Shown here piece by piece: positions 1 through 54,428 of a DNA stretch of 54,428 nucleotides (positions are counted from its first letter, which is position 1; every line of letters starts with the position of its first letter). The translations under genes were made by a program, and so were the position numbers. Where the stretch lies: the IMG/VR virus record IMGVR_UViG_3300036944_000521, positions 1 to 54,428 of that record; one strand, 5' to 3'. The notes under the pieces were generated by a model that ran no database searches, was not told the origin of the DNA, and saw only the letters and a list, made by a program, of their open reading frames with translations. The stretch comes from a virus. Lineage: Duplodnaviria; Caudoviricetes.

Positions 1-317
1 CCATAATCAGCTACTGGTGAAAGGCTGCAACCTTCTTGGTATCGAGTATAAATTGCGTCAATCTGCGCAATCCAAACATCTGCCTTACCATTACAAGCTG
101 CAAGAGTAATAGCGTCTGACCCGTTGTTATTAGTTACAACGACGTTTGAGTAGCCGCGCTGAGCAAGCCGAATAGCCATAGTATCGGCAAACTTATCGTA
201 TCCACCGCCATCTACGCCCGCAGCAATGACTATAGGCGAAGTTTTATCTTGAGCTGACGCAATCCCAGCTACTAGGACTAGAGCAGCGGAGACAATCATA
301 TTTTTGAAGTTAAACAT
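1..317 (-). CDS. Partial CDS (runs off window): signal-peptide protein resembling a TAXI-type periplasmic solute-binding protein
   Basis: Manual translation MFNFKNMIVSAALVLVAGIASAQDKTSPIVIAAGVDGGGYDKFA...; AAGGA RBS upstream. Confidence 0.5.
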   Translation of the reverse strand, partial: MFNFKNMIVSAALVLVAGIASAQDKTSPIVIAAGVDGGGYDKFADTMAIRLAQRGYSNVVVTNNNGSDAITLAACNGKADVWIAQIDAIYTRYQEGCSLSPVADY

Positions 318-404
318 TTAATTTCCTTGTTTGTGTTTCTATAATTAACAATAGCATTATAAACAGCAACTATGCAAGACGTAATTAACTATCTGTTAGT
401 AGTA

Positions 405-959
405 TTACTTCTTGAGAATTTGGTTAGTTGCTCGTTTACCCACCCTATCAAACGCATCACCTAGTAAAGCGTATACTGCGTTGTAGAAGTACTTAATTGG
501 TTTGCGAGCTAGCTCCCAGCCTAATGAGAAAGGCCAAGTTAATATCCAAGTAGCAAATCGCTTACTATGTTTGCTCGCTTTAAAGTCATAGTAATTACTA
601 GAAAAGAATTCATCTTTTGGTGAGAGTATTGTAGGATACTTAACTAAGAATGACTCATAAGCAGATTCGATTTTACTAGCATGTTCCCGAATAAACTCTG
701 GCCAACGCCATAGTAGGGTATAAGTAGCACCTGCAATAGTGTATAGGGCTAGATATAGTATTAGGTTGAGTGGGTTAGCTACGATATACTCCCAAACAGG
801 AATATCAAAAAACCACTGCATACTTACTAAACCTATAATAAAGGTAGCCGTACCAATAGCAAAGTTCTCAATTTCCGAAGCAAAAATACCTGTTGCTATA
901 AAAAAGCAGGCAAACACTATAAACCAAAATTCAAATATAATCATCGCATCTTTCTCCAT
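405..959 (-). CDS. Hypothetical membrane protein
   Basis: 184 aa with several hydrophobic helices at the N-terminus. Confidence 0.7.
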   Translation of the reverse strand: MEKDAMIIFEFWFIVFACFFIATGIFASEIENFAIGTATFIIGLVSMQWFFDIPVWEYIVANPLNLILYLALYTIAGATYTLLWRWPEFIREHASKIESAYESFLVKYPTILSPKDEFFSSNYYDFKASKHSKRFATWILTWPFSLGWELARKPIKYFYNAVYALLGDAFDRVGKRATNQILKK

Positions 960-1216
960 GTAGCTAGTTTAACTACATCTTCATAGGTTGTTTGTTCTTT
1001 TTCAATGGCTTTATCTAGGTAGATCTCAAGTGTACGAATTACAAAAGTTGTGCAGTCTGATCCAAAAATAGCCGAGTCAATAGTCTTTAAAAGCTGTAGC
1101 GCCGTGGGATTGTCGTCCCACTCACGAATAGTACTCATTGTAGGCGCTCCTATCTGTGTTTCTGGAGCTCGTAAAAAGTGTTCTTTAATCATTCCGTAGT
1201 CTCGACAATAATTCAT
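941..1216 (-). CDS. Hypothetical protein
   Basis: 91 aa ORF packed in the minus-strand run. Confidence 0.6.
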   Translation of the reverse strand: MNYCRDYGMIKEHFLRAPETQIGAPTMSTIREWDDNPTALQLLKTIDSAIFGSDCTTFVIRTLEIYLDKAIEKEQTTYEDVVKLATWRKMR

Positions 1217-1328
1217 ACTTACTCATCCTCATCTTCTCCCAAGAAACGATTTACTCCTTGCTCTGTAGCACGGCCAATAGATAGAGCGACACATAAAATT
1301 ATAACTAGAACCATTATACCAATAGCGA

Positions 1329-1817
1329 TCATATAGCCTCCCTTAAAATCTTCTCATTAACGTAATATACTAGCTCGTCAAAAGTATGTACTAGCGGTAT
1401 ACCATAATGGTTACAGAATACTGCTACGTTACCATATCGCCAAAATTCTTTTGGGCAACACACAACTGTAGCATCTGGTTCTTGTAACCCATAGGCTCCT
1501 AGCTCCATAAGAGTAATAGGAGATTTGGTATTTGCATCAAAATAGTACACAGTTAGAGCTGAGCATTCTTGATTTACAAGTTCCCAAGTTACCTGCTCGT
1601 GGAACTGCGTTCCTGGTGTAGGGTCTTGAACCCAAGAACTATCCCAGTCGTCACGACGAGGATTCATTAGAATAACGTTATCTGGGTAGCCTCCAAGAGC
1701 TGTAGCTAAACGTTCTTGCCATTGCTCGGCTACACCCATTTCAATAGAGCCACCAAGAAAGATTCTATAATGCTCATAGTCTAGCGGTACTGGGTTAGGA
1801 GCTTTAATATGTTTCAT
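1329..1817 (-). CDS. Nucleoside 2-deoxyribosyltransferase-like protein
   Basis: IFLGGSI, NPRR, QVTWE and SPITLMELG motifs. Confidence 0.8.
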   Translation of the reverse strand: MKHIKAPNPVPLDYEHYRIFLGGSIEMGVAEQWQERLATALGGYPDNVILMNPRRDDWDSSWVQDPTPGTQFHEQVTWELVNQECSALTVYYFDANTKSPITLMELGAYGLQEPDATVVCCPKEFWRYGNVAVFCNHYGIPLVHTFDELVYYVNEKILREAI

Positions 1818-1820
1818 TTA

Positions 1821-2009
1821 TTATTCCTTAGAATTACTAGCACTGGTTACTCCAGCACTCCACGCAGCCAGCATCATTGACTCTACAAAATCATAAATTT
1901 GTTCAGAGGTTTCTAACCCAACCACTGCGTCATAAATATTATCACAACGCATTAGCCCGTTAGGTTCGCGCTGTTCGAACCAACGTTCGAAAGGTTTATC
2001 GTTGATCAT
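1821..2009 (-). CDS. Hypothetical protein
   Basis: 62 aa ORF abutting neighbours. Confidence 0.5.
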   Translation of the reverse strand: MINDKPFERWFEQREPNGLMRCDNIYDAVVGLETSEQIYDFVESMMLAAWSAGVTSASNSKE

Positions 2010-2170
2010 AGCTGCCTAACTACTAGATAGTGGCTATCTGAAATTTGTATATCAGTAGTTTCTAAGACCTCAATAACTTTAATTAGTCGATCCATGCCAG
2101 ATCCGTTTTCCCAAACTTCAACTGCAACAGGGTTATCTTGGGATTCAATAGTAATAGTTTGTGTCATTAG

Positions 2171-2689
2171 TTATCCTTGGTAAATAGCTTCTAGAACATC
2201 GTCAATTGCTGTTGAACATTCATAGTAGTCAATTTGGTGCATTTCTAGCAGAAAACGTAATTCTTTATCAATAACAATAGCTTCTGCTTCGTTTTGATAC
2301 CTACCTTCACTCATATACCGATGCTCACGAGTTAACAGTATGTTGATTGAGTCACCCAGCGTGCGATGAAGAAAGAATAGCAGCTCATGGTAAGATTGAG
2401 GTAACTCAGCTGCATAACGTCTAGCATATACTGAATCTTTAATCAGAGGAGAGTCTGTAATCACAAAGTCTACTTTATCTCTCAGACGTGCTAGATTTCT
2501 ATATTGTTTCATAGATACGTATGGTTGGATCTCAAGAGTAGATTGACGGTTTTCCCACACAAGATCTTTAACAAACTCTGTTACAAGTTCTACAGACTTA
2601 CCCTGCTTTTTAAAACGAGCAAATACTTCGGCAGCTATGGTAGACTTACCGATTCCAGGCCCACCAAAGATGTTGATGTAGGTTGTCAT
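2171..2689 (-). CDS. P-loop kinase/ATPase (NadR/AAA_28-like)
   Basis: Walker A GGPGIGKST; VITDSP. Confidence 0.75.
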   Translation of the reverse strand: MTTYINIFGGPGIGKSTIAAEVFARFKKQGKSVELVTEFVKDLVWENRQSTLEIQPYVSMKQYRNLARLRDKVDFVITDSPLIKDSVYARRYAAELPQSYHELLFFLHRTLGDSINILLTREHRYMSEGRYQNEAEAIVIDKELRFLLEMHQIDYYECSTAIDDVLEAIYQG

Positions 2690-2858
2690 AGGATCTCGTC
2701 CAGCTCATTTTGAAGACGTTCAAGCTCTGCTTCAAGATGCTCACGTTTAAGTTGTTTCATATGTTCCTCATATGAAGGCAGCTTTTTATACTTTTGATGT
2801 AAGTATATGTATTCAGCAGCTTCGTCATAAGGTATTCCAAATAAAAGTGCTCCGTACA

Positions 2859-3392
2859 TTAGATTACTCCTAGAACTTTAAGTTGATTTATAGTTGATTC
2901 AGCAGAGGTGTGAAGTATAAACGTACCTCCTGCTTCTTCCCATAAGTGTTGGTACTTTGTAATATCATCTACAAGAATGTCGCCAGGCTGGCAAAAGTTG
3001 CGCTTATTACGAGATAAGCAAGTAACCATAGGAACTCCAGGAAAGTGCTTATCTCTCCAGCCAAACTTTTGATGTTCTGCCCAGTTACCAAACGGACAGC
3101 CAGTTAGAATAACAGGACGTAGCTGTGCAACAGCTACATATAGCTCTATAGCATCTGGCATTAGTGGTAGAGTACCAAAGAAGTTCAGATCCTGTCTAAT
3201 TGCTTTCCAGAACTCTTTAGCTCCTAGAGTATCTTCATACTCTTTAGCAGTGGTTTCAAACTTCTCCTCAAACCCTGCATCAAAATCTGCAAGCACCCCA
3301 TCACAGTCTAGGTACAGCCTAAAATTATCAGGTCTACACATACACGAAGGGTTTTCTCCGCAAGCACAAGTTTCATCTGCCCATTTAGCCAT
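2859..3392 (-). CDS. HAD-family 5'(3')-deoxyribonucleotidase-like protein
   Basis: YLDCDGVLADF, ILT and ILVDD motifs. Confidence 0.8.
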   Translation of the reverse strand: MAKWADETCACGENPSCMCRPDNFRLYLDCDGVLADFDAGFEEKFETTAKEYEDTLGAKEFWKAIRQDLNFFGTLPLMPDAIELYVAVAQLRPVILTGCPFGNWAEHQKFGWRDKHFPGVPMVTCLSRNKRNFCQPGDILVDDITKYQHLWEEAGGTFILHTSAESTINQLKVLGVI

Positions 3393-3551
3393 ATTAAGTC
3401 TCCTTTACCGAAGCTACATATAGAGCTGGGTGATTTTCTGCACAAAGACGCCGTGCTTCATATAGAGCAGTTAAGTATCCATCTGCTCTAATAGTAAGTG
3501 CTGCTGTCCCCACAAAAGTCTTCTTATCTGATAAGTATGCTGTATAGTTTT

Positions 3552-3929
3552 TCATTCAGGCACCTTAATCAGCATACGAAACCCATTAACAATAGCATTA
3601 TGACTATCTGCTGAGCACCACAGAGTCCACTCGCCAATACTATTGTCATGCTTAAAATATCCAATAATAGTAACTAACTCATCGTTCTTATAAACACGCT
3701 CTACGCTAAAGGCCCGCATAGCGCGTAGATCTACCATAGGAGCGCATTTATAGACGGCTTCCTGCTTAGCAGTAAGTATATCTTCTCTAGCGTTCTTCGC
3801 TTCTGTCTGAGCAGTGCTGATAATACTATCAAGCACAGTCTTACGATGTTCTAAGTCACGAACGTGCTGTTCTAGTTTAGAAATATCGTCTTTAAGTTCT
3901 TGTTTACGATGCTTAAGATATGAAAGCAC
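3552..3929 (-). CDS. Hypothetical coiled-coil protein
   Basis: 125 aa with N-terminal heptads. Confidence 0.6.
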   Translation of the reverse strand: MLSYLKHRKQELKDDISKLEQHVRDLEHRKTVLDSIISTAQTEAKNAREDILTAKQEAVYKCAPMVDLRAMRAFSVERVYKNDELVTIIGYFKHDNSIGEWTLWCSADSHNAIVNGFRMLIKVPE

Positions 3930-4335
3930 TTCTAATCTCCATTAAAATTTTACCAAGGTTATTTTGTCCAGTTCCTACAGGAGATTGACCCCAGAAGGTA
4001 TCGCCCCAATAATTACCTTCTACTAGCTCCTCACTACCTGTATCAAGTAGCGCGTCTCGCAGATAATCATCAGAGCTAAACTTAATTATTACAATATCTC
4101 GCATAATGTTTACACGTATATCGTCCCAGCCGTCTCGTAAGATGAGTCGTCTACCATACTGTTTAGCTTTTCCAGGAGTAAGAATAGTAGCTATATATTC
4201 TCTATCTCTAGTATCGTCTGACTTTGCAGCTACAAAAGCGTGCTCACTAGACGGATACGTTATTCCTTCGTAGGTAATGATACAAGGATAAAAGTTAGAT
4301 AGAAAATAGTACTTACCAGTAAAACTAGAAATCAT
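3913..4335 (-). CDS. NADAR (YbiA-like) family protein
   Basis: FLSNFY, SSEHAF, LVEGN-WGD-FWG and GQNNLGKILM motifs. Confidence 0.9.
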   Translation of the reverse strand: MISSFTGKYYFLSNFYPCIITYEGITYPSSEHAFVAAKSDDTRDREYIATILTPGKAKQYGRRLILRDGWDDIRVNIMRDIVIIKFSSDDYLRDALLDTGSEELVEGNYWGDTFWGQSPVGTGQNNLGKILMEIRSAFIS

Positions 4336-4904
4336 TGCAGTTGCTTAATCTTTTCTTTCAGAGCAATCAGCCCTTCACGAGTTACAGGCTTACAAAGGTC
4401 AGCTTTGATCTGATTTACAATACTAGGATGTAGATCCCAATAAGCAATCTCTTCAAGAAGCTGAATGATATATGTAGGAAAACGAGTCTTAACTACCTGA
4501 CCTGGATTACCCACTACAATACTAAATGGTGGTACATCTTTAGCTACAACAGCACGAGAACCAATTACGGACCCGTTACCAATCGTAACTCCAGATAGAA
4601 TTGTTGCTCCAATGCCAATCCAAACATCATTCTCAATAACAATATCACCTTTAGTAGAAGGAGAGCCTGAGAATTGCTCTGCGCCAAAAACTTCTTGACC
4701 CCAATGACCGAACGGATACATACTAGCCCAGTCTGTGCGATGATTGCCTCCTAGCAGCATATGTACCTCAGCAGAGATAGAACAATACTTACCTATGAAA
4801 GCACGACTTCCTTCACCCCAAGCATGATACGTTACACTATCATGGCCATAGGTATATTCTCCTACGGTCACAGTAGTTCCTCTAACTTCGTATATGCGCG
4901 TCAT
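4332..4904 (-). CDS. CatB/Vat-like hexapeptide O-acetyltransferase
   Basis: IGKYCSIS, DVWIG, GVTIGNGSVIG and VVGNPG repeats. Confidence 0.85.
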   Translation of the reverse strand: MTRIYEVRGTTVTVGEYTYGHDSVTYHAWGEGSRAFIGKYCSISAEVHMLLGGNHRTDWASMYPFGHWGQEVFGAEQFSGSPSTKGDIVIENDVWIGIGATILSGVTIGNGSVIGSRAVVAKDVPPFSIVVGNPGQVVKTRFPTYIIQLLEEIAYWDLHPSIVNQIKADLCKPVTREGLIALKEKIKQLQ

Positions 4905-5569
4905 GCAGCAAACTCCAGATTTCCTAGGTCAAAGTCAATATAGTCTAGTTCTCCAATACACTGAAAATGCGTATTGCCTAGTTTCATATGAGTAGTGTGA
5001 TGCCAATGCCCAAAGAACCAGTATTCTGGTTGATGCAAGCGCCACATACGTTGCAGAGCTGAGGCAGTACGATTAGGGTACTCCGTACCTTTTACTAGCC
5101 CAGTACGGAAGAACATTTCGTGCGACGCAGCAGCAGGACAATCATGAGTAATCATCACGCGAGGCTTTACTGCTGCGTACAGGTCTAGAAATACGTCAAA
5201 CTGATTAGCAGTACATTCTTCGCCTTCCCACCAATCTACGTCTTTAGTACGTTTATGCCAGCCAGGAGGTGCGTCAGGATTATCAATGCTCCAAGCTCCT
5301 CCTAGAAACATAGTATGACCTTCTACACGACCATCAGGAATATGTCCGTGCATAGTTTTACATAGCTCAGGATTATCGTGATTACCGCGAATAAACCGGT
5401 GCGTACCATCATTGTGAAGCGCGTCTACAGAAGTGTACCAGTAGGGACTCTGACCGAACCCAATCCCAAAATCTCCGATTTGAATTGTTGGACCATCAAA
5501 GTTTCCAATAGAATAGTTGCGATAGTCATTGAACATTCCGTGAATATCACCAATGAGTCTGGTATACAT
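4901..5569 (-). CDS. Calcineurin-like metallophosphoesterase
   Basis: GDIHG, GDFG, GNHD, TH and GHWH motifs. Confidence 0.85.
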   Translation of the reverse strand: MYTRLIGDIHGMFNDYRNYSIGNFDGPTIQIGDFGIGFGQSPYWYTSVDALHNDGTHRFIRGNHDNPELCKTMHGHIPDGRVEGHTMFLGGAWSIDNPDAPPGWHKRTKDVDWWEGEECTANQFDVFLDLYAAVKPRVMITHDCPAAASHEMFFRTGLVKGTEYPNRTASALQRMWRLHQPEYWFFGHWHHTTHMKLGNTHFQCIGELDYIDFDLGNLEFAA

Positions 5570-5592
5570 AGTTTATCTCCTTATTACTATAT

Positions 5593-5621
5593 ATAGTAAC
5601 ATAAAAAAGGGAGACTAGCAA
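5593..5621 (-). promoter_or_regulatory. Sigma70-like promoter overlapping an upstream terminator hairpin
   Basis: TTGCTA-N17-TACTAT; hairpin GGGAGA..TCTCCC followed by T6. Confidence 0.6.
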
Positions 5622-5980
5622 GGCTAATCTCCCGGTAAGTAGTGCTATGGGTGCAGATTATTGGTCGAAGTAGTCGCCGTTTACCTGATCAGTAATATCT
5701 AGTTCATCCATTAGTTCGTACTGAATTACTGATACAACACGACCAAAACTAGGAATAATTTCAGCTGCATCGTCAGTCCAGTAAATATCACCAGACTTAT
5801 CTACGACTTTAAATACTCGTTCACTCATCTTCAGGATCTTCCTCCAGAGGGATAGCCCAAGCACTTAGACGCTCCATAGCCCACTCCCAAGCTTCGGCTT
5901 CGGCTTCTTCTAGTGATTCAGCTTCAATAATATCAGACTGCTCGTCTCCGGCAAGACCAAAGCTGCAACCAATATGATAC

Positions 5981-6628
5981 TTAGTCATGATTATACTCCT
6001 GTGTTTCAATTCCGTTAGTGGTGATACGAACAGTAATGTGGTCTCCAAATAGCTGTTCTTTGATGCTGTCGTCGATTGCACAGATCATTTCTAACAAAGC
6101 GTCAGTATCTTCTACAAAACCTTGTGGGTATGTGTTATACTCTGCAACTTTAGCTAGTAGATCTTGTTCAGATATGAAGTAAGGTACACAGTTTTCTCGC
6201 TTATTCCACTTACTAAAATAATTACCGCCATAATCAGCTTGAATTTTATCTTTATAAGCTTCTGGATCTACATTAAACTCTGCCCATTTAGCTAGAGCAC
6301 TTTCGTACTCTGCAATGTCATTGCAGTATAAGCTACCTTCATCGTATTTTTCTTCAGCATCGTCAGAGTATAGAACAACATTAGGTTCATGTGAGTAGAA
6401 CTCGCAAGTCTCTCCATCATTAAACCAAGGAGTATACTGGTGCCAAAAGATTTGCTCTACAATGCTACCATGTTTTTCAAAGTACGATTTAGTGGTTTCA
6501 CGTAGAATTTCGCTTGCTGTAGTTTTAGCCTCTGCACGAAGTACGTCGATTTTAGCCATAAGATTGTTATAAGCTGTTAGAAGGTCCGATTTCATTAGTC
6601 TGTCTCCATTCCCTGATGTTTTACCCAA
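5981..6628 (-). CDS. Hypothetical protein (start probably near 6595, MKSDLL)
   Basis: About 204-215 aa ORF with QYTPWFNDGE motif. Confidence 0.65.
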   Translation of the reverse strand: MGKTSGNGDRLMKSDLLTAYNNLMAKIDVLRAEAKTTASEILRETTKSYFEKHGSIVEQIFWHQYTPWFNDGETCEFYSHEPNVVLYSDDAEEKYDEGSLYCNDIAEYESALAKWAEFNVDPEAYKDKIQADYGGNYFSKWNKRENCVPYFISEQDLLAKVAEYNTYPQGFVEDTDALLEMICAIDDSIKEQLFGDHITVRITTNGIETQEYNHD

Positions 6629-6957
6629 GCTGATTGTCCTTTACCTACCATCCACGCTTTTTGTGGTAGGTCTGCTAGCCAGTCGTCAATAGTTGGAATT
6701 TTGCCACAGCAATCTTCCTTAACATGATCTTCTGCAATATCTCGGACTGATATATTTCTTCCGTCTGAATTACAGATTACCACACCAAATAACTGTTCTG
6801 CAAGAAAAATTCCAAACGAGTTGTGTAGGATTGCTCGATGATAGAAATCTGCGCTGGCAGCTTTGGTGCTATCAAACCAGTTATGAATCGGTAGGTAGTC
6901 TTCTACAGTTCCACCATAACGCTTGACACTGTTCTTTGCATGAATATAAGGTTTCAC
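6595..6957 (-). CDS. Conserved His-rich phage protein (putative metal-dependent)
   Basis: HAKNS, IHNWFD, HRAILHNSFG, AEDHVKED. Confidence 0.65.
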   Translation of the reverse strand: MKPYIHAKNSVKRYGGTVEDYLPIHNWFDSTKAASADFYHRAILHNSFGIFLAEQLFGVVICNSDGRNISVRDIAEDHVKEDCCGKIPTIDDWLADLPQKAWMVGKGQSAWVKHQGMETD

Positions 6958-7553
6958 CCTACGATCCTCTGATAAATTTCAGCCCAATTGTTTACACGCC
7001 TATCCCCCGCAGACACGAGCTGGTTATAGCTTTGGTTGACTAGCAGTGAGTTAAGCCCTAAATCAATACCTAGTTGGAAGTTTGTTGGGTGATCTTCAAT
7101 CCACCAGCAATTACTATCTTTATATTGTTTAAGGATAGTAGATTTAGAAATGCTATGATGCAAGCAGGTAATATCAAAAAACATACTACGACCAAAGATG
7201 CGATGTAGGTTTTCAACACGACTCTCAACTACCAGTGGATCGCTACCAATAGAAGTAATTACATGAAATACATACCCATGATGCTCGTGCAGCTTACGCA
7301 TATAACGAATAGCATCACGATAAGGGGGTAGGTTACGAATATACACAGTTTCATTAAACATGGTGCATAAACGATCGCCCTCCTCATGGTCAATGCCATA
7401 GGCTTGAGCAGTTGTATAGGCGCTGTAGTTTGTTTTCTTATAGCCATGTTTAGCCATCCAAATATCAAACATCCATTCCCAGTGAAGAATTACTCCATCA
7501 CAATCAGCAAGAATTAGTTTATCATTTAGCATTAGGGTGCTCCAAAATCTCAT
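6954..7553 (-). CDS. HAD-family phosphatase (T4 gp30.2-like)
   Basis: ILADCDGV, ITS and WIED motifs. Confidence 0.75.
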   Translation of the reverse strand: MRFWSTLMLNDKLILADCDGVILHWEWMFDIWMAKHGYKKTNYSAYTTAQAYGIDHEEGDRLCTMFNETVYIRNLPPYRDAIRYMRKLHEHHGYVFHVITSIGSDPLVVESRVENLHRIFGRSMFFDITCLHHSISKSTILKQYKDSNCWWIEDHPTNFQLGIDLGLNSLLVNQSYNQLVSAGDRRVNNWAEIYQRIVG

Positions 7554-8001
7554 CTAGGGAAATAGGCGTATAGTTACAAGAATCTACCCCAACGTTAAAA
7601 CGACGAGGGGCTGATACTAGATCAGGCTTGTGCGTATGACAGTGAGTATGAATTGCTCCACGGAAGTACCCATTCCATTCTTCGATTGGGTAGTGACACA
7701 TTACAACTGTTCGTTTATTAGCTTTATATTCAAGAATATGCTGACCCCAAATAACGGGGTCGTGATTACCTTGAATTAAGGTGATCTTACCATTAAGACG
7801 CTTAAGAATCTCTACATTATCTTGGCGACCTTTAAAAGCAAAATCTCCGTGATGATATACTAGATCATCTTTGCCTACAGTCTTATTCCAGCGTTCTGTT
7901 AGCTGCTCGTCCATATCTTCTACGCTAGAGAAGGGGCGGTTACACAGCTTTATGATGTTAGCATGGCCGAAGTGTGTACAGCCGGTAAAAAAGATTTTCA
8001 T
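7522..8001 (-). CDS. Metallophosphoesterase
   Basis: THFGH, GDFAF, GNHD, HYP and NVGVD motifs. Confidence 0.85.
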   Translation of the reverse strand: MKIFFTGCTHFGHANIIKLCNRPFSSVEDMDEQLTERWNKTVGKDDLVYHHGDFAFKGRQDNVEILKRLNGKITLIQGNHDPVIWGQHILEYKANKRTVVMCHYPIEEWNGYFRGAIHTHCHTHKPDLVSAPRRFNVGVDSCNYTPISLDEILEHPNAK

Positions 8002-8155
8002 TGATTTAGTACCTCTGCTTCTAGTCTACTGACTTGTTGCTGTAGCTTTTTAATTTCTAGAAAGGCAAGAAGCAGTAGATCATACACTTCTTGCCTAGTT
8101 TCTGTTTCTTGCTCAACTTGAACAAGCGTATCTGCGATTTGATTTACAATATCCA

Positions 8156-8779
8156 TTAGAAAAATGCGTACCCCACACGCTCCATCAGATCACGATCACG
8201 CTTCTTTTCTTCTTCAGTCTTAGGTACAATACCATACTCAATATGCAGCATGGAATCATTATCTACCTGCAACCACTCGCAACCGTCCTTAAAATTCTTC
8301 CAAGTGAGTCCATCGTTGTAGTTGCACTGAATCCATTTACCTTGAGCTTTCCAACTGCACTGATCGTCAGATAGGAAGCTAAGATTAGCATCATCAACTG
8401 CAATAAACCTATCTTCTGGCTTAAGGTTGTCGTAACACCATTCTTGGATTTCATGAATATGTTCAGACGAACGACGCTTTGGGGTTACGCAATCTTCAGC
8501 AAACTCGCCCTCGTATCCGTTATCGCGCATAACCTTTTTGAGGTATGCCTCAGTTTCTTCCCACTTACGAACATGGCGCGCCCAAGAAGTGCTGAACACA
8601 ACCTTAGCATTACCGTGTTTAGCCCAGAGATTGTGCATACGCACAGCTACTGTATCAAAATACGGAATCGCATCTTCACCACGCATAAAAGCTTCTACAG
8701 CCTTTCGATTACTATCGAAAAGGTGCATCTTGCCTGGAAGAAGCGGGCCGTCAAAGTCAACAAAAATATAGTTTGCCAT
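8156..8779 (-). CDS. HAD domain protein of the Swiss-army-knife RNA-repair type
   Basis: FVDFDGPL, VVFSTSW and AVDD motifs. Confidence 0.65.
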   Translation of the reverse strand: MANYIFVDFDGPLLPGKMHLFDSNRKAVEAFMRGEDAIPYFDTVAVRMHNLWAKHGNAKVVFSTSWARHVRKWEETEAYLKKVMRDNGYEGEFAEDCVTPKRRSSEHIHEIQEWCYDNLKPEDRFIAVDDANLSFLSDDQCSWKAQGKWIQCNYNDGLTWKNFKDGCEWLQVDNDSMLHIEYGIVPKTEEEKKRDRDLMERVGYAFF

Positions 8780-9090
8780 TAGGTGTGTTCCACATATTTA
8801 ATACCAGCAGCCTCAATAGCAGAGACACAAACTGGACAGGGTTTAGCATTTTTAGGTTCGCCACGAGCGCCAAAACGAGTGACTACAATTCGATGAGCAC
8901 GTTGCAGCTTACGACAAAGAGAGATTGCATGAATTTCAGCATGAAGAAACTGCTTATCGGGAAGACCTACTATGCAAGCGTGTTTATTTTGCAGAGGGTG
9001 GGTCTTGATATAAGAGTTCTTACCAATACTAAGAACACGACCACGTTTATCATAAATAATTGCCGTCATGTCAAAGCGCGCTCTAGTCAC
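8779..9090 (-). CDS. Zn-dependent deaminase (cytidine/adenosine deaminase superfamily)
   Basis: HAE ... PCPVC catalytic motifs. Confidence 0.8.
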   Translation of the reverse strand: MTRARFDMTAIIYDKRGRVLSIGKNSYIKTHPLQNKHACIVGLPDKQFLHAEIHAISLCRKLQRAHRIVVTRFGARGEPKNAKPCPVCVSAIEAAGIKYVEHT

Positions 9091-9227
9091 TTACTTCTCC
9101 AGTTCTGCGATCTTCTGTTTCACTTTTTCTACCTCAGCTTGACTCTTAACATATAGTTCATGCCAATACTGACTAGAGGGCTTCCAATTTAGATCAGCCA
9201 TACGCTGTACCTTTTCTAAATCATTCA

Positions 9228-9443
9228 TTAGAACACCTCCGCTTGAATTTCACTACGATAACCATCCATAGCTACAAGTACATCGGAGATAGCTACAACA
9301 GCTTCTTCGTAGGTTTTACAGCCACGATAGTGCTCTGCGATATACTCATCGGTCCAGCACTCAGTAAGAATATCCCACCCATCCTCAGTGTAGTGGGTCA
9401 GGGCGTGTTGACGAATACGCTCAATCCAAGTTTTCATTACCAC
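9228..9443 (-). CDS. Hypothetical protein
   Basis: 71 aa ORF. Confidence 0.55.
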   Translation of the reverse strand: MVMKTWIERIRQHALTHYTEDGWDILTECWTDEYIAEHYRGCKTYEEAVVAISDVLVAMDGYRSEIQAEVF

Positions 9444-9634
9444 AACCCCACATCAGTAATTTCAATAGTTCCTAGTAGTTTGGGCTTGAACAAAGTTCCA
9501 TCATAGAAGTCAGCAAAATCCGAAGGGCCAATACCAGACCCGTTATTTTCTGAACGAATAACCACGTGATCCGTCTTAGGATACTCTTGTAGCATTGCGT
9601 ATAGTTGTTTAAGTTGGTCGGCGCTGATTAGCAT
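9437..9634 (-). CDS. Hypothetical protein
   Basis: 65 aa ORF with AGGAG RBS directly after a promoter. Confidence 0.6.
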   Translation of the reverse strand: MLISADQLKQLYAMLQEYPKTDHVVIRSENNGSGIGPSDFADFYDGTLFKPKLLGTIEITDVGLW

Positions 9635-9658
9635 GGCTGTCTCCTTTTTCTATAATTC

Positions 9659-9695
9659 AATATAGCAAAAGAAAAAGCGCCTGGCAAGGCGCTTT
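9659..9695 (-). promoter_or_regulatory. Promoter whose -35 box lies in an intrinsic terminator hairpin
   Basis: TTGCCA-N17-TATATT; hairpin AAAGCGCC TTGCCA GGCGCTTT followed by T-run. Confidence 0.7.
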
Positions 9696-9876
9696 AACGT
9701 TTACGTGGTGTTAGGTCAAAGCCTACTTTCATTTTAGGTCGTCTAATGGCGTAGGGTCTGCCATCAGGGCCAAGTAGCTGCGTTTCTTGAATTTCATCAG
9801 CTTCGTGTACTGTACGAGTTTTTGCCTCGTTCCCGCTGTAGAAGTCATAAGAATCATAGTCCGTATTACTCTTCAT
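9694..9876 (-). CDS. Hypothetical protein
   Basis: 60 aa ORF. Confidence 0.5.
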   Translation of the reverse strand: MKSNTDYDSYDFYSGNEAKTRTVHEADEIQETQLLGPDGRPYAIRRPKMKVGFDLTPRKR

Positions 9877-10288
9877 CTGTTACCACAATTAAAGGGGTTT
9901 TTGTTTTACGAGCAAGGCCTACCATATGTGCAGTACCCCTACCTCCGGGAAAAGCTACAATTAGGTTAGGCTCACTTTCTTCTAGCATCTCTATATTACG
10001 CTCAATTCCAGCACTTTTTCCACCAGACCAATCCGCAGGAAAAGGCATTTCAGTTATATGCTTATTTTTAGCCCAAGTAGAAGCTAAGTTATCTGCTCCT
10101 GCTGCTGCTCCATGAACTATTACTAGATCACTACCTTCTGGTACTTGTATATCCTCTAGTACGCGATGCAAACGATGAACCGCGTGAGTATCCGTTACGA
10201 AACTACTCTGGTGGTCGTCCCATCGTTTTCCGTAGTCGCGACCACCGCATACTAGTACTCTATATTGTGGTTTTTTACTTTGAAACAT
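9866..10288 (-). CDS. SLOG (YspA/DUF2493-like) family protein
   Basis: VLVCGGRDY, HGAAAGAD, AGIERN and FPGGRGTAHM motifs. Confidence 0.8.
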   Translation of the reverse strand: MFQSKKPQYRVLVCGGRDYGKRWDDHQSSFVTDTHAVHRLHRVLEDIQVPEGSDLVIVHGAAAGADNLASTWAKNKHITEMPFPADWSGGKSAGIERNIEMLEESEPNLIVAFPGGRGTAHMVGLARKTKTPLIVVTDEE

Positions 10289-10463
10289 TTTGCGTTGCTA
10301 ATACTAGCTCTAGTTCTGTTTTAATTACAAGTTTTTGCTTTTTCAGATCTTGTAGCGTAACTCTATGCCTGTCTGACCACATATCCTCTTTTTGGCTTTC
10401 AAGAGTGTTAATAGTAGCATCTAACTCACGGTGTTTTTTAGTAAGCCATTCACTTCTAGTCAT
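10275..10463 (-). CDS. Small helical protein (YdcH/DUF465-like)
   Basis: HRELD ... LKKQKLVIKTEL. Confidence 0.5.
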   Translation of the reverse strand: MTRSEWLTKKHRELDATINTLESQKEDMWSDRHRVTLQDLKKQKLVIKTELELVLATQNVSK

Positions 10464-10912
10464 TATGTAACCTTTCGAAGAAGCTCGTAATCGCTTATGC
10501 GTTTACGTAATCCAGAAGAAGAAAACGTATGTTTTCTATTATTGTAATGTATAAGAATATCTTTACTTTCACAGATGCTTTTACCTGTAAAGTTTTTATC
10601 TCTATACTCCTCTCCTATAAATCTAATATTTATAGGGTATGTAAGTAGTATATCTTCTACTTCTCGTTCGTACGTGTAGGGTATAATCTCATCTATGTAT
10701 ATACACCCTTTTAGCTGAACATAACGCTCAAAAACAGACTGAATAGGGCTATTTTTTTCAGGTCGTTCTATAGATGGATCAATCTGCAAGCCGACAATTA
10801 GGTAGTCGCATAGCTCTGAAGCCTCTTTTAACATAGCCACATGACCAGCATGAAACAAATCAAAAGCTGAAAAGGTTATACCTATGCTTTTATTTTTTCT
10901 CTCGTTTTGCAA
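10463..10912 (-). CDS. Glycerol-3-phosphate cytidylyltransferase-like nucleotidyltransferase
   Basis: FDLFHAGH, LIVGL and FSSSGLR motifs. Confidence 0.85.
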   Translation of the reverse strand: MQNERKNKSIGITFSAFDLFHAGHVAMLKEASELCDYLIVGLQIDPSIERPEKNSPIQSVFERYVQLKGCIYIDEIIPYTYEREVEDILLTYPINIRFIGEEYRDKNFTGKSICESKDILIHYNNRKHTFSSSGLRKRISDYELLRKVT

Positions 10913-11084
10913 GATAAACCTTATCCTTCTCTACTGTCCACACAAGTACGTCACCTGGTTCTAAATTAAGTAGCTGAATTATATCGTCTGGTATTGTAAT
11001 AAAATGCTCATCAGAGAACTTATTATACTCTACTCTACTGTGCATGTTATATCTCTCTTGATCATAATAAGGTATATGACTCAT
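10890..11084 (-). CDS. AbrB/MazE-like DNA-binding protein
   Basis: ITIPDDIIQLLNLEPGDVL. Confidence 0.65.
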   Translation of the reverse strand: MSHIPYYDQERYNMHSRVEYNKFSDEHFITIPDDIIQLLNLEPGDVLVWTVEKDKVYLAKREKK

Positions 11085-11109
11085 TGTCTATCTCTCTATA
11101 TCTGCGGTT

Positions 11110-11727
11110 TTATACTTTTAATACTCGTAACGCTTCTGAATAAAGCTTTTTACGATCTTCTAAGCCGTTTGTGCCGCCGTTTATTTTCTTAGTCATAACT
11201 AAAATATCTTGCGTGTCTGCTATAGCATTTAAACCATTTGTTTTCCAGAACCAGCAAGCACTTTCTAGTGCTCCACGCTTAGTTTCTAGATAATCTATAG
11301 TTTCTTGGGCTGTTAGTTGTTTTGTCTTACCAAAAGCTACATAGTTATCAAAACCAGTAAGTTGTATTACTCCACGACCTCTAAATCTCCAACCATCACC
11401 AGAAGCAGTATTACCGTTACCTAGACGATCAGCATAAACTATATTAGCTATCTTCTCCGGCTGTCTAGCGTAAGGAGTGGCATCACGACCTGCTTTAATA
11501 AAGTATTTAGCAAATACCTTATTTAAACCATCGGCACTATAGTTTAAGTTCTCACGCAATACTGTAAACTCAGCAGACTCATGAGAGCACTGAGCAATAA
11601 AACCAGCTATTCTAATAGTTGTATTTATTTCATACTTTGGTAACATTTCTGCTAATAGAGGATACCATTCATCTGGACTCTTCTTAATAAGACTTGCTAC
11701 TTGTGTTTTAGTTATTTTGAAACTCAA
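11110..11727 (-). CDS. Glycoside hydrolase family 19 endolysin
   Basis: AQCSHES, ENLNYS, FRGRGVIQLTG and INGGTNGLEDR motifs. Confidence 0.9.
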   Translation of the reverse strand: MSFKITKTQVASLIKKSPDEWYPLLAEMLPKYEINTTIRIAGFIAQCSHESAEFTVLRENLNYSADGLNKVFAKYFIKAGRDATPYARQPEKIANIVYADRLGNGNTASGDGWRFRGRGVIQLTGFDNYVAFGKTKQLTAQETIDYLETKRGALESACWFWKTNGLNAIADTQDILVMTKKINGGTNGLEDRKKLYSEALRVLKV

Positions 11728-11751
11728 TTATTTCTCTTTTCATGTGAGGAT

Positions 11752-11943
11752 TCAGTCTAGTAATTTATAGTCCTCTACATTAACATCTACTTTAGAATAG
11801 TCTGGGCCTAGTAGGCTACTAGCATTTATAGTTGCTGTAACTTTGCCATTAGTAATATCTATTGGTTTAATAAGAGTAAATACGCAATCTAATATGCGAA
11901 TTTTATTATAACTTCCTCTTATAATTAGTATACGATTTTTCAT
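11752..11943 (-). CDS. Hypothetical protein
   Basis: 63 aa ORF with GAGGA RBS. Confidence 0.55.
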   Translation of the reverse strand: MKNRILIIRGSYNKIRILDCVFTLIKPIDITNGKVTATINASSLLGPDYSKVDVNVEDYKLLD

Positions 11944-12002
11944 TTTATCCTCCTAGCACTTATAGTATCAAACTATAAATGCTAGGTCCAGTAAAAAATG
12001 AA

Positions 12003-12620
12003 TTAGCAAGGGTTGAGTTGGTCCCACCAATGATTTACATCGCTAATATCAGACATATCAACCTCAGACCAAGGATCAGTAACTACAATAGCTCCATCTC
12101 GATAAAGAAAGTTACCTGAGTGCATATCTAGTTTGCGCATACAGCTCATATCATCATCCCAATCAGTCTCGTCGTCTTCGTTACCAAAAACATCAGTCTG
12201 ATCGCTGATCTTATCCAAAAGGTCGGCAAGGTGCTCAGGGTAAGGAAACACGCTAGGTTGCTTTGATGCGTGTTCTAAAAACTCTTCACGAGTAATCCAC
12301 TTCTGGGTGTACTCTTTGCATAGCTCTGCGTTATGGATAGTACTAAAGTTGTCGCCTGCATCAGATAGGCGTTCCATAACGCATACATAATAGCTATTAG
12401 CCTTATCCATGTAGAAGGAGTAGATACGAGGAACACAAGGATTATGTTGATTTTTTTTAATCAGCTCATAGTAGTCAAGCCAAGGATCATTGACATTATT
12501 GCCAATTTTAATAATCTTGTTGCCATCTACCCGAGACGATAGTGCTGCAGCATAGCAACCAGTCCCAATAACTGCGTTACCTTGCTTAGTCATAGACTTA
12601 ATGATATTGTAGGCTGTCAT
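12003..12620 (-). CDS. Protein-kinase-like protein
   Basis: IGTGCY glycine loop, IIK lysine, MERL, DMHSGN catalytic loop, TDP. Confidence 0.7.
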   Translation of the reverse strand: MTAYNIIKSMTKQGNAVIGTGCYAAALSSRVDGNKIIKIGNNVNDPWLDYYELIKKNQHNPCVPRIYSFYMDKANSYYVCVMERLSDAGDNFSTIHNAELCKEYTQKWITREEFLEHASKQPSVFPYPEHLADLLDKISDQTDVFGNEDDETDWDDDMSCMRKLDMHSGNFLYRDGAIVVTDPWSEVDMSDISDVNHWWDQLNPC

Positions 12621-12645
12621 ATCATACTCCTATTTGTATAAGTAT

Positions 12646-12674
12646 AATATAACACGACAGACAGTAAACAGCAA
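12646..12674 (-). promoter_or_regulatory. Sigma70-like promoter
   Basis: TTGCTG-N17-TATATT. Confidence 0.65.
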
Positions 12675-12709
12675 GGCGCAAGTAGATGTAGATAGTACCA
12701 GATAAGCAA

Positions 12710-12741
12710 ATAGGGTGAAGGAAGCTAGCCCTTCACCCTAT
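12710..12741 (-). terminator. Terminator-like hairpin
   Basis: ATAGGGTGAAG..CTTCACCCTAT directly after ORF 12746. Confidence 0.6.
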
Positions 12742-12745
12742 AAAT

Positions 12746-13063
12746 TTAGTTAGCAATGAGACCTAGTAGTCGGGACAGTGCGATCTTAGTTGCACCTTCA
12801 AAACCTTCAGTATCGAACCCATGCGACTCAATATCACGAAGCAGTTCCTTTTTGGAAGGACCATCAGCTTTAGCAGCAGCTCCTTTAGGTGATGCTACAT
12901 ACACACCCTCACGAACTAGCTTGCTACGGATACTGCGTACAGTCTTATCAAAGGCAGTAGCAATATCTTCTAGACCTTCGTTGCCTACATCGGCATACAT
13001 TGCAACAATTTTCTCCAGCATTTCTGGAGTGTAGTTAGCGTTCTTCTCAAGTGCTTCAGCCAT
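12746..13063 (-). CDS. Putative HTH DNA-binding protein (reminiscent of T5-like D3)
   Basis: LEDIATAFDKTVRSIRSKLVREGVY. Confidence 0.5.
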   Translation of the reverse strand: MAEALEKNANYTPEMLEKIVAMYADVGNEGLEDIATAFDKTVRSIRSKLVREGVYVASPKGAAAKADGPSKKELLRDIESHGFDTEGFEGATKIALSRLLGLIAN

Positions 13064-13135
13064 AATTATTCCCCTATTAGCTCTGAAACATGGGTCATAC
13101 TTAGAGAGATAACCCTTTCCTCATTCAGTAAATAC

Positions 13136-13164
13136 AATATAACATGACAAGGAGCACAGAGCAA
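13136..13164 (-). promoter_or_regulatory. Sigma70-like promoter
   Basis: TTGCTC-N17-TATATT. Confidence 0.65.
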
Positions 13165-13194
13165 GCACAAAGTGAATTTGACAATGCAGTAATT

Positions 13195-13377
13195 CTATAT
13201 GCTTTTCCAATAGTGCTGCTCTACATTGAGTCTGCTCTGTAGGTCGTCAACCTTCTTACGTAGTACTTCATTCTCTGATTCTAATGCTTCTACGCGATTG
13301 CGAAGATATATTGCTTCACCTTCACGTACTGCTAGTAAATCTTTAACCGCTTCTCTAGAAAAGTAACCTGGTTCCAT
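13195..13377 (-). CDS. Hypothetical coiled-coil protein
   Basis: 60 aa; AGGAG RBS; TAG stop. Confidence 0.55.
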   Translation of the reverse strand: MEPGYFSREAVKDLLAVREGEAIYLRNRVEALESENEVLRKKVDDLQSRLNVEQHYWKSI

Positions 13378-13387
13378 GATTACTCCT

Positions 13388-13588
13388 TTACTCTATTTGT
13401 GCTAGTCCTGAGCCTGTTGGTGACATTAGGTTTATGCCTAGGTGCCTATTTTGCTTAGAAGCTAGTTCATAAGGACATTTTTCGATATTACACGGAAATA
13501 TAACGGGTTTACCGCCCGTAGAACTCCATAGATTTATAGTACAAACTGGACACTTTCCAGTACATTCGCCGTAGTCTTGCTTAGCCAT
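13388..13588 (-). CDS. Small Cys-rich protein
   Basis: CPVC and CxxxxC motifs. Confidence 0.5.
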   Translation of the reverse strand: MAKQDYGECTGKCPVCTINLWSSTGGKPVIFPCNIEKCPYELASKQNRHLGINLMSPTGSGLAQIE

Positions 13589-13651
13589 GATTTTTCTCTT
13601 TACTTATTATAGGTTATCTAGCGCAGTAGTGCAACCTTTATATTTTTAGTA

Positions 13652-14179
13652 CTATTGAGCAGGTTCTGGTATCTGCTTAATCATACCACCCATAATAGAT
13701 GCTATGTGGATTTGTGAAAATCCTTCTTCTAGTGCAGGCTCGCTATAGGTATCAAGCATAGAATCAAGTACGTACCCAGGAATAATCTTACCTGGACGAG
13801 CACCAAGCCTAGCATATAGTAGGCTCCATTCTCTATCATTACGAGGCGGAGAAATAACAAAACATTGCTTAATGTAGCTATCAGGGAAGTGAGACAAGAT
13901 CCAACGACGCTTATCAGATTTCATATTAGTCTGATCCCAAATAACGGTGTATCCGTTAGCAATAGCTCGCTTTAGCTCATCGTTCATATGCTCAGTAGCT
14001 TCTCGAATATATAGTTCAAAGACTTCTGTGTAGCTTTTGCGATCACGAGCAGCGCAACGTTCGATATAATCATCAGTACTATACGTAAAGATTTTAGATT
14101 TGTTATTCAGCTTAATGTTGTTAATCAGGTATGACTTACCAGAACCAGGTAGCCCTACAAAAACAATTACTGCGCTCAT
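13652..14179 (-). CDS. P-loop kinase (AAA_33 / polynucleotide-kinase-like)
   Basis: VGLPGSGKS, STDD, IWDQTN and EEGF motifs. Confidence 0.8.
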   Translation of the reverse strand: MSAVIVFVGLPGSGKSYLINNIKLNNKSKIFTYSTDDYIERCAARDRKSYTEVFELYIREATEHMNDELKRAIANGYTVIWDQTNMKSDKRRWILSHFPDSYIKQCFVISPPRNDREWSLLYARLGARPGKIIPGYVLDSMLDTYSEPALEEGFSQIHIASIMGGMIKQIPEPAQ

Positions 14180-14700
14180 GCGTATTCCTTTAAAAAATTA
14201 GTTACATATTCGTCACTAGCATCACCTAGATCTTTGCCATCTTCCATAACGTGAGCTACGTGACCAAAACGAGCAAGTTTAAGTCCTGGCCCGTCATTAT
14301 CGCATACAGCTACAAGACGCCTATTGCTGCAAGCAGCATACAGCCACTCTCTAGCATTACGAGAAGGTTCGTTGCTAAACACAGCTACAGCACTATACCC
14401 ACGAGAAGTAAGACGTGCTGCATCAAACAGACCTTCGGTCAAAAATAGAGTGTTAGAAAGGCTCCAACTTTCCAAGCCCCACACACCTGTATTACCATCA
14501 ACAAGACGAGTAAAATAACGACCTTCGCGAGGATCATTATTAAGTGCTTTAGAAGCTCCAGGTCTGTATCGTTGATAGCCAAGCAGCTTACCGCTAAGAT
14601 TCCACAGTGGGACGCTCGCACAGCCGAGTTCTTCTGCTACCCATACGCGGTGCAGAGACATATCTAAATGACGACTAAGTAGATGCTTGTGTACTGTCAT
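14176..14700 (-). CDS. Toprim-domain (primase-like) protein
   Basis: TEGLFDA, CDNDGPG and KDLGD motifs. Confidence 0.75.
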   Translation of the reverse strand: MTVHKHLLSRHLDMSLHRVWVAEELGCASVPLWNLSGKLLGYQRYRPGASKALNNDPREGRYFTRLVDGNTGVWGLESWSLSNTLFLTEGLFDAARLTSRGYSAVAVFSNEPSRNAREWLYAACSNRRLVAVCDNDGPGLKLARFGHVAHVMEDGKDLGDASDEYVTNFLKEYA

Positions 14701-15058
14701 AAATATCTCTACAGTTATAATAGTCTATCCAAGCAGGCTCTGTTGCTCTCCATATGTACCCTAGTTTAGGCATATATTCAGGCGTGAAATTATCTGGAAT
14801 TACTATTGGTATAAGGCCTTTACGAGTAGCTAAGTCAAGTATTTGAGTACCATAAGGGCTTCCACTATAAAACCAACCTGGCATATGGAAAGCAGGATTT
14901 TTAGAACCATATAGTTTAGCTTCTTCAAACGCTGCAGTTGTTAGCTGATCAAGGCTATATCCTATACCATCTATAATAAGAGTATTTCTTCCTCTAAGTA
15001 CTTGCATAGCAGTTCTCCCGTTAGACTTAACTATAACATACTGTTGAGCATAGAGCAA
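14675..15058 (-). CDS. Hypothetical protein (start uncertain)
   Basis: 127 aa ORF. Confidence 0.55.
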   Translation of the reverse strand: MLYAQQYVIVKSNGRTAMQVLRGRNTLIIDGIGYSLDQLTTAAFEEAKLYGSKNPAFHMPGWFYSGSPYGTQILDLATRKGLIPIVIPDNFTPEYMPKLGYIWRATEPAWIDYYNCRDIYDSTQAST

Positions 15059-15083
15059 GAAAAAAGGCGCACTAGGCGCCTTG
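15058..15083 (-). terminator. Intrinsic terminator closing the TROVE + ncRNA unit
   Basis: AAGGCGC CTAGT GCGCCTT followed by T-run on the minus strand. Confidence 0.75.
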
Positions 15084-15093
15084 TTTCGTATAT

Positions 15094-15190
15094 CAGGTTA
15101 GCATTTGTTTGCCCACCATGGGCGTACTACGAGAAAATCGTGGTACAGGGATCGAACCTGTCATGTTTGATTGTTTGCTGAAACTAACCT
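15094..15190 (-). ncRNA. CAGCA-family Y-like RNA 1 (permuted tRNA mimic)
   Basis: AGGTTAG-TTT-CAGCA...CTAACCT-G; payload order T arm ACAGG-TTCGATC-CCTGT, acceptor-like hairpin, D-like hairpin GCCCA/TGGGC. Confidence 0.8.
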
Positions 15191-15201
15191 TGTTATAATT
15201 T

Positions 15202-15320
15202 CTGGATCAACTTTTGTGCGTTACCTGCTCTACCGCTGAGCTACTCCCCTAGAGGAGGATGGATTCGAACCACCGACACGGTCCTTTTCATGGATGCTGA
15301 TTGATTGCTGCAATGATCCA
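15202..15320 (-). ncRNA. CAGCA-family Y-like RNA 2 (circularly permuted tRNA-Phe-like)
   Basis: TGGATCA-TTG-CAGCA...TGATCCA-G; loop ATGAAAA, GTGTC, T arm GGTGG-TTCGAAT-CCATC, capped acceptor CTCCT/GGGAG, D arm TAGCTCAGCGGTAGAGC. Confidence 0.85.
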
Positions 15321-15339
15321 AATTTAGCTGTTACGCCCC

Positions 15340-16758
15340 TTATAGGGCGTAACGATCATTCATAATAGTCTTTAGCATTACGTTATAAGGAGTAAACTCC
15401 TCAAGATCGTTAGCTAGAACCGACTTCATAATAGCTGGAGAGAAACCAGACACATGGCAGATACCGCGATCGTCGAAACGAACAGGAGTACCACCATACG
15501 AGCCATTAACATTCCAGAAGATGATGCGTGGCATTGGATAACCCGCTTGCTCATACTTGCGTGCAATCATTTCTTTAGCACGGTCGTCGAAACGAGCGCA
15601 CTGGTCGAACTGCATATCAGATAGGATCAGAAGTGCTTGTGGCATATCTTCCATCTTAACGCTTCCACGCTTTGCTACGTCTAGTAGATGGTCGAAGGCA
15701 GCATGAAGGTTAGTATTCATACCCCAAGCAGACATCATCATTTGACGCATCTTCTGAGTTAGATCACCTTTTAGGTTTAGGATCTCAGGATTGTCGCTAA
15801 AGGTTAGGAATAGATCCTTGAAGGGACCAGTATTCTTATCAGACAGATACAGACCTAGAGAAACAGCAACCATCATAGGAGAAGGTCCATTACCGTAGTG
15901 ACCAGTGATGCTACCCATAGAGCCGGATACGTCTACCATTGGGAAGATGCGAGCATCACCAACGTAGTTGGGTAGGGCTTTCCATTGCTCGTTAGCAACA
16001 GCAGCATTGCCAAGCCCAACAGACTTAACAACATCATAAGGATATACAGCACCTGCGTTGATCTTAACCTTTGGGTCACGCTCAGCTTCAGGCTTTTGCA
16101 GTTCACGGATATACTTAGAGTAGGCCTCTGAAGCATTGCGACCAAACGCTTTTTGGTAGCGAGCGCTAGCTAGAGAAGGAACGTGTGAGAAGTTAATTGC
16201 ATCCCAGTCCTTAGCACACATTTGAGTCTCAACAACATTAGTAAGACCAACGATAGTCTTACGATACTGCTTAGGAGACATACCAAAGTGGCGAGTTAGT
16301 GCTACAGCGATTGGACCTTTGCGAGGCATCCACTTAGCAGCTAGACCATCTTCAGCGTCTAGAGCAGCACGGATCATATCGTATGCAGCAGTCTTGTTTA
16401 GAGGATCAGCATAAGCAAATAGATCATCCCAACGACCAAGGAAAGGAACCTTGTGCATTAGACGACCAGCAAGAGCAGGGTTAACCTTCTCTAGAGCTGA
16501 TAGCAGAGTACGGAAAGTTTGACGCTCACCAGAACCTGCACGAATATCACGTGCCCACATAAGAACACGGATAGCTAGGTCTTGATCTTCGCCTAGAGCA
16601 GCAAAGAAAGCAGGAGATAGATCTACTCCACGAGCGCTACCGATCTTACCAAAAAGGTCTAGAACAGCAGAAGCAGAAGTAGCGTGCGCCTTCATACCAT
16701 TTTCAGTACGAGCAGGAGCATTAGTGTTGTAGTTTTTCACAGCGTTAGCAAATGACAT
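15340..16758 (-). CDS. Ro60-like TROVE/vWA protein (DUF2828-type)
   Basis: N-terminal TENG, helical region RDIR-G-GER, GRWDD, LAAKWMPR; vWA MIDAS DVSGSM, TNL and SDMQFD. Confidence 0.8.
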   Translation of the reverse strand: MSFANAVKNYNTNAPARTENGMKAHATSASAVLDLFGKIGSARGVDLSPAFFAALGEDQDLAIRVLMWARDIRAGSGERQTFRTLLSALEKVNPALAGRLMHKVPFLGRWDDLFAYADPLNKTAAYDMIRAALDAEDGLAAKWMPRKGPIAVALTRHFGMSPKQYRKTIVGLTNVVETQMCAKDWDAINFSHVPSLASARYQKAFGRNASEAYSKYIRELQKPEAERDPKVKINAGAVYPYDVVKSVGLGNAAVANEQWKALPNYVGDARIFPMVDVSGSMGSITGHYGNGPSPMMVAVSLGLYLSDKNTGPFKDLFLTFSDNPEILNLKGDLTQKMRQMMMSAWGMNTNLHAAFDHLLDVAKRGSVKMEDMPQALLILSDMQFDQCARFDDRAKEMIARKYEQAGYPMPRIIFWNVNGSYGGTPVRFDDRGICHVSGFSPAIMKSVLANDLEEFTPYNVMLKTIMNDRYAL

Positions 16759-16770
16759 GGTGTAGCCTTT

Positions 16771-16857
16771 CTGGTTGGGATTATTTTACGGAATCGAACC
16801 GTTTAAATTTAATTATGAGTTAAATTATTATCCAATAGGGTTTGCTGAAACCAACCA
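16771..16857 (-). ncRNA. CAGCA-family Y-like RNA 3 in the 5' leader of the TROVE gene
   Basis: TGGTTGG-TTT-CAGCA...CCAACCA-G; anticodon arm ATTTAA-CTCATAA-TTAAAT plus T arm ACGG-TTCGATT-CCGT. Confidence 0.8.
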
Positions 16858-16862
16858 AGGTT

Positions 16863-17489
16863 TCAAGTGTTTAGAGCGCGATGCTCTGCAAGAGTTGGGG
16901 TTTGTTTTCTAAAGTACCAAGTAGAGTGTCCGTGTACTCCGTAATGCTTACAAGTATCATCTACTGCTCGCTTTACGTCGTGCCAGTCTAGATCGTCGCC
17001 AGACATTACTCCACCTACTTTTAGCTTAGGGAACCAAGCGTTTATGTCGTCGATTACATCTTCATAGGTATGAGAGGCATCAATCATAATAAAGGAGATT
17101 GAGCGATCTTCATATGTAGCAGCAGCTTCTAATGATGTAGCTTTTACAATAGTAACGGCATCTAGTACTTGTGCTTTTTCAAGATTAGACTTAAATGCTG
17201 CAAGGAAGTCTCCACCATGATCAGCAACAACTTTAGCATGGGGTGGATCACTAAACTCATTGAGTTCAAAAATATCTACAGCATCAAAACGGATACGTTT
17301 ACCGCTAGACTTAATGAAAACACCCATAGCAGCGGTAGACTGCCCTAGAAAGCTGCCCAATTCTACGAAGTGAGCGCCGTCTTCTGAGTTAATAACCATT
17401 TCCCTATATAGGTCAATGTACCTAGAGTAGCCAAAAATATCGTGACCGTTAACATTGATATAATGTCCGGGAGTATCATCTTCTGCCAT
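16863..17489 (-). CDS. Class I SAM methyltransferase (Methyltransf_24-like)
   Basis: VELGSFLGQST, IDASHTYE and LKVGGVMSGDD motifs. Confidence 0.85.
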   Translation of the reverse strand: MAEDDTPGHYINVNGHDIFGYSRYIDLYREMVINSEDGAHFVELGSFLGQSTAAMGVFIKSSGKRIRFDAVDIFELNEFSDPPHAKVVADHGGDFLAAFKSNLEKAQVLDAVTIVKATSLEAAATYEDRSISFIMIDASHTYEDVIDDINAWFPKLKVGGVMSGDDLDWHDVKRAVDDTCKHYGVHGHSTWYFRKQTPTLAEHRALNT

Positions 17490-17504
17490 GCAGTTTCCTT
17501 GTTC

Positions 17505-17954
17505 TTACCAAAAGCTCCACACAAGATAATCACCTAGGTGATTGTGTGGATAAATTTTATTATCTATATCTTCGCCGCGAATAACGGCTCCACAGAACTG
17601 TTTATTAGCTAGTCGTACACACTTGGCAGCAGCTTGTTTAAAACCAGTATTCTTACCAGTACTATTCCACTTACCGTCACGAGTATAAGTAGCAAATTCG
17701 CGTTTAGCTTTTTCAGTAACTGCGTCAATATCTACTTCAATCTTGACTGTACGGTATCCACGAGTAGTACCATAGTGCATATGAGCATACTCAGGATAAT
17801 TTTTTAACATATACTGATAGTGCTGATCAAGTTCTTCTTGCGTTTTACGAACACGAATGTAGGGGTTACGTATTGCGCGATCAACATCGCGTTGAATTTC
17901 TTTAGTTTCCGAAGTTTTAATATAAAACTTAGGACGGCGGGTAGTTCTAGACAT
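17505..17954 (-). CDS. Hypothetical basic protein
   Basis: 149 aa; GAAGGAG RBS; begins MSRTTRR. Confidence 0.65.
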   Translation of the reverse strand: MSRTTRRPKFYIKTSETKEIQRDVDRAIRNPYIRVRKTQEELDQHYQYMLKNYPEYAHMHYGTTRGYRTVKIEVDIDAVTEKAKREFATYTRDGKWNSTGKNTGFKQAAAKCVRLANKQFCGAVIRGEDIDNKIYPHNHLGDYLVWSFW

Positions 17955-17979
17955 ATTGTTCTCCTTCTAAGCTACTAGC

Positions 17980-18012
17980 TTAGAAGTCGTCGTAATTCAT
18001 CCAAAATTTCAT
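17980..18012 (-). CDS. Putative leader peptide MKFWMNYDDF
   Basis: AAAGGT RBS; its stop lies inside a hairpin (17964-17986) that overlaps the next gene's RBS. Confidence 0.5.
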   Translation of the reverse strand: MKFWMNYDDF

Positions 18013-18029
18013 GGTACACCTTTATTTTA

Positions 18030-18103
18030 CAGTATCGCGCCTTGCGGCAGGGTTTCATTACAAGTGAAGTGCTTTTTGAGCGATTTTATGCTGTAACGAT
18101 ACT
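18030..18103 (-). ncRNA. CAGCA-family Y-like RNA 4
   Basis: AGTATCG-TTA-CAGCA...CGATACT-G; anticodon-like arm TTCA-CTTGTAA-TGAA and GNRA hairpin GCC-GCAA-GGC. Confidence 0.75.
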
Positions 18104-18110
18104 AGAATTA

Positions 18111-18267
18111 TAGTAGAAAAAGAACACAAAGCAGTTAATTACTCTGCCAAAGGGGGAGTGTATTTGCAACTACACCGATCCCTACAAACCTACAGGATTC
18201 GAACCTGTGCTTCCCTTAGTAAGGGCTGTCTATCCGCTGACGCTAAGTTTTGTATGTTCTTTTACTA
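18111..18267 (-). ncRNA. tRNA-like RNA with shortened anticodon loop inside a long closing helix
   Basis: TAGTAAAAGAACA / TGTTCTTTTTCTACTA; D arm, CCCTT-ACT-AAGGG, T arm ACAGG-TTCGAAT-CCTGT; no CCA. Confidence 0.6.
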
Positions 18268-18574
18268 ATATAATCCTTGTTAACTAGAATTATAATAGGT
18301 GGCTATCGCAGTTGATTATTCTGCTTTTGCTGGACAGCCACATCCCTGGATTATCACGCTAATCTTCGCATACTCTATTCAGTGTAAAAGTATGAAACCA
18401 CCTCAATACGACCTGACTGAGAAGAGCAGGCACTTCACCGCAACCTGCACTCGTACAACATATATTAACGGAGTATGTTGCCACACCTATGCGAGTTTCA
18501 GAGCAATCACTCTCATCTATCTCGTATTCTTTATACTACAATACATTTCAGCATTGAGCAAACTATAAGTTAAG

Positions 18575-19035
18575 TTGCGACGAGGTATTCTGGGGTCTCA
18601 AAGTGTGCGCACACTAGAAGACTTTAGGCTCCTGCAAATCAGCGGCCTGCTGATCTTGTCACTTAAGACTGGCTATTCCCTACGCCTGTAAAGCCCTTTT
18701 AACGTCTCAGCTTAAAAGATAAACTCTGCTGAATTATTTGCCCTGCCTTGGTGCATACCGTAAGCAGCTTGTTGCAAGAGTTTATCGTTAAAGATGAGAT
18801 GAGATGCCGGTTACTAATCCGGCGACACTTTATCGTAGTGTCAGATTCTGAACTGAACGGTGATATACTGTGCTATTTTGAGGCACACAGGCTGCCTATA
18901 CCCAGCTTTACTAGTATCACCCTAGTTTCTGGTAGCTCGCTGGAGTTCATCCCAGGTCGCTTGAAACAACTATAACGTGTTGCCGTACACGTGTAGACTC
19001 TACAAGCGGTTCCCTAATCCTAGGAGAAGAGGGAC
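18575..19035 (-). ncRNA. Large multi-hairpin ncRNA candidate
   Basis: No minus-strand ORF; at least eight inverted repeats, e.g. GATAAACTCT/AGAGTTTATC, GCCGG/CCGGC, GACACT/AGTGTC, GGTGATA/TATCACC, CGCTTG/CAAGCG. Confidence 0.5.
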
Positions 19036-19038
19036 AAG

Positions 19039-19106
19039 TCTCTGGGAGGATTTCAACCTCCATTCACAGAAATAAATCTGAGTCTTGTTAATTTAGATGA
19101 CAGAGA
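19039..19106 (-). pseudogene. Degenerate tRNA
   Basis: TCTCTG/CAGAGA acceptor; T arm GGAGG-TTGAAAT-CCTCC; 6-nt anticodon loop; no CCA. Confidence 0.55.
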
Positions 19107-19237
19107 AATTAGGTGATAGTTTTTTCCCATGATAGGACACTGAGCGTAAACTATCAAAGCCTTCCCCAACCTATTACTACCTGCCCGCAGGCTAGAGTTC
19201 AAAGGTATTAATACTCAGCGAGTATTAAGAGATTTAA

Positions 19238-19298
19238 CAGACTGATTTTTCCCGCTAAGGATTACATTATTAGCGATGTTTGTTGCTGAACTCAGTCT
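19238..19298 (-). ncRNA. CAGCA-family Y-like RNA 5 (minimal)
   Basis: AGACTGA-GTT-CAGCA...TCAGTCT-G; single hairpin CGCTAA/TTAGCG; first element after promoter 19318-19346. Confidence 0.75.
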
Positions 19299-19317
19299 TT
19301 GTTTTCTTCATTCTTAT

Positions 19318-19346
19318 AATATAACTGATTCTCAAGATTGAAGCAA
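19318..19346 (-). promoter_or_regulatory. Sigma70-like promoter with TTGAGAATCA spacer box
   Basis: TTGCTT-caatcttgagaatcagt-TATATT. Confidence 0.7.
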
Positions 19347-19365
19347 GAGTTATTTCACTTTAGGT

Positions 19366-19440
19366 TGGTACTGGGTAGAGGATTCGAACCTCATCTTCCG
19401 CAGTCACAGTGCAGAGTGCAACCATTACACCTTACCCAGT
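19366..19440 (-). tRNA. tRNA-His(GTG), A73 and no G-1
   Basis: Cloverleaf; loop CT-GTG-AC; encoded CCA. Confidence 0.9.
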
Positions 19441-19441
19441 A

Positions 19442-19714
19442 TTATACAAACCTAAACGTAGTATATAGCTCTTTTTCTTGTTCTGACAAACACCAGTAGT
19501 CGCATGAACACATTTCTCTTGTGTTACCGCTATCGTCTCTAACAATAACGTCGCTGCAACCATCAGACATAAGGTCTATAGGTTGCCATTCCCACTCGGT
19601 GTAATAGTCAGTTTCCAATAGTTGTCTTTTCTTTACCGCTATGTGGCGGATTATGTTTACAATGTGAATCACCAAAGTCAGCAACTTCATAGTTACCATT
19701 TTTGATTGCTTCAT
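19442..19714 (-). CDS. Hypothetical protein (true start probably later)
   Basis: ORF overlaps 19608..19943. Confidence 0.4.
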   Translation of the reverse strand: MKQSKMVTMKLLTLVIHIVNIIRHIAVKKRQLLETDYYTEWEWQPIDLMSDGCSDVIVRDDSGNTREMCSCDYWCLSEQEKELYTTFRFV

Positions 19715-19943
19715 TGAATTTCATCAAATCATTCACAATGTCAATGATAGGGGTATCCATAAATAACTCACCAGGAGAGAATTGAAAGTTAGTCAAACCT
19801 GAACCTTCGTGCTTCATCTTTTCCATGTAAACGTAACGTACCATTTCATATTTGATATTACGTTCACGCATATATTTTGCTTCATCGTCAGTGAGTCCTT
19901 CACTAGACAATGATTTCATGGTCAATTCAAATGCCTTATCCAT
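19608..19943 (-). CDS. Hypothetical protein
   Basis: 111 aa ORF. Confidence 0.6.
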   Translation of the reverse strand: MDKAFELTMKSLSSEGLTDDEAKYMRERNIKYEMVRYVYMEKMKHEGSGLTNFQFSPGELFMDTPIIDIVNDLMKFNEAIKNGNYEVADFGDSHCKHNPPHSGKEKTTIGN

Positions 19944-19961
19944 AGTGTAGTTCCATTATAC

Positions 19962-20038
19962 TGGAGCCCCCGACAGGATTCGAACCTGTAACCTTCACGT
20001 TCGTAGCGTGATGCTCTATCCAGTTGAGCTACGGAGGC
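19962..20038 (-). tRNA. tRNA-Arg(ACG)
   Basis: Cloverleaf; loop CT-ACG-AA; CCA. Confidence 0.95.
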
Positions 20039-20046
20039 GTTATTAA

Positions 20047-20724
20047 TTATTCAATAGCAGCAGTGACTAGTTTGAAGCCTTTGAAAGTTTTAGTAGCAGC
20101 ATCACTCTCAGTGCCTACAGCTACAACGCGAGCGATAGTGAAGTCGTTAGCTTCGATTAGAATATCGCCAACTTCTACGCTACCGGCTTTACCAAGATAT
20201 GAGTACGATTTACCACTCATACCGTTGAATACTACATCATAAGTAAAAGGCATTACGCGCTTTAGTTCAGCAGACATAAAAGCCTTGTAGTCACCGCTAT
20301 TTAGTTTTAGGACGTACTTGCCGTCACCGTCGATTACTAGACCTTCGCCGTATACGCTACCGTCTAGAGTTTGAAATAGTTTACCCTTCATGGGATCTTC
20401 CTTTGATTGATCTGGTCTGGTTTCAATATAAATTTCGTAGTCTGCTTCGTTTCTAAAGCTAGTAGTCCTAGCTGAGCTAACATACTCACACTGAATCTCT
20501 ACTCGCTGTGAACTATTATTCCACTGTGTATTAACTACTCGTAGAGGGGCTGTGCCTGTTTTCAGCTTAACAATCTGGCCTAGTGCAAAATTGCTTGTAG
20601 GTATTTCTGAACAAGGATTCATAGTAGCTGTTTTACCATAACGTCTACCTGACTTATTGTATACTGCATAGGCAAAAGAATTGGTTTGCCAATCGGCTGG
20701 ATTAAATTCAACTTCTTCTTCCAT
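20047..20724 (-). CDS. Hypothetical protein (start corrected to MEEEVEF because the longer ORF overlaps tRNA-Thr)
   Basis: GAGG RBS before ATG at 20724. Confidence 0.65.
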   Translation of the reverse strand: MEEEVEFNPADWQTNSFAYAVYNKSGRRYGKTATMNPCSEIPTSNFALGQIVKLKTGTAPLRVVNTQWNNSSQRVEIQCEYVSSARTTSFRNEADYEIYIETRPDQSKEDPMKGKLFQTLDGSVYGEGLVIDGDGKYVLKLNSGDYKAFMSAELKRVMPFTYDVVFNGMSGKSYSYLGKAGSVEVGDILIEANDFTIARVVAVGTESDAATKTFKGFKLVTAAIE

Positions 20725-20742
20725 AACTTCCTCGTGTTTAAA

Positions 20743-20818
20743 TGGTGCTGCTAGAGAGGCTCGAACTCCCGACACCCTGATTACTAATCAGGTGCTCTAC
20801 CAACTGAGCTATAGCAGC
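20743..20818 (-). tRNA. tRNA-Thr(AGT)
   Basis: Cloverleaf; loop TT-AGT-AA; CCA. Confidence 0.9.
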
Positions 20819-20826
20819 GTAATAAA

Positions 20827-20903
20827 TGGTGGGTGTTTAGACGTGTCCGTCAGTGTCTCCACAGCGTGTGTACGGCACGCTCTACCCTCGTAGTTTCACA
20901 CCC
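20827..20903 (-). ncRNA. CCA-ended tRNA-like RNA without a T loop
   Basis: GGGTGT/ACACCC-ACCA; arms CTAC/GTAG, AGCGTG-CCGTACA-CACGCT and AGAC/GTCT. Confidence 0.6.
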
Positions 20904-20909
20904 AAACTT

Positions 20910-20984
20910 TGGTACCCCCAACGGGACTCGAACCCGTTTCTTCTCCTTGAAAGGGAGATTACCTAACCCATAGTAGATGGGGGC
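20910..20984 (-). tRNA. tRNA-Glu(TTC)
   Basis: Loop CT-TTC-AA; CCA. Confidence 0.9.
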
Positions 20985-20991
20985 ATATAAT

Positions 20992-21076
20992 TGGTGGGAA
21001 GGTGTGGTTACGCTCCACTCCCGATTAAAGACGAGTTTTACAGACTCGCTGCCAGAACTACTGGCTTTACCTTCCC
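20992..21076 (-). tRNA. tRNA-Tyr(GTA), atypical T loop
   Basis: Loop CT-GTA-AA; long variable arm; T loop AGCGTAA; CCA. Confidence 0.8.
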
Positions 21077-21084
21077 ATATTCTT

Positions 21085-21160
21085 TGGTTGCCACAACTGG
21101 ACTTGAACCAGTGACCTAACGGTTATCAGCCGTTTGCTCTACCAACTGAGCTATGCGGCA
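21085..21160 (-). tRNA. tRNA-Ile(GAT)
   Basis: Loop CT-GAT-AA; CCA. Confidence 0.95.
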
Positions 21161-21162
21161 AT

Positions 21163-21265
21163 ATTATTTAGAAGATATACTAGTAGGACTTGAACCTACA
21201 ATCGTTATTGTCTCGCTTTTTACGGCAACGGCTTTACTTAGCCCATAGTATATCATCAAAATAAT
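21163..21265 (-). ncRNA. TGATGA-stem RNA, copy 1
   Basis: ATTATTT-TGAT-GATATACTA...TAGTATATC-TTCT-AAATAAT enclosing T arm GTAGG-TTCAAGT-CCTAC. Confidence 0.65.
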
Positions 21266-21340
21266 GGTGCCAAGGACTGGACTCGAACCAGCGACACGCG
21301 GATTTTCAATCCGCTGCTCTACCAACTGAGCTACCGAGGC
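21265..21340 (-). tRNA. tRNA-Phe(GAA)
   Basis: Loop TT-GAA-AA; CCA. Confidence 0.95.
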
Positions 21341-21362
21341 GTTATCTTTTCTTCATTCTTAC

Positions 21363-21391
21363 AATATAACTGATTCGCAACCATAGAGCAA
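21363..21391 (-). promoter_or_regulatory. Sigma70-like promoter with TTGCGAATCA spacer box
   Basis: TTGCTC-tatggttgcgaatcagt-TATATT. Confidence 0.7.
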
Positions 21392-21400
21392 GAACAGTTT

Positions 21401-21475
21401 TGGTGTGCCGAGTGGGGATCGAACCCACGACCTTGGGTTTAAGAGACCCCTGCTCTACCGCTGAGCTATCGGCGC
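21401..21475 (-). tRNA. tRNA-Lys(CTT)
   Basis: Loop CT-CTT-AA; CCA. Confidence 0.95.
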
Positions 21476-21566
21476 ATTATTTAGAAGATACACTACCTTG
21501 GCCTCGGGACTCAAACCCGCTTGGTTTAAAGGATGTGCCTCACCTGTAGTGTATCATCAAAATAAT
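21476..21566 (-). ncRNA. TGATGA-stem RNA, copy 2
   Basis: ATTATTT-TGAT-GATACACTA...TAGTGTATC-TTCT-AAATAAT enclosing CGGG-TTTGAGT-CCCG. Confidence 0.65.
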
Positions 21567-21642
21567 GGTGGATCGAGTGGGGTTCGAACCCACGTTGACA
21601 CGGATTAAAAGTCCATCGCTAAACCAACTCAGCTACCGATCC
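21566..21642 (-). tRNA. tRNA-Lys(TTT)
   Basis: Loop CT-TTT-AA; CCA. Confidence 0.9.
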
Positions 21643-21822
21643 AGTGATCAGACTACTCAACAAAACATCATCGTGCTTAGTAGAATAGTCTGAACTTTTC
21701 TTCAGAGCTACTTTAGCATCACGTCGATGCGTCTTGTAGCTTTTGGTGTGAGCACCTTGTTTCTTAACAATCAGGTGCTGCACAAAAGGGTTACGAGGTT
21801 TGGGCATTTGTTTCTGTTTCAT
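21619..21822 (-). CDS. Small basic protein (3' end overlaps tRNA-Lys)
   Basis: KPRNPF...GAHTKS; GAGG RBS. Confidence 0.5.
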   Translation of the reverse strand: MKQKQMPKPRNPFVQHLIVKKQGAHTKSYKTHRRDAKVALKKSSDYSTKHDDVLLSSLITGSVAELV

Positions 21823-21902
21823 CTTTCTTCCTCAATCTGTTTATATACTGTTTCATATGGTTAGTTAGTCTTGGCTCTTCATTGCACAGTTGGTCTATAC
21901 GT

Positions 21903-22085
21903 TCAAGCTCTTTCTGTGTGAGTAATACTCGGTCCATCTAAACTCTCCGCATATCTGGTCATCTGTGCTCTTGCTTCTTCAAGGTAGTTGGAAGCACCAC
22001 CAACACCACCAGTCTCGTCAAACCAAACAAACACGCCATCGCCGTATTGGTAGATGTCTGACTCAATTTTAATAGGATATTTCAT
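21903..22085 (-). CDS. Hypothetical protein
   Basis: 60 aa; ATGA overlap with upstream ORF. Confidence 0.55.
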   Translation of the reverse strand: MKYPIKIESDIYQYGDGVFVWFDETGGVGGASNYLEEARAQMTRYAESLDGPSITHTERA

Positions 22086-22267
22086 CGTTCTTCCTCAAGC
22101 TGGTATCCACCAACGTCAATGGTTAGTATTTGTTCATCATCGCTAGTACTTACTACACGAATTGGAAAGGAGCCTTCATAAATAGCTCCTGTCCAACCGT
22201 CTGTAATACTTACTCGTAAACTAGGATCATGAGTATTTAGTCTCATGATTAGTTCTGCTACAGTCAT
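22082..22267 (-). CDS. Hypothetical protein
   Basis: MTVAELIMRL N-terminus common in phage ORFs. Confidence 0.55.
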   Translation of the reverse strand: MTVAELIMRLNTHDPSLRVSITDGWTGAIYEGSFPIRVVSTSDDEQILTIDVGGYQLEEER

Positions 22268-22271
22268 TTAT

Positions 22272-22811
22272 CTAGCTCTCTTCAAGTGCTCCTGACCAGT
22301 ATAAGTAGTCTAGCCAAGAGTGGTGTAGTTTTTCTTTAGAACTAACGGAGTTAGCTAGTTCTGAGATACGTGGCTCGCGAGGAGCATTGATTGGAAACAT
22401 ATCTTGACGTGAACCTTTACGGGTATTACAAGATACACAAGCACTTACTATGTTAGTATAGTCAGTTTTTCCGCCTTTAGCACGAGGAATTACATGATCG
22501 AACGTAAGTTCGTGCGATTGAAACTGTTTTCCACAATACTGGCAACAGTACTTGTCACGCAGAAAGATATTCATACGACTGAAAACAATACGTCTAGGCT
22601 TGTTTACATACTGTTTTAGTGCAATAACAGAAGGAGGATTGTATTCAAAAGTTGGAGACCGAAGTGTGACGTCATATTCTTCTAGTACAGTAATACGACC
22701 CTTCATAACATTGCGAAGAGTACGCTCAAAACCCCAAGTGGAAAGCGGGAATACGCTTATAGGGGTAAAGTCTGCATTAAGTACCAGAGCCGGATAATTT
22801 GGCGCTGACAT
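22272..22811 (-). CDS. HNH endonuclease
   Basis: RD..CQYCG, TFDHVIPR..GG and ACVSCN..KG motifs. Confidence 0.9.
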   Translation of the reverse strand: MSAPNYPALVLNADFTPISVFPLSTWGFERTLRNVMKGRITVLEEYDVTLRSPTFEYNPPSVIALKQYVNKPRRIVFSRMNIFLRDKYCCQYCGKQFQSHELTFDHVIPRAKGGKTDYTNIVSACVSCNTRKGSRQDMFPINAPREPRISELANSVSSKEKLHHSWLDYLYWSGALEES

Positions 22812-22862
22812 GATGATCTCCCTCGGCCTTATCGGCTGTTTTTATGTTTTCTTCATATTATC

Positions 22863-22891
22863 AATATAGATGATTCGCAACCTGTATGCAA
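22863..22891 (-). promoter_or_regulatory. Sigma70-like promoter with TTGCGAATCA spacer box
   Basis: TTGCAT-acaggttgcgaatcatc-TATATT. Confidence 0.7.
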
Positions 22892-22966
22892 GTTTAATGT
22901 TGATTTCGATCTGCTGTAGCTCGGCACCAGCACGATGCAAGAACTAAATACGTTTATCTAGTGTGA

Positions 22967-23419
22967 TTACAGCTGATAAACGACGGGTTGTATAGTCTTG
23001 CATTCGCTTTCAATGATTGCCGAGATTACTACCCAATCACCGCCACCTAGTGCTGCGCCTATCATAGGCATAGCAACAGTAGAACCTGTATACACTTTAT
23101 TAAGTGAGTGCATAATCTCTGCTACAGCGTCATAGCTTACATATCGAACAGGATTTGGGCCTAGTTGTTCAGCAGCTTTACCGTATTCTTGTTGAGTAAC
23201 GGCATTAATAACTACTTTGCCACGCTCTGGAACAGCTAGATATTGTCCGAGTCTAAAACCTTTAGAGCACCAAAGCTGATAGGCTTCATACGTGCCTGGA
23301 AACTGTTCTCGTACAAGTCGTGCTACTCCTGAACCCATAACTCCTTTAGAGTTACAGCCGTGAAGTATAAGTTCAATATCAGTACTAAATAGATCACCCT
23401 TACGATATTCAATTTTCAT
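22967..23419 (-). CDS. Macro-domain (ADP-ribose processing) protein
   Basis: GDLF, HGCN..GVMGSGVA and MPMIGAALGGGDW motifs. Confidence 0.85.
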   Translation of the reverse strand: MKIEYRKGDLFSTDIELILHGCNSKGVMGSGVARLVREQFPGTYEAYQLWCSKGFRLGQYLAVPERGKVVINAVTQQEYGKAAEQLGPNPVRYVSYDAVAEIMHSLNKVYTGSTVAMPMIGAALGGGDWVVISAIIESECKTIQPVVYQL

Positions 23420-23539
23420 AGCGACACTCCATACTTACGGCACAGTTCTCTAATCTTAGCATAGTCTTGCTCATGTTCAATAAGGTAGCTCTGCTTTAAC
23501 ATAAAAATTAGGTCTGCTAACGTTTCTTCGGGTGTTGGC

Positions 23540-23770
23540 TTAGGCTTTTTCACTATGTAGCTCCTGAAGCATAGTATTCATTATATTTTCTACTTTATCA
23601 GGGTTACTATACATCCAGTATAGATCTTCCCAATTCTTTAGAGCTTCTACTCTAGTCCTGCCAATAGCATCTAGAGCAGGTACTAAAGAAGTACAGGACC
23701 AACCTTCAGAGCGTGTTTCACCACAATACTCATACCAGTTAGGTTCGATAGTTATAAAAATATCTTCCAT
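23540..23770 (-). CDS. Hypothetical protein
   Basis: 76 aa ORF. Confidence 0.5.
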   Translation of the reverse strand: MEDIFITIEPNWYEYCGETRSEGWSCTSLVPALDAIGRTRVEALKNWEDLYWMYSNPDKVENIMNTMLQELHSEKA

Positions 23771-23785
23771 TATTTACCCATAAGT

Positions 23786-23857
23786 TGGTAGTGCCGGTGA
23801 GAGTTGAACTCACCCTAGATCCTTATGAGAGATCCGTCCGAACCGCTCGGCGTCACC
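23786..23857 (-). tRNA. Atypical tRNA with CAT anticodon (Met or Ile2)
   Basis: Loop CT-CAT-AA; D arm directly follows the acceptor strand with no 8-9 linker; CCA. Confidence 0.7.
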
Positions 23858-23865
23858 ATTATAAT

Positions 23866-23947
23866 TGGAGGTGTGTGTCAGAATCGAACTGACTACTTAC
23901 GTGCTTCGGATTTGCAATCCGACCCCTTACCATCCGGGCCACACACC
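23866..23947 (-). tRNA. tRNA-Cys(GCA) with long variable region
   Basis: Loop TT-GCA-AA; U73; CCA. Confidence 0.85.
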
Positions 23948-23950
23948 AAA

Positions 23951-23983
23951 TAAAAAACCCCTCACAGATCGCTCTGGAGGGGC
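23951..23983 (-). terminator. Attenuator/terminator immediately upstream of tRNA-Cys
   Basis: GCCCCTC CAGAGCGATCTGT GAGGGGT followed by T-run. Confidence 0.75.
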
Positions 23984-24006
23984 TAAAGATTACTTACGCA
24001 CACGCG

Positions 24007-24075
24007 TTAGCAAACTCTGCCGCCTCGGGCATAGTTATAAAACTTCTCACAACGAATTGTCATAGTGTGGTGCAT
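24007..24075 (-). CDS. Putative leader peptide MHHTMTIRCEKFYNYARGGRVC
   Basis: AAGGA RBS; lies between promoter 24103-24131 and terminator 23951-23983. Confidence 0.6.
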   Translation of the reverse strand: MHHTMTIRCEKFYNYARGGRVC

Positions 24076-24102
24076 AGCAGTTATCTTCCTTTTCATTCTT
24101 TT

Positions 24103-24131
24103 AATATAGATTAAGTTTTACCAGAAGGCAA
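24103..24131 (-). promoter_or_regulatory. Sigma70-like promoter
   Basis: TTGCCT-N17-TATATT. Confidence 0.7.
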
Positions 24132-24158
24132 GAACAATTTTAAATTTTTTTATAGTTT

Positions 24159-24845
24159 TTACTGCCAATTTTCTACTAACCAAGGATCGGTAATTTGATG
24201 GTTTTTTGGGTACCCATGTAGAATAGCGATAATTAGATCCTTACCTATAAGAGGTTTGCCTGGATATAACCTAGTTGATTGTCTATTAATACCTTTTATT
24301 AGATATTCTTTACCTCGTAATTCATACCTGTAACTTTTAAACCACGCAGTAGGAAAAAATGCAGGATCAAGTACTTCTAGTCTTAAAAAATCTTGATCAC
24401 CTTTTAAAGTGCTCATAGTAACTTCTTTATTTTGTAAGAAATTAACCCATAAACGGTTTAAAGAATTAGCTTCGAACCTTATTACAGAGCTATTTATATC
24501 GTTGCCTCGTTTGTTAGTAGAAAACCAGTCTGCATAGAAAACTACTTCATCTTGTTTATAAGACCACAAAGGCTCCATGTTATTACATATTACTATATCT
24601 AAGTCTAAAAATAAGATCGTACCTGCTACAGGTATGTCAGAAAACATATAAAGCTTATTCCACCAACCTTGTAGCTTATTATCTGGTAAAGGTATAATTT
24701 TGATATTCTTATACTCAAAAGGCTGATCTGTAATGCAGTAGAAGTTGTATTCATAATCAGAATATCTTTCTACCATGTTATACAACTTAGTTACATAATC
24801 TTCTGTGTATTTTGAACCACACTTAAGGCAAAGTATATTTCTCAT
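24159..24845 (-). CDS. Glycosyltransferase (GT-A fold)
   Basis: KCGSKY, GWWNKL, FLDLD, NSS, GDQD and HG-PK motifs. Confidence 0.8.
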   Translation of the reverse strand: MRNILCLKCGSKYTEDYVTKLYNMVERYSDYEYNFYCITDQPFEYKNIKIIPLPDNKLQGWWNKLYMFSDIPVAGTILFLDLDIVICNNMEPLWSYKQDEVVFYADWFSTNKRGNDINSSVIRFEANSLNRLWVNFLQNKEVTMSTLKGDQDFLRLEVLDPAFFPTAWFKSYRYELRGKEYLIKGINRQSTRLYPGKPLIGKDLIIAILHGYPKNHQITDPWLVENWQ

Positions 24846-25498
24846 AGTATTTTACTCTCTGGGTAATAAATATTATAAAGCTCAATATCCTCTGCAAATA
24901 CTTCGTTTACTTTTTGTATAATCTCTGGAGTAAAAACTGTTTTAGGATTAGCCCATGTTGGCGTATGTTGACTCTCTAGCCTAGTAAGTGGGTATTTAAC
25001 CTCTTTTCCATATGATCGTACAAATTCAGGAAATAAAGTGTTAATTTCTGTATACCGCCAAACTTCAGCTACCATCCTACCTTCATATTTAAAAAAAGCA
25101 CTCTGAGGACGTTCTCTATCCTCATCATCAGCAAATCCGTTAGATAGTATATGTCTAGCATGAAATAAGTTTCTGCAGCCAAGTAGGGTTAAAGGATAAA
25201 ACACCCTGCTTACAAGCCTATCATGTGGGTGTCTTAAAACTGCAAATACTTTATAACCAGTTATATCTATACCACTATAATCTATTAAATATTTCATATC
25301 CCACCTAGCCTTAACACCTGGTGGTACATTATCAGTAGGTGGTCTAATAACTTCTGGATGTACGTATTTGGGCGTAAAACTTCTATTAGCTATATCACCT
25401 TTTTCAAATAAGTTTTGAAGTAGGAATAGTTCAGAAGAGTTAGAACCTGTTCTACGAGTACCTAGAAATACATACTTATAAGCATGGCTAATTATCAT
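24842..25498 (-). CDS. Sulfotransferase-family protein
   Basis: RTGSNS and RHPHDRLVS PAPS-binding-like motifs. Confidence 0.65.
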   Translation of the reverse strand: MIISHAYKYVFLGTRRTGSNSSELFLLQNLFEKGDIANRSFTPKYVHPEVIRPPTDNVPPGVKARWDMKYLIDYSGIDITGYKVFAVLRHPHDRLVSRVFYPLTLLGCRNLFHARHILSNGFADDEDRERPQSAFFKYEGRMVAEVWRYTEINTLFPEFVRSYGKEVKYPLTRLESQHTPTWANPKTVFTPEIIQKVNEVFAEDIELYNIYYPESKIL

Positions 25499-26109
25499 TT
25501 AAAGTTGTTTACTACCTTTACTTTAGGCTCTTGGTTACCTACCTTATTGTAGCTGTGTAAATAAATATCACTTTCCATCACAATATTAATAAATTTTCTT
25601 GGAACAGAGCTTGGAGCTCGTTGAGTAACGGCGTGCCAAGAAGTTAATAAGTTTGGAAATATAATTAACTTGTTAGTGTCATATTTAAAAATTGTACTTT
25701 GTTTGGTATGTGGGTTGACTAAGAATAGATCGCCACCAGCATCATCATCAGAATCTTTAAAATACCACAAACCTACTACAATTTTAGTACCATTATCTAA
25801 GTGTAATCCTCTTATAACGTTAGGCTTTAAATTAGGAGTATTATGACTAAACAAGTACCTTTTAGCAGTTTGTATTGAGCTAAAGTTCATTTTAGGGTAT
25901 TCTAGGCTAAGTGTGGGTAAGAAAGCCTCAAAAGCTTCTATAAGCACAGAATCTAGATAAGTAGTGATTCTAGTGTCAGATACCTCTAAATTTGTTCTAG
26001 CTCCTGGATCAAGTGTAGGAGCAGCTGGATAAACAGACTTAACATAGTTATATATGTCTTCTGGAGGCGTTATAACTGCGTGAGGAAAAGGGTTAGTATA
26101 GATCTGCAA
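25495..26109 (-). CDS. 2OG-Fe(II) oxygenase
   Basis: HLD ... GGDL ... WHAV ... R. Confidence 0.75.
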   Translation of the reverse strand: MQIYTNPFPHAVITPPEDIYNYVKSVYPAAPTLDPGARTNLEVSDTRITTYLDSVLIEAFEAFLPTLSLEYPKMNFSSIQTAKRYLFSHNTPNLKPNVIRGLHLDNGTKIVVGLWYFKDSDDDAGGDLFLVNPHTKQSTIFKYDTNKLIIFPNLLTSWHAVTQRAPSSVPRKFINIVMESDIYLHSYNKVGNQEPKVKVVNNFK

Positions 26110-27097
26110 TAGTTTTTCCTTCTATAAAATAGTCATACATTCTTTTATATATCTTATCTGGTGCTTTCGCATTATGTATATTAATACACAAGTTTCTAGC
26201 ATACCAAGTTGTAAATCTAACGTATTTTTCATAATCAAAGTCAGGTTTATATGCTTGATCTATATTATCTGCATTGTTAACTGCTGGATGATAATCTGGT
26301 ATGCCAAATATAGATACAGGCTTCTTCATAAGCATAGCTTCCATACCGCAAGCAGAAGATGCTGTCCATAGCTGACTACAAGTGCTTATTAAGTCCACAA
26401 TATAACTATCTACGTCAAAGGTTATATATTTATTTTTTAAGGAATATAGCGTATCTGTGTATACCTCATCTGCTGTGGGGTGTAAACGTATAACTACATG
26501 TTTTTTATTATCTAGCGCCCATTGCGATACTTGTTTTAGTAAATCTAGTCCTAGCATTTTATCATAATAGTGTACAGTACCTAGCCCTTGATGTGTAAAC
26601 AATATATACTCATCTGGCAAGGCATTCTTAACATAAGCATGATTATACTTAGTCCCATACCCCTTAACATAGGCATTAGTTAAACTATTAAATAGCAGCT
26701 CGTCTGGAACAGTACTTTTATAGTTGTCTGTATACTCATAGCTATATATAAAATGACCATCAGGAGCTAACTTGGCTAACCAGATAAGTGGAGCTCCTAT
26801 TCGGAACTCTAGCCCTTTACCTACGTAGTTTTTACTTTGAGTCTCGTTTGGTAATATCAACCCATCAAAACTACTCTTATTTGGTAGCTTTAGATAGCTA
26901 CTATATACTAGCTGTACTATTTTGTACTGTGTAGAGGAGTTTTTAGTCTTAATTGTGACTTTACTTCTATCAGTAAGATAAGCGTCTTTACTTTCCATCC
27001 ACAATTTTAAGGATGTATTAGCAATCTTATCTATGTCTTTACATGTATCAGTAACTATTACCTGCTTATCGCCATAACCTAGTTGAAAATTAATCAT
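26093..27097 (-). CDS. Capsule-synthesis (KpsS/KpsC-like) GT-B protein
   Basis: IRLHP and SSACGMEAMLMKKPV motifs. Confidence 0.6.
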   Translation of the reverse strand: MINFQLGYGDKQVIVTDTCKDIDKIANTSLKLWMESKDAYLTDRSKVTIKTKNSSTQYKIVQLVYSSYLKLPNKSSFDGLILPNETQSKNYVGKGLEFRIGAPLIWLAKLAPDGHFIYSYEYTDNYKSTVPDELLFNSLTNAYVKGYGTKYNHAYVKNALPDEYILFTHQGLGTVHYYDKMLGLDLLKQVSQWALDNKKHVVIRLHPTADEVYTDTLYSLKNKYITFDVDSYIVDLISTCSQLWTASSACGMEAMLMKKPVSIFGIPDYHPAVNNADNIDQAYKPDFDYEKYVRFTTWYARNLCINIHNAKAPDKIYKRMYDYFIEGKTIADLY

Positions 27098-27644
27098 TCA
27101 TAATATTGAAACCAAAACTGAATCTAGGGCCTTTAGCATATATAGTATGCCACAAGCGATTTTCAGGCGTATTACCTATTTGAAACTGTTTAGCGTTCCA
27201 GCCGTCTTTAGCCTCAACGTCAATAATTTCCTTAGTATAAGGATCACGATACCTAAATATGTCTCCTCCAGATACTAATGTGTAGTATATTCTAGTACCA
27301 GTAGCATTTGAGTTAGTATGCCAAGTCATCATAGTATTTGGCGGATAGTAGTAGAAGTTTCTAAAAGTAACCCTACTAGGATCATTATGTAATAGCTTTT
27401 TAATGCCGGCTACTCTTACATCGTTTTGATAATGCTCTAAGAAAGAAGTTAATTCCGACCTTGGTATACCGCCCAAAGCTACATCCTCATCAAAATTGAC
27501 TACCTGATTATTAAATTGCTCTATAGAGTGAGAACCTTTAGATATTCTAGTAACAGTACTAAAAACATCTTTTGTTAGTGATTTTAGTAGTTCTACTATA
27601 CGCTCATCTATATCTTCATCTTCGTATACTGTAACTGGTTTCAT
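27090..27644 (-). CDS. Putative 2OG-Fe(II) oxygenase / cupin
   Basis: MTWHTN ... LWHTI ... RFSFGF. Confidence 0.55.
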   Translation of the reverse strand: MKPVTVYEDEDIDERIVELLKSLTKDVFSTVTRISKGSHSIEQFNNQVVNFDEDVALGGIPRSELTSFLEHYQNDVRVAGIKKLLHNDPSRVTFRNFYYYPPNTMMTWHTNSNATGTRIYYTLVSGGDIFRYRDPYTKEIIDVEAKDGWNAKQFQIGNTPENRLWHTIYAKGPRFSFGFNIMND

Positions 27645-28318
27645 TCTATCATACTCGCAAGGCTATCTATTTGGTTTTGGTAGTCTTCATCTATTGGCTC
27701 TATAGACCCATAGGTATAGTCGATAAGCTTCTGAGAAAATAAATCATAGTCTTTTAGGCTGTCTCCATTAGGCCAGCTATCACTAGCTTGAATATCGACT
27801 TGTTCTCCGGAATTACATCTTAATTTTAGTATCTCAGCAGCTCTATTATTAGCAAGTACGTGTGCCATCATATGTTTAGCAAAATCTCTAAAAGTAGCTA
27901 AATCCATATTCCTTATATACCCCTTATACGTAGTAATATAAAAAGGTATATTCTCATCAAACCAATGTAAATCGCCTATATTATCAGCAGAAGATTGGCT
28001 GCTTAAAGATAATAGAGTATTAACTAAAGCAATATCTCTAACACCACAGCTATAAAAGTCATTTCTATAGTTAAATCGAGTTAGTATTCTAACGTCTCGT
28101 AAATCATCAATTTGAGAATCTGTATAGCTTTGTCTAACTCTGCTATCTTTGAAGTATTTAAAATCTTCGTCTAGCTGGTATACGCCTATTTTTTCTCTAT
28201 CTATATTATTCATAGTAATTATGTCATAATATGTGTGATTTAGGTTATCTAAACCTATAAAAAAGTCTCCTGGGTATATAATTCTAGAATTTAACCCGTG
28301 TTTAAAGTAATATTTCAT
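27641..28318 (-). CDS. Hypothetical protein, possibly tail-fibre associated (DUF4376-like)
   Basis: Directly follows the Gly-rich tail gene; weak motif resemblance only. Confidence 0.4.
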   Translation of the reverse strand: MKYYFKHGLNSRIIYPGDFFIGLDNLNHTYYDIITMNNIDREKIGVYQLDEDFKYFKDSRVRQSYTDSQIDDLRDVRILTRFNYRNDFYSCGVRDIALVNTLLSLSSQSSADNIGDLHWFDENIPFYITTYKGYIRNMDLATFRDFAKHMMAHVLANNRAAEILKLRCNSGEQVDIQASDSWPNGDSLKDYDLFSQKLIDYTYGSIEPIDEDYQNQIDSLASMIE

Positions 28319-29067
28319 TAATTAACTCCGCTCCAAGTAATTATTACGCTACCATTGACCCCAGCAGCCCCGTTTGAAATAGCTCCGGTAGCTTTAGTAC
28401 CTCCAGCACCTCCAGTACCTACTACAACGGCTATAATTGCGCCTACAGTAGGTCCTCCAGAGTCTCTTACGTAAACACTCTTACATCCGCCACCTGCTCC
28501 GCCGGCCTCGCCAGTAGTAGAAATACCTGTACCATCTCCACCACCAATAGTAACACCTGTACCGCCAGTACCTCTGGCAGCTCCTCCACCAGTAGTGTTG
28601 TAAAAACCAGAACCTACAGCGCCTACACCGCCAGAAGCAGTACCGTTTGTGTTATTTCCGCCACCACCACCATTAGCTATCATAGGGGTAGAAGCAGCAA
28701 AAGAAGAACCTCCACCAGTAGAACCAGATCCACCATATACATACGAGTAGGTATCGTTACCTTCTCTAGAATTTACTAGAGTTTTAACTAAGCCACCATC
28801 ACCACCACCTCCAGCGCCGTTTACAATTACCGTCATATTTACATATGCAGGTACTGTAAAATAATACGTACCTGGAGTAGTATAGCTTTGTGATCCGCCA
28901 ACAGCTTTACCGCGACCATCAGCTATGCTTATGGTACCTGTTGGTTTAACAAAAAGCGATCTAACAATAAAATCATCAAGAGCTATGATTCTATTATTAG
29001 CAAAACTCAGCACATAATTGACGTTAGATAAAGCTAACGGTCCTGTTGTTGGTAAGGTTGTTGGCAT
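28318..29067 (-). CDS. Glycine-rich tail fibre/adhesin-like protein
   Basis: LPTTGPLALS N-terminus; YTTPGTY; GAGGGG and VVGTGG repeats; GSVIITW end. Confidence 0.7.
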   Translation of the reverse strand: MPTTLPTTGPLALSNVNYVLSFANNRIIALDDFIVRSLFVKPTGTISIADGRGKAVGGSQSYTTPGTYYFTVPAYVNMTVIVNGAGGGGDGGLVKTLVNSREGNDTYSYVYGGSGSTGGGSSFAASTPMIANGGGGGNNTNGTASGGVGAVGSGFYNTTGGGAARGTGGTGVTIGGGDGTGISTTGEAGGAGGGCKSVYVRDSGGPTVGAIIAVVVGTGGAGGTKATGAISNGAAGVNGSVIITWSGVN

Positions 29068-29124
29068 ACTGCGTCTCTCATGACTAAGCTAGGCATACAG
29101 TTAAGTATACCTAGCTCATATAAA

Positions 29125-29595
29125 TTATTCTGTTGTAGCCATCTCAGTAGACGGCGCTAATTTAACAATGAACGCTCTGATCTGCCAGTGCATTTTGGCA
29201 TGAAAGTCTAAACGATCTTCTAAGAAGTTTACTATGCCATAGCGTTTTTCGGCTGAAGCTAGTTCGTGCGCTGCATTAAGCTGTGCAATAAAAGTTTCAT
29301 TATCATTATATAGATTACGGAACATAGCATCTGCTGATATAATACCAGTCTCATCTTGGATCTTAGTTAGTTCGCTAAAACGAGATAGTGACCCTGGTAC
29401 GTAAGCATCAAGAGTACGTGTACGCTCTGCATAACCATCTACAGAACCCCATACAGCCTCGTAGAAGTCACCAAAAAATCCATGATATTCTGAGAAGTTT
29501 GGGCCTGTTACGTTCCAATGGTAGTTATGAGCTTTTAGATATAGTGAAAAAGCGGTAGCTTGTACAACTTTCATCTGGTCAATTAGTTCTGACAT
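29125..29595 (-). CDS. dps: Dps ferritin-like DNA-protection protein
   Basis: KAHNYHWNVTGPNF-EYH, D..AER and KMHW motifs. Confidence 0.9.
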   Translation of the reverse strand: MSELIDQMKVVQATAFSLYLKAHNYHWNVTGPNFSEYHGFFGDFYEAVWGSVDGYAERTRTLDAYVPGSLSRFSELTKIQDETGIISADAMFRNLYNDNETFIAQLNAAHELASAEKRYGIVNFLEDRLDFHAKMHWQIRAFIVKLAPSTEMATTE

Positions 29596-29673
29596 TAGTG
29601 TCTCCTTGTTTAAGTATATAGATAACTATACTAACTAAATAGACTCTGTGCAAGAAGTATTTTCAAATTATGT

Positions 29674-29763
29674 TGGCGGAGCCACAGGGATTCGAACCCT
29701 GGGGACGAATTAACGCCCGCTGCCTTTCCAAGACAGTGCCATCGACCGCTCGGCCATAGCTCC
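29674..29763 (-). tRNA. tRNA-Ser(GGA)
   Basis: Long variable arm; G73; CCA. Confidence 0.9.
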
Positions 29764-29769
29764 AATTAT

Positions 29770-29859
29770 TGGCGGGTAGTACAGGATTCGAACCTGTGGA
29801 GCCTTTTCAGGCTCGACGGTTTAGCAAACCGCTGGTTTAAGCCACTCACCCAACTACCC
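29770..29859 (-). tRNA. tRNA-Ser(GCT)
   Basis: Long variable arm; G73; CCA. Confidence 0.95.
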
Positions 29860-30088
29860 AGTTATTTATTTCGCATTCCATAGATTCAAGCACTCGAAGT
29901 TCGCTAATTCTACCATCTCCAGAGTACTTTCTAGGATTTCCGCACCCATAGCAAGAACACAATGCTGGAGAATGTGCTAATATACCAATCCTAGTAGGAG
30001 TTAAACTACCGTATTTGATTGTTCGTTTAACCCAAGCTTTGCGCTTTGCTTCTTGATGACGACGAAAAGCTAGTGTTCTCAAGTACAT
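29846..30088 (-). CDS. Small basic Cys-containing protein
   Basis: CSCYGCGNPRK motif; AGGAG RBS. Confidence 0.55.
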   Translation of the reverse strand: MYLRTLAFRRHQEAKRKAWVKRTIKYGSLTPTRIGILAHSPALCSCYGCGNPRKYSGDGRISELRVLESMECEINNWVVG

Positions 30089-30096
30089 CTCCTTAA

Positions 30097-30633
30097 TTAG
30101 ATACGCTCTAATACAGTAAGTCCATTGTTATTAGTAAACTTTTCACGCACTTTCCAAGAATCTGTTTCAATTAGAAATTCATCTAGTGCGTCTTGTAATC
30201 CGCGAGCACTGCCATCTTCTCCGCTACGCCCATAAAGAGTAGTATCGTGAAACATCATAAACTTACGAGCTACTTCACCATGTAGACGTAGCTCTTGTAC
30301 AAGTTGTGGATAAACATGCCACGTATCAATAAAAAGTAAATCTGTTGGTTCTAGAGTGATTTGTAGAACATCAGCTTGTGTAAACTTAAAGTCAATGCTA
30401 TTTTCTGCAGCATAGGCTTCTGCATAGCGTAGGTTATCTTCTGGCGGTTGCAGCAGATCATAAGCACGAATTGTAGAAACTTTAGAGTCTAGCCAAGCCC
30501 AAAGTGAAACAATATTTCTTACTCCTAGCTCTGTTACAGAACTACACTCTTTGGCGTATCGTTTGAAAGTAGGAAGATGCTCATTAATGTCTGAAGGAGT
30601 AGAAGCTAATTCTGGATAACGACTTTGTAACAT
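30097..30633 (-). CDS. Class I SAM methyltransferase-like protein
   Basis: ELGVR, DLLFIDTWH, FHDT and NNNGLTVL motifs. Confidence 0.75.
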   Translation of the reverse strand: MLQSRYPELASTPSDINEHLPTFKRYAKECSSVTELGVRNIVSLWAWLDSKVSTIRAYDLLQPPEDNLRYAEAYAAENSIDFKFTQADVLQITLEPTDLLFIDTWHVYPQLVQELRLHGEVARKFMMFHDTTLYGRSGEDGSARGLQDALDEFLIETDSWKVREKFTNNNGLTVLERI

Positions 30634-30649
30634 AAGTTTCCTATTGTGT

Positions 30650-30723
30650 TGGATGCCCGTCGAGGACTCGAACCGCGATTTCTAGAGTCAAAATCTAGCG
30701 TCCTGCCATTAGACGAACGGGCA
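30650..30723 (-). tRNA. tRNA-Gln(TTG)
   Basis: Loop TT-TTG-AC; CCA. Confidence 0.9.
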
Positions 30724-30729
30724 AAAATC

Positions 30730-30804
30730 TGGTACCCAGTGACGGGATCGAACCGCCGACAATCTCGGTGTAAACGAGGAGCTCTACCGCTGAGCTAACT
30801 GGGC
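30730..30804 (-). tRNA. tRNA-Val(TAC)
   Basis: Loop TT-TAC-AC; CCA. Confidence 0.95.
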
Positions 30805-30816
30805 ATTGTTATTTAA

Positions 30817-30923
30817 CTGGTTCACTTTTGTGCTAAGTCGGCTGTGCTACCATTACACTACTAGGAGGAATCGAACCTCGCTCGCTGATTGGGATTGCAT
30901 AAAATTGATGCTGAACGGAACCA
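30817..30923 (-). ncRNA. CAGCA-family Y-like RNA 6 (tRNA permuted at the anticodon loop)
   Basis: TGGTTC-C-GTT-CAGCA...GAACCA-G; CCAA-TCAGC, T arm GAGG-TTCGATT-CCTC, D arm GTGT-AATGGTA-GCAC, GCCGA-CTT. Confidence 0.8.
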
Positions 30924-30932
30924 AAATTTATT

Positions 30933-31006
30933 TGGCGAAGGTACTCGGAGTCGAACCGAGGCTTGAGGTTTTGGAGACCGCCGTGCTACCGTAACACTTT
31001 ACCAAC
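30933..31006 (-). tRNA. tRNA-Trp(CCA)
   Basis: Loop CT-CCA-AA; G73; two U-U mismatches in the acceptor stem. Confidence 0.85.
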
Positions 31007-31011
31007 GTAAC

Positions 31012-31374
31012 TTATCCCGCGGAGCGGGTGAGGAAGTTTACTCTAACTTTTGAAGGCTTGAAGTACTTCTCAATAACGTCTTGTGCAATACCAATATCTA
31101 CTGGCTTACACGAAAAAATATCAATATATGCATCACCATTAGAATCTACTAAGTGACCGCTAATATTGCTTGTTTCAATCATTTGACAGAAACTGATACC
31201 AGCTTTATCAGGAGCATGAGTAGCAAAATGCTCAATCATTGGCTCTCCGAAAGCTACCATATCAATAGCAGGAACTAGTTCTTTAATAAAAGCGTGAACA
31301 TTAACTTTGCACATTACAAGTTCTTTGTCACAAGCGCCGCAATCAAACATTGCGTGGTAGCCCCAATATGCCAT
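31012..31374 (-). CDS. speD: S-adenosylmethionine decarboxylase proenzyme
   Basis: GYHAMFD, IETSNISGH and YIDIFSCK motifs. Confidence 0.8.
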   Translation of the reverse strand: MAYWGYHAMFDCGACDKELVMCKVNVHAFIKELVPAIDMVAFGEPMIEHFATHAPDKAGISFCQMIETSNISGHLVDSNGDAYIDIFSCKPVDIGIAQDVIEKYFKPSKVRVNFLTRSAG

Positions 31375-31393
31375 TTAGTTTCCTATCTTATGA

Positions 31394-31467
31394 TGGCGAT
31401 CTATGAGGGACTCGAACCCTCTTGACCCGGTGGACAGCCGAGCATAATACCCATATACGAATAGACC
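31394..31467 (-). tRNA. tRNA-Asp(GTC)
   Basis: Loop CT-GTC-CA; G73; CCA. Confidence 0.9.
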
Positions 31468-31472
31468 GTAAT

Positions 31473-31631
31473 TTACCAGTGGTGAATTGCGTTTACAATC
31501 AACACTATATTTGCTAGGCAAGCTAGTAATACTATGATAGTTCTAAAACCCGCTACAATATCAGCTTCTGCATCATTATCTGTTGCTTTCTCGCCAAGAG
31601 CTTTTGCCCAGTAGTGCCATAGTATTTTCAT
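31473..31631 (-). CDS. Small membrane protein (start corrected to MKILWHYWAKALG)
   Basis: The longer ORF overlaps tRNA-Ala; C-terminal transmembrane helix. Confidence 0.6.
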   Translation of the reverse strand: MKILWHYWAKALGEKATDNDAEADIVAGFRTIIVLLACLANIVLIVNAIHHW

Positions 31632-31710
31632 ATATTGCCCTATTCTAAAAGCGTGAAGGGCGATTATATCCTTCACCATTTTACCTCGACTAGCGAGTCT
31701 ACGCTGTTTT

Positions 31711-31786
31711 TGGTGGACCGTATCGGGATCGAACCGATTACCTCCTGCGTGCAAAGCAGGCGCTCTCCCAAGTGAGCTAACAGCCC
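31711..31786 (-). tRNA. tRNA-Ala(TGC)
   Basis: G3-U70; loop TT-TGC-AC; CCA. Confidence 0.95.
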
Positions 31787-31905
31787 GTTATTTATTATTC
31801 TTCATAAAGAAGGAACACTTTTTGAAATTCTCAAGTCCTACGCTTTTAATAGCTGCAATAAATGCTTGCTGTAATAGTTCTTGTGTCATTTTTAGTCCTT
31901 AACTA

Positions 31906-31994
31906 TGGCGGATCGTGTGAGATTCGAACTCACGGAACCTTTCGGTTCGGCAGTTTTCAAGACTGCTGGCATAATCCATCTCGCCCAACGATCC
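31906..31994 (-). tRNA. tRNA-Ser(TGA)
   Basis: Long variable arm; CCA. Confidence 0.95.
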
Positions 31995-32001
31995 GTATAT
32001 T

Positions 32002-32084
32002 TGGTGCGGGTAGAGGGACTCGAACCCCCACGGTTGCCCGCCAGAACCTAAATCTGGTGCGTCTACCAATTTCGCCATACCCGC
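32002..32084 (-). tRNA. tRNA-Leu(TAG)
   Basis: Loop TT-TAG-GT; variable arm; CCA. Confidence 0.95.
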
Positions 32085-32092
32085 GTATAATT

Positions 32093-32172
32093 TGGTGTTC
32101 TCTTTGGATTCGAACCAGTCTAACCTCGCTAGGAGGACGAAACTAACCGTGCGCCATTACAGACTAGAGAAC
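32093..32172 (-). ncRNA. tRNA-like RNA with intact acceptor/T arm and CCA but no anticodon arm
   Basis: GTTCTCT/AGAGAAC-ACCA; TGG-TTCGAAT-CCA; internal CCTC-CTAGC-GAGG. Confidence 0.6.
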
Positions 32173-32179
32173 ATTTATT

Positions 32180-32255
32180 TGGTTGCGGTGGGGAGGACTC
32201 GAACCTCCGATTTACTGGTTATGAGCCAGTCGAGATGCCACTTCTCTACCCCGCA
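32180..32255 (-). tRNA. tRNA-Met(CAT), initiator-like acceptor
   Basis: TGCGGGG 5' strand; loop CT-CAT-AA; CCA. Confidence 0.85.
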
Positions 32256-32278
32256 AAAATTCAATGCCCCGGACTACT

Positions 32279-32397
32279 CGGCTGTAAGTTAGTTACTCTC
32301 ACAATATCATTATCACTACAATAATGCCACCGACTGCTAGCCACTCAAAGGGTTTTTATAGTAAACCACTGATATGAACAGATAAGAATAACAGCCG
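32279..32397 (-). ncRNA. Rod-like structured RNA candidate
   Basis: CGGCTGT/ACAGCCG closing helix with nested TTATTCTT/GAGAGTAA and ATATCA/TGATAT. Confidence 0.4.
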
Positions 32398-32541
32398 TTC
32401 TTCAATGGTTTTAGATGTATCAATTACTAGTTCTTCACCTAGCATAATCGCATAGTATGTAACTAAGGATTGCTCAAGGTGAGCTAGTGCTTTTTGTTCT
32501 TTTACAAGTAGTGCCATGTGTTTTCCTATTTGCTATAATTA

Positions 32542-32570
32542 AATATAACCAATAAGTCAGCAGTTAGCAA
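32542..32570 (-). promoter_or_regulatory. Sigma70-like promoter
   Basis: TTGCTA-N17-TATATT. Confidence 0.65.
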
Positions 32571-32584
32571 GTGTAAAGTTAATT

Positions 32585-32691
32585 CATGAAGGAGATCAAG
32601 AAGTTAAGTAAGCTTAAGAGTTAACAGCTCTGATCACTTACTACCGTATTGATTTGACTCAGCACCGAACAACTTATGCTGAAACCTTCAA
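32585..32691 (-). ncRNA. CAGCA-family Y-like RNA 7
   Basis: TGAAGG-TTT-CAGCA...CCTTCA-TG; long internal hairpin GATCAG..TTGATC. Confidence 0.6.
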
Positions 32692-32714
32692 GTTCTTTAA
32701 TACTGTCTGGAGTG

Positions 32715-33506
32715 TTAGCAGGACCAACTGGCTCGACAGTCAGGAAATTCGTTTTGACAGAAATTGTAAACTTCTCTGTAGAAGTTCCGCACCTTATTAG
32801 CTGTAGCTATTGATACAATCTCTTTTTTGGGAGAAACATTATAATCTTGATTATTTGTACTTTGTTGTAAATCTACACCAAGGAAGTTAGACAACCTTTT
32901 CAACTCACGGTTTTCGTTTATAGTTTCGTATATCCCGAAGTATAGCTCATCTTCGGTAAAAACTGCACGTAAGTTAGTTACAGTAACATCATACCTTGTT
33001 CTAGCAACGAATTGTAGCGAGGAGTACATTTTAAGTAACAGCAATTCATCTGATATTATCTGTTTCTTAACATCTTTTTTTGACATTCGTACTGCGCTCC
33101 AGCATCTCTCAAACGGGTCACGCATTAAGAATACAATACGGAGACGAGCGTTAATAAAGCTTAGCTCGTGACGTATACGAATCCAATCTTCTATCGACAA
33201 GGCAGCATATGATGGCGTAATGTCACCACTAAGTATGCAGTCTCCTGAAAATAACTCATTAAAGTAGCTTGAGTAGTAACCCGGTACGTTTTGCATTCTA
33301 TACCGTATTGCAGCATTCTCTACCCCATCACGGACCATAGCATCTGTAACTCTAAACTCTTTAAACATATCCGAAGAGACGGCATCCCAGATGTGATACT
33401 CTTTTTTTGCACCAAAGTTTACCCTATCAAGAGAAGAAACTGTACGGTGCAGCCACGTAGTACCGGCTTTTTGTGCTCCTACACCTAACAAAAAGGTTTT
33501 ATTCAT
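32715..33506 (-). CDS. Sulfotransferase
   Basis: GAQKAGTTWL, KE-H-WD, GDITPSY and RDPFERCWS motifs. Confidence 0.85.
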   Translation of the reverse strand: MNKTFLLGVGAQKAGTTWLHRTVSSLDRVNFGAKKEYHIWDAVSSDMFKEFRVTDAMVRDGVENAAIRYRMQNVPGYYSSYFNELFSGDCILSGDITPSYAALSIEDWIRIRHELSFINARLRIVFLMRDPFERCWSAVRMSKKDVKKQIISDELLLLKMYSSLQFVARTRYDVTVTNLRAVFTEDELYFGIYETINENRELKRLSNFLGVDLQQSTNNQDYNVSPKKEIVSIATANKVRNFYREVYNFCQNEFPDCRASWSC

Positions 33507-33524
33507 ATATACCTTATTCTATTA

Positions 33525-33599
33525 ATACTGGCAGTTAAACACACATTCTTTTAACTTGCTCGTCTTATGTCATTAGGTGACAGCAGCAAGTACCAGTAT
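33525..33599 (-). ncRNA. Three-way-junction RNA candidate
   Basis: ATACTGGTA/TGCCAGTAT; CTTGCT/AGCAAG; GTTAAA/TTTAAC. Confidence 0.45.
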
Positions 33600-33603
33600 A
33601 TTT

Positions 33604-33678
33604 TGGAGCGGGCGATGAGGGTCGAACTCACGACATTCACCTTGGCAAGGTGACGCTCTACCACTGAGCTACGCCCGC
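33604..33678 (-). tRNA. tRNA-Gly(GCC)
   Basis: Loop TT-GCC-AA; U73; CCA. Confidence 0.95.
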
Positions 33679-33690
33679 ATTTTCTAGATA

Positions 33691-33939
33691 TTAAGTATAG
33701 TCTGGTTCTTCAAAACCAGCAAGTCTTAAATTTAAAACAAAATTTTCTACTAGTAGCTTAGTCATAGCTATAGTAGCTACTAGTTCAGGATTGTCTGAAC
33801 GACGCATAATCTCGACCACCTGTTCAGCAATAATAAGGTATGCTTCATCTTCCTGAACATTAAGCATACCCCAATCAATAGGATCGCCTATATCATACTC
33901 TTGAGCAAGTTCAGCAAGATCTTTAGCATTATATAACAT
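33691..33939 (-). CDS. Hypothetical acidic protein (start MLYNAK)
   Basis: GGAG RBS before ATG at 33939. Confidence 0.55.
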   Translation of the reverse strand: MLYNAKDLAELAQEYDIGDPIDWGMLNVQEDEAYLIIAEQVVEIMRRSDNPELVATIAMTKLLVENFVLNLRLAGFEEPDYT

Positions 33940-34216
33940 ATTCGCTCCATATAGATCGTACAATGCGTTCAATTACAGTTTTAGCAGCTACACCATTTCG
34001 CCAAGTTGAGCGAGGGGCGTTATTAGCTTTACACCAAATAGCAAAATTACGACCACGAGCGTAATCAACACCCTCACGTTTAGAGGGTAGATCGTATCGG
34101 TAAGGACCAGATTTGATTACGTCTTCATAACCTAACTTAAAAGCTGCTGAAGACGCTAAACGAGTAGCACCTTGGGTAGCAGTAACTACTCGACCGCCAG
34201 AATTTACAGTATTCAT
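33929..34216 (-). CDS. Hypothetical protein
   Basis: GAGGAG RBS directly after promoter 34242-34270. Confidence 0.6.
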   Translation of the reverse strand: MNTVNSGGRVVTATQGATRLASSAAFKLGYEDVIKSGPYRYDLPSKREGVDYARGRNFAIWCKANNAPRSTWRNGVAAKTVIERIVRSIWSEYVI

Positions 34217-34241
34217 TGCTCTCTCCTCTTATCTATAATTA

Positions 34242-34270
34242 AATATAGCATATGAAAGAGGAAGAGTCAA
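34242..34270 (-). promoter_or_regulatory. Sigma70-like promoter
   Basis: TTGACT-N17-TATATT. Confidence 0.7.
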
Positions 34271-34277
34271 GAACAGT

Positions 34278-34817
34278 TTAACGTCCGAAGAACTCTGTTG
34301 GTCCAACTTTTATCGCATCAAACAAATACCAAGCAGCATTATCTTTTCCAGATCCTGCGCTATCTTCGATCCATTTAACACGACCGATTGAAACAATCTT
34401 ACGTAGCCTAGTCTTAACTAATGTGCTAGACTGAATAGTATGTATCCAGTCAGCATCAAATAGTAACCAAGTGGGGCGTAGATCAGAAAAGTGCTCTATC
34501 ATTGGGTGTAATATCTTACGTTCCCAAGGAGGATTAGTAATAATTAAATCACAGTGATTTAAGTGAGTTTCAGTTATGTCAAACGCATCTATTTCTTCAA
34601 TATCTTCGTCACTATCTCGTAATTCTATATCAGAAGCAAATGTACATTCTGAACCAGGAAATAGATTTGATATATGTTGAATTAGTCTGCCATCACCTGC
34701 ACAAGGTTCTGCATAGGTGAATGTTTCAGGAAGATGTGGTAAGAGAGCAGTTACAGCCGCCAACGGAGTTGGGTAGTAATCTCTAGGCTTACGGACATAA
34801 TCACTTCTTTTTCCCAA
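34278..34817 (-). CDS. DNA N6-adenine methyltransferase
   Basis: DYYPTP, EPCAGDG and ITNPPW motifs. Confidence 0.85.
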   Translation of the reverse strand: MGKRSDYVRKPRDYYPTPLAAVTALLPHLPETFTYAEPCAGDGRLIQHISNLFPGSECTFASDIELRDSDEDIEEIDAFDITETHLNHCDLIITNPPWERKILHPMIEHFSDLRPTWLLFDADWIHTIQSSTLVKTRLRKIVSIGRVKWIEDSAGSGKDNAAWYLFDAIKVGPTEFFGR

Positions 34818-34977
34818 TAGCTATCTCATTCAATCTTATTTGCGCGCTTACTGCTGCGTCTAATTCTTCACGTGTATACGAGAGCGATACACAAGACCAA
34901 AGCTGGTCAAAAGTTAATCCAGAAAAGTAGGCGTTGCCCACGGAGCTTCCAATATAGTTATAATCATTAATTTCCAT
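34801..34977 (-). CDS. Hypothetical protein
   Basis: Start MEINDY; overlaps the methyltransferase start. Confidence 0.5.
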   Translation of the reverse strand: MEINDYNYIGSSVGNAYFSGLTFDQLWSCVSLSYTREELDAAVSAQIRLNEIAIGKKK

Positions 34978-34983
34978 ATAAAA

Positions 34984-35143
34984 ACACACCAGCTCTTAAG
35001 CTACATGGCATACGCCAAGGAGGACGAGCTACTTACACATACCCACAGTATCAGTGTGGTGCTTTGTTAATCTTCGCCAAAAGATCAAGCCCTTAGCTAT
35101 GTCAGATTTAGTAGATTGGCGTCTACGTCAATCCTAGGTGTGC
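34984..35143 (-). ncRNA. Structured RNA candidate with possible pseudoknot
   Basis: GCACACC/GGTGTGT closing helix; hairpin GTAGA-CGCCAA-TCTAC whose loop matches downstream TTGGCG. Confidence 0.45.
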
Positions 35144-35150
35144 TTATAAA

Positions 35151-35226
35151 TGGTGCCCCAAGTAGGAATCGAACCCACGACCTGATGATTACAAATCAAC
35201 TGCTCTTCCATCTGAGCTATTAGGGC
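35151..35226 (-). tRNA. tRNA-Thr(TGT)
   Basis: Loop TT-TGT-AA; CCA. Confidence 0.95.
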
Positions 35227-35228
35227 AT

Positions 35229-35302
35229 TGGAGCGGATAGCGGGAATCGAACCCGCGTCATTAGCTTGGAAGGCTAAGGTCTTACCATTACACAATATCC
35301 GC
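35229..35302 (-). tRNA. tRNA-Gly(TCC)
   Basis: Loop CT-TCC-AA; CCA. Confidence 0.95.
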
Positions 35303-35585
35303 ATAATACAGAACCTCACGTATTGGTTCCGAGTTATCTAGCATAGCGACACTGAAAGGTCAGTGTATCTAGATTAACAATAATACGCACAATTAGCCGG
35401 AGCCGGTTGTCATATCTTTCGTTTAGTTTTACCATTAACTCCTCCAACTATTGAACTGGATGGTCGTTGTCCTCGGTAATGGCTATCTAAACTTACATGA
35501 TCAAGATTTTTACATCTAAATTGGTTGCAGTATCCATCCACAGATTTGCTACGCTGGCTCTGTTAAGCCTCGATAGAGCTAGAGT

Positions 35586-36059
35586 TTAAATTCTAGCCTC
35601 GCTAATAGTAGACCACATAATTACGTCTGCTTTAATTTGTGCCAAGGCAGGATTACTTTGTTCACCCTTACCAGGAACCCAAATTTTAAGCGGAACCTTG
35701 CTTTTACCATATTTTGCAACCATAGAGACTACACGAGGTAGAATATATGTTTGAAAACGATATTCATTTTCAGGTTTACGCTTAGCTTCAGTAGAAGCAT
35801 AAGGTTTACCCTCAATGTAGGCACGTGCTAGGAAAGTAGCACGATTTTCATTTCTTACATCCCATTTACGATGCGTGCTCAGAGAGCAGTATTTCATAAA
35901 TGCTTGATCATTCCAACGAGGATACATATCATTGTTTCCTGTTTTGTGATAATTTTGTAGTGACCAGATATATTGTTTATAAAGCTTGCGCTCTTCAAAA
36001 CGAATAATTTGAGCTTCTACGCTTAGATGTTTAGATTTAATTTTAAGTTCGACAGACAT
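35586..36059 (-). CDS. Hypothetical basic protein
   Basis: MSVELKIKSKHL..EAQIIRFEE, HRKWDVR; AAGGAG RBS inside a hairpin. Confidence 0.7.
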   Translation of the reverse strand: MSVELKIKSKHLSVEAQIIRFEERKLYKQYIWSLQNYHKTGNNDMYPRWNDQAFMKYCSLSTHRKWDVRNENRATFLARAYIEGKPYASTEAKRKPENEYRFQTYILPRVVSMVAKYGKSKVPLKIWVPGKGEQSNPALAQIKADVIMWSTISEARI

Positions 36060-36061
36060 TT

Positions 36062-36150
36062 TTATCTCCTTGATGTTATCTGTAATATATTGAGTATTTC
36101 AGTAACTGTCAAGGCTAAGGTGGCTTAATGATCTACAATTAGTATCTCCT
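36062..36150 (-). promoter_or_regulatory. Putative amber-containing uORF plus RBS-sequestering hairpin
   Basis: AGGAG-N7-TTG TAG ATC ATT AAG CCA CCT TAG CCT TGA; hairpin CCTTGA...TCAAGG. Confidence 0.5.
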
Positions 36151-36152
36151 GT

Positions 36153-36752
36153 TTATTGTTTATCTAGGTAATCAGCCATATCGTGATTTACATCAGCATG
36201 GCCTTGTTCATCTGCTCTTACAGCAATAACTACGTCTCGTAGTGTTGCAGTAGTAGGTAGTTTATAGTAGTCACGCGCAATCTTAGGTGCAGCAATATTT
36301 TCTACTTTACCAGCATCAATCTCTTCAAGATATTGTGTATAGCTGATAACGGCTTGGTCTTCAAAATAACCAATCATACGATGTGCAGTGCGCGGAAAAA
36401 ATATATATAATATAAAGTAAAAATGCCAAAAAATAAGTTGAGCTGCTAGTATTAGCAATCTTTCAAATCTAGTAGGTTTTGCAATCTGTATGAATATCAT
36501 AAGGTGCATACGTTCATTTTCAGCTTCGTCAAGCAGTGTCTTAATCCACCCACGCTCATCTGGCTGCATACGCCGTAAACTGCGTAAGTGTTGCCACATA
36601 CCTGCAACCATACCTGGTACACCAGCTACAGTCTCAAGAACAACAGCTCTATGACCATATCGTTTAGCAAAAACAGTATCAGCAAACCACCGAAAAACAT
36701 TAGTTAGGCTGTAGGCTACTCGATCTGAAAAGTTACGTGGAGCTAGTACCAT
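36153..36752 (-). CDS. aox: Alternative oxidase (di-iron ubiquinol oxidase)
   Basis: LETVAGVPGMV, EAENERMHL, GYFED-AV-SY and RADEQGH motifs. Confidence 0.95.
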   Translation of the reverse strand: MVLAPRNFSDRVAYSLTNVFRWFADTVFAKRYGHRAVVLETVAGVPGMVAGMWQHLRSLRRMQPDERGWIKTLLDEAENERMHLMIFIQIAKPTRFERLLILAAQLIFWHFYFILYIFFPRTAHRMIGYFEDQAVISYTQYLEEIDAGKVENIAAPKIARDYYKLPTTATLRDVVIAVRADEQGHADVNHDMADYLDKQ

Positions 36753-36874
36753 TTATTGACATAAATCCTCATATTTTGAATGATGTACTCTATGAGAACT
36801 TCTATCACCGATCACAGTAGGAAATAAGATAGTGTATAGTAGTTTTATCATAAGTTATCCTAAAATATTTAAGT

Positions 36875-36949
36875 TGGTGGTCCTAACAGGAATTGAACCT
36901 GCGTTAGTCTGCTTTAGAGGCAGCTGCCTTACCATTAGGCTATAGAACC
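36875..36949 (-). tRNA. Amber suppressor tRNA (anticodon CTA)
   Basis: Full cloverleaf GGTTCTA/TAGGACC-ACCA; loop CT-CTA-AA. Confidence 0.85.
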
Positions 36950-36958
36950 GTTATTTAG

Positions 36959-37021
36959 CAGGCTCATCTTGTGCTTTTTCCCAAAAAAAGTGCCTTACGG
37001 CAATGATGCTGAACTGAGCCT
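36959..37021 (-). ncRNA. CAGCA-family Y-like RNA 8
   Basis: AGGCTCA-GTT-CAGCA...TGAGCCT-G; GNRA hairpin TGCC-GTAA-GGCA and CTTTT-TTTGGGA-AAAAG (Pro-type anticodon loop). Confidence 0.8.
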
Positions 37022-37368
37022 AAGTATTTAGTCGAAGCTATACCAGTATCCTACAGCAACCCAAGTACGCATACCGCTATCATCAAATTGAACTTGAACA
37101 TCTAATTCTCGTTCTTGCCTAATTGGAGCGTCTGCACCCATCAGGCTTCTGTAGTTAGCAAGGTCGGTTTTGTGAATCCATACGATCATGTGTATTCCTA
37201 TCTGGTCCGCCCTATACCCACCGCTACGCAGTAAGCATTATCTCTGTCTATGCCGACGGACAGCATACCCGTTGCAACACTTACTAATCATGTGTTAATT
37301 CACAGTCAAGCATAGCTATAGTGCTTCAAAAGCTATATTCTATCACCCCTTTGCAGAGGATGAAAAAT

Positions 37369-37445
<77 letters not shown>

Positions 37446-37454
37446 TAATTTATA

Positions 37455-37548
37455 CTGCGAGGGTCTGAATCTCGCAGCACAGAAAGAAAAGGGATAACCA
37501 TCAATACCGTTACAGACAGTTGGCTCAAGTCAGTGCGCTTTTCTTTCT
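37455..37548 (-). ncRNA. Structured leader RNA between promoter and tRNA-Pro
   Basis: AGAAAGAAAAG/CTTTTCTTTCT helix followed by CTGCGAG/CTCGCAG hairpin. Confidence 0.4.
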
Positions 37549-37562
37549 AATCTCTATAATTC

Positions 37563-37591
37563 ATAATAACTCAATCGCAAGCTTGATGCAA
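37563..37591 (-). promoter_or_regulatory. Sigma70-like promoter with TTGCGATTGA spacer box
   Basis: TTGCAT-caagcttgcgattgagt-TATTAT. Confidence 0.6.
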
Positions 37592-37611
37592 GAATTATTT
37601 CATTCTATTGT

Positions 37612-37873
37612 TGCTACGTTACACCGTCGTAGCCCGTCCACAAATTCGGGAGTTTGTGAGTTTTTACTGTGTAGGATGCACAGTAATGGTTTACATAGAG
37701 TCTGGAACCACAACATTTCCAGCATTATGCACATATTTTGGGCCCTGTGCTTATGCGATTAACTCGCTTTGGGTACGTTATTACAGTTACTAGATGGGTA
37801 GGACAGTATGCCTTGCCATTTCTATAACAGGAGCAACCCTGCTGCACTTTCACTTACTAACACTCTACGTAAC
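37612..37873 (-). ncRNA. About 260-nt multi-domain structured RNA candidate
   Basis: 11-bp closing helix TTACGTAGAGT/ACTCTATGTAA with four internal hairpins, then three 3' hairpins. Confidence 0.55.
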
Positions 37874-37876
37874 TTT

Positions 37877-37952
37877 TGGCTCCCCGAGTAGGATTCGAAC
37901 CTACGACACTCTGATTAACAGTCAGATGCAACTACCGCTGTGCTACCAGGGA
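37877..37952 (-). tRNA. tRNA-Asn(GTT)
   Basis: Loop CT-GTT-AA; G73; CCA. Confidence 0.95.
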
Positions 37953-38164
37953 ACGTTTTCTATTTATTATTTATAACACAAAGTTTACGACGTGTAAACT
38001 ACAATTTCAAATTTTTTTATTCTGGTGGATAGAAACACGAGCTTTATTCTCAAGTACTGCTACTAATTGTGTAGCTAACTGCATAGCATTCTCTGAACAG
38101 TAGCTATCTACTTCATACTTCTGAAGTAAGCTTGATAGCTCTTTTGTAAGAGAAATCCTGTGTC

Positions 38165-38512
38165 TCACTCTAGCGTTTCTTTCCAGCGATTAATCCACTC
38201 AATCTTCTGTGCAGTAGGCCACTTAGAAAGATAAGCGTTATCCACGTTGAATATGTCAACAATATGTTCCTCACTATGAACAGCTACATCTACTACATTC
38301 TCGCCTAGATGATGCTGTGAAAATTCTTTAACATTACCAGCATTAAGATATTCAGCTAGCTTAATAGTGTCAATAGGTTCTTTAAAACCTAGTGCTTCAA
38401 ATTCTTCACGAGGAATGGAATATTTGAGGCGGAAATGAGAGATTGTAGTGATTAGTACGTACTCTTGGTTCGACATAATCTTGTTGGACCTTTTTCTTAA
38501 TGGTTGTGGCAA
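38165..38512 (-). CDS. Hypothetical protein (start probably MSNQEY)
   Basis: Overlaps the tilS 3' end. Confidence 0.55.
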   Translation of the reverse strand: MPQPLRKRSNKIMSNQEYVLITTISHFRLKYSIPREEFEALGFKEPIDTIKLAEYLNAGNVKEFSQHHLGENVVDVAVHSEEHIVDIFNVDNAYLSKWPTAQKIEWINRWKETLE

Positions 38513-39065
38513 TGCCAGGGTTTACTTGTAGAACGTGTGGCATCATAACTTGACGAATATAATTACGAGTAAGAGATAAGTCTGTATTTGAGCTATCTTC
38601 TACCCAATCTAAGTTATGTTTTGTAGCCCAGTGAATAAATTGTGATTTAGGTGTAAGCCTAAAAGGACGAACTACGTTTCTATTAGAATACGGAATAAGT
38701 TTTCCAGAACCGTGAAGTGATGACCAGATCCATGTTTCGACGCAATCTTCTAAAGTATGTGCGGTAACAACAGTATCATCAAGACTATGAAAAACTGAAT
38801 AACGCTCATTACGCCAAAACTCTTCTAAAGATGTGCGTGAATTGCGAGTAGATGTAATACGCTTGCTAAGCAGTTTAATACCAAGGCTACTACAAGTAGC
38901 GCGTGTAATCGCTTCTGCGTCATCAGAGTTTCCTTCATTATGATTAATATGTAACGCAGTTACATCGTGGTTACGAGATAAAAAGTGTAGAGCTGCTATA
39001 GAGTCTACACCACCTGAAACAGCTACTGTAATTTTACGACTAAGTTTACCTTGAAGCGTGATCAT
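38406..39065 (-). CDS. tilS: tRNA(Ile)-lysidine synthetase (short form)
   Basis: PP-loop AVSGGVDS; R.ERY, TAHT.ED..ET, RP and DSSN....RNYIR motifs. Confidence 0.9.
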   Translation of the reverse strand: MITLQGKLSRKITVAVSGGVDSIAALHFLSRNHDVTALHINHNEGNSDDAEAITRATCSSLGIKLLSKRITSTRNSRTSLEEFWRNERYSVFHSLDDTVVTAHTLEDCVETWIWSSLHGSGKLIPYSNRNVVRPFRLTPKSQFIHWATKHNLDWVEDSSNTDLSLTRNYIRQVMMPHVLQVNPGIATTIKKKVQQDYVEPRVRTNHYNLSFPPQIFHSS

Positions 39066-39080
39066 AGTAACCTATATATT

Positions 39081-39157
39081 TGGTGGTCCCCCTCGGACTC
39101 GAACCGAGATAGTCAGTGTTATGAGCACTGTTCACTAACCAATTGTGATAGAGGACC
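39081..39157 (-). tRNA. tRNA-Ile2(CAT)
   Basis: Loop CT-CAT-AA; A73; immediately upstream of tilS. Confidence 0.85.
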
Positions 39158-39177
39158 GTTATTTCTTCTGTTAATTA

Positions 39178-39206
39178 AATATAACCCAAAACATAGCAGC
39201 GTGCAA
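39178..39206 (-). promoter_or_regulatory. Promoter for the tRNA-Ile2 + tilS unit
   Basis: TTGCAC-N17-TATATT. Confidence 0.7.
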
Positions 39207-39551
39207 GTTATATTTCACTTTTTATTCAGTTCATTGATTCGATCAAGTAACCAAGCAGCAACTATGCCTTCCTCGTTTGATTTATCCAGTTTACAATTTA
39301 ATCTGGATAGAGCTATACTCAGCCCTGAAACTTCAGCGTAGTCAATACTCGATTTAGCCATGTCGAATCCTATCTTAACCAATGTAAGACTAACTATCGC
39401 TCCCAAAACAAACGCCTATCGCACTGTCGGCTTATTGCGAAACACCGAAGCTATAGGAGGCGGACTTACCTAGACATACAGTTAATATGACTAGCATTTT
39501 TCAGTTTGTTGGTAGTTAGTCTAACATTGGTACCCCGAAGGGTACACAATT

Positions 39552-39761
39552 TTATTCTTTCATTGCACGATGAATTTTAATAGCATCGGCAGTACGCTTT
39601 TCGTCAGTAGTTCCGATAATTAGTAGGAGAATTGTAGAGAACAAGCCAAAGATGAATCCACCAAAAGCCCATCCAACAGCATTACGACCACGCTGTTCAG
39701 CCAAATAGTAATTCAACCAGGCAATTAAGCCTGCTACGACTAAAATAATAAAGAGATCCAT
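39552..39761 (-). CDS. Small membrane protein
   Basis: Two transmembrane helices; RGRNAVGW. Confidence 0.65.
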   Translation of the reverse strand: MDLFIILVVAGLIAWLNYYLAEQRGRNAVGWAFGGFIFGLFSTILLLIIGTTDEKRTADAIKIHRAMKE

Positions 39762-39774
39762 TTAGGTATCCTGG

Positions 39775-39978
39775 TTATGCAGCTTTTAAGAGCTGGGGTG
39801 AAATATAAAGTTGATAATCAACTACGTTAGCTTCTAAAACTTCTGCTACTTCCTTAGCAGCTTTAATTGTTTTAAAGGTCATAGGAATTACGTCGTGATC
39901 ACGATATAAACCATCTTTACCTTTAAATACAACTTGGTTAACCAGCGAGCCATTACGCTCAAGTGCAAAATTAGTCAT
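39775..39978 (-). CDS. Hypothetical protein
   Basis: AGGAG RBS. Confidence 0.6.
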   Translation of the reverse strand: MTNFALERNGSLVNQVVFKGKDGLYRDHDVIPMTFKTIKAAKEVAEVLEANVVDYQLYISPQLLKAA

Positions 39979-40020
39979 GCAGTTCTCCTTGCGGTTTTCC
40001 TATTCAAGGATTGAATTAAT

Positions 40021-40103
40021 TGGTACCCCCTGCCGGACTCGAACCGGCACTCACTAGGAACGAAATTTTAAGTCTCGCGCGGCTACCATTTCACCAAGGG
40101 GGC
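40021..40103 (-). tRNA. tRNA-Leu(TAA)
   Basis: Loop CT-TAA-AA; variable arm; CCA. Confidence 0.9.
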
Positions 40104-40108
40104 AGTAT

Positions 40109-40185
40109 TGGCGGTCCTAGAAGGAGTCGAACCCTCAACCTGCGGAGTAGAAATCCGTTGCTCTATCCAGTTGAGCTATAGAACC
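40109..40185 (-). tRNA. tRNA-Arg(TCT)
   Basis: Loop TT-TCT-AC; A20; CCA. Confidence 0.95.
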
Positions 40186-40251
40186 TTTATCTTAAATATA
40201 CAGTAAAAAATAACATTATGCAAGTTAAATTTTACTTTAGTCTACACTTCA

Positions 40252-40434
40252 TTACTCAGGAATTATATATCCTAGACCGCGGAGCCAAGAATTTACATGG
40301 TGATATACATCATCCACAAATAGAGCAGTATTGTCAGGAACCTCTACGCGGTATTCTAGAGACGGTTGAATTAGCTTCACGTCAATTTCTTTTTGTTCGT
40401 AGCTAGGTGAATAAGTAAATGTGATAGTTGCCAT
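40252..40434 (-). CDS. Hypothetical protein
   Basis: 60 aa ORF after promoter 40467-40495. Confidence 0.5.
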   Translation of the reverse strand: MATITFTYSPSYEQKEIDVKLIQPSLEYRVEVPDNTALFVDDVYHHVNSWLRGLGYIIPE

Positions 40435-40532
40435 TATGTTTCTTTCTTTTTTATTTCGTATAAACTAATATAACACTAGTCTCACTAAAAGGCAAGGGCG
40501 AAGTTAATTTCTTAACTCCGCCCTTGTGTACA

Positions 40533-40676
40533 TTACGCGTTATAACCACGAGACTGTAATTCACGTTGTCTACGCTCTAAATCAGCCAAACTCACAGAGT
40601 CAGCTAAGTAAGCTTCGATACGATCTTTTTCAGACATAGTAACAGAACGAAACCATTTTGCTAAAGCTTTGAACAT
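40533..40676 (-). CDS. Small protein (DUF3563-like), below the ORF-track cutoff
   Basis: MFKALAKWFRSVTMSEKDRIEAYLADSVSLADLERRQRELQSRGYNA. Confidence 0.55.
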   Translation of the reverse strand: MFKALAKWFRSVTMSEKDRIEAYLADSVSLADLERRQRELQSRGYNA

Positions 40677-40876
40677 CATAGATCACCCCCATTTATAAAG
40701 GCAGCTTTGTGTGTTTCTAGTACTCTATTAAAAGCGTAACTAGCTTCACTCTTTGAGTATTCAAGTTTGCAATAGGCTCTTAGGCCTTCTTCGATTTCGT
40801 TACGTCTTAAAGCCCAACGTATTTTGTTGATTAGTTTTTTCATAGTATGTCTCCCATTGATAATCCAATGGGACAC
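40676..40876 (-). CDS. Hypothetical protein
   Basis: Start probably MKKLIN after GGAG. Confidence 0.5.
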   Translation of the reverse strand: MSHWIINGRHTMKKLINKIRWALRRNEIEEGLRAYCKLEYSKSEASYAFNRVLETHKAAFINGGDL

Positions 40877-40881
40877 TAGTC

Positions 40882-41313
40882 TTATTTTCCTGTGCTACGA
40901 TTATCGTTTTGAATTTTGATTAGTACAGGGGATTTTTCCTCAGGTAGCTTAACGGCTAAACCGATACTTAAGATACCGTCATTGAGACTAGCTCCAGTGA
41001 CTTCTGTGTACTCACTAAGTCTAAAGCTTTTAGCAAACTTACGAGTTGAAATACCTCTATGCACATACTGTGTTTCTGGTCTACGAACTGGTCGATCACC
41101 TTTTACAGTAAGAACATTATCTTTTAGCTCAATAGTCAAGTCTGACTGAACAAAACCAGCAATAGCTAGTTCAATTTCAAAGCTCTTGTCATTATACTTA
41201 ACAATATTGTGCGGCGGATATACGTCCTTTGCATTATTAGTTACTTGTTGTAACTCGCTAAGAATATGGTCGAAACCAATAAAAGCGGTTTTAGGGAATA
41301 GTGTACCTGTCAT
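40882..41313 (-). CDS. Small heat-shock protein (Hsp20/IbpA family)
   Basis: IGFD, YPPHNI, IELAIAGF, HRGIS.RKF and LNDGILSI motifs. Confidence 0.92.
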   Translation of the reverse strand: MTGTLFPKTAFIGFDHILSELQQVTNNAKDVYPPHNIVKYNDKSFEIELAIAGFVQSDLTIELKDNVLTVKGDRPVRRPETQYVHRGISTRKFAKSFRLSEYTEVTGASLNDGILSIGLAVKLPEEKSPVLIKIQNDNRSTGK

Positions 41314-41366
41314 TTTTATCTCCTTTAAGGCAAGAAAGTTTGTAGACCGTTATTACGCATCTACAC
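41314..41366 (-). promoter_or_regulatory. ROSE-like RNA thermometer candidate in the hsp20 5' UTR
   Basis: 5' hairpin GTAGA..TCTAC, then TCTTGCC-TTAA-AGGAGA pairing over the RBS. Confidence 0.5.
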
Positions 41367-41409
41367 TGGGAATTATAATTTAATTTTTACTATTATGCAA
41401 TAGTTTTTA

Positions 41410-41739
41410 TTATTTGGTTTCGTCTTCTGGTAAGTCTTCCGAGTTATCGTCTATAGAAGACATATAATCGTCAAAATCCATGTAAAACCTTAGATCGGCT
41501 AATACCATAGCACAAGCCATAGTTATAACGCTGTATTCAGCTTGGAAGTAATAGGTAATTATATAACTTATAAATATAAACCTAAGATGCCTTAAACAAT
41601 AGTCAAAAACTAATGTACTGGGAACAGCGTAGTTAACCCCTCCTGAAAAATACGTGATTACCGATTTCAATAAAGTTCTCCGAATATATAGGTTTATTTT
41701 TAGTATGAAAGTACAGAGCACCTGATGTAAAATCGTCAA
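41410..41739 (-). CDS. Possible membrane protein (start uncertain)
   Basis: Hydrophobic ORF overlapping the hydrolase 3' end. Confidence 0.35.
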   Translation of the reverse strand: MTILHQVLCTFILKINLYIRRTLLKSVITYFSGGVNYAVPSTLVFDYCLRHLRFIFISYIITYYFQAEYSVITMACAMVLADLRFYMDFDDYMSSIDDNSEDLPEDETK

Positions 41740-42139
41740 CAGGGTTAGATAGCATCTGTATTGCTATAATCATAGCTAAGCGAGCTTCTGGACTTTCGGG
41801 AGGTACTTTATCGGATATATTATCACAATACCAACTAAATTGGCAACGATTAAGAATAGGATCTCCGTTAGAGTCTGTTTTGCTTTGATATACTACATCA
41901 CATATAGTATCAGCAAAACGCCCATCCTTAACTCTATTTATAGTAACTATAGCAACTGCTATTTGACCTTTAATAGGCTCTCCTCGAGCCTCAAAGTATA
42001 TATTAGTAGCTAAGCATTTAGCTTCTTGTAAAAATTCAAGCGGATAATCAGCTTGGGAAGGGGTGGCGTATAATGTCAGACTCAATGCAGTCAGAACCAT
42101 ACTGTATTTCAATAATTGATAGAATTTCTTTAGTTTCAT
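41633..42139 (-). CDS. SleB-like cell wall hydrolase
   Basis: CLATNIYFEARGE, V.INRV, CQFSW, GALYFH and IGNHVF motifs. Confidence 0.9.
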   Translation of the reverse strand: MKLKKFYQLLKYSMVLTALSLTLYATPSQADYPLEFLQEAKCLATNIYFEARGEPIKGQIAVAIVTINRVKDGRFADTICDVVYQSKTDSNGDPILNRCQFSWYCDNISDKVPPESPEARLAMIIAIQMLSNPVDDFTSGALYFHTKNKPIYSENFIEIGNHVFFRRG

Positions 42140-42833
42140 TGCATAACCTATGCCATTTTGCTAAAGGAATTATAAATACATCATTCTTTCTTAAAATAGT
42201 TTTTTCAATGTTAGTATCTGGATAGTTAGAATGATGCACTGTAGCAGTGCCTTCGCGAACAAACCATACTTCGGACCTATGATGGTGCATTTGCCAAGAA
42301 AGAGATTCTTTGGGATTTACTACTAATTCCTTGATTTTGGTAGTGTTGGGTAAATAATTATGCAGAACTTTCCACATGCCCCAATCACGAATAGTAGAAT
42401 CAGTCTTCCAACTGTCAAGCAGCGTGGAGGAAGAATTCATCTTGTGACTACCTCCGAGTGTATCATCAATACCAATATTGTTAGATTGACAAAAATCCCA
42501 CTCTGGGTAGTTTGAGTTGGAACGGTCTCCACCGTTCCCGAAGATAAGTTTATAATTCGGATACAGATCTACACAATTCTTCAACAAAGAAATTGCTGAA
42601 CCATCTGCATCATCAAAACTTAATACAGAATCTACATACTGTATAGATTCTAAAACTGACTTTCGAGAATCAAAAGTCATAAATGGCTTACCTTTTTTAC
42701 GAGCAAGCCACTCATCGGAGTTTAATCCGATTATTACTCTACCATAACGCTGATAGGCATCACGAAACATAGAGATATGTCCCTCGTGTAAGGGATCAAA
42801 ACCTCCAGATAAAATTACTTTTTCAAACGACAT
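42048..42833 (-). CDS. Cytidylyltransferase-like domain fused to a mannose-6-phosphate-isomerase-type cupin
   Basis: SGGFDPLHEGH, NGGDR; LSWQMHHHRSEVW, EIQYG...ESDI. Confidence 0.85.
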   Translation of the reverse strand: MSFEKVILSGGFDPLHEGHISMFRDAYQRYGRVIIGLNSDEWLARKKGKPFMTFDSRKSVLESIQYVDSVLSFDDADGSAISLLKNCVDLYPNYKLIFGNGGDRSNSNYPEWDFCQSNNIGIDDTLGGSHKMNSSSTLLDSWKTDSTIRDWGMWKVLHNYLPNTTKIKELVVNPKESLSWQMHHHRSEVWFVREGTATVHHSNYPDTNIEKTILRKNDVFIIPLAKWHRLCNETKEILSIIEIQYGSDCIESDIIRHPFPS

Positions 42834-43056
42834 TCAGTGTTCCGATATGGTTAGCTTCGTCGTCGTAAACTAGACCTGCAATCTCGCCTGCTGTTTTCCA
42901 AGCATTTAAAATTTTAGTGTGTTTGCAACCACGACGACCAGCGGGGCAAGTACATCCGCGCTGAGTAAATTTGTATATGGCTGTAGAATCATCTGAATCC
43001 TCAAACTTAGCAAGTTCATAAAAGTGGGTTCCTTTTCGTAGAATATACTGAGCCAT
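42823..43056 (-). CDS. SWIM zinc-finger protein
   Basis: CTCP.....CKH. Confidence 0.65.
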   Translation of the reverse strand: MAQYILRKGTHFYELAKFEDSDDSTAIYKFTQRGCTCPAGRRGCKHTKILNAWKTAGEIAGLVYDDEANHIGTLNVV

Positions 43057-43130
43057 ATCTTTTCCTCTATTTAAACTATGTTAACACAACAAAATAGCAA
43101 TGGGCAAGAACTATATTAATTTCGGCGGTA

Positions 43131-43679
43131 TTAGGCTGCGTTAGCAGCCTTCAGTATATGTCTAAGAGTATTGATATTGTTAGACTGTAGTTTTTGAACG
43201 TATTCTTCATAGTCACGAGCAAGAGACTTTTGCTCTGGTAGTTTTGAGTTAAGAAAATCAGTACGCAACATAGCGTAGTATTTTTTGAACATAGGACCAT
43301 GAGGCTTGCAACGAGTGTCAAGTTTTTTATAAGCAAAGAACTGAACTGCGTGAGCAACTTCATGAGCGATAATAGCTTCTAGCTTATCATATGGTCGTTT
43401 AGAATAAAACCCGCCAATAACTTTATCTGCATCAAAAGAAGCATATTCACGAAAGCGATAAGTCTCGCCTTCCACACTAGGAACTGCCCAGTACATAGCA
43501 ATATTGATTCCAGGGCCGTCTTTGTAAATGCCACCGCGAGAGCAGCGACGAGTAGAATCCCAATCAAACTTAGTAGTTAGTGTAAAATCAGAAAACAAGT
43601 TTTGTTTTACCCAATTCTGCATAAGAATTGAAGTGCGTAGTGCATGTTGATTAGCAAGAATTTTGAACTCTGAAATCAT
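43131..43679 (-). CDS. SprT-like zinc metalloprotease
   Basis: HEVAH ... HGPMFK. Confidence 0.7.
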   Translation of the reverse strand: MISEFKILANQHALRTSILMQNWVKQNLFSDFTLTTKFDWDSTRRCSRGGIYKDGPGINIAMYWAVPSVEGETYRFREYASFDADKVIGGFYSKRPYDKLEAIIAHEVAHAVQFFAYKKLDTRCKPHGPMFKKYYAMLRTDFLNSKLPEQKSLARDYEEYVQKLQSNNINTLRHILKAANAA

Positions 43680-43960
43680 CGACGTTTTCCTGTTGCTGGA
43701 TCTGCTGCTTCTGCTTTAGATAGAACTACATAGTTACCTTTGTTATAAGCTTGGCCTACAATAAGATTATCTGAGCCGCTATAAGCGTTTGATTTTTTAG
43801 CGTACCCATTACCCACAGTATCAGAAGTAGGAACAGTGTTACGTAAACCTACTCTTAGATCAGGAATATTATAAGGGCTACGACGTACTGGTTTACCTAC
43901 TTTAACACCCATTTTTTTAAGCCATTCTTCATGTTGTTTCAATAAATCTGCTTTTTTCAT
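43676..43960 (-). CDS. Hypothetical basic protein
   Basis: GQAYNKGNYVVL motif. Confidence 0.6.
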   Translation of the reverse strand: MKKADLLKQHEEWLKKMGVKVGKPVRRSPYNIPDLRVGLRNTVPTSDTVGNGYAKKSNAYSGSDNLIVGQAYNKGNYVVLSKAEAADPATGKRR

Positions 43961-43976
43961 TCGTAGCCCCTACAGT

Positions 43977-44243
43977 TTATACGCCGTAAGTCGGCTGTTT
44001 AGGGTCACGCCATAGAGTAAGTGAAGAAACGCGAATGAACTTTTTATTAGTCTCATTCTTGTTTGGGTTCTCAATAGTAACCATTACTCGTTTGCCTCTT
44101 TTATGAGCAAGCAGCTGGTTCATAAGACGAGCTGACGACGCCATGTACTCACGGCGCTGTGCATTACAAATCTTACGAGAAACGCAAGAATGTAGACCAG
44201 CAGACATTACACCAGAAGATTTACTTGATTTACCTTTAGCCAT
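43977..44243 (-). CDS. Hypothetical basic protein
   Basis: TIENPNKNETNKKFIRV motif; follows promoter 44273-44302. Confidence 0.65.
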   Translation of the reverse strand: MAKGKSSKSSGVMSAGLHSCVSRKICNAQRREYMASSARLMNQLLAHKRGKRVMVTIENPNKNETNKKFIRVSSLTLWRDPKQPTYGV

Positions 44244-44314
44244 AACTTTTCCTTTTTTGTTATCGTATAATCAATATACGCTATAAATAAGGAGTTATGC
44301 AAGTCTAATGTGAC

Positions 44315-44515
44315 TTAGGTTAGTAGTTCTAAGCTAGAGAATGTAATATTTCTACGAAGATCAAGTAGAGCTACTATAAAATCGTCAGCTTCATATATAA
44401 AAGAACACCGATGGCACTCAACAGTGCTCACCGGTGTGATTTTAGAACGATAATACCATATTTCTGAAGTATCATTACAAGAAGGACAGGCTGATACAGC
44501 TCTGTGCACATCCAT
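44315..44515 (-). CDS. Zinc-ribbon protein
   Basis: CPSC ... CHRC. Confidence 0.55.
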   Translation of the reverse strand: MDVHRAVSACPSCNDTSEIWYYRSKITPVSTVECHRCSFIYEADDFIVALLDLRRNITFSSLELLT

Positions 44516-44766
44516 TAGTCTCTGTAACCTTTGGTCTTATTTGCTATGTTTTTAGGCTGTTTAACAAATTGCTTACCTTCTTTAGTGCCTTTACGCTTAG
44601 CTGCATTAGTAGCAGCTTTTTCACCAGAAGATAACGAATCCCATGCCTTTTGTGGCAGATATCTACCACGTTCTGCACGCGGTTTATCTGCCTCACTAGG
44701 TTTAGAGTACTGCCACTTTTGTTCAGTCCACTTTTTTAGTGATTGCTGGGAAGGTTTTAAAGCCAT
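44515..44766 (-). CDS. Small basic protein (DUF5872-like C-terminal half)
   Basis: QQSLKKWTEQKW, RYLP.KAW and GKQFVKQP motifs. Confidence 0.6.
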   Translation of the reverse strand: MALKPSQQSLKKWTEQKWQYSKPSEADKPRAERGRYLPQKAWDSLSSGEKAATNAAKRKGTKEGKQFVKQPKNIANKTKGYRD

Positions 44767-44914
44767 GATTACTTTTTCATTTTTTTAAGCATAGCCGCCT
44801 GAAGTGCTGGAGGTAGCTTTTTTTGTCCTGCAGTTAGACCCGCAGTTGCTGGTTTCTTATCTTTTGTCATTTCTTTTTTTGGTGCTTTAGCCATTATATT
44901 CTCCTAAGGTCTAG

Positions 44915-45097
44915 TTATTTTTTATAACCGCCGCCTGATTTTTTGTATTCTGTAGCTAGGAACTGAGCTTTTCTAGCACTCCATTGACCTGGAGCACCGC
45001 CTTTGCTCCCTGATTTGATCTTTTCAAAAAGTTGTTTACGAAGAGTAGGTTTAGTATAAACACCTGCCTCGTTTACCTTGGATTTTTTATCAACCAT
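44915..45097 (-). CDS. Small basic protein (DUF5872-like N-terminal half)
   Basis: YTKP.LR and GG.PGQWSARKAQ..A.EYK..GGGY motifs. Confidence 0.6.
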   Translation of the reverse strand: MVDKKSKVNEAGVYTKPTLRKQLFEKIKSGSKGGAPGQWSARKAQFLATEYKKSGGGYKK

Positions 45098-45167
45098 GTC
45101 GGTATCTCCTAAAAGTAATCTATACTATATTATAATAGCTGTGCTTAATTAGTCAAATTTAATTTTA

Positions 45168-46178
45168 TTACTTTGTATCTATAAGTATGTTTTTGAATTG
45201 GTTGTAGCAAGCGTCCCAAGACCAGTGCATACTCTTATAGTAAACTATAGATTTACTCATAAACACGCAGTTATATACAGATTCTGAGAGATTATTACTA
45301 GTATGTCCTGTAATACCTTGTTCAATTATGTCTATAGGTCCAGTAACTGGATAAGCTGCTACGGGTAATCCGGAAGCCATTGCTTCTATAATGACTACTC
45401 CGAAAGTATCTGACTTACTAGGAAACACAAATACATCAGCTTTTCTATAATAATCAGCTAAGTCTTTACCTATCTTTTTACCTACAAATTCTACATCATT
45501 ATAGTTTTTCTTTAGAGTATCTAGGTAAGGACCATCTCCTACTAGTATCTTTTTAGAATTAGGTATTTGTAAGCTACAAAAATCATCTAATCCTTTTTCT
45601 TGGCTTACCCTACTTACACATAGCAATATAAGTTCTTTATTATCAGTAAGATAGTCTGGATAGAATATAGATCTATCTACTCCGCGTGTCCAAGCTTGAA
45701 TGTTTTGGGTAAACCCTTTAGCTCTAAGTTCTTGTACCATAGAAGGAGTAGTTGTTAGAATACAGGTACTATTTCGATAAGCGTAACGCATAAACGACCA
45801 GCCCCAGCTTGTTTTAAACCAAGGCAACCTAGCACTAATTAACTCAGGAAACTTAGTGTGGCACGATGTAGAAAAAGGTATATGTAGTTTTCTACAGAGT
45901 CTTGCAAAGTAAAAACCTAAAGGGCCTTCAGGGGTTGCTATATGTATATGATCCCAAGAATTCTTTTTTAGTAATTTTCTTATACGTAAAGGGTTAGGAA
46001 TACCTATTTTTATCTCAGAGTATCCAGGTAGTGAAAATCTAAATGTGCATCTACCAGGGTGGTATACATATATAGTATCTCCCTGTTTTTTAGCTTCAAT
46101 AACAAGATTGAATAAGGTGGTTACTACCCCATTAACTTGAGGCTTCCAAGCATCAGTTATCAGTAGTATTTTTGCCAT
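45168..46178 (-). CDS. Glycosyltransferase family 4
   Basis: TDAW.PQVNGVV, HIATPEGPLG and DTFGVVIIEAMASGLPV motifs. Confidence 0.9.
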   Translation of the reverse strand: MAKILLITDAWKPQVNGVVTTLFNLVIEAKKQGDTIYVYHPGRCTFRFSLPGYSEIKIGIPNPLRIRKLLKKNSWDHIHIATPEGPLGFYFARLCRKLHIPFSTSCHTKFPELISARLPWFKTSWGWSFMRYAYRNSTCILTTTPSMVQELRAKGFTQNIQAWTRGVDRSIFYPDYLTDNKELILLCVSRVSQEKGLDDFCSLQIPNSKKILVGDGPYLDTLKKNYNDVEFVGKKIGKDLADYYRKADVFVFPSKSDTFGVVIIEAMASGLPVAAYPVTGPIDIIEQGITGHTSNNLSESVYNCVFMSKSIVYYKSMHWSWDACYNQFKNILIDTK

Positions 46179-46926
46179 CTGATACAATATCCTTATTCCA
46201 TATGATTTCAAATCTACCATCTAAGTGTTCTACTAGTGCTGAACCAGACTCTAGCCAATCACCATCATTCATATATTCAACACCATTAATTATCTTTATC
46301 TCAGCAGTATGAATATGACCGCATATAACACCGTCGTAACTTCTATCTTTGCAGTAACTAGCTACTTTGTACTCAAACTTGTGTATAAAATTGAGAGCAT
46401 ATTTAGTGTTTTGTTTTAGCCAATTAGATAAGCTCCAATAAGGTAAGCCTAGCCAGCGTCTGACAGTATTAAAATGAGTATTAAACCAGATCATAAAATT
46501 ATATAGATTATCACCTAAGTGCATTACCCATTTATGATCTAACATTAAGTCGTCAAAGAAATCACCATGTATAACTAAATAACGTTTACCATTTACACCA
46601 ATGTGATCTATTCTATCTACTATTTTTATATTACCTATAGATATATCAAACGCAAGAAACTTTCTTACAACTTCATCGTGATTACCTGGTAAGTAGTAAA
46701 CGTTTGTACCACGTTTTGCAGCAGTTAGAACTCTTCTAATTACGTTTACGTGACTTTGTGGAAAATACCAAGTTTTATTTAGTCTCCAGCCATCAATTAT
46801 ATCTCCTACAAGATATAAGTTTTCAGCTGTATTATGTTTTAAAAAATTACATATAGCATCCGCTTGGCAACCTTTTGTGCCTAAGTGAAAATCTGATATG
46901 AATATACTTTTATAGTGCATTATCAC
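46153..46926 (-). CDS. LpxH-like UDP-2,3-diacylglucosamine diphosphatase family metallophosphoesterase
   Basis: ISDFHLG, GDIIDGW, GNHD, HGD, CGHIH and NDGDW motifs. Confidence 0.85.
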   Translation of the reverse strand: MIMHYKSIFISDFHLGTKGCQADAICNFLKHNTAENLYLVGDIIDGWRLNKTWYFPQSHVNVIRRVLTAAKRGTNVYYLPGNHDEVVRKFLAFDISIGNIKIVDRIDHIGVNGKRYLVIHGDFFDDLMLDHKWVMHLGDNLYNFMIWFNTHFNTVRRWLGLPYWSLSNWLKQNTKYALNFIHKFEYKVASYCKDRSYDGVICGHIHTAEIKIINGVEYMNDGDWLESGSALVEHLDGRFEIIWNKDIVSDGKNTTDN

Positions 46927-46935
46927 CCCTTTCTA

Positions 46936-47565
46936 TTATTTAATCATAAAACCTAACCTAGCATCTTTTAATAAATTATCAGCATTATCAAAGGATTCTA
47001 TAAAAGTGTAACCCTGTATGTAGTAACTATCTATAAGATCTACTGTACTTTGCCAGATAGGTATCATTTCTGATACTTCAGGGTCTGGGCTACCTCTAAG
47101 ATGAACTTCAAAGGGTTTATTATCTTTATATTCTACATTTATTATATTAACATCGTATAAACAGTTTAAATATTCTGGAGCAGGTATTGGGTTATTTACC
47201 TTTAGCCATTTAAAAAATTTAGTAAAACACTCTTTTTCATTAAAACCTTGATAAGTATGTGAAACTTCCCAGCAGTCGCGCCAAACATAAGTTACTGAAT
47301 AATGATTACCTTGAAGATAATCACACCAGAAGTATCCTGGCTCAACTTTGGTATAATCTCCAGCTTCTATATATGCTAGTCTAGCTCCTATACCCATGCC
47401 AGACAGATTATAAGTAGGTTTTATTATGTACTCTGCTGAAATAGTAGGAGCTACACCAGACGGTCCGCAAGCATAGCCTTCAAGCTCAGCTATATATAGT
47501 TTATTAAACCATTTATGATGCTGAGGATATAGTTTCCAAGCTTCTTCGTCTGTTATATTTTGCAT
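46936..47565 (-). CDS. Hypothetical protein, possibly ATP-grasp-like
   Basis: IIKP..NLSGMG, INVEY and FEVHLR motifs. Confidence 0.5.
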   Translation of the reverse strand: MQNITDEEAWKLYPQHHKWFNKLYIAELEGYACGPSGVAPTISAEYIIKPTYNLSGMGIGARLAYIEAGDYTKVEPGYFWCDYLQGNHYSVTYVWRDCWEVSHTYQGFNEKECFTKFFKWLKVNNPIPAPEYLNCLYDVNIINVEYKDNKPFEVHLRGSPDPEVSEMIPIWQSTVDLIDSYYIQGYTFIESFDNADNLLKDARLGFMIK

Positions 47566-47582
47566 AATAACACCTTTTTAGT

Positions 47583-47617
47583 AAAAAAAATGAGAGTGTA
47601 TTTCTACACCCTCATTA
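47583..47617 (-). terminator. Intrinsic terminator
   Basis: ATGAGGGTGTA..TACACTCTCAT followed by T-run. Confidence 0.6.
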
Positions 47618-47643
47618 TACTACTATAGTATTAATAGTCAAAT

Positions 47644-48711
47644 TTATTTTGTAACTAATTTCTCACCAGCAAACTGCTCTTCGTCTTTGATAAAAGAGTA
47701 AAAGCCTTGTACAGCGATTTCTTTATGTTTAGCTTCAATATCAAAATCTGCATATTGCAGCATAGGTACGTGGATAGCCATTAGTTCTTCATCCCAAAAA
47801 GTTTCTGAGTGAGCGTTAGGCTTCATCCAATATTCTTGATTGTCAGGATGAAAAGACTGAGATACATGGAATAGTGGGCGATTAGCTTTCCATGTTTTTA
47901 CAGCTTCTTTAAACAAGTCAGAAGTATGCGTGATATGTTCTACGTCACGAACTTTACGATTAACAGTTTTATCGTCTTGTTTAACTTTTTCAGTTTGTGT
48001 CATACGGTGACAAGCGTAGTGGTGTGTATCTAGTGTACAACGAATAGGAATACGTTGAGCAAGTTCGATAGTATGAGCAATATCATAACCATTAGGCTTA
48101 TCTTCGTTTTCTACAGCTAAGCACTGCTGAGCATAGTCAGATAGATGATGAAAGTTAGTAGCAAAACGTTTGATACCGTCTTCATGTTTACCGCCATACA
48201 GACCTTGAAGGTGAATATTCATCACAAAATCTTGTGCTGGAATACGCATAAGTTTACCGTATTCTGCATGATATTCAAGGTCTGCAATAGAGTTTGTAAC
48301 TACTTCTGCGTTATTAGATCCTAGAACAGTAAACTGACCTGGATGAACACTTAGACGTACTTCATGCTTAATAGCTTCTTGACCGGCGCGTTCTAGAATG
48401 TTAGATAGGGTATCCCAAATCTCTGCATACCACTCACGAGTAAAATCTAGAGTATAGCAAGGGAATAGTTCTGATGAAATGCGAAAACTACGCAGATTGC
48501 GAGGCTGCGTAGGAAAATGGGTTGATAAAATATCTAGCAGTTTGCGACAATTTTCAATAGCTTTGGTTTGTACCTTAGCTTTGCCACCTTCTTTAAGAGC
48601 ATAAGTCTTAGTAGTAGCACCAAAATTATAGCGTTTAGCTAGTTTAGTATCATGAAACTGGCAGCATTGAGATAGGCGCCAATCAGTTTGTGTTTTATTG
48701 TAGTATTCCAT
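47644..48711 (-). CDS. uvsE: UV-damage endonuclease
   Basis: FRISSELFP, LSVHPGQF.VL, NIH, ENED, LDTHH, AHS and EAK.KE motifs. Confidence 0.88.
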   Translation of the reverse strand: MEYYNKTQTDWRLSQCCQFHDTKLAKRYNFGATTKTYALKEGGKAKVQTKAIENCRKLLDILSTHFPTQPRNLRSFRISSELFPCYTLDFTREWYAEIWDTLSNILERAGQEAIKHEVRLSVHPGQFTVLGSNNAEVVTNSIADLEYHAEYGKLMRIPAQDFVMNIHLQGLYGGKHEDGIKRFATNFHHLSDYAQQCLAVENEDKPNGYDIAHTIELAQRIPIRCTLDTHHYACHRMTQTEKVKQDDKTVNRKVRDVEHITHTSDLFKEAVKTWKANRPLFHVSQSFHPDNQEYWMKPNAHSETFWDEELMAIHVPMLQYADFDIEAKHKEIAVQGFYSFIKDEEQFAGEKLVTK

Positions 48712-48775
48712 ATAAACTCCATTGCTTTTATTTAAAATACAACATAACAAACTGATTGGCAAGATATAAGTAAGT

Positions 48776-49081
48776 TTACTTACTCATATACGCAGTAGCG
48801 CCAAAATAAAATCCGATAATAGAAGCTTGTGCTAAATAAAACATACTTAGCAGATTACCAAGAGACTCAACTCTTGAATCTGTGACTATAGGACTCATAA
48901 GGACCGCAGTCACTACTATCATGCTAGCTAGAGCTATATAACTAATGAACTTTTGAGTTTGAGCTTTTTCTTCTCTAAGCTCTAGCTCCATTAGTTCATT
49001 TGATTTTGTTATTTCGTTATCCGTCACTTCGCCATCTTTATCTAAATCAAATTCTGAGTTTTCTGATACTGGTTTGATCAT
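48776..49081 (-). CDS. Two-TM membrane protein, putative holin
   Basis: Two transmembrane helices, GFYFG; near the spanin pair; EF-hand-like DLDKDGEVT. Confidence 0.5.
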   Translation of the reverse strand: MIKPVSENSEFDLDKDGEVTDNEITKSNELMELELREEKAQTQKFISYIALASMIVVTAVLMSPIVTDSRVESLGNLLSMFYLAQASIIGFYFGATAYMSK

Positions 49082-49084
49082 TCA

Positions 49085-49318
49085 TTACTCAGTAGCCTTA
49101 GTTACGGATTTAACTGCTGTTTTTACCGCAGGCTTAGCTGGGGCTTCTGGCTCCACGTTAATTGCAACGGGTTCGCTTTTAATTTTTAAAGGTGCTAGAG
49201 TATTTGCAGCGTCCCAAAGAACTTTTTGTTCTTCGATAAGACCCATACCCCAACCATGTCTAGCTAACCAACGTTGTGCTTCTTCCCAAATAGTAAAATC
49301 TTTAATTTCTGGTGTCAT
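49085..49318 (-). CDS. Hypothetical protein
   Basis: 77 aa; AGGAG RBS. Confidence 0.55.
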   Translation of the reverse strand: MTPEIKDFTIWEEAQRWLARHGWGMGLIEEQKVLWDAANTLAPLKIKSEPVAINVEPEAPAKPAVKTAVKSVTKATE

Positions 49319-49630
49319 TTATTGCTCCTTATTAGTATTCTGCTCATAATACACAATTATGTTTTTCTGTGCAGATATATATCGTTTAATCTCTAGCATA
49401 TTAACTGCTAGTAACTCGTAGTCAGATACCGAAATACCATAGTAAATTTTATCATTAAGATTAATAACCTTCCAAGTAATATTACTTAGTACTATAGGAT
49501 TTGGAGCTGGTGGTGGCGTAAATACTACTTCTGCAGGCTTACTAATAATCTCTACAGGTTTTACCGCTGCGCCACAACTACTCAGTGCTAAGATCAGTAA
49601 AACTGCTAAAAAGCTTTTTTGTACCATCAT
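49319..49630 (-). CDS. o-spanin-like lipoprotein
   Basis: Lipobox LSSC; Pro-rich; overlaps the i-spanin 3' end. Confidence 0.7.
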   Translation of the reverse strand: MMVQKSFLAVLLILALSSCGAAVKPVEIISKPAEVVFTPPPAPNPIVLSNITWKVINLNDKIYYGISVSDYELLAVNMLEIKRYISAQKNIIVYYEQNTNKEQ

Positions 49631-49952
49631 TAATTCTCTTTTCTACCAATACAGGTTTACGTCTACTAAGCTCTTCCAAATCATGCTTCATTAGCTTATT
49701 AGATAGTTCTTCTTTTTCTTTACTAAGCGTAGAATTGGCAGTTATAAGCACTGATAACGTATTTGCTTGTTTTTCGTATTTATTTTGTATGCTATCTATA
49801 GCAGCTTTCTGCTCAGTTATAGCAATAGTTAGCTTACTATTTGCCTCGGATAAAGCAGCTAGTTTGTAGCTAGATATTTTATAATAACCGTAAAAACTGC
49901 CACTAACCATAATAAGTAGTGTAGCGGCAGCTATAGTTGCTCTTATGCTCAT
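49578..49952 (-). CDS. i-spanin-like protein
   Basis: N-terminal transmembrane helix plus long coiled coil. Confidence 0.65.
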   Translation of the reverse strand: MSIRATIAAATLLIMVSGSFYGYYKISSYKLAALSEANSKLTIAITEQKAAIDSIQNKYEKQANTLSVLITANSTLSKEKEELSNKLMKHDLEELSRRKPVLVEKRINDGTKKLFSSFTDLSTE

Positions 49953-49978
49953 ATAAGTATATGCCTTTTCTATAGTAG

Positions 49979-50794
49979 TTAGAACTTGATATTCTGTTCA
50001 GTTTCTCTACTATCTCTAACGTAGTCTTTTCTATAATTATTGTTTATGTCAATAACAGTTTCAAGTAAACTCATTTTATTCGTATAATGTACAAAAGCCG
50101 CAGTATCCTTTGGAAAACAGGCCCCGCCAAAACCCCTTTTCCCGTCAAAACCTGGTACTCTATTATGGCTTGTGCCAAGTCTAGGATCGCATTCCATAGC
50201 CTTCGTAATGACATTAAAGTTTGCACTAGTATCCTGTACAGCATCATATAGCTGGTTAAAGAAAGCTACTTTCATAGCTAAAAATGAATTAATTCCGTAT
50301 TTAACAAAACTAGCTTCTTGTGGGTTCATATGATAGGTGGGGCAACGCTTACACATACTATAATCATTATAGTAATTTTCTAGTCTGTAACAATCAAAAG
50401 TGTTACCACCAAATACATGGAATTCTGGGCTTATAAAATCCTCATTAGCAGTTTTTTCTCGTAAAAACTCAGGATTATATACAATGCCTGATCCAGCATA
50501 CTTTGCAATAATATCAGGGGTTACAGTAGATTTAATGACTAGTAGCTGATGGGCGAATCTAGTTCCAGAGTTAAAGTAGTCTAACACTTCTTCTAGTATG
50601 CTAGTATCAATCTCGCCATCATCCATCATTGGGGTGGGTACGCATACAAATGTTAAATCATGTAGCGTTATGTCAATATCTTTGATTGAGTTCCCATATT
50701 TAGGATCAATAATAGTTTTCTCTACTTTAGGATTAGTAAAGCCGTAATCAACGGCTTTGCCTACAAAGCCGTGACCAATAATCAGTAATTTCAT
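49979..50794 (-). CDS. UDP-glucose/GDP-mannose dehydrogenase family protein
   Basis: GHGFVG, CVPTP, KSTV, NPEFLRE and GFGGACFPKD motifs. Confidence 0.9.
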   Translation of the reverse strand: MKLLIIGHGFVGKAVDYGFTNPKVEKTIIDPKYGNSIKDIDITLHDLTFVCVPTPMMDDGEIDTSILEEVLDYFNSGTRFAHQLLVIKSTVTPDIIAKYAGSGIVYNPEFLREKTANEDFISPEFHVFGGNTFDCYRLENYYNDYSMCKRCPTYHMNPQEASFVKYGINSFLAMKVAFFNQLYDAVQDTSANFNVITKAMECDPRLGTSHNRVPGFDGKRGFGGACFPKDTAAFVHYTNKMSLLETVIDINNNYRKDYVRDSRETEQNIKF

Positions 50795-50812
50795 TTATAC
50801 ACTCATTAGTTG

Positions 50813-51169
50813 TTATTTTCTAGGACCGCCAGGTTTAGGCTGCGTTTTGCTAGCACTAGGACCGCCCCATAGTACTTTGCGTGACCAGTAGTTAGGCGAG
50901 AATTTATCGTTTTTTGTTGGATTACCGCTACCATCCTTGATACCGGCGCTACGAGCTAGATAGTTTTTTCTAGCCTCTTCACTATAGTTATTACCATAAT
51001 CACGATGACCAAACTTTACTACTTTGATTTCATCGCCTTTTTTAGCAAGAACTACTTTCTTATGCTTATCTGTTCCAGGATTGTTTTTTGGTTTGTTGAA
51101 TCCAGGATAGTTTTCGCCGCGATACTGAATACCGCTAGCCGTTCTCTTTACATCCGACGCCTTTGCCAT
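50813..51169 (-). CDS. Basic conserved phage protein
   Basis: VKFG and SPNYWSR..LW motifs. Confidence 0.6.
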   Translation of the reverse strand: MAKASDVKRTASGIQYRGENYPGFNKPKNNPGTDKHKKVVLAKKGDEIKVVKFGHRDYGNNYSEEARKNYLARSAGIKDGSGNPTKNDKFSPNYWSRKVLWGGPSASKTQPKPGGPRK

Positions 51170-51359
51170 TTTTATATCTCTCTTCTATAGCCATTACTAC
51201 AGCCCACTGCTTATTTGTAAGCTGTGGATGATGTGTTTGAGCTAGTATACAACCTACTATAAAAGATTTTTCTTTAGGAGTCAAAGCACATTTATCAAAA
51301 AATTCTTGTAGCTGCTTTTTAATTCTTCTGGTCATTGTACCACGGATAAATAAGCGCAT
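51135..51359 (-). CDS. Hypothetical protein
   Basis: Start probably MTRRIK. Confidence 0.5.
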   Translation of the reverse strand: MRLFIRGTMTRRIKKQLQEFFDKCALTPKEKSFIVGCILAQTHHPQLTNKQWAVVMAIEERYKNGKGVGCKENG

Positions 51360-51443
51360 CTTGTTTAGAAAGGCTCTTAACCTTATCAGTTAATTGACGC
51401 TTATCTCTTAGGCGTATTAACCAAGCACGTAATCTTCTAAACA

Positions 51444-52103
51444 TTATACACCCATTAATTTTTCGTAGTCTACTCGTCTGTTTTGTAGTTCGTATAAAAA
51501 TGGTGGAGCAGTTTTTTCAAATAACTGAGGATCTTTACCGTCAACAGTAATAGCTACCACAATATCTTTAATACCCGTACCATACATCTCATTATGTGCA
51601 ACTGCATAACCGCAACACTGAATAAAGTAATCACGTATCTGCGTAGACTGTTTTGGTTTTTTAGAAGTTTTAAAGTCGATAATAGCTGGTTTACCTTTCC
51701 AGATACCTACCATGTCAGTACGACCAGCATACTTGTACTTATTAGACCAAAGAACTTGTTCTTGGCCCCATACTTCTTCTACACCAGTACTTACTAGAGT
51801 TATTAGATCACGACTCATTTGGCGTACATCTAAAGGTTGGGTACGTAGTTCTTCCCATATATTATCACCATTAAAATGACGTTCAGCAAAGGTGTGTATT
51901 AGAGTACCGCGATCTGTAGCTTCTTTAGATACGCGAGCAGCTTCTTCTTCACCAACTCGTTGTTTCCATTGTTCTAACCAAGGATTATTAGCGGTTTTTC
52001 CAAGAATTGTGGTTAATGACGGATAAGAGCCATCAGGGGTATGATATGTACGACCAGTAGTTAGAGTATCAACACTCATATCAGTTACATAGTCAAATTT
52101 CAT
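51444..52103 (-). CDS. PD-(D/E)XK exonuclease (Cas4/RecB-like)
   Basis: YPSLTTIL, RGT..H, AGRTD, IIDFKTS and Q...Y motifs. Confidence 0.85.
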   Translation of the reverse strand: MKFDYVTDMSVDTLTTGRTYHTPDGSYPSLTTILGKTANNPWLEQWKQRVGEEEAARVSKEATDRGTLIHTFAERHFNGDNIWEELRTQPLDVRQMSRDLITLVSTGVEEVWGQEQVLWSNKYKYAGRTDMVGIWKGKPAIIDFKTSKKPKQSTQIRDYFIQCCGYAVAHNEMYGTGIKDIVVAITVDGKDPQLFEKTAPPFLYELQNRRVDYEKLMGV

Positions 52104-52114
52104 TATACTTCTCT

Positions 52115-53380
52115 TTATGTTATAGCAGCTGATAGTAGTATAGGATAACCTTCAGCTCTAATGATTTCTAGTACGCGATGTAGGTAAGCATTTGAACTAT
52201 TATTTATAGCTACAACGCGGGTATTTTTATCTGTAGGTTGTATAATTTCAACTAAATTTGTAGAATTATACTGTCCATAACGTGGTACTATGTTATTAGC
52301 ATAGTATGTGCTGTAGTCTCGTTCTTGGCACAGCACTAGAGGCTGTTCCCAAGGTTGAGTTAGCTTTGCGCGTTTTCTAAACTCATCTACTACAGGAGTA
52401 AAAGGAATAGCCAACCAGTTGCGATTTGCTAAACTGCTATCTATAAACTCTGCTTTACCGTTAAGAAAAGGTATTATTTTACCTTTAAGCAGCTGTTGTG
52501 CCAAGTTATCTGGTGTTATGCCTAGATTTACATCTTCTCCGATATTTACAGTGTCAAATATGACACGCTCAATTAAAGAAACGGATCCTACCACTGCGCC
52601 AGCATAGGAAGTCAAAGGCTGTATCAAGATCTCGTTGAAACCAGAAAAAGTAGCTATCTTTGTGTTAGTCAGGTAATTAGAAGTAGCACGACCTGCGTAG
52701 GCTAGTCGCTTACAATCTACTGCGTTAGCTAACCAAGCTGCTAAGTTTAGCACAACCTTATCAAACACCGTTTGAACTGATGCGGCTATGTCTAAGTTAA
52801 GAGGCCCAACGCCAATTCCACGAGTAAGATCACTAAGTAGAGTATAGTCCCCAGCCTCGCTGTGTACGAACTTCTGTTCGATAAGCGAAGCGTAAACGGG
52901 GTTTCCAAGCTGAGAAGCGTCTACTAGCTTATGCTCATTAGTTAAAGGGTCAAAACCTAAGAAGCGCGCAGCTGCGCTGTAAAAAAGCGATATAGAGTTT
53001 GGATAATGAAACTCACGCAGCCAGTGAAACTGCTTACCAGTATAGTATCCTAGCCCGCAATAACCTGAGTCTACAATCATTACTGCGCAAGTTGTCCAAT
53101 CTCTCATGGCGATTGAACTCATAGCTAGTGCCTCACGATAGTCTACAAGAACTGGACGTGCTGCGCTTACAGATCGAATATGTGTTTTAAAGTCTGAAAA
53201 CTCATCAGCAATATGACAAGTAGCGTATTCCCAATCGTTATGCGGATCTTTTAAATCACGGATTGTAGAACGCGGAAAAGCAGGGCCTGTTAAGACCCTG
53301 CCTTCTTGTATACGACCAGCATGAGTTGAGACTACAGAACTATGCCCACGAGCGTAGTTAAGGCCCAGAACACGTGTCAT
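52115..53380 (-). CDS. Divergent carbamoyltransferase-like (NodU/CmcH) protein
   Basis: YPNSISLFYSA....LGF, DIAASVQ and GKAEF...L.NR motifs; canonical metal/ATP motifs look eroded. Confidence 0.6.
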   Translation of the reverse strand: MTRVLGLNYARGHSSVVSTHAGRIQEGRVLTGPAFPRSTIRDLKDPHNDWEYATCHIADEFSDFKTHIRSVSAARPVLVDYREALAMSSIAMRDWTTCAVMIVDSGYCGLGYYTGKQFHWLREFHYPNSISLFYSAAARFLGFDPLTNEHKLVDASQLGNPVYASLIEQKFVHSEAGDYTLLSDLTRGIGVGPLNLDIAASVQTVFDKVVLNLAAWLANAVDCKRLAYAGRATSNYLTNTKIATFSGFNEILIQPLTSYAGAVVGSVSLIERVIFDTVNIGEDVNLGITPDNLAQQLLKGKIIPFLNGKAEFIDSSLANRNWLAIPFTPVVDEFRKRAKLTQPWEQPLVLCQERDYSTYYANNIVPRYGQYNSTNLVEIIQPTDKNTRVVAINNSSNAYLHRVLEIIRAEGYPILLSAAIT

Positions 53381-53613
53381 GAGCAGATGTCAACATATTC
53401 TTTGATAGTATTCCACTTAGTTTCTTCATCTTCAAGAGACTGTTTACGAATAATAGTGGCTACTTTAGTGATTGTAGCTACAGGGATTTCATACTGAGTC
53501 TTAATATCTTTTTTAAGTTCAGCAATAGCTTCTCTAATAGAGTCTGCTTGAATCATAAGATCTACAATACGATTAATTTCTTTGCGGATTTCCGCCTTAA
53601 GTGCTGGTTCCAT
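53377..53613 (-). CDS. Small dsDNA-binding protein (T4 DsbA / GapR-like)
   Basis: Helical MEPALKAEIRKEINRIVDL..IREAIAELKKDIK. Confidence 0.5.
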   Translation of the reverse strand: MEPALKAEIRKEINRIVDLMIQADSIREAIAELKKDIKTQYEIPVATITKVATIIRKQSLEDEETKWNTIKEYVDICS

Positions 53614-53614
53614 T

Positions 53615-53944
53615 TTATACCGTTCTAAAGGTTTTGCGTACAGTTTCTGGTCGCTTGCGTATAAGCCCAAGCTGACATAGCTCGTCTAAACTTGCTCGAA
53701 ACAGAGCGAGCGAGTCAATCTCGTCTCCCTCTGAATCTACAAGCAGTTTAAGGTGAAGCAGATTATAGGCGCTAATAATATTAGCACTTCCTATAGTTCG
53801 CTTACCATTATAGTCACCCTCAAAGCGTGGAGCGACTAGTTCCCAGTTTGAATTTTCCCATACAGAATGATCTATGTCGTCATATACTTCTATGGGAATC
53901 CCAGACAGAACTTTCCACACAATTTGAGAATAAGTTGTTATCAA
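53615..53944 (-). CDS. Hypothetical protein
   Basis: 109 aa; ATGA overlap. Confidence 0.6.
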   Translation of the reverse strand: MITTYSQIVWKVLSGIPIEVYDDIDHSVWENSNWELVAPRFEGDYNGKRTIGSANIISAYNLLHLKLLVDSEGDEIDSLALFRASLDELCQLGLIRKRPETVRKTFRTV

Positions 53945-54315
53945 TCGTTAATCCAATCGTCGAGAAATGGCTCATTATAGAACCAAGCGAGCGCAGTAGA
54001 GATTGCACGAAGTGCAATAGTATCATCAGTTAACCCTTGTTCAAACTCACGTTTGAAGCGCAACCAGGGGTTACGTTCGTTCCGAACAGGGCTAATGCTG
54101 TGTAGATCACGCTGATTCCAATGTTCAGCACGCTTAGAAAAAGCTGTTTGTGAGTTTAAAAACCGCTCGTTTTCAATCAGACGAGGGGAGATCAAGCGAT
54201 GTAGATCACGATACGCCTGAAGTTTATCGCTATCGTTCAGTTCAGACGTAGCTACACGACGTGCATTACGTAGAAGATCACGAAACGGATTGCGGTTCGT
54301 AAATTTGAAGAACAT
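53941..54315 (-). CDS. Hypothetical protein
   Basis: 124 aa; AAGG RBS. Confidence 0.6.
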   Translation of the reverse strand: MFFKFTNRNPFRDLLRNARRVATSELNDSDKLQAYRDLHRLISPRLIENERFLNSQTAFSKRAEHWNQRDLHSISPVRNERNPWLRFKREFEQGLTDDTIALRAISTALAWFYNEPFLDDWIND

Positions 54316-54428
54316 TTATTTTGTATACCTTATATTAGCATAAGTTTGAGGATTGTGGAAGTAGAATTTTTAAGAGCTTTAGTTTATTCTGTAGACAGTT
54401 CTAGGAGCGTTACTGGGAACTGTTCTCC

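What the first reader, a model, noticed from the sequence alone, without database searches (positions are those of the whole stretch)
16771..37021. CAGCA RNAs display a panel of different anticodon-loop mimics
Seen: 7-nt loops CT-CAT-AA (RNA 3, Met/Ile2), CT-TGT-AA (RNA 4, Thr), TT-TGG-GA (RNA 8, identical to the phage tRNA-Pro loop) and AT-GAA-AA (RNA 2, Phe). RNAs 4 and 8 pair this with a GNRA hairpin. Known: defences such as PrrC, RloC and VapC cut specific anticodon loops. Inference: a protein-stabilised decoy library that titrates anticodon nucleases or tRNA-modifying enzymes.
Basis: inference. Interest (0 to 1): 0.7.

Follow-up and report, generated by a model that had tools for sequence, protein, structure and literature searches.

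The report
Phage Y RNAs displaying anticodon mimics
These small phage RNAs share one docking motif, probably for a neighbouring Ro60-like protein, and carry whole or cut-down tRNA look-alikes (often just an anticodon arm), which marks out a widespread, uncatalogued branch of the Y-RNA family that may matter in phage-host fights over tRNA.

Summary
The loops are real. The "CAGCA RNAs" are a genuine RNA family, best read as phage Y RNAs. The window (a cyanophage-like contig with 30 tRNA genes) holds 8 clear members and 1 doubtful one on the minus strand. Each has an 8-bp terminal helix, a 5' NUU-CAGCA-A / 3' A-rich internal loop, and a variable payload. Three members flank ORF 15340-16758, whose model has a Ro60 fold. 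One member matches Rfam YrlA (E 6.6e-7).

The same module lies beside this gene in 67 of 81 sources, and also in Felixounavirus, Listeria, Cronobacter and Synechococcus phages. Its helix covaries perfectly (66 of 66).

Payloads are full, permuted or reduced tRNA mimics. A 5-bp/7-nt CU-NNN-AA hairpin occurs in 28 of 105 unique RNAs (shuffles 5.4) and in 25 of 65 of a second set (shuffles 3.4). Among minimal RNAs it occurs in 17 of 38, against 0 of 38 with a T arm.

RNA 3 and RNA 4 carry well-supported anticodon-arm mimics. The RNA 8 loop looks more like a D-loop-type UGG hairpin, and the RNA 2 loop is the YrlA variable arm.

The protein-partner idea is supported by genomic context. The decoy function is plausible but untested. 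I rate this a new variant of a known kind.

The parts
15064..15082 (-). Terminator-like hairpin plus T run that closes the Ro60-like/RNA unit
   Evidence: 7 pairs, 5 of them G-C, followed by TTTTCTT. It lies 13 nt after RNA 1.
15095..15190 (-). CAGCA RNA 1. Terminal helix AGGUUAGU/GCUAACCU, UU-CAGCA. The payload has a T-arm mimic (15145-15161) and a GCCCA-UGG-UGGGC hairpin (15111-15123).
   Evidence: The orthologue L001:7059 has the same architecture.
15201..15322 (-). CAGCA RNA 2, YrlA-type. V hairpin 15282-15294 (loop AUGAAAA), T arm 15258-15274, closed acceptor-like hairpin 15244-15257, D arm 15227-15241.
   Evidence: Rfam YrlA RF02553 matches 15202-15302 at 41.4 bits, E 6.6e-7, below the gathering score of 69. 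Also. Orthologues occur in L001 and L002.
15340..16758 (-). Ro60-like protein gene (472 aa; helical repeat ring plus vWA domain with a DxSxS..T..D metal site)
   Evidence: Pfam DUF7788 1.1e-47 and DUF2828 2.8e-19. phrog_850 'RNA-binding protein' 9e-142. AlphaFold model pLDDT 76.7. The Foldseek top 11 listed rows (ranks 1-12; rank 11 not shown) are all Ro60/Rsr/TROVE entries; the best is 9KOP (deposited as 'Trove domain'; PMC12135203 gives this code for the phage phiLo Ro60 crystal) at E 8.8e-8, TM 0.54/0.55. Invariant D276, S278, S280, T349 and D381.
16771..16858 (-). CAGCA RNA 3. Terminal helix UUGGUUGG/CCAACCAG, UUU-CAGCA. Anticodon-arm mimic 16806-16826 (loop CUCAUAA 16813-16819), T-arm mimic 16788-16802. 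It ends 12 nt before the start codon of the Ro60-like gene.
   Evidence: Homologues with an anticodon-like arm plus T arm: L003, L020, L027, L049.
18030..18104 (-). CAGCA RNA 4. Terminal helix UAGUAUCGU/GCGAUACUG, UA-CAGCA. D-arm relic, anticodon-arm mimic 18054-18068 (loop CUUGUAA 18058-18064), GNRA hairpin 18038-18049.
   Evidence: CUUGUAA is kept in L001:4809, L002 (tRNA-like 4801-4872), L075:2298 and L043:4913, on different stems.
19239..19298 (-). CAGCA RNA 5. Payload is a CGCUAA/UUAGCG stem with an 11-nt loop (19253-19275). A promoter-like repeat D8 lies just upstream (19302-19348).
   Evidence: Same class in L083:297, L026:4522, L027:1398 and L001:4730.
30817..30924 (-). CAGCA RNA 6, YrlA-like without an acceptor hairpin. 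T arm 30865-30879, D arm 30844-30858. It sits between tRNA-Trp and tRNA-Val.
32587..32690 (-). Doubtful member (UGAAGG/CCUUCA, UUU-CAGCA, 84-nt payload). The 3' side is not A-rich, and in the MFE fold CAGCA is paired inside a hairpin.
   Evidence: It fails the strict filter and no homologue was found.
35457..35540 (-). Member with the core variant CUGCA (UGGAUGG/CCAUCCA, AUA-CUGCA-ACCAA)
   Evidence: The orthologue L083:3376 in the closest relative's contig has the same helix and core.
36959..37022 (-). CAGCA RNA 8. Terminal helix UAGGCUCA/UGAGCCUG, GUU-CAGCA. GNRA hairpin 36991-37002, U/A-stem hairpin 36974-36990 with a UGG loop. It lies 10 nt upstream of a CTA-anticodon tRNA.
   Evidence: Homologues: L057:4716, L066:4568, L067:4849.

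Best explanation
The CAGCA RNAs are phage Y RNAs, about 60-125 nt long. They are either transcribed from their own promoters or released from tRNA-cluster transcripts.

Each RNA has two parts:
- A constant module: an 8-bp terminal helix with conserved outer pairs U.G, A-U, G-C, G-C, and an asymmetric internal loop (5' NUU-CAGCA-A, 3' A-rich). This is the likely docking site for the Ro60-like ring protein encoded at 15340-16758.
- A variable module that imitates tRNA. It may be a near-complete D/anticodon/T body, a permuted YrlA-type T/acceptor/D body, or a single 5-bp/7-nt CU-NNN-AA anticodon-arm hairpin.

By analogy with bacterial Ro60-Y RNA particles, the RNA would both occupy the Ro ring and present a tRNA-shaped handle to tRNA-recognising proteins. 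My leading guess for the anticodon-arm payloads is that they engage enzymes that read or cut anticodon loops, either as competitors or to bring the Ro-like particle to them.

Shown here: the family, its structure, its synteny and the protein fold. Inferred: RNA-protein binding and any role in tRNA conflicts.
For: Module and strand bias. A scanner finds the module on the gene strand in 105 unique strict hits, against 1 on the opposite strand. At least one strict hit occurs in 67 of 81 sources, and the window has 7. Of the 295 lax-filter hits in the 80 loci, 106 end within 500 nt upstream of the gene.

Covariation test that is not circular. Instances were picked only by the 5' 17-mer TAGGATNNGTTCAGCAA. 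Of 77, 66 have ATCCT[GA] within 240 nt downstream. In 66 of 66 the two preceding bases are the exact complement of NN, across 8 NN types. Permuting NN gives a mean of 13.8 and a maximum of 24 in 1000 trials.

From motif to gene. Of 80 motif-defined loci, 22 hold the gene within 2 kb, all 22 on the same strand and 19 with the gene downstream of the motif. Of 9 further contigs searched, 7 hold it elsewhere.

Protein. The fold matches Ro60 and the vWA metal-site residues are invariant.

Link to Y RNAs. RNA 2 matches Rfam YrlA at E 6.6e-7, and L030 also matches.

Breadth. The module recurs beside homologues of 32-48% identity in Synechococcus phage BUCT-ZZ01 and Cronobacter phage S13, and in Felixounavirus wV8 and Listeria phage WIL-1.

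Modularity. In S13 and BUCT-ZZ01 the module is capped by a loop and takes the place of the anticodon arm in tRNA-like RNAs that end in ACCA. This behaves like an independent unit.

Anticodon-arm mimic. It occurs in 28 of 105 unique RNAs against 5.4 +/- 2.2 in shuffles, maximum 13 of 200, and in 25 of 65 against 3.4 +/- 1.8 in a second set. Among the 29 arms, C32 occurs in 26, A37 in 26, A38 in 24, and the stem is exactly 5 bp in 20. Among payloads of 45 nt or less, 17 of 38 have it and 0 of 38 have a T arm.

Literature (passages read).
- A P100-like Listeria phage protein that HHpred matched to Rsr is found in virions, near three very abundant unannotated transcripts (PMC12282133). I did not compare that protein with the window's; a Listeria phage named cka18 is among the tblastn hits.
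- The Ro60-like gp130 of phage Bas63, next to its tRNA genes, counters the Ppl defence (PMC11482910).
Against: No binding, expression or end-mapping data exist for this phage. The one RNA run laid gave only small pieces.

Pfam TROVE does not match the protein, and PDB sequence searches find no Ro60. The Ro60 call therefore rests on a model of pLDDT 76.7 with TM about 0.5.

The published Ro60-binding motif GNCGAAN0-1G is absent.

Only RNA 2 matches an Rfam Y-RNA model, and it scores below the gathering threshold.

MFE energies of six tested window RNAs are not better than shuffles (z from -1.15 to +0.01).

77 of 105 unique RNAs lack an anticodon-like arm.

Unique sequences are not independent lineages, so the counts overstate the number of events. 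14 of 81 sources had no strict hit.
Confidence: 0.72

Rival explanations
1. The RNAs are a protein-stabilised library of anticodon stem-loop decoys. They would titrate host anticodon nucleases (PrrC, RloC, VapC, PARIS-type and others) or anticodon-modifying enzymes, and so protect host and phage tRNAs during infection.
For: - Minimal RNAs keep the anticodon-like hairpin rather than the T or D arm: 17 of 38 against 0 of 38.
- Loops equal or nearly equal real phage tRNA loops.
- One genome carries several different triplets.
- Nearly identical scaffolds differ only in the triplet: CTTTTAA/CTTCTAA in L027/L049, and CTTTTAA/CTTGTAA and CTTCTAA/CTTTTAA on identical stems.
- In a relative about 85% identical, the RNA 3 payload is replaced by 36 other letters (table 5c). 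Read by hand, these form a 5-bp hairpin with loop CUGUUAA.
- CUUGUAA is kept on covarying stems in 5 homologues.
- Bas63 gp130, a Ro60-like protein, counters a defence system (PMC11482910).
- Competitive inhibition of an anticodon nuclease was proposed for YrlA (PMC7790460).
Against: - No nuclease or competition was tested.
- 77 of 105 members have no such arm.
- Free variation of the triplet fits equally well with selection only for the loop's shape.
- Many anticodon nucleases are said to need the whole tRNA or modified bases (recalled, not checked).
- The only defence known to be countered by a Ro60-like phage protein, Ppl, was proposed by the authors to degrade DNA.
- No RNA ligase was seen among the window ORFs scanned, which did not include every ORF.
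Confidence: 0.22
2. An RNA-decay or repair adaptor of the Deinococcus/Thermus-phage type. The RNA tethers the Ro60-like ring to an exoribonuclease such as PNPase, or to repair enzymes. The tRNA-like part mainly gives nuclease resistance or a generic handle, and the anticodon-like loop has no specific reading.
For: - This is the only mechanism shown experimentally for Ro60-Y RNA particles. It includes a phage Ro60 with two Y-like RNAs and host PNPase (PMC12135203, abstract and passages; PMC4201824 section 10).
- Listeria phage WIL-1 has an annotated tRNA-splicing ligase 1.3 kb downstream of the gene.
- The window has a kinase-type P-loop ORF at 13652-14179 that also matches a phage polynucleotide-kinase family.
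Against: - It does not explain why minimal RNAs keep precisely a 5-bp/7-nt CU-NNN-AA hairpin.
- It does not explain why CUUGUAA is invariant over covarying stems.
Confidence: 0.25
3. Decaying tRNA gene copies, or processing or regulatory structures of the tRNA-cluster and Ro60-like transcripts, with no trans-acting role. An example would be a leader that lets the protein control its own mRNA.
For: - Payloads clearly descend from, or copy, tRNAs. ARAGORN and Rfam call some embedded bodies tRNA.
- RNA 3 ends 12 nt before the start codon of the gene.
- RNA 6 lies between two tRNAs.
Against: - The constant module is conserved across phage families whose proteins are only 32-48% identical.
- The helix covaries 66 of 66.
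- Members lie up to 20 kb from the gene.
- Members exist in two circular permutations.
- Debris would not keep a common motif.
Confidence: 0.07

Closest known systems
YrlA, the bacterial and mycobacteriophage Y RNA (Rfam RF02553; Chen et al. 2014, PMC4201824, sections 5, 6, 10 and Table S2 read)
   Same: - Encoded next to a Ro60-type gene on the same strand.
- Built as a terminal helix with a protein-binding region plus a tRNA-like domain.
- RNA 2 has the T arm, closed acceptor hairpin and D arm in that order, and matches the model at E 6.6e-7.
- Several RNAs per locus also occur there: Table S2 lists 3 for phage CcrColossus.
   Different: - The score is below the gathering threshold (41 against 69 bits).
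- The GNCGAAN0-1G motif is replaced by NUU-CAGCA-A.
- The partner protein matches DUF2828/DUF7788, not Pfam TROVE.
- Most members are not YrlA-shaped. Many show an anticodon arm, which YrlA lacks.
- None of the 22 phages in Table S2 belongs to the groups found here.
Deinococcus radiodurans Yrn1 (as described in PMC4201824, sections 6 and 10)
   Same: The stem-loop between the D-like and T arms takes the place of the anticodon arm, with a 5-bp stem. The RNA ends are on the acceptor side, as in window RNAs 3 and 4 and in L002, L045, L027 and L020.
   Different: - The Yrn1 loop has 6 nt, and both strands of the metazoan-type Ro helix are kept.
- Here the loops are 7 nt with C32-U33/A37-A38, and the module is different.
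- No sequence comparison was run.
Thermus phage phiLo Ro60 with Yrl1/Yrl2 (PMC12135203, abstract and passages; PDB 9KOP, 9L5Y)
   Same: A phage-encoded Ro60-fold protein with Y-like RNAs just upstream of its gene. It is the best structural match to the window protein.
   Different: - 16% sequence identity.
- The phiLo RNAs were defined by a CGAA motif in a large bulge.
- Two RNAs there, against 8-9 here.
- No tRNA-part payloads were reported in the passages read.
Phage-encoded tRNAs that escape or neutralise tRNA-cutting defences (PMC10264068; PMC11464382; search listings and abstract starts only)
   Same: Both concern phage tRNA clusters and anticodon loops, with counter-defence proposed as the purpose.
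   Different: Those are working tRNAs that replace cut host tRNAs. The RNAs here cannot be charged as they stand: none has a full cloverleaf with a normal acceptor end in the window, and ARAGORN calls none of them.

Membership tests
Ro60/TROVE proteins (partner protein, 15340-16758) | Ring of helical repeats capped by a vWA domain | tested here: met
   The Foldseek top 11 listed rows are all Ro60/Rsr/TROVE entries, each with probability 1.00. The best is E 8.8e-8 with TM 0.54/0.55 over the full length. The model has pLDDT 76.7 and pTM 0.62.
Ro60/TROVE proteins (partner protein, 15340-16758) | Match to the Pfam TROVE domain, or sequence match to solved Ro60 | tested here: not met
   Pfam gives only DUF7788 and DUF2828. 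phmmer and a 33-sequence profile against PDB sequences find no Ro60.
Ro60/TROVE proteins (partner protein, 15340-16758) | Metal-ion site of the vWA domain (DxSxS, T, D) | tested here: met
   D276, S278, S280, T349 and D381 are invariant in 33 sequences. Assigning them to the metal site is from recall.
Ro60/TROVE proteins (partner protein, 15340-16758) | Binds Y RNA | not testable with these tools
   Only synteny and co-occurrence are available.
YrlA (Rfam RF02553) | Reaches the family's gathering score | tested here: not met
   RNA 2 scores 41.4 bits against 69 (E 6.6e-7). No other RNA in 15000-19400 matches, and there is no match at gathering level in the whole window.
YrlA (Rfam RF02553) | T arm, acceptor-like hairpin and D arm in that order inside a terminal helix | tested here: met
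   Met for RNA 2. RNA 6 has the T and D arms without the hairpin. RNAs 3, 4, 5 and 8 do not have this order.
YrlA (Rfam RF02553) | Within 4 kb of, and on the same strand as, the Ro60 gene (criterion of Chen et al. 2014) | tested here: met
   RNAs 1, 2, 3, 4 and 5 lie within 4 kb on the same strand. RNAs 6 and 8 and the CUGCA member lie 14-20 kb upstream.
YrlA (Rfam RF02553) | GNCGAAN0-1G motif near the 5' end | tested here: not met
   The 5' strand reads NUU-CAGCA-A in 93 of 105 strict hits; the rest read CCGCA (9) or CUGCA (3).
tRNA | Full cloverleaf with a 7-bp acceptor stem, recognised by tRNA finders | tested here: not met
   None of the window's CAGCA RNAs is called by ARAGORN or by the Rfam tRNA model. 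Some embedded bodies in relatives are called, namely L001 7184-7255, L002 4801-4872, L045 1441-1511 and L059 4395-4466, but their acceptor stems are weak and A/U-rich.
Anticodon stem-loop (as a structural unit) | 5-bp stem, 7-nt loop, pyrimidine 32, U33, purine 37 | tested here: met
   Met in 28 of 105 and 25 of 65 unique RNAs, far above shuffles. In the window it is met by RNA 3 (7-bp stem) and RNA 4 (4-bp stem), ambiguous for RNA 8, and weak for RNA 2 (3-bp stem).

The most novel reading that the evidence does not exclude
Large tRNA-carrying phages of several families keep a Ro60-scaffolded, fast-evolving set of anticodon stem-loop decoys. The constant CAGCA module loads each RNA onto a Ro60-like ring, which in at least one phage may travel in the virion. 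The exposed CU-NNN-AA hairpins capture or misdirect host nucleases and other enzymes aimed at particular anticodon loops. Single-base changes of the triplet and payload swaps would retarget the set as host defences change.
Probability: 0.2. Interest if true: 0.85.

Novelty: new variant of a known kind. Interest (0 to 1): 0.68.

Why it matters
Ro60 and Y RNAs are a long-standing puzzle, and what the tRNA-like half of bacterial Y RNAs binds is still unknown.

This family offers a natural dissection. The docking module stays constant while the tRNA-like half is trimmed, permuted or swapped, often down to a single anticodon-arm hairpin. It occurs in phages that can be grown and engineered, such as Felix O1-like coliphages and P100-like Listeria phages. 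One Ro60-like gene in such a phage has already been reported to counter a defence system, and abundant unexplained transcripts have been seen near another.

That makes several questions directly testable:
- What do Y RNAs tether?
- Do phages use tRNA mimics against tRNA-targeting immunity?
- What are the 113-121-nt "tRNA-Ser/tRNA-OTHER" genes of phage S13?

It also points to a gap in RNA family catalogues. Rfam 15 found only tRNAs in the window, plus one YrlA match below threshold.

Tried and rejected
- **DNA similarity.** Megablast of 16700-20700 against the phage collection gave no match.
- **Rfam.** At gathering level on the whole window it found only tRNAs. At E up to 10 on 15000-19400 the only credible hit was YrlA; the rli28, Bacilli-1, sau-63 and isrK rows have E 0.76-4.4 and I treat them as chance.
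- **PDB by sequence.** Neither the single protein nor the profile found Ro60.
- **Folding energy.** MFE z-scores for six window stretches are not significant, so thermodynamics alone does not single these RNAs out.
- **Raw CAGCA count.** It is 177 against 111 expected. The excess is spread over coding sequence and says nothing about the RNAs.
- **Rejected candidates.** Those at 18332 and 18731 have helices unlike the family consensus, and one borrows a strand from a tRNA-like relic. The one at 8594 lies in an ORF. The one at 32587-32690 is kept as doubtful.
- **Promoter scan.** The sigma-70 scan of 15000-19400 found no more sites than shuffles, 7 against 8.4.
- **Unexplained stretch.** The 1.1 kb at 18100-19240 has no similarity to any fetched locus.
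- **Expression.** One lake metatranscriptome run (X24) held 6% of the sampled words. Its contigs touch 15142-15243, parts of the gene, and 18964-19127. That is no evidence for or against expression of the CAGCA RNAs. The uncovered parts prove nothing.
- **Relative's contig.** In G001, the KTTCAGCA matches at 56235, 65021 and 67306 did not yield module hits. No orthologues of RNAs 6 and 8 were found in the pieces fetched.
- **Literature.** Searches found no paper describing this module. One search was badly posed and gave only noise.
- **Earlier scan notes.** Searches had nothing on this genome or protein.
- **Not attempted.** I did not use complex prediction, because it takes no RNA. I did not build a covariance model, because the split module with a 25-200-nt insert suits it poorly.

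Full report
**What the window is.** G000 is a 54,428-base virus record, and the window covers all of it. Almost all genes and all 30 ARAGORN tRNA calls lie on the minus strand. The Pfam and PHROG matches resemble those of T4-like cyanophages, a resemblance I draw from recall: alternative oxidase, ferritin, S-adenosylmethionine decarboxylase, Hsp20, UvdE, a 2OG-Fe oxygenase and sugar-modifying enzymes. The nearest named record for the key protein is only 47-48% identical. Megablast of 4 kb finds nothing in the phage collection.

**Rebuilding the "CAGCA RNAs".** The finding cites RNAs by number without coordinates, so I searched the minus strand. I looked for CAGCA preceded within 5 nt by a strand that pairs with a strand 25-260 nt downstream. 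Eight clear members emerge in gaps between genes:
- 15095-15190
- 15201-15322
- 16771-16858
- 18030-18104
- 19239-19298
- 30817-30924
- 35457-35540 (core CUGCA)
- 36959-37022

One more, at 32587-32690, is doubtful.

The ends of the finding (16771, 37021) match the third and last of these. The shared plan is a terminal helix of 6-9 bp, then 2-4 nt ending in UU/UA/UG, then CAGCA, then mostly A, then the payload, then an A-rich run, then the 3' strand of the helix.

**The observation.** All four loops are present (coordinates are in the observation check). The GNRA hairpins of RNAs 4 and 8 are also present. The RNA 8 loop equals the anticodon loop of the phage tRNA-Pro. CTCATAA equals the loop of all three phage tRNA-Met genes. 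CTTGTAA and ATGAAAA differ from the tRNA-Thr(TGT) and tRNA-Phe loops at position 32 only.

There are weak points. The RNA 2 loop lies outside the stated range and closes with 3 bp. RNAfold gives RNA 8 a 3- or 5-nt loop. None of six folded stretches is more stable than its shuffles (z from -1.15 to +0.01).

**The neighbouring protein.** RNA 3 ends 12 nt before the start codon of ORF 15340-16758. RNAs 2 and 1 follow its stop codon, and a terminator-like hairpin comes next.

The 472-aa product matches Pfam DUF7788 (1.1e-47) and DUF2828 (2.8e-19), but not TROVE. It also matches phrog_850 "RNA-binding protein" at 9e-142. Sequence searches of the PDB find no Ro60.

A model built from 33 aligned sequences (pLDDT 76.7) has a helical N-terminal two-thirds and an alpha/beta C-terminal third. 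The top 11 listed Foldseek matches are all Ro60/Rsr/TROVE entries. The best is 9KOP, deposited as "Trove domain", which PMC12135203 gives as the crystal structure of the Thermus phage phiLo Ro60 (E 8.8e-8, TM 0.54/0.55). vWA-only matches come only after these. The residues expected for the vWA metal site are invariant (their assignment is from recall).

tblastn finds the protein in 711 phage records. Some of these are annotated "Ro-like RNA binding protein", "putative Ro sixty-related protein" or "DUF2828 family protein".

**One RNA is a recognisable Y RNA.** Rfam's YrlA model matches 15202-15302 at 41.4 bits (E 6.6e-7), below the gathering score of 69. The alignment and the sequence show a T arm, a closed acceptor-like hairpin and a D arm in that order. 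This is the layout described for YrlA (PMC4201824 section 6).

**The module across related sequences.** The search for related loci returned 80 viral contigs whose protein is 50-67% identical. The results were as follows.
- With a lax filter, the scanner finds 306 hits (241 unique) on the gene strand and 59 (51 unique) on the other strand.
- With a strict filter, it finds 105 unique hits against 1.
- 67 of 81 sources have at least one strict hit. The window has most, with 7.
- Of the 295 lax-filter hits in the 80 loci, 106 end within the 500 nt just upstream of the gene.
- The outer helix pairs are conserved (U.G, A-U, G-C, G-C), while the two inner pairs take every Watson-Crick type.
- The core is CAGCA in 93 of 105, CCGCA in 9 and CUGCA in 3.

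Because my scanner demands pairing, I ran an independent test. The pattern TAGGATNNGTTCAGCAA was scanned over the viral collection. Of 77 distinct instances, 66 have ATCCT[GA] within 240 nt downstream. In 66 of 66 the two preceding bases are the exact complement of NN, over 8 NN types. Permuting NN gives a mean of 13.8 and a maximum of 24 in 1000 trials.

I also tested the link from motif to gene. Of these 80 loci, 22 contain the gene within the 2-kb flanks, all 22 on the motif's strand and 19 with the gene downstream of the motif. From the 58 loci without it I picked 10 on longer contigs. One was not held. Of the 9 searched, 7 carry the gene elsewhere on the contig. The other two are fragments rated 62% and 71% complete.

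**Breadth and permutation.** The module also stands beside homologues in named phages.
- Synechococcus phage BUCT-ZZ01 has three RNAs just upstream of the gene.
- Felixounavirus wV8 has at least four RNAs among the tRNA genes downstream, with an AGACC../..GGUCU helix.
- Listeria phage WIL-1 has three RNAs in the 350 nt upstream, and an annotated tRNA-splicing ligase 1.3 kb downstream.

In Cronobacter phage S13 and BUCT-ZZ01 there is a second form. These are tRNA-like RNAs with an acceptor stem, an encoded ACCA end, and D and T arms. In them the anticodon arm is replaced by the module closed with a small loop. They are annotated in S13 as a 121-nt tRNA-Ser and a 113-nt tRNA-OTHER, and the Rfam tRNA model scores them as tRNA.

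The module therefore occurs at the acceptor position, at the anticodon position with open ends, and at the anticodon position capped. That is what one expects of a self-contained docking element.

**Payloads.** Payload length ranges from 27 to 207 nt, with a median of 75. The classes seen by inspection are:
- (a) Near-complete tRNA bodies (D, anticodon and T arms) with a weak A/U acceptor stem inside the module. Some are called tRNA by ARAGORN.
- (b) An anticodon-like arm plus T arm. RNA 3 belongs here.
- (c) An anticodon-like arm plus a GNRA hairpin. RNA 4 belongs here.
- (d) A single anticodon-like hairpin.
- (e) YrlA-type. RNAs 2 and 6 belong here, and RNA 1 in part.
- (f) A CGCUAA/UUAGCG stem with an 11-17-nt loop. 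RNA 5 belongs here.
- (g) A GNRA hairpin plus a U/A stem with a UGG loop. RNA 8 belongs here.
- (h) Larger conserved bodies of 85-210 nt.

**Is the anticodon likeness more than chance?**
- In MFE folds of the 105 payloads, 66 of 233 hairpin loops have 7 nt. Shuffles give 13.4 +/- 4.1 out of about 155.
- I also searched without folding for a stem of at least 4 bp closing a 7-nt loop of form YU-NNN-R-N, excluding T-loop patterns. It finds such an arm in 28 of 105 unique RNAs. Shuffles give 5.4 +/- 2.2, with a maximum of 13 in 200.
- Among the 29 arms, position 32 is C in 26, position 37 is A in 26, position 38 is A in 24, and the stem is exactly 5 bp in 20.
- In the independently drawn set, 25 of 65 unique payloads have the arm, against 3.4 +/- 1.8 (maximum 9 in 200).
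- Among payloads of 45 nt or less, 17 of 38 have it and none has a T arm.
- Triplets seen include CAT, TGT, TTT, TCT, TGA, TAT, GTA, GTT, GGT, TGG, GAA, GCA and CGA.

One caution applies to all of these. Unique sequences are not independent lineages, and 77 of 105 have no such arm.

RNA 4 passes. CUUGUAA is unchanged in L001:4809, L002 (a full tRNA-like body), L075:2298 and L043:4913. The stems differ (UUCA/UGAA, UUUGA/UCAAA, AUUGA/UCAAU, UUGA/UCAA, UACAA/UUGUA). The rest of the payload changes from a T arm to a GNRA hairpin. Here the loop is the conserved part.

RNA 3 passes for shape only.
- The comparable RNAs with an anticodon-like arm plus T arm in L003, L020, L027 and L049 keep a 7-nt CU-NNN-AA loop. 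Their triplets differ: CGA, TAT, TTT and TCT.
- L002 has ATATAAA. L001 has a 9-nt loop that contains TCATAA.
- In a relative about 85% identical over the adjoining 400 nt (run X3), the payload between 16774 and 16842 is replaced by 36 other letters. Read by hand, these form a 5-bp stem with loop CUGUUAA.

RNA 8 does not pass as an anticodon mimic. The three homologues L057, L066 and L067 keep UGG, but in loops of 5-7 nt and in another register. UGG-loop hairpins stand at the D-arm place in other members, for example GCCCA-UGG-UGGGC in RNA 1 and L001:7059, and UGCGAA-UGG-UUCGCA in L027/L049. I read the RNA 8 loop as D-loop-like and its identity with the tRNA-Pro loop as probably coincidental.

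RNA 2 is a different element. Its loop is the variable-arm hairpin of the YrlA layout. In other YrlA-type members this hairpin is often 5 bp with a 7-nt loop, such as CUUGUAA in L030:2375 or CUUGAAA. A weaker version of the same theme may therefore exist there.

**How it most likely works.** Bacterial Y RNAs bind Ro60 through the 5' strand next to the terminal helix. Their other half tethers a partner or mimics tRNA (PMC4201824 sections 6 and 10). The CAGCA motif sits exactly where the GNCGAA motif sits in YrlA. It is the only element common to all payload classes and both permutations, and it travels with the Ro60-like gene across phage families. I therefore take it as the docking site of that protein (inference).

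The variable half presents tRNA features. That the smallest members keep just the anticodon-type hairpin argues that this hairpin is a working part and not a relic.

What it engages is open.
- The Ro60-like gp130 of phage Bas63, next to its tRNA genes, counters the Ppl defence (PMC11482910, passage).
- Authors proposed that YrlA might competitively inhibit an anticodon nuclease (PMC7790460, passage).

A tether to a nuclease or repair enzyme, as shown for Deinococcus and for Thermus phage phiLo (PMC12135203), is equally possible. Nothing here tests either.

In a P100-like Listeria phage, a protein that HHpred matched to Rsr was found in purified virions, and three very abundant unannotated transcripts lie within 2 kb (PMC12282133, passages). 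I could not check whether these transcripts are the three CAGCA RNAs seen in WIL-1, or compare that protein with the window's.

**Comparison with what is known, and novelty.** Ro60-like phage proteins with nearby Y-like RNAs are known. Chen et al. 2014 list 22 phages in Table S2: Bacillus phage G, Caulobacter phage CcrColossus and 20 mycobacteriophages with 552-aa proteins. Thermus phage phiLo was added in 2025.

None of those 22 phages belongs to the groups found here. That survey started from TROVE-annotated proteins, which this protein is not.

Several points are new as far as my searches show (Rfam 15):
- the CAGCA docking module;
- arrays of up to 8-9 such RNAs in one genome;
- the two permutations;
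- the trimming of the tRNA-like half down to an anticodon-type hairpin with many triplets.

Notes from earlier windows of this scan describe YrlA arrays beside rsr, and an exchangeable tRNA-mimic cassette in a marine T4-like phage. I did not test them. I rate the finding a new variant of a known kind.

**Limits.**
- There is no expression or binding evidence for this phage.
- The Ro60 assignment rests on a medium-confidence model.
- Payload classes were sorted by eye.
- Counts are not corrected for relatedness.
- File 5 of the Chen et al. supplements could not be searched, and bioRxiv supplements are closed. The supplement to PMC11482910 cited for the gp130-Ro60 structural likeness (Supplementary Fig. 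7E) was not seen.

Noticed in passing
window 17955-19365 (minus strand): This is 1.4 kb with no ORF over 50 aa on the gene strand. Besides RNAs 4 and 5 it holds a degenerate tRNA-like piece (about 18170-18250, with a good T arm; ARAGORN does not call it) and about 1 kb of unexplained sequence unlike any fetched locus. In relatives, 18799-18964 is replaced by other sequence, and a lake metatranscriptome contig covers 18964-19127.
   Followed up: partly
window 36875-36949 (minus strand); also L059 3340-3414: A tRNA with anticodon CTA, of amber-suppressor type (labelled 'Pyl' by ARAGORN), lies 10 nt downstream of RNA 8. A related contig has one as well.
   Followed up: no
L086 5889-6131 (Cronobacter phage S13); L084 5560-5820 (Synechococcus phage BUCT-ZZ01): The 113-121-nt genes annotated tRNA-Ser and tRNA-OTHER are tRNA-like RNAs with an ACCA end. 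Their anticodon arm is replaced by a loop-capped CAGCA module, so they are probably Y RNAs and not tRNAs.
   Followed up: partly
L088 3155-3418 and 6341-7552 (Listeria phage WIL-1): Three CAGCA RNAs lie in a stretch annotated as tiny hypothetical ORFs just upstream of the Ro60-like gene. An annotated tRNA-splicing (RtcB-type) ligase lies 1.3 kb downstream.
   Followed up: partly
window 19302-19348, 21347-21393, 22847-22893, 24087-24133, 37547-37593: There are five copies of a 47-nt repeat. Read on the minus strand, it looks like a promoter (TTGC.. box, about 17 nt, TATA-rich box). One copy sits directly upstream of RNA 5.
   Followed up: no
window 38406-39065 (minus strand): A PP-loop ATPase ORF (Pfam ATP_bind_3, 3.5e-31) lies inside the tRNA region. 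From recall, this is the family of tRNA(Ile)-lysidine synthetase, an enzyme that acts on a CAU anticodon.
   Followed up: no
window 21174-21252 (minus strand): ARAGORN reports a tRNA-like gene of undetermined identity, with a two-base anticodon, between tRNA-Ile and tRNA-Phe.
   Followed up: no
L018:4547, L030:1978, L045:4622, L047:4615, L034:4673, L050:585: A conserved class of large payloads (about 190-210 nt) inside the same CAGCA module lies 300-450 nt upstream of the Ro60-like gene in several contigs. Its structure and meaning were not examined.
   Followed up: no

Follow-up and report, generated by a model that had tools for sequence, protein, structure and literature searches.

The tRNA array of this viral record contains a 128-nt gap between a tRNA-Trp and a tRNA-Val gene, and the question raised by the locus is what kind of element fills it. 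The window, by which we mean the entire 54,428-base stretch of DNA that was analyzed, is the whole viral record; its completeness is estimated at 16%, and its G+C content is 39%. ARAGORN predicted 30 tRNA genes in the window, which occupy the minus strand from 19.3 to 40.2 kb; 26 of these were also called by Rfam at the gathering score. The minus strand is dominant for coding as well, carrying 81 of the 95 selected ORFs. Auxiliary genes recognized with Pfam encode an alternative oxidase, AdoMet decarboxylase, ferritin, and Hsp20, which are gene kinds typical of cyanophages, and Pfam also identified RNA-repair or NAD-related domains (HAD_SAK_2, NADAR, YAcAr, an AAA_33 kinase, and a PP-loop enzyme). 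The gap is filled by a 108-nt segment that we refer to as RNA 6 (positions 30817 to 30924, minus strand, including a flanking U and G). A tRNA-Trp(CCA) gene lies 8 nt upstream (30933 to 31006, minus strand) and a tRNA-Val(TAC) gene 12 nt downstream (30730 to 30804, minus strand), both called by ARAGORN and Rfam. RNA 6 was not called as a tRNA by either ARAGORN or RF00005, and the four matches returned by an Rfam search with it at E ≤ 10 were at chance level, to models of eukaryotic snoRNAs and lncRNAs. Ribozyme classes were considered for RNA 6 and rejected, as none had an Rfam match. A 62-aa plus-strand ORF (30806 to 30994) was rejected as a coding sequence because it overlaps tRNA-Trp.

Read 5' to 3' on the minus strand, as are all positions given here for its parts, RNA 6 begins with one strand of a terminal stem, P1 (UGGUUCC, 30917 to 30923). 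Its partner, UGAACCA (30818 to 30824), is followed by a G at 30817, and the helix comprises 6 bp and one C/U mismatch in RNA 6. The 5' strand continues into a bulge, GUU-CAGCA-UCAA (30905 to 30916), in which a family-wide CAGCA occupies 30909 to 30913, and then into a predicted second helix, P2, formed by UUUUAUGC (30897 to 30904) and GCACAAAA (30826 to 30833); an equivalent U-rich/A-rich helix appears in the folds of orthologs. The junction AAUCCCAA (30889 to 30896) contains a conserved NCCAA directly 5' of a third helix, P3, whose strands UCAGC (30884 to 30888) and GCCGA (30838 to 30842) are the equivalents of tRNA positions 39 to 43 and 27 to 31, respectively. Between UCAGC and the T arm sits GAGC. 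The T arm, GAGG-UUCGAUU-CCUC, has a 4-bp stem (30865 to 30879), and a 6-nt linker, CUAGUA (30859 to 30864), whose last two letters resemble U8 and A9, connects it without an acceptor helix to the D arm, GUGU-AAUGGUA-GCAC (30844 to 30858). After the D arm come A, GCCGA, CUUA, GCACAAAA, G, UGAACCA, and G.

A preliminary description of this DNA had proposed that a tRNA is present here with its T arm ahead of its D arm, and every element that it named was found (CCAA-TCAGC at 30884 to 30892 and A-GCCGA-CTT at 30835 to 30843, both on the minus strand). The proposed topology, a tRNA core whose ends leave at the anticodon-stem position, can be read directly on the minus strand, and its helices covary, as detailed below. 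The core retains U8, A14, G18, G19, A21, U54, U55, C56, A58, and G53-C61, nucleotides whose roles in building the tRNA elbow are textbook knowledge. RNA 6 has neither an acceptor stem nor a closed anticodon loop; judged by its sequence, it can be neither charged nor used in decoding. Mismatches are present in P1, P2, and P3 of RNA 6 itself, including an A·C at the central P3 pair. Folding of the single sequence was no better than that of shuffled versions (minimum free energy [MFE] z-score, -0.38), and the homology-based structure has an energy of -13.7 kcal/mol versus -20.8 kcal/mol for the MFE structure.

The structure was evaluated by comparison with related sequences. A scan of viral contigs for a T loop followed after 4 to 16 nt by RTGTAATGGTAGCAC yielded 24 loci, and the overall build of RNA 6 is kept in 19 of them (the exceptions are L085, L093, L097, L098, and L100). 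From viral contigs, we assembled an alignment of 16 distinct sequences, consisting of RNA 6 and 15 orthologs, and examined covariation in four helices: P1, P3, the T stem, and the D stem. Standard pairs account for 95.8% of the pair cells, and 11 of the 20 pairs show changes on both sides. None of 500 shuffles matched the alignment on any of five measures, and sliding the helix partners by 1 to 3 columns reduced pairing to 29 to 40%. Five of the seven P1 pairs covary across the orthologs, as do two of the four pairs in the T stem, which is 100% paired. The D stem does not vary in the alignment, since a D arm was a requirement of the search. The GCCGA/TCAGC pairing, on which the preliminary description had staked its interpretation, survived this comparison: P3 (columns 44 to 48 with 93 to 97) is 85% paired over the 16 sequences, and compensatory changes are present in four of its five pairs. 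Mismatches are frequent at the two central P3 pairs (in 7 and 5 of the 16 sequences). RNAalifold alone predicted the P1, T, and D stems from the alignment but not P3. P2 forms in constrained folds of most orthologs, and the P2 stretch of the alignment is gappy. In one ortholog (L102), the unconstrained MFE fold reproduces the whole structural model. Like RNA 6, its orthologs occupy tRNA slots, on the same strand as the neighboring tRNAs and 4 to 10 nt from them. These results demonstrate that a genuine, conserved gene for a small RNA occupies this place in the phage tRNA cluster.

Assembled RNA-library contigs, the sole basis for any statement about expression, give a weak indication that RNA 6 is expressed. 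A 331-nt contig from the RNA library of run X21 spans positions 30801 to 31131 with 13 differences and 2 gaps, and an ortholog of the RNA 6 type is present on a contig from the RNA library of run X19; such contigs may contain DNA, and RNA ends, strand, and true transcription are not readable from them.

The same comparison bears on which parts of the core are tRNA-like and on which tRNA they resemble. The letters CTAG between the two arms had been taken for a reduced acceptor stem. This does not hold, as the T-to-D linker varies among orthologs (CTAGTA, CTTGTG, TTTATA, GTTCTG, and CTAAACTA; 5 to 8 nt) without conserved pairing, and only its last two letters, the equivalents of U8 and A9, are fairly constant. 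Rejoining the two halves had also been suggested to restore an anticodon loop, CTTCCAA. Only the 5'-side NCCAA of this supposed loop is conserved, and in place of the 3'-side CTT the orthologs have CAAAAG, CCAAAG, AAAAAG, and others. The NCCAA reads CCCAA in the window and TCCAA or GCCAA in orthologs, most of which conserve it, and it would fit either a Gly-type anticodon followed by A37 and A38 or, with an offset of one position, the CCA-AA of tRNA-Trp.

The label "Gly-like" was likewise not supported when the sequences were aligned to phage tRNAs of different isotypes. Trp(CCA) was the best match for 15 of the 16 orthologs, with a mean score of 51.8 versus 41.4 for Gly(TCC). When RNA 6 was joined in the way first proposed and compared with a set of 803 phage tRNA predictions reduced to distinct sequences, a tRNA-Trp scored 58, two tRNA-Gly(TCC) sequences 56, and a tRNA-Gln 54; with the loop letters omitted, neither half had Gly among its five best matches. 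Gly(TCC) is where the D loop TAATGGTA is most frequent (7 of 19), but many isotypes have it. Within the window, tRNA-Trp has the same D stem as RNA 6, and tRNA-Gly(TCC) has the same D loop.

RNA 6 is one of several RNAs in the window built on a common element, which we call the handle. It comprises a terminal stem of 7 bp, a CAGCA(A) in a bulge, and a 3' strand rich in A. A search for a 7-nt stem strand, 3 nt, CAGCA, and a downstream complementary strand identified seven handle RNAs, all on the minus strand and all in the same register of 7-nt stem, 3 nt, and CAGCA. RNA 1 (15095 to 15190) carries a T arm, a hairpin, and a D-like hairpin, and RNA 2 (15203 to 15320) is YrlA-like, with a T arm, an acceptor-like hairpin, and a D arm; the two scored 30.4 and 32.3 bits, respectively, with a covariance model built from the RNA 6 orthologs. 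RNA 2 also aligned end to end with the YrlA model RF02553 (41.4 bits, below the gathering score of 69; E = 3e-8 in a 201-nt scan). RNA 3 (16772 to 16857) has a T arm only, RNA 4 (18031 to 18103) was identified by the handle search, and the payload of RNA 5 (19239 to 19298) is a single hairpin. RNA 6, with its permuted tRNA core, spans 30818 to 30923 in handle-search coordinates, and RNA 7 (36960 to 37021) contains two small hairpins and the 3' strand GCACAAGA.

A linker shared by RNA 6 and RNA 2 had been pointed out previously. The 9-mer in question, CACAAAAGT, most of which is covered by the 3' strand of P2, indeed occurs exactly at 30824 to 30832 and at 15210 to 15218 (both minus strand), at equivalent places in the two structures. 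Taken by itself, the word is weak evidence: the window contains 18 matches with at most one mismatch versus 17.3 expected, and a third exact copy lies at 3511 on the plus strand.

The handle extends well beyond the window. Over relatives, its consensus is AGGAU-NN-KUW-CAGCAA, an A-run, and NN-AUCCU-G. The covariance model of the RNA 6 orthologs gave 75 matches at E ≤ 0.01 in the window and the 80 related loci described below, all on the gene strand; RNA 6 itself, a training sequence, scored 97.6 bits. Payloads carried by the handle in relatives include YrlA-like T-hairpin-D cores, cores whose D, anticodon, and T arms follow the normal order, bare anticodon stem-loops in which the loop resembles that of Lys(UUU) or Thr(UGU) (e.g., L005, 923 to 984; L066, 3057 to 3114), GUUUCGA hairpins, and simple hairpins. 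One normal-order payload (L002, 3801 to 3872) scored 52.9 bits as a tRNA. A scan of 13 related loci at Rfam gathering scores produced 181 matches, and the best 150 of the 181 were all tRNA. The preliminary description had already put forward a single carrier that holds inserts from different tRNAs, an idea that is supported by a handle common to the seven RNAs of the window and to hundreds in relatives, on which the payloads are diverse. The D halves of RNA 2 and RNA 6 scored 14 when compared with each other but 40 and 34, respectively, when compared with real tRNAs, which were of different isotypes. Independent capture of different tRNAs into one carrier is plausible; alternatively, the payloads may have diverged from one ancestor under tRNA-like constraints.

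Handle RNAs 1 to 3 flank a gene encoding a 472-aa protein (15340 to 16758, minus strand) with the domains DUF2828 and DUF7788 (PF11443 and PF25043). RNA 6 lies on the same strand, 14 kb away. Relatives of the protein are numerous: 7,994 of 8,000 scored candidates had E ≤ 1e-5, both domains were present in all 120 of the matches listed, and the DUF2828/DUF7788 family comprises 6,202 clusters at 50% identity (E ≤ 0.001). An AlphaFold2 model built from a 47-sequence alignment (mean pLDDT, 90.5; pTM, 0.89) predicts a helical ring and a vWA domain. When this model was compared with the PDB by Foldseek, the top 13 matches were all Ro60/TROVE chains, and these were the sole matches at E ≤ 0.001. The best was Xenopus Ro60 (2i91_A; E = 9e-8, TMq = 0.66, 550 aligned columns), and the others included Deinococcus radiodurans Rsr, Ro60 of Thermus phage phiLo (9kop, 9l5y), and human Ro60; isolated vWA domains ranked after the Ro60/TROVE chains, from E = 1e-3 upward. 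A Ro60-like fold is thus predicted for the protein. When PDB sequences were searched with a profile, Ro60/TROVE proteins again took the top four positions, at weak E values (0.055 to 0.2) and in the vWA MIDAS region. A phmmer search of the protein against PDB sequences gave one weak vWA match only, and the Pfam TROVE model matched nowhere in the window. Because the profile matches are weak and a Pfam TROVE match is absent, we refer to the protein as a Ro60-fold protein and not as a Ro60 ortholog.

The association of the handle with this gene was assessed in 80 viral loci surrounding relatives of the DUF2828/DUF7788 protein, using a strict handle filter. At least one handle RNA was found on the gene strand in 76 of the 80 loci. 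In total, 239 handle matches were on the gene strand and 27 on the other strand, compared to 16.8 in shuffled sequence, and most handle RNAs lie just upstream of the gene. The closest orthologs of RNA 6 (in L094 and L103) are directly upstream of their copy of it. Among six handle-bearing records, three encode the protein, including L094, L103, and the sole record that is at least 90% complete; the three without the gene are each only 34 to 39% complete. None of four further records encodes the protein; they are L087, which has a degenerate handle and is 72% complete, and three records without a handle, one of which is 100% complete. As an illustration with one near-complete record of each kind, and not as a statistic, full scans found six genuine handle RNAs within 8 kb of the gene in a 96%-complete record that has it and handle matches only at chance level in the 100%-complete record that lacks it, which contains 37 tRNAs. 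Some of this linkage could reflect a shared neighborhood, because the gene and the handle RNAs both live in tRNA arrays.

Taken together, we favor, with a probability of roughly 60%, the reading that RNA 6 is a Y-RNA-like tRNA mimic of YrlA topology and the likely partner of the Ro60-like phage protein. RNA 6 would be made as part of the phage tRNA transcript and would probably be cut free by the nucleases that trim the neighboring tRNAs. It would then consist of two modules. The first is the handle, in which the 7-bp terminal stem is followed by the 5' bulge with CAGCA and the A-rich 3' strand pairs with a U-rich stretch to form P2; structural homology and gene linkage suggest that it could serve as the binding site for the Ro60-like DUF2828/DUF7788 protein. 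The second is the permuted tRNA core, composed of the anticodon-like P3, a short variable region, the T arm, the 6-nt linker, and the D arm. By analogy with Ro60 and YrlA, its likeliest role would be that of an adaptor or gate that gives a Ro-like particle a tRNA-shaped face. Such a face could recruit a factor that binds the tRNA elbow or compete with tRNAs, possibly in tRNA surveillance, in repair, or in defense against host tRNA-cleaving systems.

An unlikely but coherent alternative is that RNA 6 is a free-standing decoy or sensor that acts without a Ro-like protein, its core and NCCAA soaking up or reporting a host tRNA-targeting nuclease or a tRNA-binding enzyme. The conservation of NCCAA 5' of P3, the relatives' handle RNAs that display bare Lys(UUU)- or Thr(UGU)-like anticodon stem-loops, and the RNA-repair-type genes of the window (HAD_SAK_2, NADAR, YAcAr, and the AAA_33 kinase) speak for it. 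What this alternative leaves unexplained is the occurrence of a single handle (AGGAU..CAGCAA..AUCCU) across very different payloads, on the gene strand and beside a Ro-like gene, and the lack of conservation on the CTT side of the supposed loop and the lack of free ends where the anticodon would be also count against it. It is the nearest surviving form of the earlier idea that RNA 6 mimics an anticodon-cleaved tRNA. That idea in its original form is not supported by the structure, in which P3 leads through P2 into the sealed 7-bp terminal stem, as in Y RNAs of the YrlA type, and leaves no end free at the anticodon.

We think it rather improbable that RNA 6 is a processing or stability module of the tRNA operon, that is, a structured spacer without a life of its own that guides or paces cuts by RNase P, RNase E, or RNase Z. 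RNase P recognizes the T-loop/D-loop elbow of tRNA, which RNA 6 keeps, and RNAs of this type fill a tRNA slot 4 to 12 nt from their neighbors in many arrays. A spacer of this kind does not account for handle RNAs with non-tRNA payloads, for their clustering upstream of one protein gene instead of an even distribution through the arrays, or for the complete phage with 37 tRNAs and none of them. Far less probable is a decayed or rearranged tRNA gene, recombination debris in the array without function. The failure of tRNA finders to call RNA 6, its missing acceptor stem, and the mismatches in P1, P2, and P3 would suit such debris; it is contradicted because the helices covary, the architecture being kept with compensatory changes in 15 other distinct sequences on different contigs. 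Finally, RNA 6 could be a circularly permuted tRNA gene in the strict sense, with a transcript that is circularized and re-cut into a working tRNA-Gly or tRNA-Trp. This would explain the 3' half preceding the 5' half and the NCC or CCA triplet plus AA at the anticodon place, but it is very unlikely because the acceptor stem cannot form from a T-D linker that is 5 to 8 nt long, variable, and unpaired, the array already contains tRNA-Trp and two tRNA-Gly genes by ARAGORN, and the CTT half of the loop is not conserved.

The reading of RNA 6 as a Y-RNA-like partner of the Ro60-fold protein invites a broader and more doubtful proposal. DUF2828/DUF7788 proteins might form a large, unrecognized Ro60 branch that a great many phages carry in their tRNA arrays, each protein being served by interchangeable handle RNAs that display elbows, whole cores, or bare anticodon stem-loops of particular tRNAs; protein and RNAs together might make up a programmable particle that senses, decoys, or repairs tRNAs attacked by host defense nucleases. 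The role of the tRNA-like half of bacterial Y RNAs is still an open question in the field. Here, the YrlA architecture is combined with a different conserved handle, and the likely partner family is filed only as domains of unknown function. In the literature outside subscription journals, our searches turned up no account of the CAGCA handle, of handle RNAs whose tRNA parts can be exchanged, or of a Ro60 fold in the DUF2828/DUF7788 family. If the link is true, this function-unknown family gains a specific hypothesis, the unannotated gaps seen in many phage tRNA clusters are accounted for, and the handle RNAs provide a natural payload-swap series for testing what the tRNA-like module recognizes.

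Among known systems, RNA 6 shares with phage tRNA-Trp(CCA) and tRNA-Gly(UCC) the D arm GUGU-..GGUA-GCAC, the T loop UUCGAUU, and, in its NCCAA, a resemblance to the 3' part of their anticodon loops. Unlike them, it is permuted and lacks an acceptor stem, a CCA end, and a closed anticodon loop. In the red alga Cyanidioschyzon merolae, permuted tRNA genes retain a complete acceptor stem and give working tRNAs after circularization. As in those genes, the 3' half of RNA 6 is encoded upstream of the 5' half; in contrast to them, RNA 6 has no adjacent acceptor-stem strands, its linker being too short and unpaired.

The closest parallel is with YrlA. Y RNAs and Ro60 occur in animals, in about 5% of bacteria, and in a few phages, and YrlA (RF02553) is found in bacteria and mycobacteriophages, according to Chen et al. 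(2014; PMC4201824). The effector module of YrlA is described there as a tRNA in which the T arm comes first and is separated from the D arm by a closed acceptor-like hairpin. RNA 6 resembles YrlA in several ways: its 5' and 3' ends are joined by a terminal stem, the 5' strand near this stem has a conserved motif, the T arm is 5' of the D arm, and the ends leave through the anticodon-stem position. It also lies on the same strand as a Ro60-fold gene, which the handle family usually adjoins, with several copies per locus. YrlA is encoded on the same strand as the Ro60 (TROVE) gene and within about 4 kb of it, whereas RNA 6 is 14 kb from the Ro60-fold gene; its orthologs in L094 and L103 are immediately upstream of theirs. 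In the stem of Y RNAs, the 5' strand has a conserved motif that Ro60 contacts (PMC4201824; PMC12135203), and the proposed binding of the phage protein to the handle is modeled on this contact. The proposed contact in YrlA is a GNCGAAN0-1G motif near the 5' end, in place of which RNA 6 has CAGCA(A). YrlA is bound by Ro60/Rsr and carries the tRNA-type modifications pseudouridine 55 and dihydrouridine. RNA 6 differs further in having no acceptor-like hairpin between the T and D arms (RNA 2 of the window has one), a 4-bp T stem with a 3- to 4-nt variable region, and no match to RF02553 at E ≤ 10 in a 141-nt scan (gathering threshold, 69 bits). In addition, the candidate partner of the handle family is a DUF2828/DUF7788 protein missed by Pfam TROVE, the family's payload is interchangeable, and RNA 6 is dispersed in the tRNA array. 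RNA 6 thus has the topology and genomic logic of YrlA but falls outside YrlA on motif, hairpin, and Rfam score.

Phage Ro60 proteins with Y-like RNAs are known from mycobacteriophages, CcrColossus, Bacillus phage G, and Thermus phage phiLo, as three reports record (PMC4201824, PMC12135203, PMC7824862). The phiLo system, which pairs phiRo60 with Yrl1 and Yrl2, is similar to the present one in that a phage Ro60-fold protein is accompanied by phage Y-like RNAs upstream of its gene. In contrast to RNA 6, whose motif is CAGCA and whose payload is a tRNA core, Yrl1 and Yrl2 were selected for a CGAA motif within a large bulge, and the available text on phiLo does not describe them as tRNA mimics (PMC12135203). 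In the broad sense of a Y RNA, an RNA of 80 to 130 nt with a terminal stem, a conserved bulge, and a Ro60-fold partner encoded in the same genome, RNA 6 would be one, as far as sequence can tell.

In the permuted tRNA core of RNA 6 (30817-30924, (-) strand), the T arm precedes the D arm. In the 100% complete viral record G008, locus L100 contains a T-arm-then-D-arm element whose D arm is identical to that of RNA 6; it lacks the handle (the terminal stem, bulged CAGCA(A) and A-rich 3' strand common to RNAs 1 to 7) and is a handle-less form of the RNA 6-type mimic. The phage that carries it encodes 37 tRNAs and has no DUF7788 gene. A paralogue in record G002 (68535-68649, (-) strand) also has the D arm of RNA 6, GTGTAATGGTAGCAC, which is separated from the T arm by an acceptor-like hairpin (CAGA...TCTG). 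This suggests that the RNA 6 type lost the hairpin.

Some handle RNAs of related phages carry an anticodon stem-loop as their sole payload (L005:923-984, L011:508-570, L066:3057-3114, L075:2300-2357, and others). The payload loops CTTTTAA and CTTGTAA resemble those of tRNA-Lys(UUU) and tRNA-Thr(UGU), respectively, and these payloads look like displayed anticodon arms. In the YrlA-like RNA 2 (15203-15320, (-) strand), the CAGCA motif occurs twice, GCAGCAATCAATCAGCATC, and two mutually exclusive terminal stems can form, UGGAUCA/UGAUCCA or AUCAGC/GUUGAU.

Two tRNA-like elements in the window, both on the (-) strand, were unannotated. The element at 32085-32179, between tRNA-Met and tRNA-Leu, was not called by any tRNA finder; ACCA follows its terminal stem, which is 7 to 8 bp long (GTTCTCT/AGAGAAC), and it also contains a long additional hairpin and the T arm TGG-TTCGAAT-CCA. 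No tRNA-Tyr is present in the window tRNA array. The element at 18140-18262, adjoining handle RNA 4, has a canonical T arm (CAGG-TTCGAAT-CCTG), an odd anticodon arm and a possible 7-bp acceptor pairing (AAACTTA/TAGGTTT). Among ARAGORN predictions, the tRNA at 21174-21252 (-) has an irregular anticodon loop and was returned as type undetermined, and the CTA-anticodon tRNA at 36875-36949 (-), labeled Pyl, is possibly an amber suppressor.

An HNH endonuclease gene (22272-22811, (-) strand) lies within the tRNA array. Upstream of the RNA island, a (-)-strand cluster (2171-14179) encodes NAD- and RNA-repair-type domains: nucleoside deoxyribosyltransferase-like, NADAR, HAD_SAK_2, YAcAr SLOG, cytidylyltransferase-like and AAA_33 kinase. 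The window record, which is 16% complete, showed no RNA ligase. The DUF2828 and DUF7788 family, filed as function-unknown despite its size, is very large across viral and metagenomic data. For its window member (15340-16758, (-) strand), the proposed partner of the handle RNAs, structure modeling predicted with high confidence the full Ro60 fold, a helical ring plus a vWA domain.

Follow-up and report, generated by a model that had tools for sequence, protein, structure and literature searches.

Leader peptides that control a downstream gene by holding a ribosome on an RNA hairpin are an established kind of switch. In ermC and ermB, a ribosome stalled on the leader occupies the hairpin arm that otherwise sequesters the downstream Shine-Dalgarno (SD) sequence. 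In-frame stop codons can also act as sensors, as in prfB, where a stop within the regulated gene senses termination against alternative decoding with the help of an internal SD and a +1 slip at a slippery codon, and where the gene product, RF2, is the factor being sensed. In secM-secA, a short leader with proline in the stall puts a stalled ribosome on the SD-sequestering arm of a hairpin, and proline-driven stalling is described as a regulatory device in both SecM and MgtL (PMC12856214). The reference list of the same source includes Hayes et al. 2002, which by its title concerns the disturbance of termination by a C-terminal proline (PMC12856214). Amber leader-peptide switches have been engineered, in which a TAG placed in the leader makes downstream expression suppression-dependent; as reviewed, these switches are synthetic and transcriptional, use tna- or trp-type leaders and need an unnatural amino acid (PMC6412442).

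Suppressor tRNAs encoded by phages are likewise familiar, and code 15-like crAss and Lak phages have such tRNAs. Phages that are rich in tRNAs and keep the standard code are also frequently seen to carry them. The XacN1 authors state that the target genes of its CUA tRNAs could not be identified (PMC5852040), and the phiKp24 authors leave the purpose of its suppressor tRNA open (PMC8386662). Our search of open-access papers and bioRxiv found no description of a leader of the kind reported below, or of any natural nonsense-suppression sensor, suggesting that nonsense suppression is a new input for an otherwise known type of switch.

The locus lies on the minus strand of a 54,428-nt stretch of viral DNA (the entire IMG/VR record IMGVR_UViG_3300036944_000521), referred to here in its full length as the window. 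It probably carries a cis-acting leader-peptide switch that makes translation of a 157-aa gene dependent on nonsense suppression. The proposed trans-acting input is a tRNA gene found by ARAGORN at 36875-36949 (minus strand) with the amber suppressor-type anticodon CUA. This tRNA scores 67.8 bits against the Rfam tRNA family (gathering score 29), has the canonical anticodon loop CTCTAAA and an encoded CCA end, and in a simple alignment is closest to the Arg-TCT tRNA among those in the window. The window contains 30 tRNA genes, all on the minus strand; one tRNA-like member of this array (21174-21252, minus strand) received an anticodon of only two bases ('aa') from ARAGORN. Downstream of the suppressor tRNA comes an alternative oxidase gene, aox (36153-36752, minus strand; Pfam AOX, E 1e-79), whose TAA stop occupies 36155-36153. 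The distance from the tRNA 3' end to the leader start is 736 nt on the same strand, in agreement with the roughly 740 nt of the original prediction.

That prediction had also described a string of leader elements directly after the aox stop, and every one of them is present. An AGGAG SD motif (36146-36150, minus strand) stands 7 nt ahead of a TTG codon that opens the mini-ORF TTG-TAG-Ile-Ile-Lys-Pro-Pro-TAG (36115-36138, minus strand). Its codons are TTG at 36138-36136, TAG at 36135-36133, ATC ATT AAG, CCA CCT at 36123-36118, and a final TAG at 36117-36115; if this second TAG were also read, translation would end at the TGA at 36109-36111. The hairpin (36068-36114, minus strand) follows immediately, with its 5' arm CCTTGA at 36114-36109 directly after the leader stop and its 3' arm TCAAGG at 36073-36068. 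The 3' arm pairs four SD bases of the 157-aa ORF (35586-36059, minus strand, an ORF call and the putatively regulated gene), whose AAGGAG motif (36066-36071, minus strand) lies six bases ahead of the ATG at 36059. RNAfold pairs CCUUGA with UCAAGG, as had been proposed; the description of the hairpin as long needs qualifying, since the hairpin stands and its length consists of a 6-bp outer stem plus inner helices. A blastn search of the 1.8-kb region against phage records returned no match. Further downstream, a minus-strand ORF at 34278-34817 matches phrog_799, a DNA methyltransferase family in PHROGs, over the C-terminal part of that family (E 1.4e-32).

We infer from this arrangement that the leader is translated, that its Pro-Pro-stop stalls the ribosome and that expression of the gene depends on the tRNA. 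The short ORF would be translated from its own SD and, in the window, would meet UAG at its second codon. Should a release factor win at this UAG, the ribosome would leave about 16 nt before the hairpin, which would stay closed with the SD of the gene paired, and the gene would be off. By the dimensions of the ribosome footprint, a ribosome terminating at the internal stop would sit too far upstream to open the stem. If instead tRNA(CUA) reads UAG, the ribosome would continue for five codons to Pro-Pro-stop. Since the 5' arm begins at this stop codon, it would be covered by the mRNA channel of the ribosome. Release after the C-terminal Pro-Pro would be slow and hold the ribosome in place, the SD would be freed, and a second ribosome could initiate, turning the gene on.

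Compared with the erm and secM leaders, the input proposed here is suppressor decoding of an in-frame leader stop rather than an antibiotic or secretion status, and the stall is proposed to occur at Pro-Pro-stop. The use of an in-frame stop to sense termination against alternative decoding resembles prfB, but in the window the stop sits in a separate leader, a dedicated tRNA would decode it, and the product is the 157-aa protein. Recoding of the prfB type was rejected on the grounds that the stop lies in a separate leader and that the codons preceding it vary among leaders. Unlike the engineered switches, the element in the window is natural, is proposed to act on translation and is accompanied by a tRNA of its own.

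The tRNA and the leader are not adjacent in the window, and here aox is a passenger inserted between them. In one RNA-library contig from a close relative, the positions equivalent to 36874 and 36151 are joined with 11 other letters between them, so that 722 nt are skipped; aox and its flank (window positions 36153-36874) have this length and fill precisely the interval from tRNA to leader. Two runs of a single study yielded RNA-library contigs that span the leader and the gene, which is no proof of transcription or translation. Most of the sequencing runs contain only small portions of the window DNA and are not informative about habitat.

To follow the leader beyond the window, homologous loci were gathered from IMG/VR. 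The gene was also found in cultured phages, namely Synechococcus phage BUCT-ZZ01, roseophage DSS3_MAL1, Stenotrophomonas phages DLP_5, DLP_3 and Summit, and phage NCTB. The 112 loci with at least 200 nt of upstream sequence reduced to 65 distinct upstream regions; related sequences share ancestry, and the leader counts are not independent events. The same parts, in the same order and with similar spacing, can be read in these sequences, together with covariation of the hairpin arms and a match between the leader stop and the tRNA anticodon. A script recovered the leader design in 61 of the 65 regions, as an SD, a start codon, 0-9 codons, an internal stop, 2-9 further codons (about 80 in two cases) and Pro-Pro, mostly followed by a stop. 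The largest class, TAG with Pro-Pro-stop, accounts for 51 regions. Four regions have one extra codon between Pro-Pro and the stop, five have TAG and Pro-Pro with no stop, so that translation would continue through the hairpin, and one has TGA with Pro-Pro-stop. Four regions were left unclassified by the script (L063, L101, L033 and L026). Inspection by eye shows that L063 and L101 share the design, extended by a few codons beyond Pro-Pro, and that L033 is a four-base (TGAA) variant, leaving L026 as the only one of the 65 distinct regions in which the leader is absent. The expectation of a conserved start-TAG-x-x-x-Pro-Pro leader was thus borne out in 61 regions plus three variants, and later scans added 18 distinct leaders of the same kinds.

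Several details of these leaders are consistent with translation. The start codon is ATG in 55, TTG in 5 and GTG in 1 (n=61), preceded by SD-like motifs. In the window's own subclade, TTG occurs in five distinct leaders and ATG in a sixth (L008). All six are preceded by an SD at a distance of about 7 nt, which makes TTG plausible as the leader start. All four bases are seen at the third position of both Pro codons, which are mostly CCA-CCN. The spacing from TAG to the final stop is five codons in 39 of 52 leaders, and the distance from leader end to gene is 44-62 nt, with a single case of 90 nt. The base after the internal stop is A in 40, G in 17, C in 4 and T in none, that is, a purine in 57 of 61; a 3' purine after a stop favours suppression. 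As a control for chance, the pattern was searched in 543,862 nt of related loci, where it occurred 4 times with TAA and 3 times with TGA in place of TAG, compared with 34 matches with TAG, mostly the leaders themselves. It occurs once in the 54-kb window (both strands) and once in the 156-kb BUCT-ZZ01 genome.

In the L083 and L074 groups, the early TAG and the Pro-Pro-stop are separated by an in-frame insertion, an ORF of about 81-83 codons. This ORF follows a TAG at codon 3 or 4 and was seen in L083 (1178-1440), L074 and L212. A whole small gene appears to need suppression in these three loci, because it lies in frame after the early TAG.

The hairpin was evaluated across relatives, as the window fold taken by itself is marginal (-18.2 kcal/mol, z -1.80, with 11 of 200 shuffles folding as well in RNAfold). 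In all 29 leaders that were folded with RNAfold, a hairpin spans the region from the leader stop to the SD. Arm sequences vary between clades, and in an arm-swap test with 50 distinct leaders, arms paired with their own partners reached a mean of -13.7 kcal/mol, compared with -7.4 kcal/mol for swapped partners. In all 50 leaders the start of the 5' arm falls within -5 to +4 nt of the final leader stop, and in 49 of them the pairing takes in at least 2 of the 4 SD-core bases. An alignment of 43 leaders with MAFFT and RNAalifold gave no consensus structure because the stems sit in different registers, and the covariation claim therefore rests on the arm-swap test. The features that define the erm and secM leaders are found here as well: an upstream ORF with its own SD and start, a covarying hairpin that sequesters the SD of the gene, and a candidate stall site placed so that a ribosome would cover one hairpin arm. 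Two other kinds of element were rejected. A transcription attenuator of the trp or his kind does not fit, as no terminator-like site was found on the minus strand at 35300-37300 and the SD and AUG follow the hairpin, and no Rfam family matches the leader or hairpin.

The hairpin region also holds the evidence for a different reading, in which the gene is expressed mainly from its own promoter within the hairpin and the leader matters only for transcripts that read through from the tRNA array, or is a relic. The sequence TTGACA-17-TATATT at 36112-36084 (minus strand) matches a sigma-70 promoter at 11 of 12 positions, although that consensus may not be the host's. Transcription is predicted to start about 17 nt before the ATG, giving a transcript that would keep the SD and lose the 5' arm; because this arm is missing, such a transcript would escape control by the leader. 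Of 50 leaders, 15, belonging to several clades, have a similar promoter site, as against 4.8 +/- 1.9 in shuffled sequences (maximum 12). The site is nevertheless absent from the other 35 leaders, whereas the leader and hairpin are nearly universal. In addition, the loops are rich in A and T, and any leader with TCAAGG around its SD is bound to have TTGA in the 5' arm. If the leader were a relic, Pro-Pro would not be retained through synonymous changes, nor would the leader track the tRNA anticodon. We therefore consider expression chiefly from an internal promoter unlikely.

The suppression-dependent switch predicts that the leader should be linked to a tRNA able to read its internal stop, as the original prediction had anticipated for CTA tRNAs. 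Of the 65 regions, 57 have a suppressor-like tRNA upstream on the same strand; for 39 of the 57, the interval from the tRNA 3' end to the gene start is 95-130 nt. In DLP_5, an annotated tRNA-Sup-CTA is located directly downstream instead, accompanying a leader that reads M-K-stop-V-Y-K-P-P-stop. Every CTA tRNA case pairs with a TAG leader. Two lineages, L062 and L246, carry tRNAs with 7-nt loops containing TCA, and their leaders have TGA-G read in frame; L241, a sibling of L246, has a CTA tRNA with a TAG leader. The L062 tRNA is identical to the CTA tRNAs at about 55 of 75 positions. Conservation, tRNA linkage, the stop/anticodon match, arm covariation and geometry together support the readthrough switch that was originally proposed, as far as comparison of genomes can do so.

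A third type of match involves four bases. The tRNAs of L033, L172, L182, L211 and L219 have 8-nt anticodon loops that contain TTCA (UUCA), namely CTTTCAAT/CTTTCAAA/ATTTCAAC, and the corresponding leaders have TGAA. Reading these leaders in triplets never leads to Pro-Pro, which is encountered in the +1 frame only. A four-base step at TGAA yields ...R-G-P-P, ...R-A-P-P or ...R-S-P-P at the usual place. These five lineages thus combine an 8-nt loop, a four-base anticodon and a matching four-base target codon, the combination looked for in quadruplet decoding, and their tRNAs are candidate natural quadruplet decoders. The genes lie at 2793-2870 in L033 and at about 900-975 in L172, and upstream of the gene in L182, L211 and L219. 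ARAGORN overlooked three of the five, and the D-arm region of the L211 tRNA looks atypical. Two further TGAA leaders stand without such a partner: phage NCTB gave no tRNA matches in its whole record, and L229 has the TGAA design with no tRNA nearby.

No suppressor-like tRNA was seen in 8 of the 65 regions within the sequence available for each. Five of these contigs were scanned through all their tRNA regions, which yielded 121 tRNAs and none that read as CTA. One of the five is rated 100% complete and has next to its leader, 155 nt upstream, a tRNA with the odd loop CCCCTAA that was called Arg-CCT. Homologues of the suppressor tRNA with 6- or 8-nt or register-shifted loops (CCCTAA, CCCCTAA) occur in L001 (2742-2817), L008 (2022-2097), L080, L082 and L073 (155 nt ahead of the gene), where ARAGORN labels them 'ct', 'ccta' or Arg-cct. 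How several of these homologues decode is uncertain, because ARAGORN cannot assign loops of 6 or 8 nt. At other loci, tRNAs of 77-78 nt with anticodon CAA were labelled Leu (L003 1535-1612, L004 2344-2420, L012 1572-1648, L024 1100-1176, L032 2430-2507); the Leu(tag) and Leu(taa) tRNAs called in the window and in some of the loci are longer, at 82-85 nt.

Genomes in which the leader is present and a suppressor was not detected are what would be expected if the leader senses release-factor activity, or the general termination efficiency of the host, with near-cognate readthrough occurring when termination is weak and no part for a phage tRNA. Competition at a stop codon is also two-sided by nature, and at the sequence level the sensing of suppressor versus RF1 activity, as first worded, is not distinguishable from the sensing of the suppressor alone. 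On the other hand, the internal stop matches the anticodon of the neighbouring tRNA wherever a standard anticodon can be read, and the TGAA leaders require a +1 reading that weak termination alone would not supply. A leader that responds to termination without the phage tRNA thus seems quite improbable.

The idea that the conserved stretch is an RNA-level signal, for tRNA 3' processing, a transcript end or an anti-SD, with a mini-ORF untranslated beyond or even up to its internal stop, draws on the usual position of the stretch directly 3' of a tRNA and on the potential of CC-rich sequence to pair with an SD, but we regard it as highly implausible: tRNA and leader are separated by aox in the window and the tRNA is downstream in DLP_5, the Pro codons are free at the third position and, being mostly CCA-CCN, are not complementary to the SD, the start codon and SD are retained, two groups place an ORF of about 81-83 codons in frame between TAG and Pro-Pro-stop, and the locus has neither a terminator-like site on the minus strand nor an Rfam match.

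The suppression-dependent switch, to which we return, differs from the use of suppressor tRNAs in code 15-like phages, which it shares only in that the tRNA is phage-encoded. Treating TAG as a sense codon hardly alters the eight longest ORFs of the window, in which 11 of 106 ORFs terminate at TAG. For BUCT-ZZ01 and DSS3_MAL1, whose genomes are complete, code 11 gives a normal reading; each has one CTA tRNA, and the lengths of their top-5 ORFs are unchanged or barely changed with TAG as sense. Genome-wide TAG reassignment was therefore rejected for all three: there is no genome-wide in-frame TAG, and since they use the standard code, the suppressor is not serving a reassigned one. Instead it has one recognisable dedicated target.

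The gated gene belongs to a large phage family without a name. AlphaFold2 (AF2) modelled the 157-aa protein as mostly helical with a pLDDT of 91.7. One profile search recovered 2,996 representatives (E<=1e-3) and another 1,781 clusters (E<=1e-10), none of them with a name, and the protein had no match in Pfam, PHROGs, NCBIfam or PADLOC, nor its profile among PDB sequences. Structural comparison with Foldseek against the PDB returned nothing at E<=1e-3. A wide VIA-align search reached a best Z of 7.6 with generic helical hairpins only (ESCRT-III, the SerRS arm and others), which is uninformative for a helical protein, and matches in BFVD were uncharacterised relatives only. The ESM Atlas returned viral hypothetical clusters as well as weak portal-fragment look-alikes; the latter, with 147-162 shared features, fall below the guide value of 170 and were treated as noise. 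A search for longer, fused forms turned up a single 333-aa protein with PF00867, encoded on a 1.3-kb contig where two genes were probably joined in the gene call. Among 185,579 prokaryote species genomes there was a single match, on a MAG contig.

With low confidence, we suggest that the 157-aa protein acts on translation or the tRNA machinery. The module's change from amber to opal left the protein 62% identical to its amber-type neighbours. Because the module went from amber to opal with little change in the protein, the protein may not be specific to one release factor, although this is a weak argument. If the link to decoding is right, an unannotated family of at least 1,781 clusters can be flagged as probably tied to it.

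More broadly, these modules might be self-contained orthogonal decoding circuits, a proposal that we hold tentatively and at somewhat less than an even chance. Each would consist of a dedicated suppressor tRNA (amber, opal or four-base UGAA) whose sole recognisable target is the leader stop gating a single conserved protein of helical structure. On this view the tRNA would serve as a translational trans-activator or timer, and not as a means of changing the code, and there may be feedback from the gated protein on termination or the tRNA pool. The UGAA version, if this is true, would amount to a quadruplet codon that natural selection has tied to a specific physiological role. For the suppressor tRNAs of standard-code phages, the module offers a concrete and testable target, and it recurs in many uncultured and several cultured phages. 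The element would also be a ready-made natural reporter of amber, opal and four-base decoding, which would be useful in genetic-code engineering. Near one of these modules, in BUCT-ZZ01 (L036), ARAGORN also reported a permuted tmRNA at 4885-5303, which follows the 157-aa gene homologue at a distance of about 500 nt downstream.
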